A stretch of 45,168 nt of DNA from Candidatus Roizmanbacteria bacterium (GCA_037441985.1 JBBIRE010000001.1:1-45168), one strand, 5' to 3'. Numbered from the stretch's first letter, positions 1-45,168 are shown. Notes: a model not told the origin generated them from the letters alone. Program-made: numbers and translations.

Positions 1-302
1 AGGAGGCCTGTAAACGCTTAAAAATTATTCATATCTTTACCAGAATTAAGACTCCCAAAGACAACTCTGTTAACGAGAGATTTAACAGAACCTTGAAAGA
101 AGAATTTATGGAGGTGGATGAATACTTTGAGCCATACTTAACAGAATCAAATCTAATTAAAGCTAATGAAAGATTAACTGAATGGTTAATATTTTACAAC
201 TTCACCCGTCCTCATCAATCACTTGATTATCTGACTCCTTTTTTAAGTATTATCAGTTACAAATTAAAAAGAAGAAACTGTTACCTATGTACCCGACTTT
301 AA
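1..302 (+). CDS. Transposase, C-terminal fragment (DDE/rve integrase-core type, IS481-like); 5' end outside the window
   Basis: The reading frame starting at base 3 is open from the window edge: EACKRLKIIHIFTRIKTPKDNSVNERFNRTLKEEFMEV...WLIFYNFTRPHQSLDYLTP. This is the conserved C-terminal end of rve-domain transposases. The ORF track lists only the part from an internal TTG at 93. Stop TAA at 300-302. Confidence 0.85.
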   Translation, partial: EACKRLKIIHIFTRIKTPKDNSVNERFNRTLKEEFMEVDEYFEPYLTESNLIKANERLTEWLIFYNFTRPHQSLDYLTPFLSIISYKLKRRNCYLCTRL

Positions 303-309
303 CATCTTC

Positions 310-338
310 TTGACATTTTTTGGAGGATATATTATACT
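310..338 (+). promoter_or_regulatory. Sigma-70-like promoter TTGACA-N17-TATACT facing rpoB, located inside the IS end
   Basis: TTGACA at 310-315, a spacer of exactly 17 nt (316-332), TATACT at 333-338. It lies 62 nt upstream of the rpoB ATG (401), between the transposase stop and IR-R. Confidence 0.5.
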
Positions 339-365
339 TTCATTTGATAATTTTTATCCCTAAGG
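337..365. repeat. IS right terminal inverted repeat (IR-R)
   Basis: The reverse complement of 337-364 is TTAGGGATAAAAATTATCAAATGAAAG. It matches TTAGGGATAAAAAATTAGATTAATGAAG at 44768-44795: 13-nt perfect outer core, then TTA and AATGAA blocks, about 22 of 30 positions. Confidence 0.6.
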
Positions 366-400
366 ATTTGGGGGCTTATTTTTTTTATCTAAAACTCCAG

Positions 401-3400
401 ATGAGTAATGACGATATTAAAATAGACAATAATGATTTTGTTGAAAGGTTAGATCTAATCGCCATCCAAAAAAATTCATGGCAAGCATTTATTAATAAAG
501 AATTAAACGAGATAGTTAAAGACTTTTTTCCAATAGAAGATTATACCGGAAAAAAATTTGTTTTATATTTTGAAGATATTTTCTTTGGCGAACCTCGTTA
601 TTCGCTTGACACCTGTCTTAAAAAGAAATTAACTTACGATCAACCCGTTTATATTAAAGTCAGACTCTTTAATAAAAAAACTAACAGAGAAGTCACGCAA
701 GACGTTTTTTTCTTCAATCTTCCTATAATGACAAAAAAAGGAACGTTTATCATTAATGGGATTGAAAGAGCAGTAATCAATCAGATTGTTAGGGCACCAG
801 GGATTTATTATACAGCCCAAATTGATAAAAGCACCGGAGCAACGACTTATAATGCCGAAATAAGACCTTATCTTGGAGCATGGATTGATATTACTTTAAG
901 CAAACACAATTTAATTGATATGAAGGTCAATAAAAAAAGGAAGTTTTTGGCGACTCATTTTATTAAATTATTTGAAGGAGAGAATAATCAACAAATTTTT
1001 AATTATTTTCGCACTCTAGATCAAGGATTAGTTAATAAATATCTTGTTCCTACTTTAAATAAAGATAATGTCAATTCTTCTGAGGAAGCCTATTTGGAAA
1101 TTTATAAAAAAATAAAACCAGGCGAGCCTTCAATCTTAGAAAATGCTCAAAAAACTATTAATGCTCTTTTTTTTGATCCAAGAAGATATAGTTTGGAAGC
1201 AGTTGGGAGATATAAAATTAATAAAAAATTAGGGTTAAAGACAGAGATAAAAAGACAAAACTTTCTTTTAAAAAAAGAGGATATTATTGAGGCGATAAAA
1301 TATCTTTTAAATTTAACTATTAATAAGGGTGAATTCGATGATATTGATCATTTAGGCAATAGACGATTAAGAACTGTTGGAGAATTAGTGGGAATGTACG
1401 GGATACGAGTTGGGATGGTGAGAGTAGAGAGAGAGATAAAAGAAAGAATGAGTTTGGTAAGCAGCGATGATAAAATTTCACCTTCCTTAATTATCAACTC
1501 AAAACCTTTATCTCTTGCGGTCAACAGTTTTTTTAGGACGAGTCAATTATCAACGATTGTTGATCAAGTTAATCCACTTTCAGAGTTAGATAATCTTCGA
1601 AGAATCACTGTTGGTGGACCCGGAGGAATAGAAAAGGAAAGAGCTTCATTTTCAATTCGCGATATTTCTTCATCCCAATATGGAAGGATTTGTCCTATTA
1701 GATCTCCAGAAGGGCCAAATATTGGAGTGGTTACTTATTTAGCTTTATATGCAAGAGTCAATCAATATGGATTTCTTGAAACTCCTTATAGAAAAATAAT
1801 TAAAGAAAAAACAAAAAATGGAGTCAGAGTGAAAATTTCTGACGAGATAATTTATCTTCAGGCGGATGATGAAGAAAATTATTATATTACTTATTCAGAT
1901 CAAATTAAAATAGATAATAACGGTTATATTTTAAATAAGCAATTAGTGGCAAGACATAAAAGAGAAATTGTTGAAGTGCCAACCGAAAATGTAGAATTAG
2001 TCGATGTTGATTCTCAGCAAGCAGTTGGTGCTTCAGCCTCATTGATTCCCTTTTTACAGAATGACGATGCCAGTCGAGCGTTAATGGGAAGCCATATGCA
2101 ATGTCAGGCGGTTCCTTTAATAAAAGCACAAAAACCATTGGTTGGTACTGGGATGGAAAAAAAAGTCGCTCAAGAGTTAGAAAGAGTAATTTTAGCCCCG
2201 GAAGATGGAATTATAAAATATGTTGATGCCCAAAAAATTATTTTCAAGGGAAAAAGTGGCAAGGAATATCAAATAAATTTAGAAAGATTTAAAAGAACTA
2301 ATAAAGATATTGTTTTTGATCAAAAACCAGTGGTTTCCTTAAATCAAAAGGTAAAAAAGAATCAAGTTTTAGCTGATGGACCGGCGACTAAGGATGGGGA
2401 GTTAGCTTTAGGTCAGAATTTATTGATCGCTTATTCTTCTTTTCATGGTTTGGGTTATGAAGATAGTATTGTTATTTCAGAAAGATTGGTAAAAGAAGAT
2501 GTTTTTACTTCAATTACTGCTGAAGAATTTGTTGCCGATGTGGTTAAAACAAAATTGGGACCAGAGGAATTAACTCGCGATATTCCTAATGTAAGAGAGG
2601 AAGTTTTGCAAAATCTAGACAAGAATGGATTGGTTCTTATCGGTTCAGAGGTAAAAAGCGGTGATATTTTGGTAGGAAAAGTGGCCCCGAAGGGGGAAAA
2701 AGAATTAACCGCGGAAGAAAGATTACTCAGGGCGATCTTTGGTGAAAAAGCAAAGGATGTCAAAGATACTTCTTTAAGAATGCCTTATGGTAAAAAAGGA
2801 GTGGTGACTGATATTGAGATAATTGATACTAAAAGAGATCCAAATGAGCTTGATCCAGGAGTATTAAAAAGAATTATTATTACTACTGCTCAACTTCGCA
2901 AAATTAAGGTAGGAGATAAATTGGCTGGTCGTCATGGAAATAAAGGTATTATCTCAAAAATACTTCCTGAATATGAAATGCCTTATCTAGCTGATGGCAC
3001 ACCAATTGATATTATTATCTCTCCGATTTCAGTGTTATCGAGGATGAATCTTGGACAGATATTAGAAGCGATGTTAGGAATTGTTGCTTATAAAAAAAAT
3101 AAAAATTTCAGAATTCCAATTTTTAAAAGATTAAACGAAGAAACAATTATTGATTTATTAAAAGAATGTGGTTGGCCAGTTGATGGAAAGCAAATTTTAT
3201 ACAACGGCCAAACAGGAGAACCTTTTGAGAAACCAGTTTTTGTGGGTATGGGTTATATCTTAAAACTAATTCACATGGTTGAAGATAAATTTCACGCTCG
3301 ATCAATCGGGCCATATTCATTAGTCACTCAACAGCCATTAAGCGGGAAGGCTCAGATGGGAGGTCAAAGATTTGGCGAAATGGAGGTTTGGGCTTTAGAA

Positions 3401-3589
3401 TCCCATCGTGTTCCTTTCACTTTACAGGAAATGTTAACGATTAAAAGCGATGATGTCAGGGGGAGGATGAAAGCTTTTGAGTCAATTATTAAAGATGTTA
3501 ATTTACCTCAATCTGGAGTGCCTGAATCATTTAAAGTTTTAGTTAAGGAATTAAACTCATTAGTTTTAGATATCGATTATATTAAATAA
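401..3589 (+). CDS. rpoB: DNA-directed RNA polymerase subunit beta
   Basis: Hallmark beta motifs: GPNIGVV, SRMNLGQILE, GGQRFGEMEVWALE. The ORF is open from TTG 320, but the ATG at 401 (MSNDDIK...) is the likely start because the upstream 27 codons lie inside the IS end. Confidence 0.97.
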   Translation: MSNDDIKIDNNDFVERLDLIAIQKNSWQAFINKELNEIVKDFFPIEDYTGKKFVLYFEDIFFGEPRYSLDTCLKKKLTYDQPVYIKVRLFNKKTNREVTQDVFFFNLPIMTKKGTFIINGIERAVINQIVRAPGIYYTAQIDKSTGATTYNAEIRPYLGAWIDITLSKHNLIDMKVNKKRKFLATHFIKLFEGENNQQIFNYFRTLDQGLVNKYLVPTLNKDNVNSSEEAYLEIYKKIKPGEPSILENAQKTINALFFDPRRYSLEAVGRYKINKKLGLKTEIKRQNFLLKKEDIIEAIKYLLNLTINKGEFDDIDHLGNRRLRTVGELVGMYGIRVGMVRVEREIKERMSLVSSDDKISPSLIINSKPLSLAVNSFFRTSQLSTIVDQVNPLSELDNLRRITVGGPGGIEKERASFSIRDISSSQYGRICPIRSPEGPNIGVVTYLALYARVNQYGFLETPYRKIIKEKTKNGVRVKISDEIIYLQADDEENYYITYSDQIKIDNNGYILNKQLVARHKREIVEVPTENVELVDVDSQQAVGASASLIPFLQNDDASRALMGSHMQCQAVPLIKAQKPLVGTGMEKKVAQELERVILAPEDGIIKYVDAQKIIFKGKSGKEYQINLERFKRTNKDIVFDQKPVVSLNQKVKKNQVLADGPATKDGELALGQNLLIAYSSFHGLGYEDSIVISERLVKEDVFTSITAEEFVADVVKTKLGPEELTRDIPNVREEVLQNLDKNGLVLIGSEVKSGDILVGKVAPKGEKELTAEERLLRAIFGEKAKDVKDTSLRMPYGKKGVVTDIEIIDTKRDPNELDPGVLKRIIITTAQLRKIKVGDKLAGRHGNKGIISKILPEYEMPYLADGTPIDIIISPISVLSRMNLGQILEAMLGIVAYKKNKNFRIPIFKRLNEETIIDLLKECGWPVDGKQILYNGQTGEPFEKPVFVGMGYILKLIHMVEDKFHARSIGPYSLVTQQPLSGKAQMGGQRFGEMEVWALESHRVPFTLQEMLTIKSDDVRGRMKAFESIIKDVNLPQSGVPESFKVLVKELNSLVLDIDYIK

Positions 3590-3591
3590 CT

Positions 3592-6500
3592 ATGGAAAAA
3601 AAGGAAGAAGAAAATTTAATGTTTGATTTTAGCGGATTGAAAATTGGTTTAGCCTCTCCAGAAAAAATTTTAAGTTGGTCTCACGGTGAGGTGACAAAAC
3701 CTGAAACCATCAATTATCGCACTTTTAGACCAGAGAAAGATGGTCTGTTTGATGAAAAAATTTTTGGACCGACAAAAGATTACGAATGTTATTGTGGAAA
3801 ATACAAGAGAATTCGTTATAAAGGGATTATTTGTGATCGTTGTGGTGTAGAAGTGACTCTTTCGGCAGTGAGACGGGAAAGAATGGGTCATATTAAATTG
3901 GCGGCTCCGGTTGCTCATGTTTGGTATTTTAAGGGTACTTCTTCGATATTAAGCACCTTATTAGATATTCCCAGTCACGCTCTTGAGAAAATTATCTATT
4001 ATGCTCTTTTTTTAATAAAAAGCATTAATGATAAAAAAAGAGAAGAAGTTTTAAATAAATTAGATGAAATTAAAAAAGGTGAAATTGATCAGATAGAAAA
4101 AGAACAACAGCAATTAATAAGAAATTTTGAAGAGGAGATGAAAAAAGAGAAAGAGAAAATCATTAAAAAATTAACCAATAAAGAACAAAAAGACATTGCC
4201 CTTCAAGAATGGGAATTGAAAGTGAAAGAAAAAAGAAAAACAATCACGGATCAATTTATTAATAAAAAGAGTCAAAAGTTATCTTTCTTTGAATTATTAA
4301 TCAAAAAGATTAAATCTCTTTATCCTCATGATACTCTTGAAGAAGAGTATTATTTATACCTTAAAGAGAAAGGATTAGAAGATTTTCTTGAAGTAGGAAT
4401 GGGCGCTGAGGTAATTTATGATATTTTATCAAAATTTAATCTGAAAGAAATTTATCAAAAAACAGTGGAAGAACTATCAAAAGCAAAAGGCGAAAAAAGA
4501 GACCGATTGATAAAAAAGGTTAGATTGATGGAGGGAATGATTAAATCTAATATCAATCCTTTATGGACAATGATTACAGTTTTGCCTGTTTTGCCTCCAG
4601 ATTTAAGACCAGTCGTTCAACTTCCTGGAGGAAAATTTGCTACTTCAGACTTAAATGATTTTTACCGACGGGTAATTAACAGAAATAATCGTTTAAAACA
4701 ATTGATTGGTTTAGGAGCACCAGAGATTATTCTCAGAAATGAAAAACGAATGCTTCAAGAAGCGGTTGATTCGCTGATTGATTTACAAAAGGTACGCGGT
4801 CGAACTCAAACCCAAGGAGCGGCTTCAAAAGTTAAAAAATCACTCTCTGATATTCTTCGTGGGAAACAGGGAAGATTTAGACAAAATCTATTAGGAAAAA
4901 GGGTTGATTATTCGGGAAGATCAACGATCATTGTTGGGCCAGAATTAAAGTTAAACCAATGCGGAATTCCAAAAGAAATGGCGATTGAGCTTTTTAAACC
5001 TTTTATATTAAAAGAGATCATTATTAGAGGCTTAGCGACTAATATTAAGTCAGCTAAGAGTTTCTTAGAAACAAAGGATCCGGCAATTTATGATATTTTA
5101 GAAGAAATTGTTAAAAAACATCCAGTCCTCCTTAATCGAGCACCAACGCTTCATAAACTTTCAATTTTGGCTTTTTATCCAGTGCTGACCGATGATTTTG
5201 CGATTAAGCTTCATCCGGCGGTATGTGCTGGTTATAATGCTGATTTTGATGGCGATGCCATGGGGGTATTTTTACCGCTCTCTAAAAACGCAATAGAAGA
5301 AGTGAAAAATAGAATGTTTCCTCAATATAATCTGTTAAAACCCGCCGATGGTAGTCCAATCGTTGTTCCTAACAAAGAAATGGCAATGGGGTGCTATTAC
5401 TTAACCTCTGTTAATAAAGATTTGATAAAAAGCGACCAACAGTTAAAATTTTTTGTTAACGAAGAAGAAGCGATCAATGCTTATTATTTTAAAAAAATAG
5501 ATTTAAGAGAGTTGATATGGGTAAAAATTAACGATCAAATTTTAAAAACAACCGTCGGAAGAATAATTTTTAATCAAAAAATACCGGCAGAATTAAGATT
5601 TATTAATAATGAGATTAAAGCGGCTGACCTTAAAAACATTATTACTCAAGCAATAAAAAAAATTTCGGAAGAGCAAGTGGCGAGTTTGATTGATGATTTA
5701 AAAGAGATAGGATTTTGGGGGGCAACTATTTCCGCCGGTTTTTCTTTTTCTATCTTTGATATTACGATGCTAAAAAATAAACAAGATTTAATTTCAAAAA
5801 CTGAAGAACAAATAGATAAAATTGAAGAAAATTATCGTCAAGGTTTACTTACATTGGAGGAAAAAAGAAAGTTTTCTAACAATTATTGGATTGAAACGAC
5901 AGAAAAATTAGCCGATTTAACATGGCAAGAATTAGACGAAGAAAATCCAGTGAAACTGGCGATTAAATCTGGTGGACCAAGAGCATCGAGAGAACAATTA
6001 AAACAGTTAGCGGCAATAAAAGGATTAGTTGTTGATCCATTAGGAAAAATTATCGATATTCCTACAAAATCTAATTATCGAGAAGGATTATCTGTTTTTG
6101 AATATGTGATTTCAGCTCGGGGAGCAAGAAAAGGATTGACTGATTCTGCTTTAAAAACAGCCGATGCGGGTTATCTTACCCGTCGATTAGTCGATGCTGC
6201 TCACGATGTAATTGTCAGAGAGGAAGATTGTCGAGTGAATAATGGATTAGTTATTAAAAAAACTGGAGAGAGAGAGGAAAGGTTTTTTGAAAGAATTAAA
6301 GGAAGATTTGTTGCCAAAGACGTTTATAAAAAAGGAACAAAAAAAATTTTAGTTAAAAAAGATGACTTGATAACTGAAGAAATAATTAGTCAACTTCAAA
6401 AAGAAGAAATTGAAGAAATTGAAGTAAGATCGCCCTTATTTTGTCAGTCGCCTTTTGGAGTATGTCAAAAATGTTATGGGACTGATTTGTCAACAGGAAA

Positions 6501-7353
6501 ATTAGTTGATATCGGTGTCCCCGTTGGAGTTGTTGCCGCTCAATCAATCGGGGAACCAGGAACTCAATTAACAATGAGAGTGAGACATTTTGGAGGAATT
6601 GTTATTTCCGATGTTACCCAAGGTTTACCAAGAGTCGAAGAACTTTTAGAAGCAAGAACACCCAAAGTTGTTTCCCCAATTGCTGAATTTGATGGAAAGA
6701 TAACAATAAAAGAGGATTTAGAAAAAGAAGTTTATTTGGTTACTTTAACAAACGATGAAAAAAACAAACAAAGAGAATATATGATTCCCAAAAGTCAAAA
6801 ATTAAAAGTTTCTAACAATCAATTAGTCTCCGCAGGAACGTCATTATCCGAAGGTTATTTAGATATTAATGATATTCTAACCATTAAAGGATTAAAAGAG
6901 GCGCAGATATATTTATTGAATGAAGTTCAAAAAGTCTATGAATCACAAGGAATTAATATTCATGATAAACATTTTGAAATAATTATTAGAAAGATGAGCG
7001 ATAAAGTAATTATCGAAGATGAGGGTGATACGATGTTTGTTAAAGGAGAGGTGGTTTCAAAGTTAAGATTTCAAGAAGAAAATAAGCGAGTATTGAGTCA
7101 AGGTGAAAAGCCGGCGACTGGGAAGATGTCAATTTTAGGAATTACCAAAGCGGCTATTTATACCGATTCTTGGTTATCGTCTGCCTCTTTTGAACAAACA
7201 ACTAATGTTTTATCAGAAGCCGCTGTTTATGGGAAAGTTGATTATTTGCTTGGGTTAAAGGAAAATGTTATAATTGGACGATTAATTCCTGTAACTAAGG
7301 AATTAATAGAAAAATATTACGGTAAGTTTTTTAAACAATATGCCGACCATTAA
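3592..7353 (+). CDS. rpoC: DNA-directed RNA polymerase subunit beta'
   Basis: Zn-finger [34 protein letters not shown], catalytic NADFDGD. Starts 2 nt after the rpoB stop. Confidence 0.97.
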
Positions 7354-7756
7354 TCAAACGATTAAACATAAAAGAAAAAAGAAAATAAGAAAATCTCGAT
7401 CAACAGCATTAAAAACTAGTTTTAATGCGATAAAAAGAAAGTATACCCATTTTCCTTCTCCTTTTAAAAGAGGAGTTTGTTTGATTGTGAGAACGATGAC
7501 ACCGAAAAAACCAAATTCTGCCTTACGAAAAGTAGCGAGAGTAAGACTATCTAATAAATCAGAGGTGACCGCTTATATTCAAGGAATTGGCCATAACTTA
7601 GCCGAGCATTCGATCGTTTTAGTAAGAGGTGGAAGAGTAAAAGATTTGCCCGGAGTCAAATATCATATTGTTCGAGGAAAATATGATACTGCTGGAGTAG
7701 TTGACAGAAAAACATCGCGCTCTAAATATGGGTCTAAATTAGTAAAACAATCATAA
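7340..7756 (+). CDS. rpsL: 30S ribosomal protein S12
   Basis: MPTINQ... N-terminus, [36 protein letters not shown]. Overlaps the rpoC 3' end by 14 nt. Confidence 0.95.
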
Positions 7757-7778
7757 ATTTATTATTTATTATTTTTTT

Positions 7779-8252
7779 ATGCCACGACATTATTATAAAA
7801 AAAGGGTTGTTAAAAATGATACGCTTTATAATAGCTACGAGGTAGCAAAATTGATTAATTATGTGATGGTTGATGGTAAAAAATCAGTGGCTAAAAGAAT
7901 TGTTTATAATGTTTTAGAAAAAATAAAAGAAAAAAAAATAGATCCTTTAGAAGTACTTAAAAAAGCAATCGAAAACACCGCTCCTAAAACTGAGGTTAAA
8001 CCAAGAAGATTGGGAGGAGCTTCTTACTTAGTACCAATTGAGGTAAGAAAAGAAAGACAGCTTTTTTTAGCTTTAAATTGGATTATTGAAGCGGCAAAAA
8101 AACGTTCGAGTAAACAATATCATACATTTGAAGAAAAACTTTTGGCAGAATTAATCGATGCTTCAAACAATCAAGGAGAGGCAGTTCAAAAGAGAGTTCA
8201 AACAGAAAAATTAAGTGATGCAAATAAAGCATTTGCTCACCTTCGTTGGTAA
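7779..8252 (+). CDS. rpsG: 30S ribosomal protein S7
   Basis: [16 protein letters not shown] and [13 protein letters not shown] match conserved S7 blocks. Position after rpsL is canonical. Confidence 0.95.
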
Positions 8253-8263
8253 ATTTTATTTTT

Positions 8264-10369
8264 ATGGCACAACAATCAATTATTACTAAAAATAGGGTGG
8301 TTCCGTTAGAAAAAATCAGAAACATTGGGATTATTGCTCATATCGATTCAGGTAAAACAACAACAACAGAAAGAATTTTATTTTATACCGGCAGAACCTA
8401 TAAAATTGGCGATATTGATGAAGGAACAACACAAATGGATTGGATGCCTCAAGAGCGAGAAAGAGGAATAACAATTGTTTCGGCGGCAACGACCACTTTT
8501 TGGCGTGGAGTAAGAATTAATATTATCGACACTCCAGGACATGTTGATTTTACGGCAGAGGTTGAAAGATCTTTGCGAGTTTTAGATGGAGGAGTGGTCA
8601 TTTTTGATGCCGAAGAAGGTGTTCAAAGTCAATCAGAAACAGTTTGGCGACAAGCAGATAAATACAAAGTGCCCCGAATTTGTTTTATTAATAAGATGGA
8701 TAAATTAGGTGCTGATTTTGAAGGAACAGTCAATGAAATTAGAGATCGACTAGGGGCAAACCCAGTAGTACTAACCTATCCTGTAGGTCGAGAAAATGAC
8801 TTCAAAGGAGTGGTTGATGTTTTGAATTTAAAAACTTTGATTTGGGATCAAAATGATTCGATGGGAGAAAAATTTTCTGTTTACGAAAGAATTGATGATG
8901 AATTGAAAGATAAAGTTTTAAAATTAAGAGCGCAGTTAATTGAAACAATAGCAGAAAATGATGATCAATTACTTAATAAATATTTAGAAGGCCAAGAAAT
9001 TACTATCGATGAGTTAAAAAAAGGATTAAGAGAAGCGACTATGGCTTATAAATTAATTCCAGTTTATGCTGGTAGCTCGTTACGGAACAAAGGTGTTCAA
9101 CCCCTTCTTGATGGGATAATTGATTATTTGCCATCGCCGATGGATTTAAAACAAATAAAAGGAATTAACCCAAAAACTAATCAAGAGGAAATAAGACGAC
9201 TAACCCCTCAAGAAAGATTTACCGCTTTGGCTTTTAAGATTCAACTTGATCCTCATGTTGGAAAACTAACTTATACTCGAGTTTACGCGGGTGAAATTAC
9301 ATCCGGAAGTTATATTTATAATGTTAATACAGGGAAAGAAGAAAGAGTGAGCCGAATTCTTTTAATGCATGCTAATCAAAGAGAAGAGATTGATAAAGCC
9401 TTTGCCGGCGAAATTGTCGCTTTAGTTGGACCAAAGGAAACAAAAACAGGCGATACTTTAGCGGATAAAAATAATCCAATTCTTTTAGAGAAAATTGCCT
9501 TTCCTGAACCGGTAATTTCATTGGCGATTGAACCAAAAACTAAAGCGGATCAAGAAAAACTTTCTTATTCGCTCCAAAGACTTGTCGAAGAAGACCCAAC
9601 CTTTAAAGTGAAAATCGATCATGAAACCGGTCAAACAATTATGTCAGGAATGGGCGAATTGCATTTAGAGATTTTAGTTGATCGAATGAAAAGGGAAATG
9701 GGGATGAATGTTATTGTTGGCAAACCACAAGTTGCTTATAAAGAAACAATAAAAGGAGCGGCTGAGGCAGAAGGTAAATATATTCGTCAGACAGGTGGTC
9801 ATGGGCAGTATGGTCATTGTTTAATCAAGGTTGAGCCATTACCACTTGGTTCAGGCTTTAAATTTGTTAATAAAATTAAAGGAGGAGTGATTCCATCCGA
9901 ATTTATTCCGGCAGTAGAAAAAGGAGTTCAAGAAGCAATGGATAAAGGAGTTCTTCTCGGTTATCCGATTACCGATATTCAAGTAACTCTTTTTGATGGA
10001 AGTTATCACGAGGTTGATTCTTCGGATATTGCTTTTAAAATTGCTGGTTCGATTGCTCTTCAAGAAGCAGTAAAAAAAGCCTCTTTAACTTTAATTGAAC
10101 CAATTATGAAATTAGAGGTGACTGTTCCAGAAGAGTTTATGGGGACGGTAATTGGCAATATCTCCAGTAAAAGAGGTAAAATAATAGCAACAGAAAAAAG
10201 AGCAAAATCAGTGGTGATTAAAGCATATGCGCCATTAGCAGAACTTTCCGGTTATGCGACAATTTTGAGATCACTCACTGAGGGACGAGGAGTATTTTAT
10301 ATGGAGCCATCTCATTACGAAGAAGTACCGCAAAATATTATTCAAGCGATGTTAAATAAGAATAGTTAA
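8264..10369 (+). CDS. fusA: Elongation factor G
   Basis: GTPase motifs [24 protein letters not shown], followed by EF-G domains II-V. The ATG at 8264 (MAQQSII...) is preferred to the upstream non-ATG start at 8246. Confidence 0.97.
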
Positions 10370-10371
10370 TC

Positions 10372-11958
10372 TTACTTTATTTCTCTTATCCAAAAAACCG
10401 GATTATTTTTATAGAAAATTTTAATTGATCCTTCTTCGGGAATTTCCAGCGGTCTACCAATAACTGCAATATTTCTTTCATTATTTGAATAATTAAGATT
10501 AAAAACAAATTTGTCAAATTTTTCTATTTGCTGAAAGCCATAAATATCAAAATTTCCTAATTTTGCTTGTTGTTGAATTTTTTCTGGCGGATATTGTAAA
10601 TAGAAAAGAAGAAAAATATAGGGTGGTCCAGATTCTTTTGTAATGTAAAATTTGTTAAATTTTGAATAGTTTTTTCTAATATAATTGGTTAATTCTTGAT
10701 AACCACACTGCCACGCTTGTTGGTTAAGAAATTTTTTTTGGTATTGATTTAAATAATAATGCCACGTAAAAAGATTTGGAAATAACCAACCAGTAAAAAT
10801 TAATATTCCCATTAAATAACCAATTTTTCTATCTTTAATATTTTCTAAAAAGTTAATTATTCCGTAACTAGTAATGATGAAAATTGGGATAAAAATGGAA
10901 AAAGTTCGACTAACGGATAAACCCGCCCAACTTAGAGAGCCCGAAATAGGTGATATTAATAATAAAAGAACTAAAAAAAGTCGCCATTTTTCTTTATTTT
11001 TGAATAAATAATAAATACCAACAAAAAGAAAAATATATTCAATAAATGTAAGAGGAGAGAGATAAGGATCACCGAAGCGGCGATTGTTTTCATCACCAAT
11101 GATCATTAAAAATTGCGGAGAAAAATATTTAAAGTATTCGCTGATTGAAATTTTAATTCCAAGAGTTAATTTATTGTAAAAAATTTTTGAGTTGTTATCT
11201 TTTCTTAGTTCTTCAATTTGAGAAATGAATCCTGGATTGTTAAAAAAAAGAAGATTTTTTACTCGAGTCGGTTGATAAATAAAATCAGTTAAGGCAAAGA
11301 GAATTAAAACTATTGTTGTGTTTATTAAAAAACGGAGTGGTAATTTTTTTTTAATAAGAGTGAAATAAAAAATAATCACTATAAAGAATAAAGCGAAAAT
11401 TCTAGCTGAATGATAAGAGAATAAAGAAAGTAGGAGTAAAATTAAAAAGGCGATTTCAAACTTTAATTTTTTAGTTTCAAGATTTTTTATTAAAAATAAA
11501 CTACTTAAGGTAATTAAAAAACTAGTCAAAAGAGCCTCATGGAGTTGTCTTGAAAAGGCGTGGATGAGCCAGGAGGCGCTAAAGAGGAAAATTGTTAAGA
11601 TGGCAATTGAGTTTTTTTTAAAAATAGTTTTTGTAAGAAAAAAAAGAGTAAAAGTAAACAAAACTAAAATCAAACTATTTAATAACTTAATCGAGATTTT
11701 ATTAAGGCCAAACAAAGCAATAAAAGGAATATTAAGATAAGACAAAAGAGGCATTTTGTAATCTCCAAAAGAGATTAAGCGAAGAGGCAAAAAATTACCA
11801 AATTCATCTTTGCCGGTTTTTAGTAAAGAGTAGCTATTATAGGAAAAAGCGACTTCATCAGCGTTAATACAAGGTGGAACATCACTTAGTTTATAGAAAT
11901 GAAAAAACAAATTTATAGTGATAATGAATAAAATGAGTACCAAAATTTTTTTATTCAT
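10372..11958 (-). CDS. GT-C fold membrane glycosyltransferase, ArnT/PMT_2-like (family A paralog 3)
   Basis: Polytopic membrane protein. After the first TM helix comes an acidic loop motif (INADEVAFSYNSYSLL), as in ArnT/PMT-type polyprenyl-phosphate-sugar transferases. Has a C-terminal soluble domain. Confidence 0.75.
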   Translation of the reverse strand: MNKKILVLILFIITINLFFHFYKLSDVPPCINADEVAFSYNSYSLLKTGKDEFGNFLPLRLISFGDYKMPLLSYLNIPFIALFGLNKISIKLLNSLILVLFTFTLFFLTKTIFKKNSIAILTIFLFSASWLIHAFSRQLHEALLTSFLITLSSLFLIKNLETKKLKFEIAFLILLLLSLFSYHSARIFALFFIVIIFYFTLIKKKLPLRFLINTTIVLILFALTDFIYQPTRVKNLLFFNNPGFISQIEELRKDNNSKIFYNKLTLGIKISISEYFKYFSPQFLMIIGDENNRRFGDPYLSPLTFIEYIFLFVGIYYLFKNKEKWRLFLVLLLLISPISGSLSWAGLSVSRTFSIFIPIFIITSYGIINFLENIKDRKIGYLMGILIFTGWLFPNLFTWHYYLNQYQKKFLNQQAWQCGYQELTNYIRKNYSKFNKFYITKESGPPYIFLLFYLQYPPEKIQQQAKLGNFDIYGFQQIEKFDKFVFNLNYSNNERNIAVIGRPLEIPEEGSIKIFYKNNPVFWIREIK

Positions 11959-12853
11959 ATTGAAATAATTTTAATATTTGATTGTCTTTAAGTTGGAATT
12001 GTTTCTTGTTAACACCTCTTTTTTTAATTATTGTCTTTATTTTAAATAAAGACAAGGCTAATCCTTTTAGAAATTCAAATTTTCTTTTGATGATAAAATA
12101 AACGATCCAATACGGTAACCATAATAAAGTAAAAAAAAGATAACTAATATCTAAATTTTTAAAAATAAAAATAAGTTGATTCTTAAAAGCTGTCGTTTCA
12201 ATAAATTTTGGCTGATGATATTTTCTAATTGTTGTTCCATGGAAATGATAAACTTCCGTTGATGGATCAAAAATGATTTCAAAACCAGATTTCCAGCCTC
12301 GATAAGAAAGATCGATATCTTCCCAATAAAAAGGCGAATAAAGATCATCAAAACCTGAGAGAAATAAAAACTTTTTTTTATCAAAAATAGCCGCTCCGCC
12401 TTCTGCCCAAGCATTGATTCCAGGGTTAATATTTTTTGCTTTTCGATGGAGGATCAAACCTTCTTTAAAATAAATAACGTTTTTTCCTATAATTTCTCCG
12501 CTTTTTTCAATTTGAGCAAAGGCGATAGCAAATAGCTTTGGATTTATACGAAACCTTTTAGTTAAATTTTCAAAATTGATATTTTTTATCACCACATCGG
12601 AATTTAACAATAAAACATAGGGATTTTTTGCTTTTTTAACACCGAGATTAACAGATTTAGCAAAACCTAAATTTTTTTTGTTTTCAATAAGGATAATTTT
12701 TTTATCAATTAAAACAAGATCTTTTTTTATTAATTCTTGAGGATTATCATTAACAATAATGATTTCTTTGTCTTTCAAAAAATTAAGGTTTTTTCTAAAA
12801 TTATTTAAAAATTCCTCTTTATTTTTATAAACAGGAATGACGATTGAGATCAT
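11951..12853 (-). CDS. Glycosyltransferase family 2
   Basis: N-terminus ISIVIPVYKN, then IIIVNDN, LLLNSDV and a WEDIDLSYR-type motif typical of GT2 (GT-A fold). Confidence 0.85.
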   Translation of the reverse strand: MISIVIPVYKNKEEFLNNFRKNLNFLKDKEIIIVNDNPQELIKKDLVLIDKKIILIENKKNLGFAKSVNLGVKKAKNPYVLLLNSDVVIKNINFENLTKRFRINPKLFAIAFAQIEKSGEIIGKNVIYFKEGLILHRKAKNINPGINAWAEGGAAIFDKKKFLFLSGFDDLYSPFYWEDIDLSYRGWKSGFEIIFDPSTEVYHFHGTTIRKYHQPKFIETTAFKNQLIFIFKNLDISYLFFTLLWLPYWIVYFIIKRKFEFLKGLALSLFKIKTIIKKRGVNKKQFQLKDNQILKLFQYE

Positions 12854-13965
12854 ATTACATTAATAATTGAACGAACAACTTTATCTTTAAAAATTTGATA
12901 AGAATAATTTTTTTTAACAAAATCTTTTCCGTTTTTAATAATTTCTTGATAAACTTTGGGATTGGTTTCAATTTCGTTGATTTTTTCAAAAAACTCCTCT
13001 TCATTTTTAAAAAGAATTCCATTTTTCTTGTCAGCAATTAGTTCCTTCATTCTACCTCCTTGATAGGCAATCACACAGCAACCAGAAGCCATTGCTTCTA
13101 AGGGAGCAATACCAAAATGTTCGACTTTTTCCGGGTGTTTTTCGTCATCTGTTGCAAACCCGGTAAAATGCCAATAATATTTTGTCTTTTGATAAAGATT
13201 AAGAATTTCTTGAAAAGAAATATTGGTTTTTAAAACAATTGACGGATCATTATTGGCGATTTTTATCAAAAAATCAAAATAATTTTTGTCTTCTTCTTTT
13301 ATTCTGCCTGCTAAAATTAGTTTATAATCTTTGAACAATCCATTATTACGTTTAATTTTTTTAAACATTTGAATAATTAAATCTTGTTTTTTACTATGCA
13401 TATGAGGAAAAAAACGTCCTATTGATAAAATGATTTTATCTTTTTTAGTTAATGGTAAATTTATAAATTCATCTTCGATATATGGTTCGATAACTATTGA
13501 TGGAATTCCCCATTTTTTAAGAAATCTTTGAGTAAATTTTGAATTAGAAATTAGTTGATAGTTGTAGGTTTTTATTTTATTAACTATGTTTGTTGGATAA
13601 AGTCTTTTATCAGGGACCATGGCGAAAATAAAATTTTTCTTAGCTAAAGAGAAAAAATAACTCCCATTAGTAACATAAAAAAAATAATCAAAATTAAATG
13701 TTTTTTTTAGAATGTTGATTGTTGAAAAGGGAAATTTTTTATTTTTAAAAATATTTGGGAGAAAGACAATCGGTGGTTTAAAAGTCAAACCAAAAATTTT
13801 TTTTATTTTTTGATTAAGATTTTCATCCCAAAAAATATAGATTTTATTTCCCAACTCATTGAAAACTTTTAAGATTGAAAGAATATGCTTTTCTCCACCA
13901 CCCAAAACATCCAAATAAGGATTATAGAGAGCGACTTTCTTCTGATTGACAATATTTTTTTTCAT
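12850..13965 (-). CDS. Glycosyltransferase family 4 (Pfam Glycos_transf_1)
   Basis: C-terminal EHFGIAPLEAMASGCCVIAY (E-x7-E motif region). The ATG at 13965 (MKKNIVNQKKVALYNPY) is preferred to 14016, which lies deep inside the upstream gene. Confidence 0.85.
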   Translation of the reverse strand: MKKNIVNQKKVALYNPYLDVLGGGEKHILSILKVFNELGNKIYIFWDENLNQKIKKIFGLTFKPPIVFLPNIFKNKKFPFSTINILKKTFNFDYFFYVTNGSYFFSLAKKNFIFAMVPDKRLYPTNIVNKIKTYNYQLISNSKFTQRFLKKWGIPSIVIEPYIEDEFINLPLTKKDKIILSIGRFFPHMHSKKQDLIIQMFKKIKRNNGLFKDYKLILAGRIKEEDKNYFDFLIKIANNDPSIVLKTNISFQEILNLYQKTKYYWHFTGFATDDEKHPEKVEHFGIAPLEAMASGCCVIAYQGGRMKELIADKKNGILFKNEEEFFEKINEIETNPKVYQEIIKNGKDFVKKNYSYQIFKDKVVRSIINVI

Positions 13966-14704
13966 ATAAAAAAAGATAAGTAATCGTTTTGGAAAAAGCT
14001 TGATAGATAGATTCAATTATACCCCAAATACCGTCTAAAAAGCCAAGATTTTTAAACATTCTTCTCCATAGCTCGCCAGCAAATTTTCTAAAGAATGTTA
14101 AAGTATTAACAAAGCGGTTAGCTTGAAAGAGAAGAGTAGATTCAATATCTTCAAACTTGGCAGTTTTTTCCACCATTTGGTGAAGATCACCATGAAAATA
14201 ATGAAGAAGCGGATTTTTTAAATAACCACCGTTGCCCTTAATAACTGGCGTTGAATGAATTGTTTTAGGCCATTCAACAAAATATTTTTTATTTATTAAC
14301 CTTATTTGATAATCATGCCACCAACCGCCGTATTTAAGCCAGAGATTGATAAAAATATTTTTTCTTGGAATTTTATAATAAGTGTAATTTTCTGATTGAA
14401 TAGCTTCTTTGATTTCTTTTGCTAACTCAGGAGTTAATCGTTCATCAGCATCAAGAATTAAAACCCAAGGAGAATTAGCGATTTTTATCGCTTCTTGGCG
14501 GGCTAATTCTACATAAGCAACAGGAGAAAAAATATAATAATCAACTTTTTTTTCCTTGACAATTTTTATTGTTTTGTCATTACTTTGGAGATCAAAGACG
14601 AGAATATTTTTTGTTAAAGTTCGAGCATTATCAATTAAATCAGCAATTTCTTTTTCGTTATTATAGGTAAAAACAATAATCGTTAAACAATTTGTCATTG
14701 TCAA
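13922..14704 (-). CDS. Glycosyltransferase family 2
   Basis: LTIIVFTYNNEKEI, VFDLQSNDKT, WVLILDADERL (DxD). Confidence 0.85.
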   Translation of the reverse strand: MTMTNCLTIIVFTYNNEKEIADLIDNARTLTKNILVFDLQSNDKTIKIVKEKKVDYYIFSPVAYVELARQEAIKIANSPWVLILDADERLTPELAKEIKEAIQSENYTYYKIPRKNIFINLWLKYGGWWHDYQIRLINKKYFVEWPKTIHSTPVIKGNGGYLKNPLLHYFHGDLHQMVEKTAKFEDIESTLLFQANRFVNTLTFFRKFAGELWRRMFKNLGFLDGIWGIIESIYQAFSKTITYLFLYEKKYCQSEESRSL

Positions 14705-14711
14705 AATTTTA

Positions 14712-16139
14712 TCATTTTTTTAATTCCTTTGGAATTTTTATTCCTATTTCTTCATTAATTTTTACATCTTCTCTTTTTGGAGGGATCCTTATTTCAATTA
14801 GAGGATCTTTAAAATTTCTTGACTGTTTGATTTGAAAATAATCGATTAAATAAGAAAAACCGTGATTACGTCCTAATGGAGTTGAAAATGAAATATTAAA
14901 TTTTTGACTATTAACAATTTCTTTAATCTTTTTTATAGTTTGAATCTTATAAAAGAGGCTCTGTGGTTGGTTTTTTAATTCAAGATAAATTTCTTCCTTT
15001 GTTGAAAGAAAAATAATTACAAAAATTACTAGGGGAAGAAATTTATTTAATCGTCGAAGAAGTTCAATAAGCGTGATATAAATAAACGGATAAAGAAAAA
15101 TGAAATAGTATTCAGATGGTCGTTGACCATAGAAAATAAAAAATAATGGAAAAATCAACCATAAAAAAAGCGTTAGTTGATAAAAAAGTTTAAAAAATCT
15201 TTTTTGTGTTTTTTTAATCAGATAAAGAATAATGAAAATGAAAATTAAATAAAATAATTTAGTCATTAAAACATTATTTACTTGGATAATTGGTTGTAGG
15301 AAATTACTAAAAACTTCCCACCAGATATTAATATCTTTACTTTTTAGTTTTGAAGAAAAAAATAATTGTTGAAAGCCTTTGAGATTTAAGAAATTATGTC
15401 GAAAATCAAAAATAATAATTGGAAGAAAGGTTAAAAAGTATCCTAGAAGTATTAAAATAAATTTTTTAATGCTAAGCTTTTTTTTGTTAATCGATAAAAT
15501 TACTTCAAAAAAAAGAAAAAAAATTAATAAAAGAATAAATTGGAAATGAAAATTATTAAAAAAACCGATAAGGAATCCGGAAAATAAATAAAACCACCAC
15601 TTATTATTTTTATCCTCAAAAGATAATTTTGTTAAATGCCAGACGATGATTGTTGCTATAGGGATAACGATTGGATTCCATGGTGTGGTTTCAAAATTAA
15701 TCAAAAGATAATTGATTGACCAAAAAGCAAGAAAAAATATCGCTTGCCAAATGCCAAAGAGATTTTTGAGAAAATAAAAAGATAAAAAGAAGGATAAAGA
15801 GTTATAAAAAATTAAAAAGATGATTAATGCCGATGGATGAAGAGTGGTGAAAAAATAAAACGGCGTTAATAAGTAAAAAAAATAAGGAGCGAGAAAAAAG
15901 CCTGTTTCATCTTTCACTCTTGGTCCGATTAAAGTTAATCGTTTTTCAACCAGAATTCTTTTTACTTGAAAGCTATAGTTTTCTTGATCCCAGTCAAAAA
16001 TAACTCTTTTTTCTAAGTTGTAAAATCTAAAAAAAACAAAACAATGAAAAAAATTATTATAATTACAATGATTTTTTTCATATTTGCTGTCCTTATTTAT
16101 GATACACCAAAATGGATTGAAATTTAGACAAATTGTCAT
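14712..16139 (-). CDS. GT-C-like polytopic membrane protein (family B paralog 4); 5' end interrupted by a frameshift at a T8 tract
   Basis: Shares FRFY..DWDQE..LTLIGP..WNP..FHFQ blocks with the ORFs at 27695, 31489 and 34913. The listed ORF lacks the first TM helix. An ATG at 16081, preceded by AAGGA, encodes MKKIIVIIIIFFIVLFF in another frame. That frame joins the main frame if the T8 run (plus-strand A8, 16029-16036) were T9. Confidence 0.7.
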   Translation of the reverse strand: MTICLNFNPFWCIINKDSKYEKNHCNYNNFFHCFVFFRFYNLEKRVIFDWDQENYSFQVKRILVEKRLTLIGPRVKDETGFFLAPYFFYLLTPFYFFTTLHPSALIIFLIFYNSLSFFLSFYFLKNLFGIWQAIFFLAFWSINYLLINFETTPWNPIVIPIATIIVWHLTKLSFEDKNNKWWFYLFSGFLIGFFNNFHFQFILLLIFFLFFEVILSINKKKLSIKKFILILLGYFLTFLPIIIFDFRHNFLNLKGFQQLFFSSKLKSKDINIWWEVFSNFLQPIIQVNNVLMTKLFYLIFIFIILYLIKKTQKRFFKLFYQLTLFLWLIFPLFFIFYGQRPSEYYFIFLYPFIYITLIELLRRLNKFLPLVIFVIIFLSTKEEIYLELKNQPQSLFYKIQTIKKIKEIVNSQKFNISFSTPLGRNHGFSYLIDYFQIKQSRNFKDPLIEIRIPPKREDVKINEEIGIKIPKELKK

Positions 16140-16215
16140 TCCTGATTTAATCGGGAATCTATAAATGAGATTCTCGCCTTCGTCCCGTCATGACGGGACT
16201 TCGCGGGAATGACAA
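16133..16215. repeat. GC-rich nested palindromic element in a divergent intergenic region
   Basis: Outer inverted repeat TTGTCATTCC (16133-16142) / GGAATGACAA (16206-16215). Perfect 18-bp palindrome GTCCCGTCATGACGGGAC (16182-16199). Imperfect 21-bp palindrome ATTCCTGATTTAATCGGGAAT (16138-16158). Confidence 0.7.
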
Positions 16216-16241
16216 ATAAAGTTCGAAACAGATTTAATAAA

Positions 16242-17207
16242 ATGAGCTCTAGAATTGTCAAAAAAAAACTGTTAATTTTAATCACTCTTTTTTTTACCGG
16301 CTTATTTCTTCGAGTTTATATTTCTAATCTAGGCTATAATTTTGATTTTGGTTTATGGCAGATTGTTGGCGACCTAGTTAGTCAAGGGAAAAATGTTTAT
16401 CGAGAGACGACTCGATATAGCTATGGATCAATATGGTTTTTAATTTTAGGTTTATTTAAAAAAATATCTTTATTCTTTGAAAACGATTATTTCGCTTTTC
16501 GATTTTTAGTTATCTTAACTCTTACGATCAGTAATTTTTTAATGAGTTTATTAGTTTATCGATTTTTTGGTTCTTTTGCCTTCTTTTTTATTTTTTTTAA
16601 TCCGATTTTAATTTATACTACTGGTTTTCATAATCAATTTGATACTTTAGCAATTTTTTTTGGTTTATTGGCTTTAATTACGATAGAGAAGAAACGAGAA
16701 AAGTTAGTTGGTTATTTGCTTCTTGGTTTATCACTAACAATTAAACATATTTTTCTTTTTTTTCCATTATGGTTGATAATTCGGACTAAAAACAAAAAGC
16801 AATTTCTTTACTCGCTAGTTCCTTATCTTGTTTTTATTTGTTCCTTTCTTCCATTTGTAAATTCTAAAGAAACCTATGTGGCAATTTTAAATAATGTTTT
16901 TTTAAACAAAAGAGATCTTTTATACCCATTTTTAAAAAATATTTCTTTAACAACGCCAATAATCATTTTTATTGTTTTATGGATTTTTGGATGGGTGTTT
17001 AAAAAGGAAAAAATTTTTCATTCGGGTCTTTACTATTTATTAATTTTTACCGGGAGTTTAGTTAACAGTGGAGTTTTATATTTATCAATTCCTCTGATTG
17101 GATTTTTATTTTTTCCCTTGCTGGGGCTTTTTTATACTCTGGTGGCGGCATTTTATCTTTATTTTCATGTCTTTAACCTTAAATTTAATTCTTATTATTT
17201 GTTTTAA
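16242..17207 (+). CDS. GT-C-like membrane protein, DUF2029/GT87 (PimE-like) type
   Basis: Multi-TM protein. GKNVYRETTRYSYGSIWFL and later LSLTIKHIFLFF resemble the DUF2029 pattern. The ATG at 16242 (MSSRIVKKK + TM) is preferred to 16209, which lies inside the palindromic element. Confidence 0.6.
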   Translation: MSSRIVKKKLLILITLFFTGLFLRVYISNLGYNFDFGLWQIVGDLVSQGKNVYRETTRYSYGSIWFLILGLFKKISLFFENDYFAFRFLVILTLTISNFLMSLLVYRFFGSFAFFFIFFNPILIYTTGFHNQFDTLAIFFGLLALITIEKKREKLVGYLLLGLSLTIKHIFLFFPLWLIIRTKNKKQFLYSLVPYLVFICSFLPFVNSKETYVAILNNVFLNKRDLLYPFLKNISLTTPIIIFIVLWIFGWVFKKEKIFHSGLYYLLIFTGSLVNSGVLYLSIPLIGFLFFPLLGLFYTLVAAFYLYFHVFNLKFNSYYLF

Positions 17208-17238
17208 TTTATGTTGGTTAATAATTGTCACTAAAAAG

Positions 17239-17934
17239 ATGGGTTTTTTAAGTAAGTTAATTAATAGATTAATTTCTTTTTTGTTAGTTGTGGGTTTAGT
17301 TTTTAGTTTTAAATTTTTTATTAAATATACCAAAGAATATTTTTTTTATTTTAAAAATAATTTTTACTTTTTAACAATCTATAAATCTCCATTAAAATTA
17401 TTTAAAAAGGAAAATTTTGAAACCTCTTTTGATAGAAATAAAACAATTATTGGCAATTCGATTATAAAGGAAAACAATTTGGGCTTAATTTATATTCCTT
17501 ATTTTTTAGACAATCAACCTGAAGATTTTTTCGAAAAGAATTATCAGATTGAAGTTAAATTCTTTATAAACGATCGTTTATATCATAAAGAAAAGCGACC
17601 AATTGGTAATGGGTTGACTGAAAACGGAATCATTTTTGGAATGCCGGTATTAAAAGAGGGGAAAAACAAAAATTATAAAATTGTTCTCAAAAACAATCTT
17701 CCCACAAACCAAAAATACTTTTATTTAGGAAAACATCTTCCTTATCAAGAAATTTATTTCATTGAAAAAAAACAGTTGTTATCATTTAATTTTTTTATTA
17801 ATTTTGTCAAATATAAGATTTGGTTTTCATTTTACGATAAAAAAAGCGTTAGTTATTTAATGATTTTATATTTTTATTTGTGGTTGATTATTTTTTTAAT
17901 AATTAAAAAGAGTAATAAAAAGATAAACAAATAA
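17239..17934 (+). CDS. Hypothetical membrane protein anchored at both ends
   Basis: ATG at 17239 (MGFLSKLINRLISFLLVVGLVFSF). N-terminal TM, a non-hydrophobic domain of about 150 aa, and a C-terminal TM (YLMILYFYLWLIIFLII). No motif recognised. Confidence 0.55.
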   Translation: MGFLSKLINRLISFLLVVGLVFSFKFFIKYTKEYFFYFKNNFYFLTIYKSPLKLFKKENFETSFDRNKTIIGNSIIKENNLGLIYIPYFLDNQPEDFFEKNYQIEVKFFINDRLYHKEKRPIGNGLTENGIIFGMPVLKEGKNKNYKIVLKNNLPTNQKYFYLGKHLPYQEIYFIEKKQLLSFNFFINFVKYKIWFSFYDKKSVSYLMILYFYLWLIIFLIIKKSNKKINK

Positions 17935-19031
17935 TGATAATCTTATATTTAAGTTATTTTCTAACGATCTTTTTCTTAATTTTTTACAGTTATTTTCTTG
18001 TTGATCCGAACTTTACCTTTTTTAACCATTCGTTGTGGACAGGCTTTCGAAATTTTGTTGTCAATATCGGTTATTATCAAAGAGAGCTTTCTTGGTGGAT
18101 TTATTTTATTTTAGTTTTATTATTGTTTTTCTTTCATTTTTTGCTAATCAAAAATCATAAAAAAATTAATTTAAGAATCATTGTTTTAGTATTAGGTTTA
18201 TTAACTCTTTTTAGTCATCCATTTTTATCACATGACTTTTTTAATTATCTTTTTGATGCTCGGATTTTTACTTATTACGGGAAAAATCCATATTTATATA
18301 AGGCATTGGATTTTCCATCCGATCCCTGGTTACGGTTTATGCATTGGACTCACCGGACTTATCCTTATGGGCCGATTTTTTTAATCATTAGTTTTTTCCC
18401 TTCTTTTTTCAGCTTTGGCAAGTTGATTCTTAATTTTTTTCTTTTTAAACTTGTCTGGATAATATTTTTTACCCTTTCAATTTACTTCCTTAATAAACTA
18501 AATAAAAAGTGGGCGCTATTTTTCGCGACTCATCCTTTGATTATTGTTGAAGGTTTGATTAATGCTCACAACGATTTAATTGCTTTATCGTTGGCTCTTT
18601 TTGGTTTTTATTTGTTGGCAAAAGAAAAAAAAATTTTTTATAGAGTTTTATTTTTATTATCAGCCGGAATTAAATACTTAACAGTCCCTTTAATTTTTCT
18701 TTCTAAAAAAAACAAAAAGGTTAATTATTTAATTTTTGGACTTTTAATCGCTGCTATTTTTCTTGTTTCCTTTATTGGCGAGATCCAGCCATGGTATTTC
18801 CTTTCTTTGTTTGTTTTTTTGCCAATTTTCCCAAAGCTAATAGAAAAATTGAATATTTTTTTTGCTGGTTTATTATTTTCTTATTATCCTTACATTCGAC
18901 TTGGTGGCTGGGATTCGATAGAAAAGATTAATCTTAAACATCAGATTATTTTGGTAGGATTTTTACTTAATATTTTTTATTTAATTGGGGTAAAATTAAA
19001 GAGAAATGAAACTATTTATAAAAAAAATTGA
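17934..19031 (+). CDS. GT-C-like membrane protein, DUF2029/MptB-like
   Basis: SHDFFNYLFDARIFTYYGKNPY...YPYGPIF, then NAHNDLIALSLALFG and SAGIKYLTVP. This resembles the mycobacterial-type polyprenyl-P-mannose transferase family pattern. The start overlaps the previous stop (TAATG). Confidence 0.6.
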   Translation: MIILYLSYFLTIFFLIFYSYFLVDPNFTFFNHSLWTGFRNFVVNIGYYQRELSWWIYFILVLLLFFFHFLLIKNHKKINLRIIVLVLGLLTLFSHPFLSHDFFNYLFDARIFTYYGKNPYLYKALDFPSDPWLRFMHWTHRTYPYGPIFLIISFFPSFFSFGKLILNFFLFKLVWIIFFTLSIYFLNKLNKKWALFFATHPLIIVEGLINAHNDLIALSLALFGFYLLAKEKKIFYRVLFLLSAGIKYLTVPLIFLSKKNKKVNYLIFGLLIAAIFLVSFIGEIQPWYFLSLFVFLPIFPKLIEKLNIFFAGLLFSYYPYIRLGGWDSIEKINLKHQIILVGFLLNIFYLIGVKLKRNETIYKKN

Positions 19032-20640
19032 GTGGTTGATTATTTTAGGAAGTCTTTTTGCTTTTATTTTTAATAGTCTTTATGTTTCTTATCCTGATGA
19101 ATTTGTCAATCTTTTAGGAGGAAGAAGTATCTTAAATGGCAGGATTCCGTACAAAGATTTTTTTGACCACCATCTTCCTTTTGCTTGGTATCTTTCATCA
19201 ATTTTTTTATTATTTACTCAAAATTCATATGTTTTGTTTCGCTTATTGTGGTCGATTTTTAGTTTTTTCCTCCTTTTTATTTTAGGACAGAATATTAAAA
19301 AAAACCGAAAAAATTTTTATCTTTATTACCTTCTTTTTTTAACTTTATATCCAATAACCGCTCTTTATTTTTGGTTTCATCTATATTTAGCTGACAGTTT
19401 AGCGGTTTTATTTTTCTCGCTCATCTTTTGGTTGTTGTTGGTTGAAACTTTTTCTGAAAAATCAAATTTCAAAATCCAAATTTTAAGTTCATTTCTTACT
19501 TTTTGTTTAATTTTTTCTTCAATGACGTTTGTTTATTTAGCGCTTTTCCTTTATCTCTGGCAGTTTTATTTAGTGATCAGTCATCATAAAAAACAAAGCT
19601 TGAAATTCATTTTTTTCTCCTCAATTCCTTATCTTGTTTATCTCACTTATCTAATTATCACCAATTCTTGGTGGGATTTTTATTTTGCCAATTTCTATTA
19701 CAATACGAAGTTATATATTTCGATTCCTAATTACGTTCGCGGGCGGTTTTTTAATCCTTTAAAATTTGCTTTCACTTTAATTGATAATTTTTATCAGGGA
19801 TATCTTCCTCTTTTATCCAAAATCAAACATCTTGATTTATATTTACCTATTGATACCCTATCGGCATTAGGAAGTTTGAGTTTATTACTAATTCTTTTTT
19901 CCAAAAATCCTCTTCTGGGAATTTTTTATTTTTTTATTTTGTCTTTTTCTGCTCCAAGAAGTAATATTGGTCAATATCGGGAAACAGATTATCAAAGCTC
20001 AATGTTTTTTGTTTTGGGAATCATTTCTTCTCTTTTTTCATTTTATTGGTTAAAAGGATATTCTTTTAAAGAAAAGATCTTTGATGATTTAAAAAGAATT
20101 GTTCACTCGATTTTAACAATTTTTTTAATCTTTAGTTTAATTTTTCTCTTGGGTAATTTTTATCATAAATTTTTTATGGTTTATACTCAACAGATGCCCC
20201 GAATTCACAATCAATGGAATGTCTATTTGTTCTTAAAAGAAATACTTAGCGATAATGATCGTTTTTGGATTGGTCCATATGAACCTAATTTTCAATTCTT
20301 TAGTCGTGAATTAACCACTAATTGGAAATATCCAACCCTATTGCCTCAGTTTCGGGAAAACGATTATTTAAAAAAAGATTTTCTTTATCAGTTTGAAAAA
20401 AACAAGCCAACAGTAATTATTTTTAAACACGAAGCTTCTATCTTTATGACGCCTGCAAATCAATTCGGCCAGTTTTTTTTAGAGTGGTTAAAGAAAGATT
20501 ATCTTAATCTGGAAGAAATTAAAAACATTCAGATTCTTCGGTCACCATCAGAGTTTAATCTAAAAACTGATTTTTATTTTCTTAAAAGCGAAAAGGAAAG
20601 GATTTTAAACAATTTAAGAACTAAAGGTTTTCTTCAATAA
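19006..20640 (+). CDS. GT-C-like polytopic membrane protein with C-terminal soluble domain
   Basis: Acidic loop after TM1 (YPDEFVNLLGGRSILNGRIPYKDFFDHH), more than 10 predicted TM segments, and a soluble tail of about 130 aa. Confidence 0.55.
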   Translation: MKLFIKKIEWLIILGSLFAFIFNSLYVSYPDEFVNLLGGRSILNGRIPYKDFFDHHLPFAWYLSSIFLLFTQNSYVLFRLLWSIFSFFLLFILGQNIKKNRKNFYLYYLLFLTLYPITALYFWFHLYLADSLAVLFFSLIFWLLLVETFSEKSNFKIQILSSFLTFCLIFSSMTFVYLALFLYLWQFYLVISHHKKQSLKFIFFSSIPYLVYLTYLIITNSWWDFYFANFYYNTKLYISIPNYVRGRFFNPLKFAFTLIDNFYQGYLPLLSKIKHLDLYLPIDTLSALGSLSLLLILFSKNPLLGIFYFFILSFSAPRSNIGQYRETDYQSSMFFVLGIISSLFSFYWLKGYSFKEKIFDDLKRIVHSILTIFLIFSLIFLLGNFYHKFFMVYTQQMPRIHNQWNVYLFLKEILSDNDRFWIGPYEPNFQFFSRELTTNWKYPTLLPQFRENDYLKKDFLYQFEKNKPTVIIFKHEASIFMTPANQFGQFFLEWLKKDYLNLEEIKNIQILRSPSEFNLKTDFYFLKSEKERILNNLRTKGFLQ

Positions 20641-21447
20641 ATTAATAATCAGATGAACTTTTGTTTTTAGAGGAGCATACTTCAACCCAAATTTAAATCG
20701 ATTTTTTTCCTGATAAATTTGATGAATTTTTGAACCAGAGCCTTCGGTCGACTGAGCATTTTTGTGCCAGAGAACGATTTTTGGATTGTAAAAAAGATTA
20801 ATTTTCTTTTTTATTGCCCGATGGCAAAAATCAGCATCTTCGTAATAAAGAAAATAATTTTCGTCCAAAAAACCAACTCGATCGATTACTTTTTTATCAA
20901 AGATCATCAGGCAACCAGTAATAAATTCTGTTTTTTCAAATTGATCATATTGTCCTTTATCGACTTCATCTACCCCACGATGGGGTGTAAAAACATTTTT
21001 CCAGTCAAAAAAGCCACCAGCATACCAGATAACTTTTCCTAAATCTTTTTTTTGATAACGATCTTTATGATATTCAAAACCTGGCGCGTAATAGATTTTT
21101 CCACCAATAATAGAAGAAGGATGTTCTTTAAGAGAATTGAGAATGTTATCAGCAAAATCTTCTTTAAAATAAACATCATTGTTAACAATACAGAAATTAA
21201 CAAAACCATTTTTGATGGCTTTTTTTATCCCTAAATTCACTCCGTGAGCATAGCCTAAGTTTTTTGAATAAATAACTGAATGAGAGAGTTGGGTTTTAAT
21301 GGTTTGTCTTTTTTTTTCATCAGAAAGATCAGCAATAAAAAGTTTAAAGTCTTTATTATTTTGTTTTTCTAAGGAAGAGAAAAAATCATCTGCCACTTGA
21401 TAGTTATTATAAAAAACAGTGATAATGGCCAATTGATTATTTTTCAT
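20614..21447 (-). CDS. Glycosyltransferase family 2 (rhamnosyltransferase-like)
   Basis: LAIITVFYNN, FIADLSDEK, YYEDADFCHRA. The ATG at 21447 is preferred to the TTG at 21465. Confidence 0.85.
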   Translation of the reverse strand: MKNNQLAIITVFYNNYQVADDFFSSLEKQNNKDFKLFIADLSDEKKRQTIKTQLSHSVIYSKNLGYAHGVNLGIKKAIKNGFVNFCIVNNDVYFKEDFADNILNSLKEHPSSIIGGKIYYAPGFEYHKDRYQKKDLGKVIWYAGGFFDWKNVFTPHRGVDEVDKGQYDQFEKTEFITGCLMIFDKKVIDRVGFLDENYFLYYEDADFCHRAIKKKINLFYNPKIVLWHKNAQSTEGSGSKIHQIYQEKNRFKFGLKYAPLKTKVHLIINLLKKTFSS

Positions 21448-22882
21448 AAGAAAAAAAATATTCAATTTCTTTTTTGAGATTAAATTTAAACAAAAATGTT
21501 AAAACAAAATAGTAGGTTAATCCGCCACTCAAGATTAATAAAGCAGTTAATAAATATAAATTTTTTATTGCCAATGATTGGATTAATAACAAAATAAAAA
21601 TCATTACTAACCCGGCAAAAATTGGTTTTTTTATTGAGGAAAAAATGCTAAAAGAAAAATATTTTTTTGCTAGGGAAAGAACAAAGAAAAAGGTGAAAGA
21701 GATTATTAAATGAGTCGAAGGAAAACCAAAAATATCAAAAATTTTTGTTAAAGTTGGTGTTAACAACCAGGTAATGATTGTCCAAAAAAGCATTAGATTA
21801 AAAGAAATTTTTACTTTGCCAATGGCATTAAAAATGTTAACAAATGGTGCCGAATAAATAACCAAAAAACTAGAAAAAACAAAGATTCTAAAGATTGGTA
21901 GAGCCGGTTCCCATTTTTGGTATTTAGGAATAAGATAAACCAAATGGGGCATAAGAAAGAAAGAAAGAATCATTATAGGAAGAATAATTAAAGTTTGATA
22001 ATAAAGGATTTTATTTATGATTAGGGAAATTTTTTCTTTATTTTCTTGAAGACGGGCAACCAGGGGAAAAAGAATTTTGGTGATATTGTCCATAATAATT
22101 CTAATTGGCGCCTCAGCCCATTTTTTTGCCCAACCAATATAACCAACACTCTCAAAACCGATGACTTTTCCCAAATACAAGATAATCAGGTCGTCTTTAA
22201 AAAGAGCGAGAAATGATGAGGTTTGAAAAGGTAGCCCAAAAGATAACAGTTGTTTTAAATTTTTTTTCACTAGGCCAATTTTTGGTTGCCATGGGGAAAG
22301 GTGATAAATAAGGATTAACCCAATAATAGAACGAGATAAAACACCAATGATGAAACTTCTTAGTTGAAAATTTAAAAGTGCAAAAATAATCACGGTTAAA
22401 TAAAAAAAAGTATTTTCGACGACTTGTACGAAAACTATTTTTTGATATTGGATTTTTCTTTCTAAAAAAATGGAGGGAATCGTTTTTAAACTCGAGATAA
22501 AAAAAGAAATAAGAAGAGCATAATAGAGATAAAGACCATCATTAGGCAGCCGGTAAAATTGGACAATCAATTTTCCAAGAAAAAAACCAATTGAGATTAA
22601 AGAAAGAATTAAGATTTGCTGAAATGTAAAGACTGATTTGACATCATCGTCAGTAATTTCTTTTTTTTGAATCAAAGAGGCGGCTAGACCGATATCAGAA
22701 AAATAATTTAAAAAGGAGATTGTTGATAAAAGAGTAATATAAATACCAAAGATTTTTGGCGAAAGAATAATCGTTAAGACTAGATTGGCAATTAAACCAA
22801 GAAACGCTGAATAACCGCTCTGGAAAAAAAGACTTAAACTACTAAAAAAGGCTTTTCTTTTGAGTTTTTTTAGATCATTCAT
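21437..22882 (-). CDS. Polysaccharide/oligosaccharide flippase, Wzx-like (MOP superfamily)
   Basis: About 12-14 TM segments. The N-terminal block FSSLSLFFQSGYSAFLGLIANLVLTIILSPKIFGIY...GLAASLIQKK is typical of Polysacc_synt family proteins. Confidence 0.75.
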   Translation of the reverse strand: MNDLKKLKRKAFFSSLSLFFQSGYSAFLGLIANLVLTIILSPKIFGIYITLLSTISFLNYFSDIGLAASLIQKKEITDDDVKSVFTFQQILILSLISIGFFLGKLIVQFYRLPNDGLYLYYALLISFFISSLKTIPSIFLERKIQYQKIVFVQVVENTFFYLTVIIFALLNFQLRSFIIGVLSRSIIGLILIYHLSPWQPKIGLVKKNLKQLLSFGLPFQTSSFLALFKDDLIILYLGKVIGFESVGYIGWAKKWAEAPIRIIMDNITKILFPLVARLQENKEKISLIINKILYYQTLIILPIMILSFFLMPHLVYLIPKYQKWEPALPIFRIFVFSSFLVIYSAPFVNIFNAIGKVKISFNLMLFWTIITWLLTPTLTKIFDIFGFPSTHLIISFTFFFVLSLAKKYFSFSIFSSIKKPIFAGLVMIFILLLIQSLAIKNLYLLTALLILSGGLTYYFVLTFLFKFNLKKEIEYFFSYEK

Positions 22883-22911
22883 TATTGATTGTTGATATAT
22901 AATACTTACGT

Positions 22912-24636
22912 ATGAATCTGAAAAAGTCGATTCTTTGGCAATTATTAATAGTTATTATTATAACAATTCCTTCTTTTTTGAGCCTTATTAATTCACGTTA
23001 CTTTACAATTCACGACAATCAACATGTTGTTCGTTTATATTTATTAGATCGAGGGATCAGGCAAGGATATCTTTTTCCTCGCTGGATTGATGAGTTAACC
23101 TTTGGATTTGGCGACCCTCTTTTTAATTTTTATCCACCTTTAGTTTATTATTTAGGCGAGTTTTTTCATTTATTGGGTTTTTCTTATATTTGGTCGATAA
23201 AGTTGGTTTTTATTTTTGGTTTTTTAATTGGTTCAATTTCAATTTATCTTTTGATAAAAGAATTTTTAGGAAAGCTGGCGGCTTTTTTGGGAACAACGAT
23301 CTTTACTTATTTTTTTTATCATGCGGTCAATGCTTATGTCCGAGGAGCTTTATCAGAATTTTTTGCCATGAATTTAGTGCCTTTGGTTTTTTTATCGATA
23401 ACAAAAACAGCTAAAAGTCCGTCAATTAAAAACAGTTTATTTTTTTCTTTTTCATTGACTTTGGTTTTTCTCAGTCATCAATTAGTGGTTTTGCCTTTAT
23501 TATTTTTTCTTCCTTTTTATTTCCTTTTTTCTTTATTTATTGACGGAAAGAAAAAAAAAGAATTTATTATTTTTTTAATGATTGGGGGAATTCTTGGTAT
23601 GGGTTTATCAGCTTTTTATTGGCTGCCAATGTTTTACGAAAAACAATTTACGTTTTTAGATAAAGAACTAGGGAGTTATAAAGATCATTATCTTTATCCT
23701 TATCAATTTTGGTATTCTCCATGGGGGTTTGGCGCGTCAGTTAAAGGAATTGTTGATGGAATGAGTTTTCAGTTAGGGAAAATTCCTATTTTGCTAATTA
23801 CTGTTTCGATATTAACTTTTTTTGTTTTTCAATTCAAAAAATTAACTAAAAAAGATGAATTCGTTGTCAATCAATTTATTTTCTTTTTATTTTTAATGAT
23901 TTTTGGTTTGTGGATGACGACATTTTATTCTTCATTTATTTGGGATAAAGTAAAACTTTTATGGAGCCTTCAGTTTCCTTGGCGATTTTTATCAATAACT
24001 GCCACTTTTGTTGCAATAATTGCTAGTTATTGGATTTATTTTCTTCAAAGAGTATTTTTCCAAAAAAATGAATTTATTGTTAAGTTATTAGTCAGTATTT
24101 TTATTGTTTTAACCATTTATAAATATTATCCTTATTTTCGACCACAAAGTTATCTTAAAGTTACCGACAAAGATTTAATCACAAAAGAAGAAATCCAATG
24201 GATTCAAAGTAAGACAGTTTTGCATTTTGTCCCAAAAGGAGTAAAAGCCAAAAAAAATGAATATGGAGTTTATATCTTAGATATCGATAAAAAAGATTTA
24301 CCAAAAAATATCTATCAAATAAAAAAAGGCGATGGCGAGGTTAAGACAATCAAAAATAAATATCAGGAAAAAGAATTTTTAGTCAAAGCCAAAACACCAC
24401 TTCAATTTCAGCTCAATACTTTTAATTTTGTTGGCTGGCAGGCATACTTAGATGGAAGAAGAGTTAGCATTGATGATAATAACGATTTTAAATTAATTAA
24501 CGTTAAGATTTCTTTAGGAGAACATCAATTGAAATTTGTTTTTAAAAATACTTTGGTTCGGACAATAGGCGGATATCTTTCTTTTATCAGTTTAATAATG
24601 TGTTTATGGATCATAGTAAGAAAAAGAACAGTCTAG
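22912..24636 (+). CDS. GT-C-like membrane protein, PTPS-related (PF10131-like) family
   Basis: YFTIHDNQHVVRLYLLDRGIRQGYLFPRWIDELTFGFGDPLFNFYPPLVYYL matches my memory of the membrane 'PTPS-related' family signature. Polytopic, with a C-terminal beta-rich domain. Confidence 0.6.
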   Translation: MNLKKSILWQLLIVIIITIPSFLSLINSRYFTIHDNQHVVRLYLLDRGIRQGYLFPRWIDELTFGFGDPLFNFYPPLVYYLGEFFHLLGFSYIWSIKLVFIFGFLIGSISIYLLIKEFLGKLAAFLGTTIFTYFFYHAVNAYVRGALSEFFAMNLVPLVFLSITKTAKSPSIKNSLFFSFSLTLVFLSHQLVVLPLLFFLPFYFLFSLFIDGKKKKEFIIFLMIGGILGMGLSAFYWLPMFYEKQFTFLDKELGSYKDHYLYPYQFWYSPWGFGASVKGIVDGMSFQLGKIPILLITVSILTFFVFQFKKLTKKDEFVVNQFIFFLFLMIFGLWMTTFYSSFIWDKVKLLWSLQFPWRFLSITATFVAIIASYWIYFLQRVFFQKNEFIVKLLVSIFIVLTIYKYYPYFRPQSYLKVTDKDLITKEEIQWIQSKTVLHFVPKGVKAKKNEYGVYILDIDKKDLPKNIYQIKKGDGEVKTIKNKYQEKEFLVKAKTPLQFQLNTFNFVGWQAYLDGRRVSIDDNNDFKLINVKISLGEHQLKFVFKNTLVRTIGGYLSFISLIMCLWIIVRKRTV

Positions 24637-25247
24637 TTTATTTTTATCCGCTGATAATTTTTATCTTCTTTGTTAATTTTCATTTCTATGATTTTTATCA
24701 AAAAAATTTTCTTTCGATGCTAAAGATTATTTCAAAAAGAAAAGAAAAAACTCTATACGAAAAAATTCAAAGTCAGAATCATTACTATGAAGTTTGGCGT
24801 TTAGCGAATCTAAAAAAAAATGTCATTTTTGTTAATGAAGATAAAAGTAGCCAGTTTATTGATTATGTTTCGACATATTTTCTAAATAAAAATAAGCCAC
24901 AAGATAAAAAAATAACTTATTATTTAACAGAATTGAATTTAATGACAAAGTATTTTTTCTATCCAAAAATTGTTCCAGTCTATTCCTTTTACCAAATTAT
25001 TTTTTCACCTCCATTAATTAAAAAAGGGATATATATCATCTCCGATTACGAATTTGAATCATTTTATAAAAATAAATTTTCAGAAAATAAATGTTTATGT
25101 GAAAAATCAATTGAGAAAATAAATATCGAAAAAAACTTTCTAAGTTTTTATCAAAGATTAAAAAGGATTGAGATTTCCAATAAAGATTATGTTTCAGTAA
25201 TCCGTCGACCAGAAAAAACTTATTATCTTTACGAAGTTATTAAATAG
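24606..25247 (+). CDS. Hypothetical N-terminally anchored protein
   Basis: ATG at 24606. A single N-terminal TM (LVYFYPLIIFIFFVNF) and a domain of about 180 aa ending TYYLYEVIK, like the C-terminal tails of the GT-C paralogs. Confidence 0.5.
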   Translation: MDHSKKKNSLVYFYPLIIFIFFVNFHFYDFYQKNFLSMLKIISKRKEKTLYEKIQSQNHYYEVWRLANLKKNVIFVNEDKSSQFIDYVSTYFLNKNKPQDKKITYYLTELNLMTKYFFYPKIVPVYSFYQIIFSPPLIKKGIYIISDYEFESFYKNKFSENKCLCEKSIEKINIEKNFLSFYQRLKRIEISNKDYVSVIRRPEKTYYLYEVIK

Positions 25248-25251
25248 ACTT

Positions 25252-26670
25252 ATGATTGAAAAAAGTTTTTTTACAATCTTTCTTTGTATTTTTTTCTTTT
25301 ACTTTTTAGGTGATATCTTTTTCCGACTTTTTTTAAATAATTTAATGAAAAAAGTAAATTTACTTATTCGTTTATCATCTCTTTGGATTATTGGCAATAG
25401 CATTTTTTCTATCTTTTTAATGTTTATGTTTTTGATTAGGAGACTTGATTGGATTAATTTTTCAAATTTTTTGCATCTTTTTCTTTTTATAATTTTTGTT
25501 TGGATTTATCTTTCGATTAAACAAAAAAGATTTACTAATTTTTCTTTTCATTATTTTATTTATTTAATTTTAATTTTTCTTTTTTTTCTTCCCTTAATTC
25601 TCAATAGTTTGACTAGCTTTCTTATTGAATGGGATGCGGTGGCGATTTGGTTTTTCAAAGCAAAGGCACTTTTTTTAGAAAAAAATTTTTTAAGTTATCT
25701 AAAAGATAACAATTGGTTATTTTCCAGTCAAGCTTATCCAATTGGCGTTCCTTTGGTTATTTCTTTTTATTATCGATTGATTAACAAGATTAATGACCAA
25801 TCAATTCAATTATATTTTTTAATGTTTTATTTAAATTTAACTATTTTTAGTTTAGGCATTCTGATAGATTTTTTTGAGAAAAAGATTAATAAAATTATTT
25901 TACTTTTAGCAGTTTTATCTTTTTATATTAGTAGTAATATCGTTGTTTATTCTCATAATGGATATGTAGATCTTGTATTGGGCTCAGTTTTTGCATTTAT
26001 TTTTTATTTTCTTTATTTATTTCTTAATGGACGAGAAAGCAAATTAAAAAGCGATTTATTGAAAATGATCCTTATTGTCTCGGGTCATTCATTGATCTTA
26101 AAAAATGAAGCCATTCCTTTTGTTCTAATTGTTTTTTTGGCATTGATAATCAATTTTTTTATCAATTTAGAAAAAACTAATAGAAAAAAAATTATTTATT
26201 TTATTCCTTACGTTATTATTTTTTTCTTTCCTTTTATTTTTTGGCAGGTTTACCTTAAAGTTTACAAAATCCCCTCTTTTTTAGATGGTCACTATTTAGA
26301 TTTTATAAAAATAGAGAATTTAGTAAGATTGAAAACGATTTTTAATTATTGTTTTTTAGAAATATTTAATACTAATAAATACAATTTGAGTTTTATTCTG
26401 TTAATTTTATTATTTGTTTATCAAATGTCATACTTGATTTTGAGTCAAGAATTAAGTTTAAAAATTAACCTATTAATTTTTCTTCTTTTTGGCCAGTTCT
26501 TGAGCTACGTTTATGTATATTTAGTGACTCCTTTACCATTTATTGTTCAGTTGGAAACATCTTTAGAGAGATTAATTCTTCAGATATTGCCAATTTTTTT
26601 TATTTTAAACAGTATTTTATTAAATGAAATATTGAGCAGGCAAAGAAAGGATAAAAAAAGGCCAATATGA
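25252..26670 (+). CDS. Polytopic membrane protein, probable GT-C-type glycosyltransferase
   Basis: More than 10 TM segments. The loop EWDAVAIWFFKAKALFLEKNF...SQAYPIGVPL resembles GT-C periplasmic-loop motifs. No other family was recognised. Confidence 0.45.
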   Translation: MIEKSFFTIFLCIFFFYFLGDIFFRLFLNNLMKKVNLLIRLSSLWIIGNSIFSIFLMFMFLIRRLDWINFSNFLHLFLFIIFVWIYLSIKQKRFTNFSFHYFIYLILIFLFFLPLILNSLTSFLIEWDAVAIWFFKAKALFLEKNFLSYLKDNNWLFSSQAYPIGVPLVISFYYRLINKINDQSIQLYFLMFYLNLTIFSLGILIDFFEKKINKIILLLAVLSFYISSNIVVYSHNGYVDLVLGSVFAFIFYFLYLFLNGRESKLKSDLLKMILIVSGHSLILKNEAIPFVLIVFLALIINFFINLEKTNRKKIIYFIPYVIIFFFPFIFWQVYLKVYKIPSFLDGHYLDFIKIENLVRLKTIFNYCFLEIFNTNKYNLSFILLILLFVYQMSYLILSQELSLKINLLIFLLFGQFLSYVYVYLVTPLPFIVQLETSLERLILQILPIFFILNSILLNEILSRQRKDKKRPI

Positions 26671-26769
26671 TAATAAAATAACGAGTAAATGGCGGTTGAA
26701 AAGAGATAAAGATGAGATAAAAAAGTGGAAATAAAAATATTAATTTATTTATTATTTTTTTTGTAGTTT

Positions 26770-27685
26770 TTATAAATAAAAGATTGATGAAATTAAGCTA
26801 ACAGGCCAAAGGATACTCCATTGATGAGATTTCAAGAAATCAAATTTTCCCCACCAAGATTTGAAATACCCACTGATAAACAGTAAAAAGGTTGAACCAA
26901 TAAGAGGACTTTTATTGTATAAAAATGAAATTTAAAAGTTTTTGAGAGAAAAAATTGAATTAAATCGCCAAGCTGAATCAATATAGGTTTTTAAGTAAAA
27001 AAAATTATAAACAAAAAAAGCAATAATGAGAGAAGCAATTAATTTCTTGAAATAAAATTTTTTCCTCTGGAGATTATAGAAAGATAAAAAGAAAATAAAG
27101 ATAATCGGAGTGGGCCAAAATTTAGTGGCCGCGAATAACCCAAGAACTATTCCGTGAAGAATAAATTTTTTAGGCCATAATAATACTGTTAGGAAATAAA
27201 TTAAGCCAATTGTTGCTTGACCGAGGTCTAAAAAAGCGTTACTCGATAAAAAGATAAATAAAGGATCAATAATTAGAAAAAAAACACGCGACACACGAGA
27301 CTAAAAAATTTTTAAAAAGAATTATTCCCATAAGATAAGTGGAAGTTATTAATATAATTCCAAAAAAAATTTGTACCCAATAAGGATTATTTAGATAAAT
27401 AACTGATATGTCAAAAAGATATTTAGTGAAAGGAGGATAGGCAAAATTATAATTTATTGGATTTTTACCTATGGCATATAAATAGCCGATTGTGATATAA
27501 ATTTCTTCATTAGAGAGAAAAATTCTTTTTCCTGGAACTTCGTTGGGGATATCTTGGGAAAGAAAATATCTTTTTAAAAGTTTTTTATCGAATTGATAGG
27601 TAAAGACTTTTTTTTGAAAAATAAAAAGGATGATTAAATAAAAAATAATTAATAAGCCGATTGAGATAAAATGTATTTTTTTCAT
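26770..27685 (-). pseudogene. Decayed GT-C-like membrane protein gene (frameshift plus in-frame stop)
   Basis: The ORFs at 27266-27685 and 26932-27294 overlap in different frames. They fuse if the T8 run (plus-strand A8, 27277-27284) were T7. After the TAA at 26932-26934 the same frame stays open for 53 more codons (ISFLYNKSPLIGSTFLLFISGYFKSWWGKFDFLKSHQWSILWPVS...) to the TAA at 26770-26772. Confidence 0.65.
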
Positions 27686-27694
27686 TTTTATTAA

Positions 27695-29233
27695 CTAAAG
27701 CGAACTTTGATTTTCAAATTTAAATAAATATTTATGCTTATCAATTTCCCAAGTTTTTACTAATTTTAAATTAGGGGTAGCAAGAAATTCCCAGCGATTT
27801 TCTTTATAAATCGTCTTTAAATCAGGAGCAAAGACAAATAAAGTTTTTAAATTTTGGTAAGAAAACTCGTCACTTATAGGAGGAAGATTTGGATCTCTTT
27901 CTATGTAAAATCTTAAGTATAAAGCGCGAGCATCACCGACAAAATTTTCAGTAATGTTGTATGGAATATCAAAATCTGTTGTCTTAATTATTTTTATTGC
28001 TTTTTCTATATGGGATATAGAAGGATAAGTAGTTGATTTTTCATTTAAAATTCCTTGATGAGCGTTTTGAGAGTATAAAATATTTTTATTGGTTAAAAAA
28101 TAAAGCGTTATTAAAAGAATAGATACTTTTTTGTCAACAAGATTTGTAATTAAAATAACAAAGAGTGGAATTGAAATGAAAAAATATCTTAAATAATATA
28201 CCTCATGAGAAAGCAAACTTGAAATAATAGTAGAAAAAATAACAATTATTAAAAGAATCTTTAATTCTGTAATAGAAGATTTTTTTGAATTATTTTTTAA
28301 TTTTTTTCTATTATGAAATCCAATAATTAAAGTTATAAAGAAACCGCTAATAACTTTTTGCCAATAAGTAAGATTTACAATTGAATTAAAATACGCTGCT
28401 TCTGTTTCAAAACCGCCTAAAATCATTACTGGAATTAAAAATATATCTACTAATTTTATCGGTATCGTTCTTGCCAAAATTGGTTGAAAGACGGTGACGA
28501 ATTTTCGGTTAATAGTGGTGTTATATATTAAAGCATTAGTTAGATAAAAATGATTTTTTATTTCAAATAAGATAAGAGGTAAAATGGACAAAACGAAACT
28601 TAAAATAAAAAAAAGAGAATTTTTTAAGTTTTTTTTAAAAAGAAAAATCAAACTTATTCCAATAGTAAAAATAACAAAATAATGAAAATGAAAAAGGAGA
28701 CCGGCAAGAAAGCCACTTAAAAAATAATTAATTTTTCTATTATCTTTTAGAGCCAGAAAGTAATAATACCAATAAATAGGACTAATTGAAATGACAAAAT
28801 TTGGATTCCAAAAAAATCTTAAATGAGCGACGACAACCGGTGATAAAGAAAAAATTGCTGTTGCTAAAAGTGATTTCTTTTGATCAAAAAAAAGACGAGT
28901 GAGTCTATAAAAATAATAAATTCCAATCATCATTAAAAAAATATTGATATAAACAGGACCTAAAACATCTTTATGAAATAAAAAGAGTCCTAAAGCACCC
29001 ATATAATAAGTGAGAGAGCTAAAATAAATTTGCCTTGTTCCATACTGACCAAATGAAAGAGGTGGTCCAATAGCGGTTATTTCTTTATTTTTAAGCACTC
29101 TTAATGAAGCCAAAGTATCTCGAGCCATATCGCCGGAAAAGAAATAGGTGTATCGGAGATTAAATATATAAAAGAAAAAGGCAGTGATTATTACGAGAAT
29201 TAAATAACTATCTTTTTCTAAAATTTTTTTCAT
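27695..29233 (-). CDS. GT-C-like polytopic membrane protein (family B paralog 3)
   Basis: Has TM1, then NLRYTYFFSGDMARDTLASLRVL..ITAIGPP, FFWNPNF and HFHYF, the blocks shared with family B paralogs 1, 2 and 4. Confidence 0.7.
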   Translation of the reverse strand: MKKILEKDSYLILVIITAFFFYIFNLRYTYFFSGDMARDTLASLRVLKNKEITAIGPPLSFGQYGTRQIYFSSLTYYMGALGLFLFHKDVLGPVYINIFLMMIGIYYFYRLTRLFFDQKKSLLATAIFSLSPVVVAHLRFFWNPNFVISISPIYWYYYFLALKDNRKINYFLSGFLAGLLFHFHYFVIFTIGISLIFLFKKNLKNSLFFILSFVLSILPLILFEIKNHFYLTNALIYNTTINRKFVTVFQPILARTIPIKLVDIFLIPVMILGGFETEAAYFNSIVNLTYWQKVISGFFITLIIGFHNRKKLKNNSKKSSITELKILLIIVIFSTIISSLLSHEVYYLRYFFISIPLFVILITNLVDKKVSILLITLYFLTNKNILYSQNAHQGILNEKSTTYPSISHIEKAIKIIKTTDFDIPYNITENFVGDARALYLRFYIERDPNLPPISDEFSYQNLKTLFVFAPDLKTIYKENRWEFLATPNLKLVKTWEIDKHKYLFKFENQSSL

Positions 29234-29236
29234 CTC

Positions 29237-30748
29237 TTATTTAACCAATTCAAAAAAATATATTGTTGATTGTCCGCCTGGTTTCTCGAATTTTTTAATT
29301 AGTTTTATTGGCCATTCTGAAGGAAATTCTGTTCGGTGGGGAAAAACAGCATAAACATATTTTTTTTCTAAATCTTTTTGATGATTTAAAAGTTGTGGTA
29401 AATCTAATGGCCAGTAACCGATAACTTCTACTTGATGTCCATCGCGGGGTAAACTAGCACGAAGCATATCGGCAATTAAACCAAAATTGCCTTCAGCTAA
29501 AAGAATGACTGGTCTTTCTTTTGATTTACATATCGAAAAATTGATAATTTCTTTTATTCCCCAGCCAGCTGGTCCCCCTTCAATATATTGACCTCGATCG
29601 ATCGGTGGGAAAGAGATGTTTTTAAAATCGAAAAGGATTTTATAATCAAAAAAAAGTTGACTTAAGAAAAGAGGAATAAAAAAAACCCAATAAATTTTTT
29701 TGTTTTTTAAATAAGAAAAATAAATAGCGGCAAAAATGACAAAGAGTGAACCAAAAAAAATTAAATAACGAGGAAAAATTACTTTAGAGATGGAACAAAT
29801 AATAAAAAAGGGAATAAAAAACCAAATTAAAAAATATAAACCAAGAGAAAGATTTTTTTTGATAAGCATCAATAAACCCAATAAAGAAAATATTGGCAAA
29901 ACAAAACCTGATTCCCATATAATATCAATCCAAACACCTTTAAAGTTATTCCAAAATAGAGAAAATGGCGCTTTAAGGAATTCTTCTTTAGTCATCAAAA
30001 AAGTGGTGTTTTTAATATCAATATAATGCATATAAGGAGAAAGTCGTTGGATATTGTAAATTGCGAATGAAAGAATGAGAACAATGAAAAATAAAAGATA
30101 AAAATTAACTAATTTTCTAAAATTAATTTCTTTTTTGCTTGAAACAATTGGGGCAAAAAAAGATAAAAGTAAAAATAGTTGAGCCGATGATTTAGTGAGA
30201 AGCGATAGTCCGCCAATTAATCCAAAAATAAGAGCGATGTCTAAACGGACAGTTTTTATTAGAACAACAGATAAGAATATGATCCAGATAAAAGCCATAT
30301 TAACTGCCGAATCAGTGAGTGCCATTCGATCATAAAAAAGAAAATAAGGAGTGAAAATGTAAAAAAAACTGCCTAAAAAGGCGGCTTTTTTATTAAATAA
30401 AAAAAACAGTAATGAAAAAATACCAATTAAAGAGATAAAACCAGTTAGAACCGAAAATAGTCTTCCAGCAAAAAGCGGCTGGTTAGGAAAAATTTTTAAA
30501 AGAGGAATAGTCGCCCAAGTTTGAAGAGGCTGTTTGCCATCGGTTAAGGAGATAAAACGCATTGAGGCATCGTGCCAAGCAGTTTTTGCCCAATTAATAT
30601 AAATCCCTTCATCAGTAAAAATTGGAAATTTTTCCAGATTAATGAGTCGAGTTGCAAAATATAAAAGTATTAGGATAAAAATACTTAAAAAATCTCTTTT
30701 ATTAAACTTTTTATTAAAAAAATTAAAAATCTTAAAAACGTCAAACAT
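29237..30748 (-). CDS. GT-C fold membrane glycosyltransferase, ArnT/PMT_2-like (family A paralog 2)
   Basis: LINLEKFPIFTDEGIYINWAK acidic-loop motif after TM1. Polytopic, with a C-terminal soluble domain. Confidence 0.75.
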   Translation of the reverse strand: MFDVFKIFNFFNKKFNKRDFLSIFILILLYFATRLINLEKFPIFTDEGIYINWAKTAWHDASMRFISLTDGKQPLQTWATIPLLKIFPNQPLFAGRLFSVLTGFISLIGIFSLLFFLFNKKAAFLGSFFYIFTPYFLFYDRMALTDSAVNMAFIWIIFLSVVLIKTVRLDIALIFGLIGGLSLLTKSSAQLFLLLSFFAPIVSSKKEINFRKLVNFYLLFFIVLILSFAIYNIQRLSPYMHYIDIKNTTFLMTKEEFLKAPFSLFWNNFKGVWIDIIWESGFVLPIFSLLGLLMLIKKNLSLGLYFLIWFFIPFFIICSISKVIFPRYLIFFGSLFVIFAAIYFSYLKNKKIYWVFFIPLFLSQLFFDYKILFDFKNISFPPIDRGQYIEGGPAGWGIKEIINFSICKSKERPVILLAEGNFGLIADMLRASLPRDGHQVEVIGYWPLDLPQLLNHQKDLEKKYVYAVFPHRTEFPSEWPIKLIKKFEKPGGQSTIYFFELVK

Positions 30749-30751
30749 AAA

Positions 30752-31492
30752 TTATTTTTGAAAAATTAATCGATGGCGATAAATTTTTAATCGACCAAGT
30801 AAATAAATTATACTCCAATAAAGACAGCCAAACCCATAGATAAGACTTCTTTTAAAATTAATAGATGAGGCTTCTTCAAAATATTTTGTTGGACAACTTA
30901 TTTCACCAATTCGAAATCCCTGTGCAATTATTTGAAGAAGAATTTGATTGTCAAAGATAAAATCATTGGAATTTTTTTTAAAATTAATTTTTTTTAAAAC
31001 CTCACTTCGATAAGCTCTCATTCCAGTGTGATATTCCGAAAGCTTAATACCAGTGCAGAGATTTTCAAAAAAAGTTAAGAAGCGATTAGAAAGGTATTTA
31101 TAAAAAGGCATACCACCTTTTAAAGCACCGCCACTTAAGATTCTTGACCCTAAAACTACATCGTAGTTACCACTTTCAATCATCGTCACAAGGGCCGGAA
31201 TTAATTTCGGGTCATATTGATAATCAGGATGAATCATAATGATAATATCCGGGTTTAATTGAAGGGCTTTTTGATAGCAGGTTTTTTGATTGCCACCGTA
31301 ACCTAAGTTTTTAGGATGAATAAAATATTTAATTTTTAATTTTTTGGCGATTTCAATCGTTCTGTCGGTGCTAGCATCATCAACTAGGATGACATCTTTT
31401 TTATACTCATCCGGAATATCGAAATAAGTTTTTTCCAAAGTTTTTTCAGCATTATAAGCTGGTAAAACAATCACCACTTTCGACTTTTTCAT
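30752..31492 (-). CDS. GT2 polyprenyl-phosphate-sugar synthase-like glycosyltransferase (GtrB/ArnC/DPM1-like)
   Basis: VVIVLPAYNAEKTL, VILVDDASTDRT, HPDYQYDP, and a C-terminal hydrophobic segment (LIYGFGCLYWSIIYLLG), as in GtrB-type enzymes. Confidence 0.75.
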   Translation of the reverse strand: MKKSKVVIVLPAYNAEKTLEKTYFDIPDEYKKDVILVDDASTDRTIEIAKKLKIKYFIHPKNLGYGGNQKTCYQKALQLNPDIIIMIHPDYQYDPKLIPALVTMIESGNYDVVLGSRILSGGALKGGMPFYKYLSNRFLTFFENLCTGIKLSEYHTGMRAYRSEVLKKINFKKNSNDFIFDNQILLQIIAQGFRIGEISCPTKYFEEASSINFKRSLIYGFGCLYWSIIYLLGRLKIYRHRLIFQK

Positions 31493-32757
31493 TGCTTTTT
31501 TATTCTTTCAAACAAATAAAGTTGATAATAGTCATTTAAATTCCATTTTTTGATTAGTCTTCTTGGTTTAAAAAAAGCGACTTCATACGACAAAGTTTTT
31601 TCATAATCTTTGTTATGAGCGATGACGAAAAGATAACGATTTTGGTAATAATCATCATAATTAATTTGATATCCATCCCGAATGAGAAAATACTTTATCA
31701 CAGCGGCTTTCGTGTTATAGTATGACAAATCAGCAACGTTAAAATTTTCTTTTATCCCTGTTTGTTTAATTATCTGATATGCTTTTTCTTCCATGGGGTA
31801 ATTCCAATATTTAGCCGGCGCCCAATAAGATTGTTGGGGTTTTTTTAAATTTTGCAAAAGAGCATAAAAGAAAAGTGTAATTGTCAATAAAATAATTAAT
31901 TTTGTTGGTAGTTTTTTAACAGAGTTTTTTAATCGAAGCAAGACTAAAAAGATTAAAAAAAAGGAAAGGGATAGATAATAATGAGGAGTGTTAATTCCTC
32001 CTGGTTTGTCGACTCTTGACCAGTTTTTTAAAAATAAAATGGCAGTTTGGAAATTGTAAAAGTTATGTCTTAATTCAAAAATGAGAAGTGGTAGCAATCC
32101 AATTATGATACCTAAGGCAAAAATAAATAAGGTTCTCACTTTATTTTTTTCGTAGATAAGGAAATAAATAAAGAAGACAGAAACAATTAACAAAAACTGG
32201 TAGTGAAACTGAGTCAATAGGCCAAGAAAAAAAGCTACAATAAAAAAATTAAAAGTAGTTTTTCTTTGATAATAGTTTGAAAGAAAGTAGATAAAATAGG
32301 GTAAAAAAGAAAGTTGAAGGGTGGAGTTCCAGAGAAAACGAGTATAGTTAATAAAATAAGGAAAAAAAGAGTAAATTGTCAGAAAAATAAAAGCGACTTT
32401 TTGATTGCTTAATTTTTTTATTCCAAAATAAAGCGGAAAGATAGATGAGGCGGCAAAAATCATAAAAAGGTAAGAAGCCTTTACCGGATCCCAGTTACCC
32501 AATAAAAGAAAAAATAAAAATAAATGATAAGTTATTGGTCCTTGAAAAAGAAGTCGTCCTTGATAGGTAGCAGAAATTTGTGGGCCAATAAGGGTTAATT
32601 TTTTTTCTCGATAAATCCTTAAAGCTTCAATAGCAGATTCAGCTTGATCTTGAGACCAATTAAGAAAATAAGAAAAGTGAAAGGAACGAATAGGAATAAA
32701 AAGAAAAAAGAAGATAATCAAAAGAATTAATTCTAATTTTTTATTTATTTTTTTCAT
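31489..32757 (-). CDS. GT-C-like polytopic membrane protein (family B paralog 2)
   Basis: IRSFHFSYFLNWSQDQAESAIEALRI..LTLIGPQ, FLWNST and QFHYQF blocks. Confidence 0.7.
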   Translation of the reverse strand: MKKINKKLELILLIIFFFLFIPIRSFHFSYFLNWSQDQAESAIEALRIYREKKLTLIGPQISATYQGRLLFQGPITYHLFLFFLLLGNWDPVKASYLFMIFAASSIFPLYFGIKKLSNQKVAFIFLTIYSFFPYFINYTRFLWNSTLQLSFLPYFIYFLSNYYQRKTTFNFFIVAFFLGLLTQFHYQFLLIVSVFFIYFLIYEKNKVRTLFIFALGIIIGLLPLLIFELRHNFYNFQTAILFLKNWSRVDKPGGINTPHYYLSLSFFLIFLVLLRLKNSVKKLPTKLIILLTITLFFYALLQNLKKPQQSYWAPAKYWNYPMEEKAYQIIKQTGIKENFNVADLSYYNTKAAVIKYFLIRDGYQINYDDYYQNRYLFVIAHNKDYEKTLSYEVAFFKPRRLIKKWNLNDYYQLYLFERIKKQ

Positions 32758-34168
32758 TGTTAATTTCGAAACTTAACCAGTTATTAGTTTGACAGATAAT
32801 TTGGCCATTAAATTTCTTTTTAACTAATTGATAATCATTTTTATCAATCGTTAGATGGGAAAAATTATTTTTTATCTCCTTTAATTTATCAAGGGCGTAA
32901 AAAAATTCAACTGGTTTATTAAGATAAAAAACAAATGAAGGAGAGCCCCCATAATAAAAGGAAGAAGTAGTTTGATAATGGGCGGCTTCAAGAAATTGAC
33001 GATTTTTTCTTTCTTGTTCTTCAACAAAAAAGGCTAAACGCCCAATATTTTTTTTATTTAAGCACATTGCCAATTGAATTTTTTCTGGGATTTGATAGTT
33101 TGTAAGTCTAAAAAGATAAGTTCGTTGACTGAAATTGATAAGAAAAAAAATAAAGATTGGGAGAAAAGTTAATTTTTTTATTAATTGATGATTGATTTTT
33201 TGATAAAGATAACCAACGATTAGACAGACTAAGGGAAGAAAAATAACGACGTACCAATTAATTTTTGTTTTCATAATCGTTAACAAGGCTAAAAAAGGAA
33301 GAGGGGATGAAAGAATCATTAATCTTTCAAATTTTTTTATTTCTTTTTTTAGGTTAATTAAAAAAAGAAAATAACCTAGAATAATAAATAAATTAATAAA
33401 ATTTAGATTATTCCACAAAGCAAAAAAATAAAAAAATTTATTGCCAAAATGAAGTTCGATTGGAACATAAAGACGTTTAAACATCTGACTGAAAAAATGA
33501 TCGTCAATAAATTTCATTCCAAAAAAGAAATAACCTAGGATATACCACAAAGATGGGAAGATGATAAAAAATAATAATTTAATAATATTTTTTAGATTAA
33601 TTTTAATTTTTTGATAATTAATTAGGTGGTAAATAAAATCAAATAATAAAGGATAAAAACCAAGAACTGATTTTGAAAATACTCCCAAGGTTAAGAAAAA
33701 TAATTTTTTCCAGTATTCGGAAAAATATAGAAAATAACCTAACCAACTGATGGTTACTAAAAGATCGCTATTTAATGTAGTTGAGTGCTCAATAAAGATT
33801 GGTGTCGCCGCTAAAGTTAAGACTGAGATTAATACACTATGGTAATTATTAAAGAGCTTTTTGGCTAATTTAAATAAAATAAATAAAAGAATTATTCCTA
33901 AAATTACCATTAACAAGCGAGCAAAAAATTCATTTTCACCAAAAATAAAAAAATTTATTGCTAATAATATATGGGTTAAAGGTGGTTTGTCAAACCAAGG
34001 TTGATGGTTAAATGTCGTCCAGATTGAACGATTTGTAATCATTTCCCGAGCGATTTGGGCATACATTGCCTCATCCCAGTCATAGAATTTAACAGTTCTT
34101 AATTGATAATTGCGCCATAGAAGTCCAATCAATACGAAGATAAGAAAGAAAATTGAAATTTTTTTCAT
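32741..34168 (-). CDS. GT-C fold membrane glycosyltransferase, ArnT/PMT_2-like (family A paralog 1)
   Basis: FYDWDEAMYAQIAREM...PWFDKPPL is the classic ArnT/PMT_2 first-loop signature. Polytopic. Confidence 0.8.
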   Translation of the reverse strand: MKKISIFFLIFVLIGLLWRNYQLRTVKFYDWDEAMYAQIAREMITNRSIWTTFNHQPWFDKPPLTHILLAINFFIFGENEFFARLLMVILGIILLFILFKLAKKLFNNYHSVLISVLTLAATPIFIEHSTTLNSDLLVTISWLGYFLYFSEYWKKLFFLTLGVFSKSVLGFYPLLFDFIYHLINYQKIKINLKNIIKLLFFIIFPSLWYILGYFFFGMKFIDDHFFSQMFKRLYVPIELHFGNKFFYFFALWNNLNFINLFIILGYFLFLINLKKEIKKFERLMILSSPLPFLALLTIMKTKINWYVVIFLPLVCLIVGYLYQKINHQLIKKLTFLPIFIFFLINFSQRTYLFRLTNYQIPEKIQLAMCLNKKNIGRLAFFVEEQERKNRQFLEAAHYQTTSSFYYGGSPSFVFYLNKPVEFFYALDKLKEIKNNFSHLTIDKNDYQLVKKKFNGQIICQTNNWLSFEINNEKNK

Positions 34169-34923
34169 ATTTTATATCGGCCCATTATTTCGGCATATTT
34201 AATTCTTAAAAAGTCTTTTAAAGTCTCTAAGCTGTCTTTGAAAAAATTAACATTTTTTGTTTCAACATGACGCCAAATAACTGGGACTTCTTTAATTTTA
34301 AAGCCAAGTTTACTGGCTAAATATAAAAACTCTAAATCAAAACCGGCCGTCACCGATGAGCCTTTAGTTTTTCTTTTTTTTTCAAAAAGAATCATTTTTT
34401 CGATAATTTTTTCAGCCGCTTCTTTTTTAAAAAGCTTAAAACCACATTGGGTATCCTTGAGATTTTTTAACCCAATGGCTAAATTGCGAATAAAAATAAA
34501 CCCCTTCGCCATTAATTGCCTAGTTAATGGAGCGCCTTGACGACTACTGTTTCGTGAACCAATGATAATTTGATAATGTCCTGTTTCTCTAATAAGTTTT
34601 TCTGCTTCTTCGATTGGCGTAGCTAAATCAATATCAGAAAACATTATCCAACCACCCTGAGATTTTTTGATGGCTGAGATTATTGCATAACCCTTACCTT
34701 GATGAAGATTTTCTAAAAGTTTGAATTTTGGAAAAAGAGGAAGATATTTTTCCTTAATAATTTTTTTAGTTTTATCGGTCGAACCATCATCAGAGATAAT
34801 CACTTCAATAAATCTCGAATCATTGACAGTGAAGTTGCCAATTTTATCCAACACCCCTTTTTGAATATTGGCTTCTTCGTTGTAACAAGGAATAATAAGA
34901 GTAATCTTTAATTTATTTTCCAT
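34165..34923 (-). CDS. GT2 polyprenyl-phosphate-sugar synthase-like glycosyltransferase (ALG5/DPM1-like)
   Basis: ITLIIPCYNEE, IISDDGSTDKT, QGKGYAI, FSDIDLATP. The ATG at 34923 is preferred to 34947. Confidence 0.75.
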   Translation of the reverse strand: MENKLKITLIIPCYNEEANIQKGVLDKIGNFTVNDSRFIEVIISDDGSTDKTKKIIKEKYLPLFPKFKLLENLHQGKGYAIISAIKKSQGGWIMFSDIDLATPIEEAEKLIRETGHYQIIIGSRNSSRQGAPLTRQLMAKGFIFIRNLAIGLKNLKDTQCGFKLFKKEAAEKIIEKMILFEKKRKTKGSSVTAGFDLEFLYLASKLGFKIKEVPVIWRHVETKNVNFFKDSLETLKDFLRIKYAEIMGRYKI

Positions 34924-36388
34924 GGACGATTTTATAAATTTTAACACGATCGACTAGCCAAATTTTTTTGATTTTTTTATTTGAAAAAGCAGCAATTTGC
35001 CATTGAGGGTGATTCAAGACATCACAATTTTTTTCATAGCATAAAACATAAAGCTCATTTCCTTCAATTGAAGACTCTTCACTAAGCGGTTTTTTTCCGT
35101 AAATTTCTAAATAATAACGAATATGACCATCCATTTCAGTAAATGGAATGGGTACGATTTGATAAGGGGGTTTGGGATTTTCTTTGATGATCGATTGAGC
35201 AATTTTTTTGGCAATTTTAGTCTGGAAATTACCTTGTTTTTGATAAAAAGGATATTTTTTGTATTGAAGGAAGAAAAAATAAATTAAAAAAAGAAAAACA
35301 AAAATTTTATTTAAAAAATTTTTCCGAAAAAGGAAGGAAAGAATGACCGAAAGTATAAGAAAAAAACTTAAATAGATTGTTTGATAGTAATGCCAAAAGC
35401 GAAAGCTATTTAACGAGCTAAAGATAAAAATAAAGGAAAAAAAATTAAGCCAATTAATTTGGATAAAAGGATGGTTTTTTAATTTTTTTGGGAAGAAGAA
35501 AAAGACGATTAAAAAGAAAAAAAGAATAAGAGCAATTAAAAAATGACTTAACTGAATATTAAAAACATAATTGAAAAAATTAGTCATTGTTTCCCAAAAT
35601 CGATTGAGAAAAGAACCACCATAAGTTTCTTTGACTTGAGTAAAGGCTTTAATAAAATTTTTACTATTCAAGAATTTATTTTTTATATCAAAAAAAACAA
35701 GGGGTAAATTAAAAAGAAATAATCCTCCAATAAAAGAAAAAAGATCGATCAACAAATTTTTAAAAGACCTTTCTTTTAAAATCTTTTTCAAGTTAAAAAT
35801 AGTAGAAATAAATAATGGGAAGATTAACAATAATCCTAAATAATGGAGTTGAGTTGATAGGGCAAAAAAAACTCCTGTTAAAAAGACAAATAACCTTTTT
35901 TTTGTTAAGATAAAATGAGAAAAAAAATAAAGAGTAAAAAAGGCAAAATACGGCAGAAGATTGGGATTCCAAGAGAAGCGCGATGAGTAAACAAGAATTG
36001 AAGAGAAGGTGGCTAAAAATAAAAAGATATGAGCGAGAGTTTTATCGATTTTTCTAAGAAGGAAAAAGAATATGATTAAAGAAACGATTGATAAAAATCC
36101 AACACCAAACCCTAGACCGACAGGATTAAACTTAAAAAGAAATAAAAATGGGCTCATAAGATAATAGTAAAAAGGACCTAAAAAAACTTGACCAATCGAA
36201 GATACTGGACCTATTGCTGGTAAATGCTCTAAAGTAATAATTCGTTTAATGATAATCGCGTCTCTTCCTTGATCGCCTAAAAAAGTTAAAAATTCCTCCA
36301 AGCGGTAAAAACGGGTAAAGGTAAGAATCAAAATGAAAATCGCCAACATCTTATTTTTTGCTAAAATATTGAGTATGCGACGGGTCAT
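34913..36388 (-). CDS. GT-C-like polytopic membrane protein (family B paralog 1)
   Basis: FTRFYRLEEFLTFLGDQGRDAIIIKRI..LPAIGPV, FSWNPNL and QLHYLG blocks. Confidence 0.7.
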   Translation of the reverse strand: MTRRILNILAKNKMLAIFILILTFTRFYRLEEFLTFLGDQGRDAIIIKRIITLEHLPAIGPVSSIGQVFLGPFYYYLMSPFLFLFKFNPVGLGFGVGFLSIVSLIIFFFLLRKIDKTLAHIFLFLATFSSILVYSSRFSWNPNLLPYFAFFTLYFFSHFILTKKRLFVFLTGVFFALSTQLHYLGLLLIFPLFISTIFNLKKILKERSFKNLLIDLFSFIGGLFLFNLPLVFFDIKNKFLNSKNFIKAFTQVKETYGGSFLNRFWETMTNFFNYVFNIQLSHFLIALILFFFLIVFFFFPKKLKNHPFIQINWLNFFSFIFIFSSLNSFRFWHYYQTIYLSFFLILSVILSFLFRKNFLNKIFVFLFLIYFFFLQYKKYPFYQKQGNFQTKIAKKIAQSIIKENPKPPYQIVPIPFTEMDGHIRYYLEIYGKKPLSEESSIEGNELYVLCYEKNCDVLNHPQWQIAAFSNKKIKKIWLVDRVKIYKIVHGK

Positions 36389-37499
36389 ATTACCATATTT
36401 TACTTTAACCGCAGTTGTTTTTCTAACGACTTTGATTGTTTGGCTGCCTTTTTTATTGCGTCAAAATTATTGGTTTGGACTTAAGATTCCTAGTTCAGAT
36501 ATGAGTTATATTTATAAGAATTTTGATGGACCGCTTTATATCGTCCCGGCAAAAACTTTTTATCATCCAAAAGCGATATCGAATTTAGGAATAGAATTAC
36601 CCTTACCAGAAATTTATTTTACCGCTCATTTGCCCTTTTATCCCTTTTTAATTCGCGCTTTTTCACCAATTTTTGGTTATCTAAAATCAATGATTTCTGT
36701 CAATTTATTAGCGACTGTTTTTTTAACCTGTTTTTTTTATTTTTTTCTTAAAAAATTTAAAATAACGAAATATCCATTAATCCTAAGCATTATTCTTTTA
36801 TTTACACCAAAATTTTTAGTGGTGCGAAGTATTGGCGCGCCAGAAAGTTTGTTTATATTATTTATTCTTTTATCGCTTTTTTTCTTTGAACAAAAAAGGT
36901 TTTTCTGGTCAGGATTGTTTGGCGGATTGGCAACAATGACTAAATCGCCGGGAATCTTGCTTTTTTTTGCTTATACTCTTTCGATTATAGAAAATTATTG
37001 GAAAACAAAAAAAATTAATTGGCAGTGGTTGGGAATATTGTTAATACCTTTAGGTTTATTGGCAGTTTTTAGTTTATATTGGTATCAATACGGTGATTTT
37101 TTTGCTTATTTTCACTCAGGTGATAACCTTCATCTTTATGGTCTGTTTAGTGTTTTTAATTTTCGTGCCAATTGGATTGGTACTGCTTGGTTAGAAGATA
37201 TTATTCTTTATTTTTTTCTTTATGGTTTGACAGTTATTTATTTATTTCGATTACCCAACAGAAGCTTTTTTTATTATTCCCTGATTTATTTCTTAGCAAT
37301 CATTAGCGTCCAACATCGTGATATTCCTCGATATAGTCTTCCTCTTTGGCCAATGGCATTGATTGCATTTGAAAAATTTTTTACTAGCAAAAAATTTTTA
37401 ATAGTTTTTCTTTTTTTGCTCCCCGGGATCTATTTATTTGCTTGGAATTTTATCATCTATAACATAATGCCAGTCTCTAATTGGTTGCCTTATCTTTGA
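36375..37499 (+). CDS. GT-C-like membrane protein, PIG-V/Mannosyl_trans2-like
   Basis: FDGPLYIVPAKTFY...FTAHLPFYPFLIRAF resembles the WD..Y..IA..GY / AFFPLYP pattern of PIG-V-type mannosyltransferases. The ATG at 36375 (MRRVILPYF + TM) is preferred to 36333. Confidence 0.55.
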   Translation: MRRVILPYFTLTAVVFLTTLIVWLPFLLRQNYWFGLKIPSSDMSYIYKNFDGPLYIVPAKTFYHPKAISNLGIELPLPEIYFTAHLPFYPFLIRAFSPIFGYLKSMISVNLLATVFLTCFFYFFLKKFKITKYPLILSIILLFTPKFLVVRSIGAPESLFILFILLSLFFFEQKRFFWSGLFGGLATMTKSPGILLFFAYTLSIIENYWKTKKINWQWLGILLIPLGLLAVFSLYWYQYGDFFAYFHSGDNLHLYGLFSVFNFRANWIGTAWLEDIILYFFLYGLTVIYLFRLPNRSFFYYSLIYFLAIISVQHRDIPRYSLPLWPMALIAFEKFFTSKKFLIVFLFLLPGIYLFAWNFIIYNIMPVSNWLPYL

Positions 37500-37505
37500 T
37501 TTATT

Positions 37506-38345
37506 TTATTTTTGGCACCGAGGACAAAAAAAGGAACTGCGATTATTTTGTTTAATTCTTTTTATCAAATAACCGCAATTAGGACAGGGGGATTTTTCTT
37601 TTTGATAAACTAAAAAATGTCTTTGATGTCTCCCTTTAGTTCCATCAGGTAAAATATAAGCCTCATCAGCGCCAGATGACCCTTTATTTTTAATTGCTTG
37701 TTCAATGATTTTTTTGATCGAGTGATATAATTTAGCAATTTCTGAGTTAGTTAAGCTTTTAGATTTTTTTAAAGGATGAATTCGCGCTAAAAATAAGGCA
37801 TCATTGGCATAAATATTCCCAATACCAGTAATTTTTTCTTGATCCATTAACAAAAGTTTAATTGGCTTATTGCTTGATTGAATAATTTTTGCCATGTAAG
37901 ATAAAGTAAAATTTGATGAAAGAACATCAATTCCTTTGGGTATTAAAGGTTGAGGAGCGATTTTCATCCAGCCAAACTTTCTTAAATCGTTAAAAAATAG
38001 AGCACTGTTATCATCAAAGTGGATGATAATTCTAGTTGTTTTTCCAGGCATACGATGAGTGTTTGTGAATGGAATAATTTCTTTGAATACAGGATTATTT
38101 TTATCTTTGGCAAAGAGTAATTCACCGGTTAATTTAAGATGAGTATTTAAATAAAGATTTTTTTCTAAATAGAAGGTAATTATTTTTCCAAACCTTTTGA
38201 TTTCAATAATTTTTTTGTGAAGAATTACTTCTGGGTTACCAATAAATTGTTTTTTACTCAAAATTTCAATCCGAACAATTTTTCTTCCAATTAATTTTGA
38301 TGTTAAAAAAGATTTAATAGTTTCAACTTCTGGTAATTCTGGCAT
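37506..38345 (-). CDS. mutM: Formamidopyrimidine-DNA glycosylase
   Basis: MPELPEVETIK N-terminus (catalytic Pro2/Glu3), an H2TH region, and a C-terminal zinc finger CPNCG...CPRCQ. Confidence 0.93.
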   Translation of the reverse strand: MPELPEVETIKSFLTSKLIGRKIVRIEILSKKQFIGNPEVILHKKIIEIKRFGKIITFYLEKNLYLNTHLKLTGELLFAKDKNNPVFKEIIPFTNTHRMPGKTTRIIIHFDDNSALFFNDLRKFGWMKIAPQPLIPKGIDVLSSNFTLSYMAKIIQSSNKPIKLLLMDQEKITGIGNIYANDALFLARIHPLKKSKSLTNSEIAKLYHSIKKIIEQAIKNKGSSGADEAYILPDGTKGRHQRHFLVYQKEKSPCPNCGYLIKRIKQNNRSSFFCPRCQK

Positions 38346-39462
38346 ACTTTCTATTCATTACTTGATTAACAAATTTTAAAATATTTTTCGTAAAATTATG
38401 ACAACTAAATTTCTCAGCGGTTTTTCTTGCATTTTTTTTCATCAATAATAATTGTTGAATATCCATTTTTTCATAAACTTTTATTGTTTCAATTAATGCC
38501 TCAGGGTTGAGAGAGTTAAATAAAAAACCATTAGTTTTATCTTTTAAATATTCAGGGATACCTCCAGATCTAAAGGCAATTACTGGCAATCCATAGCCCA
38601 TGGCTTCAACTGGGGCAATTCCAAATTCCTCATCAACCGAGGCAAAAAGAAAGGCTTTTGCTTCTTGATAAAGTTTTGCCAACTTTGCGTCAGAAACATG
38701 ATTTAAAAATTCAATATTTTTATCAGCAATTGATTTAAGATATTTTTCATCTCGTCCTATTCCCACGATTTTTAGATTAAATTTAGCCAATTTAGCCGCT
38801 TCAATTAACAGATCGAGATGTTTTGCTTTGGCAAGACGAGAGACAGTGAGATAATAATTTTCACCGTTAGTTTTATAAGAAATTTTTTTAGGAATGTTAA
38901 CTGGAGGATAGATGACGGTTGCCTCTCGTCGATAAAACTTTTTAATTCTTTTTTTAGTCTCATACGAGTTAGCGATCAGATAGTCTGGTCTTTGACTGGA
39001 ATAAAAATCCCAGATTCTTAAAAAATGATTAACCAGGTAAGCATAGATTTTAACTGGAAGATACCTTTTCCATTCAATAGCGGTTTCATATCCGTAAAGA
39101 TATCTTGGTGGATGATGAAGATAGGCGATGTGAATAGTTGGTTTTTTTACCTTAATACCTTTTGACATCCATGAACCAGAAGAAGAAATAACAAGATCGT
39201 ATTTTGAAAAATCAAAACTTTCCCAAATAAAGGGAGTAAGAAATCGGAAAGGAGAATAGTAATTTTTAACTAAAGGAATTCTTCCAAACCAAGAAGAATA
39301 TATGCGCCAATTTTTTAAATAGTTTTTTTTATCTTTTAGTTTTTTTGGATTATAGACGGTAGTATAAATATCGGCTAAGGGAAAGATTTTTTTCAGTTCG
39401 ATTAAGACTCTTTCGGCGCCCCCAAATTCAATTAATTGATCATGAACAAGGGCAACTTTCAT
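38323..39462 (-). CDS. Glycosyltransferase family 4 (Pfam Glycos_transf_1)
   Basis: MKVALVHDQLIEFGGAERV N-terminus and EEFGIAPVEAMGYGLPVIAF motif. Confidence 0.85.
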   Translation of the reverse strand: MKVALVHDQLIEFGGAERVLIELKKIFPLADIYTTVYNPKKLKDKKNYLKNWRIYSSWFGRIPLVKNYYSPFRFLTPFIWESFDFSKYDLVISSSGSWMSKGIKVKKPTIHIAYLHHPPRYLYGYETAIEWKRYLPVKIYAYLVNHFLRIWDFYSSQRPDYLIANSYETKKRIKKFYRREATVIYPPVNIPKKISYKTNGENYYLTVSRLAKAKHLDLLIEAAKLAKFNLKIVGIGRDEKYLKSIADKNIEFLNHVSDAKLAKLYQEAKAFLFASVDEEFGIAPVEAMGYGLPVIAFRSGGIPEYLKDKTNGFLFNSLNPEALIETIKVYEKMDIQQLLLMKKNARKTAEKFSCHNFTKNILKFVNQVMNRKYARITRS

Positions 39463-39470
39463 TGGTTGAT

Positions 39471-39478
39471 ATTATAAT
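39471..39478. promoter_or_regulatory. Palindromic -10 box ATTATAAT shared by the divergent GT4 and uppP genes
   Basis: It lies in the 22-nt intergenic region. TATAAT reads on the + strand 6 nt before the uppP ATG (39485), and on the - strand 8 nt before the GT4 ATG (39462). Confidence 0.45.
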
Positions 39479-39484
39479 TAATTG

Positions 39485-40273
39485 ATGAATCTTTTTCACG
39501 TGATACTCTTAGGAACAATTGAGGGAATAACAGAATTTTTACCAATTTCTTCAACCGCTCATTTAATATTATTTTCTCATATTCTTAATTTTTCTCAAAA
39601 TGATTTTCAAAAACTTTATGAGGTAGTGATTCAGGGAGGAGCAATTTTAGCGATTATTTTTTTATACTTTCGTTTTCTTTTAAAAAATCGATTTCTTTGG
39701 TCAAAACTTATTATTTCTTTTCTTCCAACAGCTTTTTTTGGTTTTATTTTTTATCGGTTAATAAAAAATGTTTTTTTTGAAGTAAAAGTTTTGATTTTAG
39801 GATCGTTGTTTGTCATCGGTTTAACTTTTATTTTTATTGAATCTTTAATTAATAAAAAAAAGATTGTTCTAAGAAAAAAATTAGTTGATTTACGTTTTTT
39901 TTATGCTTTTCTTATTGGTGTATTCCAATCGTTAGCAATTATTCCTGGTGTTTCCCGTGCCGGAATTATTATTTTAGTAATGCTTTTATTGGGTTTTAAA
40001 AGAGAAGAAGCCGCAATTTATTCTTTTCTTTTGGCAGTTCCAACAATATTGAGTGCTGCTTTCTTTGATCTGTATAAAAATAGAGAGCTATTAAGTGCTG
40101 TGAACGCGAATAAAATTCAGATTTTAATTTTGGGAACTTTTATTTCTTTTATTACTGCTTTAATCTCAGTTAAATGGCTCATTACTTTTCTAAAAAAAAA
40201 TTCTTTAATAACTTTTGGTTGGTATCGAATTATTTTTTCTCTGATCTATTTTTTATTATTTATCTTGTTATAA
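39485..40273 (+). CDS. uppP: Undecaprenyl-diphosphate phosphatase
   Basis: GTIEGITEFLPISSTAHLIL and IIPGVSRAG signature motifs of BacA/UppP. About 8 TM segments. Confidence 0.93.
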   Translation: MNLFHVILLGTIEGITEFLPISSTAHLILFSHILNFSQNDFQKLYEVVIQGGAILAIIFLYFRFLLKNRFLWSKLIISFLPTAFFGFIFYRLIKNVFFEVKVLILGSLFVIGLTFIFIESLINKKKIVLRKKLVDLRFFYAFLIGVFQSLAIIPGVSRAGIIILVMLLLGFKREEAAIYSFLLAVPTILSAAFFDLYKNRELLSAVNANKIQILILGTFISFITALISVKWLITFLKKNSLITFGWYRIIFSLIYFLLFILL

Positions 40274-40283
40274 TAGGATAGCA

Positions 40284-40359
40284 GCCCTTGTAGCTTAACG
40301 GATAAAGCGTCGGCCTCCGGAGCCGAAGATTAAGGGTTCAATTCCCTTCAAGGGCACCA
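40284..40359 (+). tRNA. tRNA-Arg (anticodon CCG), CCA encoded
   Basis: The manual cloverleaf is perfect. Acceptor GCCCTTG/CAAGGGC, D stem GCTT/AAGC, anticodon stem TCGGC/GCCGA with loop CT-CCG-GA, T arm AAGGG-TTCAATT-CCCTT, discriminator A, then CCA. Confidence 0.9.
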
Positions 40360-40362
40360 AAA

Positions 40363-40435
40363 GGGCCTGTAGCTCAATTGGTAGAGCGTCCCGTTCGCTG
40401 CGGGAAGGTTGCCGGTTCGATTCCGGTCAGGTCCA
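40363..40435 (+). tRNA. tRNA-Ala (anticodon CGC)
   Basis: Acceptor GGGCCTG/CAGGTCC carries the G3:U70 Ala identity pair. Anticodon stem TCCCG/CGGGA with loop TT-CGC-TG, T arm GCCGG-TTCGATT-CCGGT. No CCA is encoded. Position 37 is a pyrimidine, which is unusual. Confidence 0.8.
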
Positions 40436-40654
40436 CTAAAGTAATTAAACATTAAACTTTAAACTTCAAACATCAAAAAAAAGGGAAAAAACAGACTAAA
40501 GTTTTAATTTAATTTCAGAATACGAGTATTTACTTTGAATTTTGAGACTTTAAATATTAAAAATATTTTATTGATTTAATGCTCCAAAAGTTTATTTTTG
40601 TTGTTTATATCAAGCTGAATTTTAAAGAAAAATTTTCTATATTATCAGTTTAAA

Positions 40655-40873
40655 ATGCAAGGAAATAATTTTTACAAGAAATTAGGAGAAAGAATTAGTT
40701 TTATAAGAAAAACTAAAAAATTTTCTCAATATCAATTGGCAGATAAGGCTAAGATAAATCGAAGTTATTTAGCGATGGTCGAGTCCGGTAAGTCCAATCC
40801 ATCAGTGAAATTTTTAAGAAAATTAGCTCTCATTTTAAAAATAAAACTGAGCGATTTGTTTAGGGGACTTTAA
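40655..40873 (+). CDS. XRE-family helix-turn-helix transcriptional regulator
   Basis: 72 aa. LGERISFIRKTKKFSQYQLADKAKINRSYLAMVESGKSNPSVKFLRKLA is a canonical HTH_3 domain. Confidence 0.85.
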   Translation: MQGNNFYKKLGERISFIRKTKKFSQYQLADKAKINRSYLAMVESGKSNPSVKFLRKLALILKIKLSDLFRGL

Positions 40874-40941
40874 TTTATTCTTATCTACGAGTTTTAGTTA
40901 ATTGATTCAATTTTCCTTTGATAAAATATATTTAAACTTAA

Positions 40942-41016
40942 GCGTCCGTAGCTCAGTGGTAGAGCACCACTCTTATAAAGTGGGAGTCGATGGTTCGAAT
41001 CCATCCGGACGCACCA
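40942..41016 (+). tRNA. tRNA-Ile (anticodon UAU), CCA encoded
   Basis: All four stems of the manual cloverleaf are perfect. Acceptor GCGTCCG/CGGACGC, D stem GCTC/GAGC, anticodon stem CCACT/AGTGG with loop CT-TAT-AA, T arm GATGG-TTCGAAT-CCATC, then A-CCA. Confidence 0.85.
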
Positions 41017-41018
41017 AT

Positions 41019-41213
41019 ATGGGAAAAATATTAATTTTAATCGGTTTGATTTGTATATTGAGCGGCTTATTGATTAATTTTTTTCCTCAATATCCTTTTT
41101 TGCCCGGAGATGTTTTTATTAAAAAAGAAAACTTTGTTTTTATTTTCCCAATTACCACTTCAATTATTTTAAGTATTGTTATTTCTTTAATTTTATATTT
41201 TTTCAACCGATGA
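41019..41213 (+). CDS. DUF2905-family small membrane protein
   Basis: MGKILILIGLICILSGLL...FLPGDVFIKKENFVFIFPITTSIILSIVISLIL matches the DUF2905 pattern (two TM segments around LPGD-x-n-N-x-x-F-x-FP). The listed ORF start (40902) runs through the tRNA gene and is rejected. Confidence 0.8.
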   Translation: MGKILILIGLICILSGLLINFFPQYPFLPGDVFIKKENFVFIFPITTSIILSIVISLILYFFNR

Positions 41214-41313
41214 AAAAAAACACAATAATTGGTAGGAAGGTCTCTTATCGCACCCCAACATGGTTTAAAGAGAAAGTTAGAAAAAAGATTCTTAAAATAA
41301 AAAATTCATTTTC

Positions 41314-41342
41314 TTCAAAAAACTATCAATAAAGTTTATAAT
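41314..41342 (+). promoter_or_regulatory. Candidate promoter TTCAAA-N17-TATAAT giving a leaderless transcript
   Basis: TTCAAA at 41314-41319, a 17-nt spacer, TATAAT at 41337-41342. Only 6 nt separate the -10 box from the ATG at 41349. Confidence 0.4.
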
Positions 41343-41348
41343 TTGATT

Positions 41349-42389
41349 ATGACCTTGACCGAACTTTCATACTATGTGAGAAAAGCAGCGCCTTTATTAA
41401 TAATTTTTACTTTATTTTTATTTATCTTTTATTATTTAATAAAGCTTGTTTTTTTATTGACAGAAAAACCTAAAACTTCTAGTTTATTTATCAATCCTAT
41501 TTTTGACAAAATTGAAAAACCAGTATTAAAAGAAGCTACTCCTAGTGGTGGTTTAAGTTATATTTTGGATAATATCGAGGGAAAACCAGTGACAGCCACT
41601 TTATCAGCAAAGGTATTTTTTATTCCCGAACCACAATCTCGGCTCACTTATCGAAGTCGACTACTTTTGATGGCGAATCAATTTGGTTTTGATACCGATA
41701 TCACTAAGTACAAACTGATAAATGACGAAGCTTTTTTTTCTGACAATGACAAAAAACTTTATATTAATATCAAAAATTATAATTTCCAATATGAATATGA
41801 TTTTGGACAACACCGAGAAATCTTTATCCAAGCGGCGCTTCCTCAAGAAAAAGACATCGAGCAAAAAACGGTCGATTTTTTAAAATCAATTGATCGCTAT
41901 CCAGAAGATTTAGCTAAAGGGAAAATAAATTTTTTATATTTTTATTACGACAACGTAAATAATGTAATTTCTCCAAGTTCTTTTGAGAAGGCCAATGTAG
42001 TAGAACTGGATTTTTTTCCTCAAGATGTTGAAAACTACCCTGTTTTTTATGAAAAATTTCAAACGAGTCCTAATCACGTGATCGCCACCTTTGTTAATGG
42101 GGAAATTGAAATTTTAAAAGCAAAAATTTCCTATTTTGAAAAAGCATATGATCAATTTGGTGTTTATCCTTTAAAAACGGGTGATCAAGCCTATGAAGAA
42201 TTAATCTCTGGTAAGGGTTTGATTATTAGCAACGAGGTAAAGGGGAAACAAATTACCATTAACAAAATGTTTTTATCTTATTTAGATTTGGAAAGTTATT
42301 TCCCTTACTTTCAACCAATTTATGTTTTTTTAGGAAACAATAATTTTGTCGCTTATGTTTTTGCAATTAGTAACGATTATTTAAAGTAA
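41349..42389 (+). CDS. Hypothetical N-terminally anchored extracytoplasmic protein
   Basis: A single N-terminal TM (APLLIIFTLFLFIFYYLIKLVFLL) followed by about 300 aa of non-hydrophobic sequence. No motif recognised. Its 3' end overlaps the convergent DD-carboxypeptidase gene by 23 nt. Confidence 0.6.
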   Translation: MTLTELSYYVRKAAPLLIIFTLFLFIFYYLIKLVFLLTEKPKTSSLFINPIFDKIEKPVLKEATPSGGLSYILDNIEGKPVTATLSAKVFFIPEPQSRLTYRSRLLLMANQFGFDTDITKYKLINDEAFFSDNDKKLYINIKNYNFQYEYDFGQHREIFIQAALPQEKDIEQKTVDFLKSIDRYPEDLAKGKINFLYFYYDNVNNVISPSSFEKANVVELDFFPQDVENYPVFYEKFQTSPNHVIATFVNGEIEILKAKISYFEKAYDQFGVYPLKTGDQAYEELISGKGLIISNEVKGKQITINKMFLSYLDLESYFPYFQPIYVFLGNNNFVAYVFAISNDYLK

Positions 42390-43311
42390 TTTTTTTTAAC
42401 TTAAGGTAATCAATATTGTTGTTAATCCAATTAATGATTTCCTTTGTTTGTGCAAATCTGTTTTCACTTTTTAAAACAACAATAATGAATTGATGACCAT
42501 CATTTTTATAAAAAGAGACGAGATTTTGACCGGCTTCTTCAGTATAGCCAGTTTTTATTCCTCCTAAACCAGGAATTTCTCCAAGTAGGTTGTTAACATT
42601 TACCAAATGATGATAGTATTTAAAATCAACATCAGAAATCGTAATTTCTTTAATCGCCGTCATTTTTGCTAAATAGGGATTTTTAAGCAATTCTCGACTC
42701 GCCAAAGCGATATCAAAAGGTGTTGTATAATGATTTAAGCTATCAAAACCAGCCGGATTATCAAACTGTGAATTTTTCATAAAAAGAGATTTGGCTTTAT
42801 TATTCATTAAGTTTATAAATTTTTTTTCTCCATAAGATTGAGCTAAAGCAAAGGCCGCGTCATTAGCCGAATGGATTAAAATTCCATAAAGAAGATTTTC
42901 CGTCATAATTTTTTCGCCATCAACCAAATTCATAATTTGGCCTTCGGCAACGGGATTTTTGACAGTGATAATTCTTTGAGGAGAATAAACGTCAAAGGTA
43001 ACTAAAGCGGTTACGATTTTTGTTAGTGAAGCTGGATGAAATCTCTTAAAAGCATTTTTTTTATAAAGAGGGGTAAAAGATTTAAGATCAACAACATAGA
43101 CACCATCAGCAAAGATATTTGGTTGAAAGAAGCGATTTTTAATATAAGGGATGCTATTGATGTTAATTGTCAATGGTTGATTTTTTTTTTGAAATAAAGG
43201 TCGATCGTAGGCAAAAATATGAACCTGATAATTACTCCCTGGATAAAATAAAAAAAATAAAGTAAAAAAAATGTAAAAAAATAAAAATCGCCAATGAGTA
43301 AATTTTTTCAT
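42367..43311 (-). CDS. D-alanyl-D-alanine carboxypeptidase (peptidase S11, PBP5-like)
   Basis: N-terminal anchor/signal, SxxK (PASLTKI), SxN (HSANDAA) and KTG (GIKTGYT) motifs in the canonical order. Confidence 0.88.
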   Translation of the reverse strand: MKKFTHWRFLFFYIFFTLFFLFYPGSNYQVHIFAYDRPLFQKKNQPLTININSIPYIKNRFFQPNIFADGVYVVDLKSFTPLYKKNAFKRFHPASLTKIVTALVTFDVYSPQRIITVKNPVAEGQIMNLVDGEKIMTENLLYGILIHSANDAAFALAQSYGEKKFINLMNNKAKSLFMKNSQFDNPAGFDSLNHYTTPFDIALASRELLKNPYLAKMTAIKEITISDVDFKYYHHLVNVNNLLGEIPGLGGIKTGYTEEAGQNLVSFYKNDGHQFIIVVLKSENRFAQTKEIINWINNNIDYLKLKKITLNNRY

Positions 43312-44684
43312 TCTTCCTTTATTTTTATTCCTAATTCGTTTAATTGATGATCATCAACTTCGGATGGAGCTTCCATGACCGAAGTTTTTCCACCAGAAGA
43401 AGCTGGAAAGGCAATCACTTCTCTTACCGAGGGTTCATTTAGAATAATTTGAAGCAACCGATCCAATCCTAAAGCAATGCCACCGTGAGGAGGAACGCCG
43501 TAAGAAAACGCCTCTAAAAGATGACCAAATTTTTTTTCCACCTCACTTTTTTTATGGCCCATAATTTCAAAAATTTTGGTTTGCAATTTTGGATCAGTGA
43601 TTCTTATTGATCCGCCGCCAACTTCATAGCCATTAAGAACTAAATCATATTGATCGGCCCTAACCTTAGCGATATCTCCTTTTTCTAACAGATTAATATC
43701 TTCTTCTTTAGGTTTGGTAAAAGGATGATGAGTGGCATCCCAACGATTTTCATTTTCTTTCCATTCAAATGCTGGAAAGTCAACTATCCAACAAAAAGCA
43801 AGGAGGTTATGAGCAGTTTTATCTTGACGAATGTCAGGTCGATCAGAATGGTATTTTTTCATTGCCTCATCATAGGTAATCACCGGGAAGGGCAATTGAA
43901 AAAACTTTTTTTCTGGAAAGATCGTTTTGATAACAAAACTTAAGAGATTTTCGATTAACTGACGGATTTTTTTTTGACTAGTAAATGATTCTTCAATATC
44001 TAACTGTGTGAATTCGCCGTAAGCCCGATCAGCGCGGGGATCTTCATCTCTAAAACAGCGAGCGATTTGAAAATATTTTTCAATACCGGCAACCATTAAT
44101 AGTTGTTTGTATTGTTGGGGAGATTGAGGAAGAGCATAAAATTTTCCTGGTTGGAGTCTTGAGGGAACAATAAAATCTCGAGCTCCTTCAGGCGTTGCCT
44201 TAGTTAAAATTGGGGTTTCGATTTCGACAAAATTATTTTCAGTCATAAAATCTCGAATAGCTTTTATCATTTTAGCTCGAATGAGGAGATTATTTTTCAT
44301 CCTTTCTCTTCGAAGATCGAGATAGCGGTACTTTAATCTGATTTCTTCATCTATTTCATAGCCATCAGTATTGATTGGCAAGGGCAATGGTTTAGCTTGA
44401 GATAGAACCTTAAATTCTTTAATTTCAATCTCAATTCTACCAGTTTCTATTTTCGGATTGATTAGTTTTGGTGGCCTTTCCTTAACTATTCCTTTTATCC
44501 ACATAACATCTTCTTGATTAATGTTTTTAAGATTTTCGTTTCCTACTGTTTGAATTAAACCAGTTCGATCTCGAAGATCGATAAAAACAACTTTTTTATG
44601 GTCTCTTTTTGAATCGACCCATCCAAATAATTCTATTGTTTCTCCAATGTAGCTAATAGTATCCTTAATAAAAATTGTTTTCAT
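43308..44684 (-). CDS. aspS: Aspartate--tRNA ligase, bacterial-type core but lacking the insertion (GAD) domain
   Basis: OB-fold N-terminus, FYALPQSPQQYKQLLM, CFRDEDPRADR, GGGSIR and GLDRL class II motifs. It is 458 aa, against roughly 590 aa for typical bacterial AspRS. Confidence 0.92.
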   Translation of the reverse strand: MKTIFIKDTISYIGETIELFGWVDSKRDHKKVVFIDLRDRTGLIQTVGNENLKNINQEDVMWIKGIVKERPPKLINPKIETGRIEIEIKEFKVLSQAKPLPLPINTDGYEIDEEIRLKYRYLDLRRERMKNNLLIRAKMIKAIRDFMTENNFVEIETPILTKATPEGARDFIVPSRLQPGKFYALPQSPQQYKQLLMVAGIEKYFQIARCFRDEDPRADRAYGEFTQLDIEESFTSQKKIRQLIENLLSFVIKTIFPEKKFFQLPFPVITYDEAMKKYHSDRPDIRQDKTAHNLLAFCWIVDFPAFEWKENENRWDATHHPFTKPKEEDINLLEKGDIAKVRADQYDLVLNGYEVGGGSIRITDPKLQTKIFEIMGHKKSEVEKKFGHLLEAFSYGVPPHGGIALGLDRLLQIILNEPSVREVIAFPASSGGKTSVMEAPSEVDDHQLNELGIKIKEE

Positions 44685-44767
44685 AAAAATATGATATTAA
44701 TTATAACAACAAATATTAATTTGTTTTTATATTTTCACTGAAAAAGTTACGAAACATATGAGACTTT

Positions 44768-44797
44768 TTAGGGATAAAAAATTAGATTAATGAAGGG
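44768..44797. repeat. IS left terminal inverted repeat (IR-L)
   Basis: TTAGGGATAAAAAATTAGATTAATGAAGGG matches the reverse complement of 337-364 and lies 66 nt upstream of the transposase ATG. Confidence 0.6.
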
Positions 44798-44862
44798 ATC
44801 AATTGGAGTCTCAACCACATATCAGGATATATTCTTTGGTACTCCTTTATATAAAAAAATCT

Positions 44863-45168
44863 ATGAAACACTTAAACTCTATCTTTTCATTTTCAAAATC
44901 AAAAGAAGCTCAATTTAGACTTCAGGTGATTGAGTTTCATAATAAGTATGAAACAAGCGCCACCATTGATGCTTATTCTATCTCAAAATCAACTATCTTT
45001 CGATGGAAGAAGAAACTAAAAGATGCAGGTAGTAGACTTGAGAGTTTAATCCCAGACTCAAGAGAACCAAAAAGAAAAAGACAGATGACAACCCCCCTTT
45101 TGATTATCAGGTTTATAAAAGATTTAAGAGAACAATATCCACGACTTGAAAAAGAAAAGATAAAACCA
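44863..45168 (+). CDS. Transposase, N-terminal fragment (HTH domain, IS481-like); 3' end outside the window
   Basis: Absent from the ORF track because it has no stop. ATG 44863 encodes MKHLNSIFSFSKSKEAQFRLQVIEFHNKYETSATIDAYSISKSTIFRWKKKLKDAGSRLESLIPDSREPKRKRQMTTPLLIIRFIKDLREQYPRLEKEKIKP. This is the typical HTH and basic-linker layout of IS481-type transposases. Confidence 0.8.
   Translation, partial: MKHLNSIFSFSKSKEAQFRLQVIEFHNKYETSATIDAYSISKSTIFRWKKKLKDAGSRLESLIPDSREPKRKRQMTTPLLIIRFIKDLREQYPRLEKEKIKP

Follow-up and report, generated by a model that had tools for sequence, protein, structure and literature searches.

Gene content between fusA and uppP

The window that we analysed is a 45,168-nt stretch of DNA from a Candidatus Roizmanbacteria bacterium (GCA_037441985.1 JBBIRE010000001.1:1-45168). 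Positions 10372–39462 form a 29-kb island with an ORF coverage of 98.7 per cent, bounded on the left by fusA (EF-G; E = 8e-267) and on the right by uppP (39482–40273, + strand), which encodes the undecaprenyl-diphosphate phosphatase BacA/UppP (PF02673, 2e-63). An earlier note on this DNA had counted 25 consecutive genes, but the true number is 24, since g06 and g07 are one gene. Its inventory of 14 polytopic membrane genes of GT-C type (Wzx excluded), five GT2 genes, two GT4 genes, and one Wzx gene holds. Pfam scans confirmed the GT2, GT4, and Wzx assignments, and every one of the 14 GT-C genes has independent evidence in the form of Pfam PMT_2, GT87, or PTPS_related matches, MptA/B models, Pfam matches of orthologs, paralogy, or AlphaFold models compared with Foldseek. 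None of the polytopic proteins is transporter-like. The DNA glycosylase gene g25 (37506–38345, −; Fpg/MutM, PF06831 and PF01149), which overlaps g26 in the same orientation, is unrelated to glycans. A literature search returned no published description of the 10372–39462 locus.

The g01 protein (10372–11958, −; 528 aa) is assigned through its orthologs, which match PF13231 (PMT_2) in 17 of 20 cases and PF02366 (PMT) in 11 of 20; it has the acidic motifs NADE and KDE after TM1, with D34, D51, and E52 invariant, and a C-terminal extracytoplasmic domain. Between positions 27695 and 34168, four proteins score above the Pfam cut-off for PMT_2: g17 (27695–29233, −; 512 aa; 2e-9), g18 (29237–30748, −; 503 aa; TDE motif; 2e-9), g20 (31489–32757, −; 422 aa; 3e-6), and g21 (32741–34168, −; 475 aa; WDE motif; 5e-12), the last of which is ArnT-like and also matches the ArnT model weakly. 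The g23 protein (34913–36388, −; 491 aa) falls just short of the cut-off (25.7 versus 26.1 bits) and is additionally assigned by paralogy. A second paralog family had been proposed for g05 (14712–16139, −; 475 aa), g17, g20, and g23. These four proteins are indeed related by BLASTP (2e-18 for g05 versus g23), but they form a subfamily of PMT_2 and not a separate family. Of the sequence blocks ascribed to them, IGP and H[YF] occur in all four and WNP in three, whereas the exact GDxxRD and FWNPN blocks are found in only two and one, respectively; g05 has IGP, WNP, and HF. Weak Agl23 matches were obtained for g01, g20, and g23. The g12 protein (22912–24636, +; 574 aa) matches PTPS_related (PF10131, 2e-10) as well as PMT_2. 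The g24 protein (36333–37499, +; 374–388 aa) matches PMT_2 (28.4 bits), GT87, and the AZOBR_p60025 family (9e-11), and is highly conserved, with more than 2000 homologs, the top 120 of which are 58–92 per cent identical to it. It is probably the gene that had been described as PIG-V-like; a Pfam PIG-V match is absent, and JGI annotates g24 homologs as 'Gpi18-like mannosyltransferase'.

Two of the GT-C genes have a disrupted reading frame. The GT87-like gene g06+g07 (16209–17934, +; ~570 aa; 28.3 bits) is split by a 1-nt insertion near position 17181 (AAA instead of AA). An intact 568-aa ortholog in a related locus (L001), which likewise matches GT87, spans both parts with 89 and 81 per cent identity to the two halves, and we therefore rejected their treatment as two genes. 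The g15/g16 region (26755–27685, −) is a frameshifted pseudogene of a PMT_2 protein of ~390 aa: tblastn with intact homologs of 387 and 395 aa, which match PF13231 at about 4e-7, showed that the reading frame shifts near 27280 and is interrupted by a stop codon at 26932. The g08 protein (17934–19031, +; 365 aa) belongs to the MptA/MptB family, with matches to TIGR03459 (MptA; 2.3e-9) and MptB (2e-4) that lie far below the model cut-offs (36.7 bits versus an equivalog cut-off of 439, and 20 versus 40, respectively); its orthologs carry PF26314 (MptA_B_family).

The GT2 and GT4 glycosyltransferases include the GT2 proteins g02 (11951–12853, −; 300 aa; PF00535, 5e-16), g04 (13922–14704, −; 260 aa; 3e-13), which has no TM segment and is weakly AglJ/PpgS-like (NCBIfam AglJ, 1.5e-7), and the rhamnosyltransferase-like g10 (20614–21465, −; 283 aa; PF00535; TIGR01556, 3e-15), together with the GT4 proteins g03 (12850–14016, −; 388 aa; PF00534, 3e-28), whose PDB matches are generic, and g26 (38323–39462, −; 379 aa; PF00534, 5e-32), which is oriented divergently from uppP. 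The earlier suggestion that two of the GT2 genes are of the polyprenyl-phosphate-sugar synthase type is borne out for g19 (30752–31492, −; 246 aa; PF00535, 3e-27) and g22 (34165–34947, −; 260 aa; 9e-22), which are closest to Pyrococcus Dol-P-Man synthase (DPMS), GtrB, and ArnC. Both lack TM segments and are flanked by PMT_2 genes. The best PDB match of g19 is DPMS (5mlz, 3.5e-14), followed by ArnC, and it matches Dol-P-hexose transferase, PpgS, and AglJ models; g22 matches PgfS (4e-15, its best NCBIfam match) and ArnC models and, in the PDB, DPMS (1.9e-13), GtrB (3e-9), and ArnC. The g11 protein (21437–22882, −; 481 aa) is a Wzx-type flippase (PF13440, 3e-46; PF01943, 1e-16).

Pfam scans covered all island ORFs and ORFs of the right flank. 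Within that scope, and in agreement with the earlier note, they gave no match to a phosphoglycosyltransferase, Wzy, Wzz, an O-antigen ligase, nucleotide-sugar enzymes, or lipid A families. Neither an initiating phosphoglycosyltransferase nor a ligase, of LCP type or any other, is present among the scanned ORFs of the window, and in the island we identified neither a GtrA-type flippase nor a GacJ-like membrane partner of GT2 enzymes.

The g09 and g14 proteins

The most conserved gene of the locus, g09 (19006–20640, +; 544 aa), founds a GT-C family without a Pfam model. Its product has an invariant YPDE motif after TM1 and an alpha/beta domain at the C-terminus; the best 120 homologs are at least 47 per cent identical to it, and the family comprises 745 representative clusters. 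The AF2 model of g09 (pLDDT 92) was compared with known structures in Foldseek, and the top 15 matches are all GT-C proteins, including AglB, STT3, PglB, ArnT, DPY19, and AftA. The oligosaccharyltransferases AglB, STT3, and PglB rank first, whereas the highest TM-score (0.47) belongs to ArnT. For g14 (25252–26670, +; 472 aa; pLDDT 86), Foldseek returned ALG12, ALG9, Pmt4, and AftA with probabilities of 0.9–0.99, and one g14 homolog (P0138) carries PF13231. The E-values are weak (6e-3 for g09 and 0.2 for g14, with TM-scores of 0.3–0.47), neither protein gave a significant profile–profile match to the g01 family, and MFS, ABC, and GPCR folds appear among the matches of the two models with probabilities of at most 0.14. 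The single-TM protein g13 (24600–25247, +; 215 aa), which has no family match in profile searches, is always encoded directly upstream of g14 homologs (L001, L011, and L056–L059).

Distant members of the g09 family have an N-terminal GtrA_DPMS_TM (GtrA flippase) domain fused to them, and one distant relative matches PMT_2. In locus L045 the g09 homolog adjoins a DPMS-type GT2 gene. In two Patescibacteria other than this organism, the unit that contains the g09 homolog also encodes a UDP-Glc/GDP-Man dehydrogenase and a GT2 with a fused GtrA_DPMS_TM domain. Such units tie the g09 family to polyprenyl-P-monosaccharide donors.

Conservation and gene flux in Roizmanbacteria

The core gene order is kept in about 50 Roizmanbacteria species (55 loci). 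It is not a mobile or acquired island; the locus is vertically inherited and lineage-wide, and this breadth of conservation supports the earlier view that it is central to the biology of the organism. Gene presence was counted in 28 full-length loci, which were fetched with g09 as the anchor and all contain it. Across these loci we found g08 and g11 in 26, g03, g04, and g10 in 25, g18 in 22, g02 in 21, and g01 in 19, and g12 orthologs (at least 35 per cent identity) in 13, with more distant copies in others. The median is 9 polytopic ORFs other than Wzx per 21.5 kb. At the right end, the order g24–Fpg–GT4–BacA, in which uppP adjoins the g26 gene, is kept in three further genomes (L060–L062).

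Against this conserved order, GT-C genes are gained and lost at gene scale even among close relatives. One relative with 77–90 per cent nucleotide identity differs by three gene-scale indels, plus one pseudogene and one frameshift. The gene flux and the pseudogenes suggest a conserved core with variable decorating modules. The enzyme classes, Wzx, and uppP of the proposed assembly line are confirmed; a single line with one product is unproven. Relatives' contigs of 1.22 and 1.23 Mb are consistent with the genome size of about 1 Mb that had been surmised.

Possible functions and comparison with known systems

We propose, with a probability of roughly 0.65, that this locus is devoted to a cell-envelope glycan throughout the Candidatus Roizmanbacteria lineage (CPR/Patescibacteria) and encodes a much enlarged transmembrane glycosylation system of the multi-component type. 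The cluster recurs across relatives and is thus likely to produce a variable sugar coat at the outer surface of the membrane. Enzyme classes, synteny, and gene flux are results of the analysis. In the scheme that we infer for donors, acceptors, order of steps, Wzx, and the individual enzymes, the soluble GT2 and GT4 proteins (g02, g03, g04, g10, and g26) would assemble a lipid-linked precursor at the cytoplasmic side of the membrane, while g19 and g22, as DPMS/GtrB/ArnC-type GT2 proteins without membrane segments, would load single sugars on polyprenyl phosphate. By analogy with GacK, the g11 flippase may take lipid-linked intermediates to the outer face, where ~13 GT-C enzymes would pass sugars singly from polyprenyl-P-sugars to at least one envelope acceptor, and UppP would recycle the released polyprenyl diphosphate. 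The core genes (g01–g04, g08–g12, g18, and g21–g24) would specify a common structure, and the variable ones (g05, g06/07, g14, g15/16, g17, and g20) species- or strain-specific linkages. Sugars may be added to a protein, to a polysaccharide anchored in the wall or to a lipid, or to acceptors of both kinds.

The analogy preferred by the earlier note, a single mycobacterium-like lipoglycan line, is possible but doubtful. Here, a membrane glycolipid primed by cytoplasmic GT4 enzymes would be flipped and then extended and branched into a single mannan-like polymer by GT87, MptA/B-type, and PMT_2 GT-C enzymes, with polyprenyl-P-hexose as the donor. The MptA and MptB matches of g08 with its PF26314 orthologs, the GT87 matches of g06/07 and g24, the presence of two GT4 and two Ppm1/DPMS-like GT2 genes, and an inositol-monophosphatase-family gene within the cluster of one relative (L013) all fit such a line. 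Yet the g08 scores are far under their thresholds, the GT4 genes are generic, with neither PimA nor PimB among PDB sequence matches at E ≤ 1e-4, Emb/Aft-type Pfam matches and UbiA or DprE genes are absent, and the fast turnover of GT-C genes is more in keeping with modular decoration than with a single fixed line.

An unlikely alternative is that the PMT/PMT_2 enzymes use polyprenyl-P-sugars for the O-glycosylation of proteins that are secreted or exposed on the surface (for example, pilins, S-layer proteins, or adhesins), in a manner resembling actinobacterial Pmt or streptococcal Pgf, in which g09 might act like an oligosaccharyltransferase. The PF02366 matches among g01 orthologs are to a protein O-mannosyltransferase model, and the PgfS match of g22, the AglJ matches of g04 and g19, and the oligosaccharyltransferases at the top of the g09 Foldseek results point the same way. 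Against it, the scanned island and right-flank ORFs gave no STT3 or PglL/Wzy_C match and no MIR domain, the window has no candidate acceptor protein, g09 is closest to ArnT by TM-score, and its relatives are coupled with GtrA and DPMS-type GT2 proteins, which indicates monosaccharide donors and not en bloc transfer of oligosaccharides; PMT_2 domains are, moreover, also used by GT-C enzymes that glycosylate wall polymers (PMC8035078). We regard as very improbable a classical Wzx/Wzy heteropolysaccharide locus in which g09 or g14 is the Wzy polymerase or ligase and the phosphoglycosyltransferase is encoded elsewhere in the genome. Wzx and four to five soluble GT2/GT4 genes do form a conserved core, and Wzy proteins are notoriously divergent. 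But the g09 and g14 models fit GT-C, and the 50 Foldseek matches listed for each include no WaaL, Wzy, or SEDS structure. In addition, g09 has the acidic GT-C motif after TM1 and is linked transitively to PMT_2 and GtrA, and Wzy_C, EpsG, and Wzz matches are absent.

The preferred reading, an expanded transmembrane glycosylation system, shares features with several characterized systems. As in archaeal Agl N-glycosylation (the Dol-P-hexose synthases AglJ/AglD, the Wzx-like flippase AglR, the GT-C AglS, and the oligosaccharyltransferase AglB), the locus has a Wzx-like flippase; g04 and g19 weakly match AglJ and the haloarchaeal Dol-P-hexose transferase, g01, g20, and g23 weakly match Agl23, and AglB is the best structural match of g09. 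Agl-like GT2 priming on polyprenyl monophosphate would account for the absent phosphoglycosyltransferase. All of these matches are, however, far under cut-offs, there is no STT3 Pfam match, and the genomic context of g09 relatives indicates monosaccharide donors. With the Gram-negative ArnC/ArnT and phage GtrA/GtrB/GtrC systems, the locus has in common the logic of a GT2 synthase and a GT-C transferase, as seen in the weak ArnT match of g21, the ArnC and GtrB matches of g19 and g22, and the GtrA fusions of g09 relatives. It differs in having far more GT-C genes, no ArnA, ArnB, or ArnD, and no lipid A or O-antigen genes found in the window; CPR bacteria are not known to have an outer membrane.

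In mycobacterial and corynebacterial PIM-LM-LAM and arabinogalactan assembly (PimE GT87, MptA/MptB/MptC, Ppm1, and Emb/Aft), many GT-C enzymes share one or a few polyprenyl-P-sugar donors as they extend and branch a glycan on the far side of the membrane, and the locus likewise has GT87, MptA/B-family, GT4, and DPMS-like GT2 proteins. It differs in that its matches are far under equivalog thresholds, PimA, Emb/Aft, and the genes of the decaprenyl-P-arabinose (DPA) branch were not detected, and its genes are clustered with Wzx in the minimal genome of an unrelated phylum.

The envelope of Roizmanbacteria is probably Gram-positive-like, with a single membrane. In Gram-positive transmembrane glycosylation, the donor is a polyprenyl-P-monosaccharide, which is synthesized by a GT2 of GT-A fold, carried across by a flippase, and used outside the membrane by a PMT_2- or YfhO-type GT-C; a similar division of labor is likely here, and in both cases GT2 and GT-C genes adjoin. 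Such multi-component systems include GtlA/GtcA/GtlB, CsbB/GtcA/YfhO, and GacI/GacJ/GacK/GacL of Streptococcus pyogenes, and GacI/GacK/GacL is a precedent for a combination that is also found in our locus, in which a GT-C works with a Wzx-type flippase and with a GT-A that lacks membrane segments (PMC8035078). Mycobacterial logic had been named as the closest; its MptA/B-type and GT87 components are present, but the GacI/GacK/GacL type of glycosylation (PMC8035078) is at least as close. The locus departs from the Gram-positive systems in that GtrA and GacJ homologs are undetected in the island, the acceptor-polymer set (TagO/TarGH, a rhamnan ABC transporter, LtaS, and LCP) is missing from the window, and several of its GT-C families (g09 and g14) have no Pfam model. 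Whereas in the known Gram-positive systems each GT2 is paired with a single GT-C, with only one to three such pairs per genome (PMC8035078), a single 29-kb locus of a ~1.2-Mb genome here encodes ~13 GT-C enzymes and two to three synthases, so that the two to three polyprenyl-P-sugar synthases would serve ~13 GT-C enzymes through shared donors.

Layout and conservation of the locus

The locus (10372-39462) lies between fusA, which encodes EF-G (family match E 8e-267), and uppP; its ORFs, from left to right, are g01 to g26. ORFs cover 98.7 per cent of it, and polytopic proteins take up approximately 19.9 kb of its 29.1 kb. The left side carries, in order, rpoB, rpoC, rpsL, rpsG and fusA (rpoB to rpsG are named by ORF order and size only). 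To the right follow uppP, three tRNA genes, a DUF2905 gene, and genes for a single-TM protein, a D-Ala-D-Ala carboxypeptidase and a class II aminoacyl-tRNA synthetase. In this AT-rich window, the GC content of the locus is about 0.23-0.30 versus 0.31-0.35 in the left flank, which fits AT-rich membrane-protein genes.

Inside the glycan locus, g25 (37506-38345, - strand) is identified by Pfam as the DNA glycosylase gene Fpg/MutM; it has a 23-nt same-orientation overlap with the upstream GT4 gene g26, and the Fpg-GT4-BacA arrangement also occurs in three other Roizmanbacteria (L060-L062). Genes for tRNA-Arg(CCG), tRNA-Ala(CGC) and tRNA-Ile(UAU anticodon) lie directly past uppP (40284-40436 and 40942-41016, + strand). 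The UAU anticodon is uncommon in bacteria, where AUA is usually read by a modified CAU tRNA. A mechanically called ORF (40902-41213) overlaps tRNA-Ile, and the true start of the DUF2905 gene must therefore be downstream of that tRNA. The single-TM protein (348 amino acids; 41343-42389, + strand) has no Pfam match. In L062, a 359-aa ORF, likewise without a Pfam match, sits beside the D-Ala-D-Ala carboxypeptidase gene in the same position, and the likeness of the two is one of position.

In a conservation scan with each GTDB species represented by one genome, 55 loci contained a relative of g09 (19006-20640), and all informative titles refer to Roizmanbacteria, Microgenomates or Patescibacteria. 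Many of the GTDB species-representative records bearing the Roizmanbacteria-type locus (L002-L054) are titled 'uncultured Gammaproteobacteria bacterium' (TPA assemblies), which is evidently a placeholder or mislabel. The synteny check proposed in the earlier note bore out a shared core, as the order g01-g02-g03-g04-(g05)-g08-g09-g10-g11-g12 ... g18-(g19-g20)-g21-g22-g23-(g24) recurs among these loci. Across the 28 loci with the full 21.5 kb available, g09 is present in all 28, g08 and g11 in 26, g03, g04 and g10 in 25, g18 in 22, g02 in 21 and g01 in 19, and the median number of polytopic ORFs other than Wzx is nine. The left neighbour in most relatives is a dnaG-rpoD-CAAX protease group, not fusA, and the right end (g24, Fpg, GT4 and BacA) is kept in three further genomes. 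In two of these three, a YknX/ABC/MacB module that is absent from the window is inserted after g24; in L060, this MacB-FtsX-type transporter module lies between g24 and fpg (11167-14055). Insertions within the relatives' clusters (L058, 4655-5787 and 11440-13209; L013, 12608-13465) include genes for an APH-family kinase with a HAD phosphatase, a GmrSD-type restriction enzyme and an inositol-monophosphatase-family protein.

Three gene-scale indels separate the window from a relative at 77-90 per cent nucleotide identity, which has an additional 484-aa PMT_2 gene, a 567-aa PMT_2 gene at the position of the window's pseudogene, and an additional 683-aa ORF. The conserved order and ends, combined with such GT-C indels, indicate that the locus is vertically inherited and has a stable core and a fast-changing GT-C set. 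The lineage-wide core synteny, together with the absence of any integrase or transposase family match among the island and right-flank ORFs scanned, led us to reject a mobile island.

GT-C membership of the polytopic proteins

The earlier note had regarded 14 polytopic genes as GT-C-like, and Pfam, orthologues, paralogy, MptA/B models and the structures predicted for g09 and g14 agree with this view. Every intact candidate shows 6-16 hydrophobic peaks in a hydropathy scan (GT-C proteins have 8-13 TM helices), and the candidates belong to curated GT-C families (PMT, PMT_2, GT87, PTPS_related and MptA_B), with g09 and g14 doing so transitively only. Eight genes are matched directly by Pfam: g06 (GT87), g12 (PTPS_related and PMT_2), g17, g18, g20 and g21 (PMT_2), g24 (36333-37499; PMT_2 and GT87), and, marginally below the cut-off, g23 (PMT_2, 25.7 bits against 26.1, or 0.4 bits short). 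For g01, its own matches are weak, and 17 of 20 orthologues match PMT_2 (best 1e-14) and 11 of 20 match PMT; residues D34, D51 and E52 after TM1 are invariant in its family. The g08 protein matches the MptA and MptB models of NCBIfam with scores well short of the cut-offs, and its orthologues carry precomputed PF26314 (MptA_B_family) annotations. Its assignment rests on these two kinds of match; only 1 of 23 orthologues matched PF09594 (GT87).

The g05 protein has no Pfam match, but BLASTP shows it to be paralogous to g23, g20 and g17 (2e-18 to 7e-7). A set of four paralogs had earlier been set apart as a second family by shared sequence blocks. The blocks are real but looser than described (IGP in 4/4, H[YF] in 4/4, WNP in 3/4, exact GDxxRD in 2/4 and FWNPN in 1/4), and the separate family does not stand: because three of the four match PMT_2, the set is a PMT_2 subfamily.

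The gene count also needed revision. One decayed GT-C gene had been reported, and g15/g16 (26755-27685) are indeed remnants of an approximately 390-aa PMT_2 gene: the alignments to intact homologues fall into two frames, shifting near 27280, and an in-frame stop codon interrupts the sequence at 26932. In contrast, g06 and g07 (16209-17934), previously taken as two genes, are one, as the relative L001 has an intact 568-aa GT87-like ORF. A single extra A near 17181 (AAA versus AA in L001), either a genuine frameshift or an artefact of assembly, splits the gene of approximately 570 codons into two overlapping ORFs.

An acidic motif (DxD, DE or modified) occurs in the predicted first extracytoplasmic loop after TM1: NADE and KDE in g01, invariant YPDE in g09, TDE in g18, WDE in g21, NEE in g16, GDMARD in g17, GDQGRD in g23, WDQE in g05, and D24 and HDFFNY in g08. 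The GT-C fold itself was seen in g09 and g14, the two proteins covered by this comparison, whose AF2 models are helical bundles. Permissive scans (Pfam E <= 10, NCBIfam E <= 1) returned nothing for g05, g07, g09, g14 and g16, and for g13 and g15 returned only sub-threshold Pfam matches (E 0.06-1.3) that we took as chance. HMM profiles of the g01, g08 and g09 families had no match at E <= 1 among PDB sequences, and hhalign probabilities to the g01 family (g09, 7 per cent; g14, 4 per cent; g08, 53 per cent) are unusable as homology evidence.

For the g09 protein (544 amino acids), more than 270 homologues were retrieved. The 120 best of those listed are 47-91 per cent identical to it, and neither g09 nor any of these 120 has a Pfam match. 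These homologues carry no functional names, the few named ones being 'hypothetical protein', several of them from Candidatus Roizmanbacteria. In a Foldseek search of the PDB with its alignment-based AlphaFold model (pLDDT 92, pTM 0.92), the top 15 matches are all GT-C proteins: AglB, STT3, PglB, ArnT, DPY19, AftA, ALG3, AftB and Pmt1. Their probabilities are 0.5-1.0 (at least 0.9 for 11 of the 15; lowest for AftB, 0.69 and 0.51, and DPY19, 0.77 and 0.85), with modest E-values (6e-3 to 0.75) and TM-scores (0.27-0.47). MFS transporters rank below them with a probability of about 0.05. This comparison, suggested in the earlier note, thus placed GT-C structures and not transporters on top, for g14 as well.

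The g09 family, which comprises 745 clusters at 50 per cent identity in an exhaustive profile search, has the invariant YPDE right after TM1 and a C-terminal alpha/beta domain. Distant members of approximately 680 amino acids carry an N-terminal GtrA_DPMS_TM domain (2e-26, 3e-22), and another distant member exceeds the PMT_2 cut-off within its g09-aligned region. Two other Patescibacteria have a compact unit of a g09 homologue, a UDP-Glc/GDP-Man dehydrogenase and a GT2 fused to GtrA_DPMS_TM, found at 9872-14119 of L045 (KatS3mg091) and in L046 (KatS3mg090); this gene content hints that some g09-family members may transfer uronic acid from a polyprenyl-P donor. Together, the fold matches, YPDE motif, GtrA fusions, PMT_2 link and three-gene unit identify g09 as a GT-C protein and a predicted user of polyprenyl-P-monosaccharides, and they argue against an oligosaccharyltransferase-type en bloc transferase. 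We rejected the latter role because g09 lacks the STT3 signature PF02516 and its context suggests monosaccharide donors. No WWDYG-type motif was noticed in the family consensus, and the modelled likeness to STT3, AglB and PglB is at the superfamily level.

For g14 (25252-26670, + strand; 472 amino acids; model pLDDT 86), Foldseek retrieved ALG12, ALG9, Pmt4, Pmt1/2 and AftA at probabilities of 0.9-0.99, again with modest E-values and TM-scores, and a homologue 35 per cent identical to g14 is annotated as GT39 with PF13231. In the window as in L001, L011 and L056-L059, g14 or its homologue is invariably preceded by g13 (24600-25247, + strand in the window), whose single-TM product has no family match and may assist g14 as a partner or as a subunit that binds the acceptor.

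Probable donor synthases, flippase and soluble glycosyltransferases

Pfam confirmed all five previously recognized GT2 genes (g02, g04, g10, g19 and g22), both GT4 genes (g03 and g26) and the one Wzx gene (g11; Polysacc_synt_3 at 3e-46). Two of the GT2 genes had been read as polyprenyl-phosphate-sugar synthases, and g19 and g22 do have a DPMS/GtrB/ArnC-type catalytic domain: their best PDB match is the Pyrococcus Dol-P-Man synthase 5mlz (3.5e-14 and 1.9e-13), followed by GtrB and ArnC. Among NCBIfam models they score highest with Dol-P-hexose transferase, PpgS, AglJ, PgfS and ArnC, without reaching any equivalog cut-off. Neither protein has a hydrophobic segment, and hence both lack the C-terminal TM helices or GtrA_DPMS_TM domain that would anchor them. 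GacI and eukaryotic-type DPM1 are likewise without a TM anchor and need a membrane partner (PMC8035078); no such partner was identified for g19 or g22.

PMT_2 genes flank each synthase (g18-g19-g20 and g21-g22-g23), and the locus encodes GT-A enzymes (g19 and g22), a flippase (g11) and GT-C enzymes together. The use of polyprenyl-phosphate-linked sugar donors by the GT-C proteins is predicted from these adjacent DPMS-type genes and from the GtrA fusions and neighbours of the g09 family. The GtrA-type flippase PF04138 had no match in the island ORFs, its only occurrences being in L045 and in fusions of distant g09-family members; we infer that Wzx may serve as the flippase for polyprenyl-P-monosaccharides. 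The GT4 proteins g03 and g26 gave generic PDB matches with no pointer to PimA.

Proposed mechanism and wider significance

The best fit, by analogy, is the multi-component transmembrane glycosylation logic of Gram-positive wall polymers. Its nearest variant, that of GacI, GacK and GacL (PMC8035078), pairs a GT-A lacking membrane segments with a Wzx-type flippase and a GT-C. The Roizmanbacteria locus would follow the same GT-A/Wzx/GT-C logic, expanded to approximately 13 GT-C enzymes that share two or three synthases. In this scheme a lipid-linked precursor would come from soluble GT2 and GT4 enzymes together with Wzx, the GT-C enzymes would draw on the two or three polyprenyl-P-sugar synthases, and UppP would recycle the carrier. 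Its acceptor and sugars, like its first reaction and the sequence of its steps, are at most inferred.

The mycobacterial analogy of the earlier note, assembly resembling that of LM/LAM, captures the idea only. Many GT-C enzymes would share few donors there too, and MptA/B and GT87 members are present; however, g08 scores 36.7 bits against the equivalog cut-off of 439.4 for MptA and 20 against 40 for MptB, and its likeness to these enzymes appears to be at the family level only. The resemblances to PMT, PgfS and AglJ make a protein glycosylation machinery possible as well. We consider a hidden Wzy or ligase unlikely: in line with the earlier note, PGT, Wzy, Wzz, ligase, nucleotide-sugar and lipid A genes had no match among the island and right-flank ORFs scanned (PF00953, PF02397, Wzy_C, EpsG and Wzz included), and of the components of a Wzx/Wzy locus only Wzx was found among these ORFs. 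We also rejected a PGT hidden upstream, where the relatives have dnaG, rpoD and the CAAX protease gene.

Our literature search returned no description of the locus, nor of a GT-C expansion in CPR bacteria generally. It yielded only passing remarks: one paper speculates on PIM in Saccharibacteria (PMC6031116), and another mentions multiple Dol-P-Man transferases in Peribacteria (PMC4736985). The enzyme classes and their logic are already known; the novelty lies in the scale and the lineage, in the conservation of the architecture, and in a GT-C family that has neither a Pfam model nor a functional annotation.

The CPR/Patescibacteria are a large, almost uncultured share of bacterial diversity, with small cells thought to be host-attached, and to our knowledge their envelope chemistry is essentially unknown. 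Relatives' contigs of 1.22 and 1.23 Mb imply genomes of approximately 1.2 Mb, of which the locus would occupy approximately 2.4 per cent; this share, together with conservation in approximately 50 Roizmanbacteria species, points to an important surface structure. The locus is a concrete target for glycan and glycoproteomic analysis and for heterologous GT2/GT-C reconstitution, and the 745 clusters of the g09 family, until now 'hypothetical', can be annotated as GT-C. That close relatives differ by whole GT-C paralogs suggests that their surface glycans diversify, much as O-antigen or teichoic-acid serotypes vary, which could bear on host or phage specificity.

We give a broader reading, as a whole, a probability of only about 0.2. 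In it, the main Roizmanbacteria envelope glycoconjugate would be built almost wholly at the membrane's outer face. Over 10 GT-C enzymes, at least one family of which (g09) lacks a Pfam model, would use only two or three polyprenyl-P-sugar donors. Priming would proceed without a classical PGT, through an AglJ-like GT2 acting on polyprenyl monophosphate. Bacteria would thereby have their own equivalent of the lumenal ALG and archaeal Agl pathways. The fast-turnover GT-C paralogs would set glycan types for host attachment or phage recognition in these presumed symbionts.

Follow-up and report, generated by a model that had tools for sequence, protein, structure and literature searches.

In the lumen of the eukaryotic endoplasmic reticulum (ER), ALG5 or DPM1 feeds the transferases ALG6/8/10 and ALG3/9/12. 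The three-component systems GtrA/GtrB/Gtr*, CsbB/GtcA/YfhO, and GacI/GacK/GacL have been reviewed (PMC11127046). The SCC locus of Streptococcus mutans comprises two Und-P-sugar synthases and two GT-Cs in the cognate pairs SccN/SccM and SccP/SccQ, with one donor serving a further transferase too and with no known flippase (PMC11754754). In the S. mutans protein O-glycosylation system Pgf (PgfS, PgfM1, PgfE, PgfM2), one GT-A synthase is encoded together with two GT-Cs (10.1101/2024.05.05.592596), while mycobacterial Ppm1, with its membrane partner Ppm2, feeds PimE, MptA/B/C, and other GT-Cs; Ppm2-Ppm1 of M. smegmatis exemplifies a membrane partner of a synthase devoid of transmembrane (TM) helices (PMC3485146). 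The combination of a synthase with two GT-Cs, which a sequence-only reading of the DNA described here had taken for an undescribed arrangement, is therefore already known from Pgf, and donors shared by more than one GT-C are known from S. mutans SCC and mycobacterial Ppm1 as well.

The window, that is, the whole stretch of DNA analysed, comprises 45,168 nucleotides from Candidatus Roizmanbacteria bacterium (GCA_037441985.1 JBBIRE010000001.1:1-45168). On its minus strand it carries an operon of seven packed genes (36388-27695) followed by a decayed eighth (27685-26770), which is a conserved operon predicted to build cell-surface sugars by chemistry of a known kind. The predicted features, with their basis in brackets, are as follows.

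36389..36500, no strand: 112-nt divergent intergenic region, likely promoter region of the operon (flanking gene starts)
34913..36388, minus: B1, predicted family-B GT-C membrane glycosyltransferase, 491 aa, first operon gene (ORF; PMT_2; paralogue of B2, B3, and B4)
34165..34923, minus: G1, predicted polyprenyl-phosphate sugar synthase-type GT2, 252 aa, no TM helix, DID motif (ORF; Pfam GT2; PDB; AF2/Foldseek)
32741..34168, minus: A1, predicted ArnT-like GT-C, 475 aa, YDWDE first-loop motif (ORF; PMT_2; ArnT 5ezm)
31489..32757, minus: B2, predicted family-B GT-C, 422 aa (ORF; PMT_2; paralogue of B3)
30752..31492, minus: G2, second predicted polyprenyl-phosphate sugar synthase-type GT2, 246 aa, HPD motif, moderately hydrophobic C-terminal helix (ORF; Pfam GT2; PDB)
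29237..30748, minus: A2, predicted GT-C, 503 aa, FTDEG first-loop motif, family-B-like C-terminal domain (ORF; PMT_2; profile comparison)
27695..29233, minus: B3, predicted family-B GT-C, 512 aa, without a GT2 of its own, variable operon tail (ORF; PMT_2; AF2 model; Foldseek)
26770..27685, minus: decayed PMT_2-type GT-C pseudogene, truncated and carrying a frameshift and an in-frame stop (three-frame translation; intact relatives in L068 and L069)
21437..22882, minus: Wzx/MOP-type flippase gene, sole flippase-like gene of the island, context (Polysacc_synt_3, 3e-46)
13922..16139, minus: B4 (14712-16139) followed by a GT2 gene (13922-14704), third B->GT2 pair, context (B4 paralogue of B1-B3)

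The eight genes of the operon lie on the strand, at the coordinates, and with the junctions given in the sequence-only reading, and the ORFs match. Along the operon there are overlaps of 11, 4, 17, and 4 nt and gaps of 3, 3, and 9 nt; the genes are tightly coupled, as had been suggested, and their order shows conservation in relatives. G1 overlaps the stop of B1 by 11 nt; its ORF opens at a GTG (34947), the length of 252 aa being counted from the ATG (34923). The B1 start at 36388 is backed by the orthologue in the related locus L001, where the divergent gene encodes 332 aa, so that its start in the window would be Met57 (36501). The region in between can be proposed as the promoter region from its position only, since a consensus promoter scan of this AT-rich DNA did not outperform chance (59 promoter-like sites versus 51 in shuffles). 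Terminator-like sites were likewise about as frequent as in shuffles (6 versus 5.3); both scans are silent on the operon boundaries. The decayed GT-C gene is real: its three fragments (27266-27685; 26932-27294, past the frameshift; and the stretch to 26770, past the in-frame stop), when joined, match intact proteins of 408-410 aa encoded in the same operon of L068 and L069 (E-values of 4e-15 and 2e-17), and these intact counterparts exceed the Pfam PMT_2 cut-off.

The five large proteins B1, A1, B2, A2, and B3 are predicted to be PMT_2-type GT-C enzymes. Measured against the gathering cut-off of Pfam PMT_2 (PF13231; GT39/GT83-like GT-C), which is 26.1 bits for the whole protein, A1 scores 46.9 (E 4.6e-12), A2 38.3 (E 2e-9), B3 38.2 (E 2e-9), and B2 27.9 bits; B1, with 25.7 bits just under the cut-off, is counted as a family member because of its paralogy with B2, B3, and B4. 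B2 is in turn a paralogue of B3 (E 2e-23). None of the operon GT-Cs gave a Pfam match to YfhO, and NCBIfam matches to Agl23 (13-15 bits versus a cut-off of 126) were set aside as noise. PDB sequence searches with B3 and with A2 returned no match, and a fold search was required for B3. With its AF2 model (pLDDT 89.9, pTM 0.91), Foldseek retrieved GT-C structures only, namely, ALG12 as the top match, ArnT (TM 0.60), AglB, PglB, and STT3. Acidic motifs are conserved in the first loop, GDxxRD in family B (FLGDQGRD after TM1 in B1), DWDE in A1, where YDWDE is conserved to at least 90% in 13 relatives, and TDEG in A2; D35 of B3 is nearly invariant, and family B has other invariant residues besides. 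Model, fold matches, and alignment together speak for family B as a true GT-C family with a conserved acidic first loop, a point on which the sequence-only reading had staked its proposal.

Family B is large (about 2,600 clusters at 50% identity and E<=1e-30), and a dedicated model is absent from Pfam-A and NCBIfam, the two libraries scanned. The genome scan was run with 28 closer family-B sequences, the 37-sequence alignment containing no sufficiently conserved stretch, and families were assigned by best hit to first-round family HMMs, as further rounds pulled in generic GT-C. B2-like genes often occur by themselves, and the same holds for more distant B3 homologues. The joint treatment of A1 and A2 as one "family A" had to be given up: BLASTP finds no similarity between them, and in the profile comparison A2 is as close to family B as to A1. 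The profile of A2 aligns with that of family B from end to end (E 7e-15), its C-terminus matching B2, while A1 matches ArnT (5ezm) with an E-value of 3e-6. A1 and A2 belong to different subfamilies, unrelated below the superfamily level.

G1 and G2 are predicted polyprenyl-phosphate sugar synthases of the DPMS/GtrB/ArnC type without a clear membrane anchor. G1 has a Pfam GT2 match of 8.5e-22, and its best PDB sequence match is DPMS (5mlz, 2e-13), followed by GtrB and ArnC; the top 24 Foldseek matches of its AF2 model (pLDDT 84.4), in which one long helix (residues 227-246) forms the C-terminus, are all DPMS/GtrB/ArnC at a TM of about 0.70. Each of its best-scoring 120 homologue clusters reaches at least 65% identity; one G1 homologue carries the JGI label dolichyl-phosphate beta-glucosyltransferase. 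For G2, the Pfam GT2 match is 3e-27, the PDB sequence matches are DPMS (3.5e-14) and then ArnC, and the top NCBIfam matches, each below cut-off, are DolP-hexose transferase, PpgS, and AglJ; homologues of at least 60% identity include Nitrospirae and Thermodesulfovibrionales. On these matches, the earlier assignment of both GT2s to lipid-sugar synthase types stands, as does their description as clearly different proteins; at 26% identity they are old paralogues. DIDLATP occurs in G1 and HPDYQYDP in G2, as described. The metal-binding DxD reads DID in G1 and HPD in G2 and all G2 homologues, so that only the second Asp of DxD is kept in the latter; this second Asp and the nucleotide-binding residues are invariant in the synthases. 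No hydrophobic segment of G1 or G2 exceeds the Kyte-Doolittle threshold, including the supposed C-terminal TM of G2, which is only moderately hydrophobic. Whereas GtrB and ArnC possess two C-terminal TM helices and P. furiosus DPMS four, G1 and G2 have none above the threshold and resemble the anchor-less DPM1/Ppm1 types. NCBIfam scores are far below the equivalog cut-offs for ArnC (G1 39.6 and G2 34.0 versus 529), ArnT (A1 23.2 versus 567), and PgfS (G1 55.8 bits versus 500), although PgfS is the best NCBIfam match of G1; the resemblance of G1, G2, and A1 to ArnC/ArnT is one of fold and logic, not of membership.

The constancy of this gene arrangement among relatives is limited to part of it. 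Besides the window, only L007, L008, and L036 keep the order B1-G1-A1-B2-G2-A2; it is permuted to A1-A2-B2-G2 in L011, L056, and L071, and nine loci (L015, L021, L029, L031, L067, L068, L069, L072, and L073) have B1-G1 and A2 but no G2. The adjacency of family-B gene, GT2, and A gene, which the sequence-only reading had expected in related genomes, stood in full in three relatives and broke down in the others just named; the usual arrangement in relatives is a single synthase with five or six GT-Cs after it. By contrast, G1 is immediately preceded by a B1 orthologue in 15/15 related loci and in 13/14 loci of a more distant metagenomic clade (those having downstream sequence), with a B1/G1 overlap of 4 or 11 nt in eight of the nine called pairs, and B2 lies directly upstream of G2 in all seven Patescibacteria loci with G2. 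The invariant repeating unit is a dyad of a family-B GT-C followed by a GT2, instead of a three-gene module. A2 orthologues (49-88% identity) are found in every scored locus whose G1 orthologue is at least 55% identical, G2 being present or not. A1 orthologues (at least 44% identity) occur in 7/7 G2-positive and 0/7 G2-negative loci; the A1/G2 presence pattern takes at least three changes on 100 of 100 bootstrap trees (14 loci, neighbour joining only). A1 orthologues track G2 rather than G1, which could reflect joint gain or loss of a contiguous A1-B2-G2 block. A general rule of B-GT2 adjacency, tried by permutation, was rejected since it fails after removal of the nine orthologous operons: outside loci orthologous to the operon, B->GT2 adjacency was observed 11 times versus 7.5 expected, a value reached by 225 of 2000 shuffles and not significant. 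Across relatives the GT-Cs evolve faster (25-88% identity) than do the synthases (59-94%), and B3 is only 70% identical to its L001 counterpart versus 86-94% for its neighbours. Several of the matching MAG contigs bear the taxon labels "uncultured Gammaproteobacteria," "Spirochaetia," and "Methanosarcinales," which, judged from gene content and low GC, are probably mislabels.

The operon belongs to an approximately 30-kb envelope-glycan island of a Roizmanbacteria-like (Microgenomates/CPR) genome; the island further encodes GT4, soluble GT2 enzymes, and UppP. The Wzx/MOP-type gene lies 3.9 kb from the operon and is syntenic in L001, L002, L071, and L073. The B4->GT2 pair recurs in L015 and L046; as a third synthase dyad it was rejected, its GT2 not being DPMS-like in PDB searches. 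The reported lack of a GtrA-like gene holds for the operon, whose genes leave no space for one, and extends to the whole 45-kb window, in which, a pseudogene fragment aside, every free-standing ORF of 70-220 aa has fewer than three hydrophobic segments; no GtrA Pfam match was obtained among the small or unassigned window ORFs scanned. GT2-GtrA fusions are carried by the relatives L006 and L074. Two further natural fusions, P0388 (741 aa) and L074:2998-5199 (733 aa), join a G1-like GT2 domain to a B1-like GT-C, with the domain order GT2->B being the reverse of the B->GT2 gene order in the operon; one of them, a singleton, comes from a contig 2.3 kb long. In L074, the separate GT2-GtrA fusion adjoins the GT2::B fusion, so that B does not replace GtrA there. 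Limited literature searches returned no paper on GT2::GT-C fusions and none on this locus in CPR.

Starting from the folds, family relations, synteny, and fusions observed for the operon, we infer donor use, complex formation, and acceptor as follows. At the cytoplasmic face, G1 and G2 would each put a sugar on polyprenyl phosphate, the lipid-linked sugars would reach the outer face, and the five PMT_2-type GT-Cs (B1, A1, B2, A2, and B3, the sixth being dead) would pass them to an extracytoplasmic acceptor, either glycan or protein. B1->G1 with the downstream GT-Cs including A2 would constitute a widely conserved core, A1 with the B2->G2 pair an accessory set of some lineages only, and B3 with the pseudogene a fast-changing tail. 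The recurrent unit would be a family-B GT-C gene followed by the usually overlapping gene of a synthase lacking a membrane anchor, and the B protein may act both as the cognate transferase and as the membrane partner of its own synthase. An operon of this core/accessory/tail build, with two synthases loading polyprenyl phosphate, GT-Cs transferring outside, and a recurrent B->GT2 unit, is the best explanation and is probably right. Counting against it are the B->GT2 adjacency without significant enrichment outside the orthologous loci, the solitary B2-like genes and distant B3 homologues, the reversed domain order of the fusions, HPD instead of DxD in G2, and the GT2 of the third pair, which is not DPMS-like.

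The model of the sequence-only reading, in which B1-G1-A1 and B2-G2-A2 are equivalent modules and each synthase feeds exactly its two flanking GT-Cs, is quite unlikely. It would agree with the order and tight junctions in the window, kept in three relatives, and with the occurrence of B-GT2-GT-C strings above within-locus shuffles (12 versus 1.6 expected), but this excess nearly vanishes without the orthologous operons (3 versus 0.8). The triad is no unit of inheritance, either, considering the permuted order, the nine loci retaining A2 without G2, the tie of A1 to G2 instead of G1, the assignment of A1 and A2 to different subfamilies, and the single synthase with five or six GT-Cs in typical relatives. 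A minor though real possibility is protein O-glycosylation of the PMT, Pgf, or PgtC kind, with the GT-Cs acting on Ser/Thr-rich surface or membrane proteins rather than building or decorating a polysaccharide. The PMT_2 family matches of all of them, PgfS as the best, if far under cut-off, NCBIfam match of G1, and the action of the streptococcal Pgf and GtrB/PgtC2 systems (10.1101/2024.05.05.592596) would fit; on the other hand, Wzx-type flippase, GT4, soluble GT2s, and UppP in the island typify lipid-linked oligosaccharide assembly, five to seven different consecutive GT-Cs suit a glycan made step by step, like LM/LAM of mycobacteria (PMC3485146), and the operon encodes no acceptor protein. 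Protein and glycan acceptors are not mutually exclusive.

Two further readings concern the role of the B proteins. Family-B GT-Cs might be obligate complex partners of the anchor-less DPM1-like synthase whose gene follows theirs, the two being fused in some organisms, so that inner-face synthesis and outer-face transfer, possibly along with the membrane route, would be accomplished by one machine; such a route would explain the absent GtrA-type flippase, yet this reading is unlikely to be the correct one. That the B proteins are mainly noncatalytic, serving as anchors or as a translocation route (scramblase) for the synthases in place of GtrA and leaving the transfers to the A-type GT-Cs, is highly improbable. 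The invariant B->GT2 order with overlapping junctions, the synthases without TM helices, the GT2::B fusions, the absence of GtrA, and the precedent of Ppm2-Ppm1 (PMC3485146) could be understood in this way, but a confident GT-C fold, the nearly invariant first-loop Asp with the other invariant residues, and a conserved extracytoplasmic C-terminal domain are all retained, a GT2 is missing next to B3 and many homologues, and GT2-GtrA and GT2::B fusions are neighbours in L074.

CPR/Patescibacteria genomes are very small, yet some 30 kb are here given to envelope glycan genes. Two synthases and five or six GT-Cs suggest an elaborate extra-membrane glycan in the mycobacterial or eukaryotic ER style, which is likely to be relevant to host attachment and phage recognition, and the invariant B->GT2 dyad, the anchor-less synthases, and the GT2::GT-C fusions offer a testable handle on the coupling of synthesis to transfer outside and on the long-unsolved flipping step.

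Comparing the operon with known pathways, it shares with the three-component systems a GT2 polyprenyl-phosphate sugar synthase adjoining a GT-C with a predicted outward catalytic acidic loop; it differs from them in having no GtrA/SMR or MATE flippase, in synthases devoid of TM helices, in an operon that unites two synthases with as many as five live GT-Cs, and in a GT-C subfamily, B, that is not separately curated. Two synthases with GT-Cs in one locus and no flippase identified are features in common with S. mutans SCC, which differs in organism, GT-C families, its known rhamnan acceptor, and fewer GT-Cs, and for which overlapping B->GT2 gene pairs or fusions are not reported. Pgf differs in that PgfM1 and PgfM2 are YfhO-type and an epimerase is included. 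Short DPM1/ALG5-like synthases and a series of GT-Cs, with ALG12 as the top fold match of B3, recall the eukaryotic ER pathway, although the likeness is confined to logic, the host being a bacterium and nothing pointing to orthology. In mycobacteria, a DPM-like synthase likewise serves many GT-Cs building a glycan outside the membrane, and its catalytic domain, also without TM helices, either has its own gene behind that of a polytopic membrane partner or is joined to this partner in one protein; there, Ppm2/D1 is not a GT-C and the GT-C genes are scattered, whereas here they are united in one operon and the membrane partner would itself be a GT-C.

The minus-strand operon is best read as a conserved core of B1 followed by G1 with further GT-Cs, an accessory set of A1 and B2 followed by G2, and a variable tail, where B1 to B4 are family-B GT-Cs, A1 and A2 two other GT-Cs, and G1 and G2 GT2 synthase-type proteins. 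The GC content of the window is about 28%, and the nearest genome, GCA_037444855.1, is a MAG of Candidatus Roizmanbacteria, with 86-94% identity for most window proteins. The operon lies in a glycan island containing many polytopic GT-C-like proteins, five GT2s and two GT4s.

320-10369: probable rpoB, rpoC, rpsL, rpsG and fusA at the window start, judged by the size and order of five ORFs
10372-40273: glycan island, roughly 30 kb
10372-11958, minus strand: membrane protein of the B4 module, weakly A2-like
11951-12853, minus strand: second GT2 of the B4 module
12850-14016, minus strand: GT4 of the B4 module
13922-14704, minus strand: GT2 after B4
14712-16139, minus strand: B4, the fourth family-B copy
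21437-22882: Wzx/MOP flippase, in the glycan island
26770-27685, minus strand: decayed GT-C gene
27695-36388, minus strand: operon B1-G1-A1-B2-G2-A2-B3
37506-38345: Fpg DNA glycosylase gene, embedded in the glycan island
39482-40273: UppP/BacA, in the glycan island

The Fpg gene is flanked on one side by a GT4 gene and on the other by the GT-C operon in the window (37506-40273) and in five related loci (L067, L068, L069, L072, L073); BacA/UppP adjoins these GT4/Fpg genes in the window, L067 and L072, and the GT4-Fpg pair is kept across Microgenomates. A further module (10372-16139, minus strand) consists of B4, a GT2, a GT4, a GT2 and the weakly A2-like membrane protein; its B4-GT2 pair is seen again in L015 and L046, and PDB searches with this GT2 (13922-14704) gave no DPMS-like match. 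The small ORF at 40902-41213 (plus strand; 103 aa, two hydrophobic segments) encodes a DUF2905 protein and is not GtrA-like, and a 78-aa ORF antisense within A2 (29790-30026, plus strand) has most likely arisen by chance, the DNA being AT-rich.

ORF calls reproduced exactly the gene order, strand and coordinates of the operon proposed from sequence alone. Its genes are joined by overlaps of 11, 4, 17 and 4 nt and gaps of 3, 3 and 9 nt. A single frameshift and a single in-frame stop disrupt the decayed gene (27685-26770), which is also truncated. Pieced together, its fragments correspond to undamaged genes of 408-410 aa within the same operon of L068 and L069, and these counterparts score above the Pfam PMT_2 cut-off. 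Upstream, a mechanical ORF (36333-37499, plus strand) shares 56 nt with the 5' end of B1. Since its orthologue in L001, the locus of the closest Roizmanbacteria MAG, has 332 aa, the start is placed at Met57 (36501), leaving a divergent intergenic region of 112 nt; the protein matches PMT_2, GT87 and the AZOBR_p60025 surface-glycopolymer family.

PMT_2 was matched by all five large proteins, namely A1 (46.9 bits), A2 (38.3), B3 (38.2), B2 (27.9) and B1, the last of which, with 25.7 bits, falls below the cut-off of 26.1. B1, B2, B3 and B4 (14712-16139) are paralogous to one another, with E from 1e-5 to 2e-23. A structure of B3 modelled from 37 sequences (pLDDT 89.9, pTM 0.91) had 40 of its 40 best PDB matches (E up to 0.2) in the GT-C fold group, including ALG12, ArnT (TM 0.60), AglB, PglB, STT3, AftA, ALG9, Pmt4 and PIG-U, and Asp35, right behind TM1 in the motif GDxxRD, is nearly invariant throughout family B. 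The assignment of family B to the GT-Cs is thus upheld, neither the predicted fold nor the acidic residue of the first loop being absent. The family is large, with 2,633 clusters (50% identity level) at E<=1e-30 and nearly all of the 150 matches listed spanning the full length, and none of the libraries scanned has a model specific to it. A1 is ArnT-like (match to 5ezm at 3e-6) and carries a conserved DWDE motif; A2 carries TDEG. The two had been taken as one family A, which is not a family, since BLASTP gave no similarity between them and profile-profile E-values were 1e-15 for A1 against A2, 7e-15 for A2 against B along the full length, and 6e-12 for A1 against B. By these profiles, A2 is at least as similar to B as to A1.

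G1 and G2 share 26% identity, and the best solved relative of either is the dolichyl-phosphate mannose synthase of P. furiosus (2e-13 and 3.5e-14, respectively), followed by ArnC for both and GtrB for G1. For the G1 model (pLDDT 84.4), the 24 best fold matches were all to DPMS, GtrB or ArnC (TM about 0.70). Neither protein has a hydrophobic segment above the standard threshold. G1 contains DID; in G2, as in all its homologues, HPD replaces DxD. Conservation is strong in both: each of the 120 best-scoring clusters of G1 homologues is at least 65% identical, and for G2 identity stays at 60% or more even with proteins from Nitrospirae and Thermodesulfovibrionales, which would reflect either an unusually conserved synthase family or horizontal transfer. 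In these MAGs the gene sharing 60-63% identity with G2 (30752-31492) neighbours TPR-containing and PMT_2 membrane proteins.

The sequence-only reading had divided the operon into two triads, B1-G1-A1 and B2-G2-A2, in which each synthase may supply one lipid-linked sugar to two GT-Cs. A scan of one genome per species with the B3 alignment as query yielded 60 loci, mostly of Microgenomates, whose ORFs were sorted into families by HMMs made from the window proteins; extra loci were added from G1 and G2 homologues. Of the loci examined, only L007, L008 and L036 share the complete B1-G1-A1-B2-G2-A2 order with the window. Elsewhere it is permuted to A1-A2-B2-G2 (L011, L056, L071), or B1-G1 and A2 are present without G2 (the nine loci L015, L021, L029, L031, L067, L068, L069, L072 and L073), so that the triad is not a conserved module. 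One synthase and then five or six GT-Cs is the usual layout of this group. GT4-Fpg mostly precedes them, and BacA stands just ahead where the locus extends that far. Several contigs (L008, L011, L014, L017, L029, L031, L036, L041) come from MAGs titled uncultured Gammaproteobacteria, Spirochaetia, Pseudomonadales or Methanosarcinales. Judging by a gene content like that of Patescibacteria and a GC of 29-42%, these labels are probably wrong.

What is kept is the dyad of a family-B gene followed by a GT2 gene: B1-G1 adjacency in 15/15 loci, with an overlap of 4 or 11 nt in eight of nine called pairs, and B2-G2 in 7/7. Within-locus shuffling gave 10.2 such arrangements expected against 26 observed, a value reached in 0 of 2000 shuffles; without the nine orthologous operons, 11 were observed against 7.5 expected (reached in 225 of 2000), and the excess in that sample is lineage synteny and not a general rule. 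In a second sample, from a more distant clade reached via a fusion protein, the downstream GT2 not being part of the query, a B1-like gene precedes a G1-like GT2 in 13 of the 14 loci with downstream sequence, which supports the dyad there as well.

Identity to the window proteins is 59-94% for synthases versus 25-88% for GT-Cs, showing that the synthases evolve more slowly. An A2 orthologue is present in every scored locus with a G1 orthologue at least 55% identical; A1 orthologues proper, with 44% identity or more, are present in 7/7 G2-positive and 0/7 G2-negative loci. When mapped on neighbour-joining trees built from G1 and A2, this pattern needs at least three changes in 100/100 bootstraps. 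The distribution points to {B1, G1, A2} and {A1, B2, G2} as the co-inheritance groups, which cut across the triads. Joint gain or loss of A1-B2-G2 could be a single indel, because the three are contiguous in the window-type order.

Two proteins join a G1-like GT2 domain to a B1-like GT-C, P0388 (741 aa; a singleton on a 2.3-kb contig) and L074:2998-5199 (733 aa; contig of 31.6 kb). They share about 47% identity with each other, and the GT2 domain of P0388 shares 36% with G1; in related loci the two parts are separate, adjacent genes. Beside the L074 fusion lies a gene joining a GT2 to a GtrA/DPMS TM domain (379 aa; both within L074:1855-5199). No account of GT2::GT-C fusions turned up in a limited search of the literature. 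They speak for synthase and B-type GT-C being coupled, physically or functionally, and the topology is compatible, the GT2 and the N-terminus of B both being cytoplasmic. A precedent is Ppm2-Ppm1 of M. smegmatis, where a TM-less synthase is held by an upstream membrane partner (PMC3485146).

Set against L001, the segment 24600-29233 appears to be a hot spot of variation. Identity to that MAG is 86-94% for most island proteins, 70% for B3, 50% for a 472-aa membrane protein (25252-26670) and 53% for a 215-aa protein (24600-25247). The gene sets differ too: L001 carries a further PMT-like gene of 683 aa and a convergent PMT_2 gene of 567 aa, the window the decayed GT-C pseudogene. Such divergence is typical of surface-glycan diversification.

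No GtrA/SMR candidate was found in the window, which extends to its whole length the absence of a GtrA-like flippase noted earlier. The sole flippase-like gene encodes a Wzx/MOP-type protein, and the MATE family probably belongs to the same superfamily. The proposed lipid-sugar flippase of another three-component system is a MATE-family protein (PMC11127046); the S. mutans SCC system likewise has no known flippase (PMC11754754).

Of the earlier interpretation, chemistry and coupling stand in part; the triad module does not, nor does the novelty claim made for a synthase paired with two GT-Cs, as Pgf already combines one synthase with two GT-Cs (10.1101/2024.05.05.592596) and SCC has two synthase/GT-C pairs, one donor serving twice (PMC11754754). 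A limited literature search found no paper on this operon locus, and ArnC/ArnT and Pgf membership was not reached at NCBIfam cut-offs. The operon follows the same logic as three-component extracytoplasmic glycosylation (PMC11127046) and, in having many GT-Cs per donor, is also similar to the assembly of LM/LAM in mycobacteria (PMC3485146) and to the ALG pathway of the ER. It differs from known systems in a distinct GT-C subfamily without its own model, in anchor-less synthases whose genes overlap the upstream GT-C gene, in GT2::GT-C fusions, in having no small flippase, and in bringing together two synthases and five live GT-Cs in a single operon of a CPR genome.
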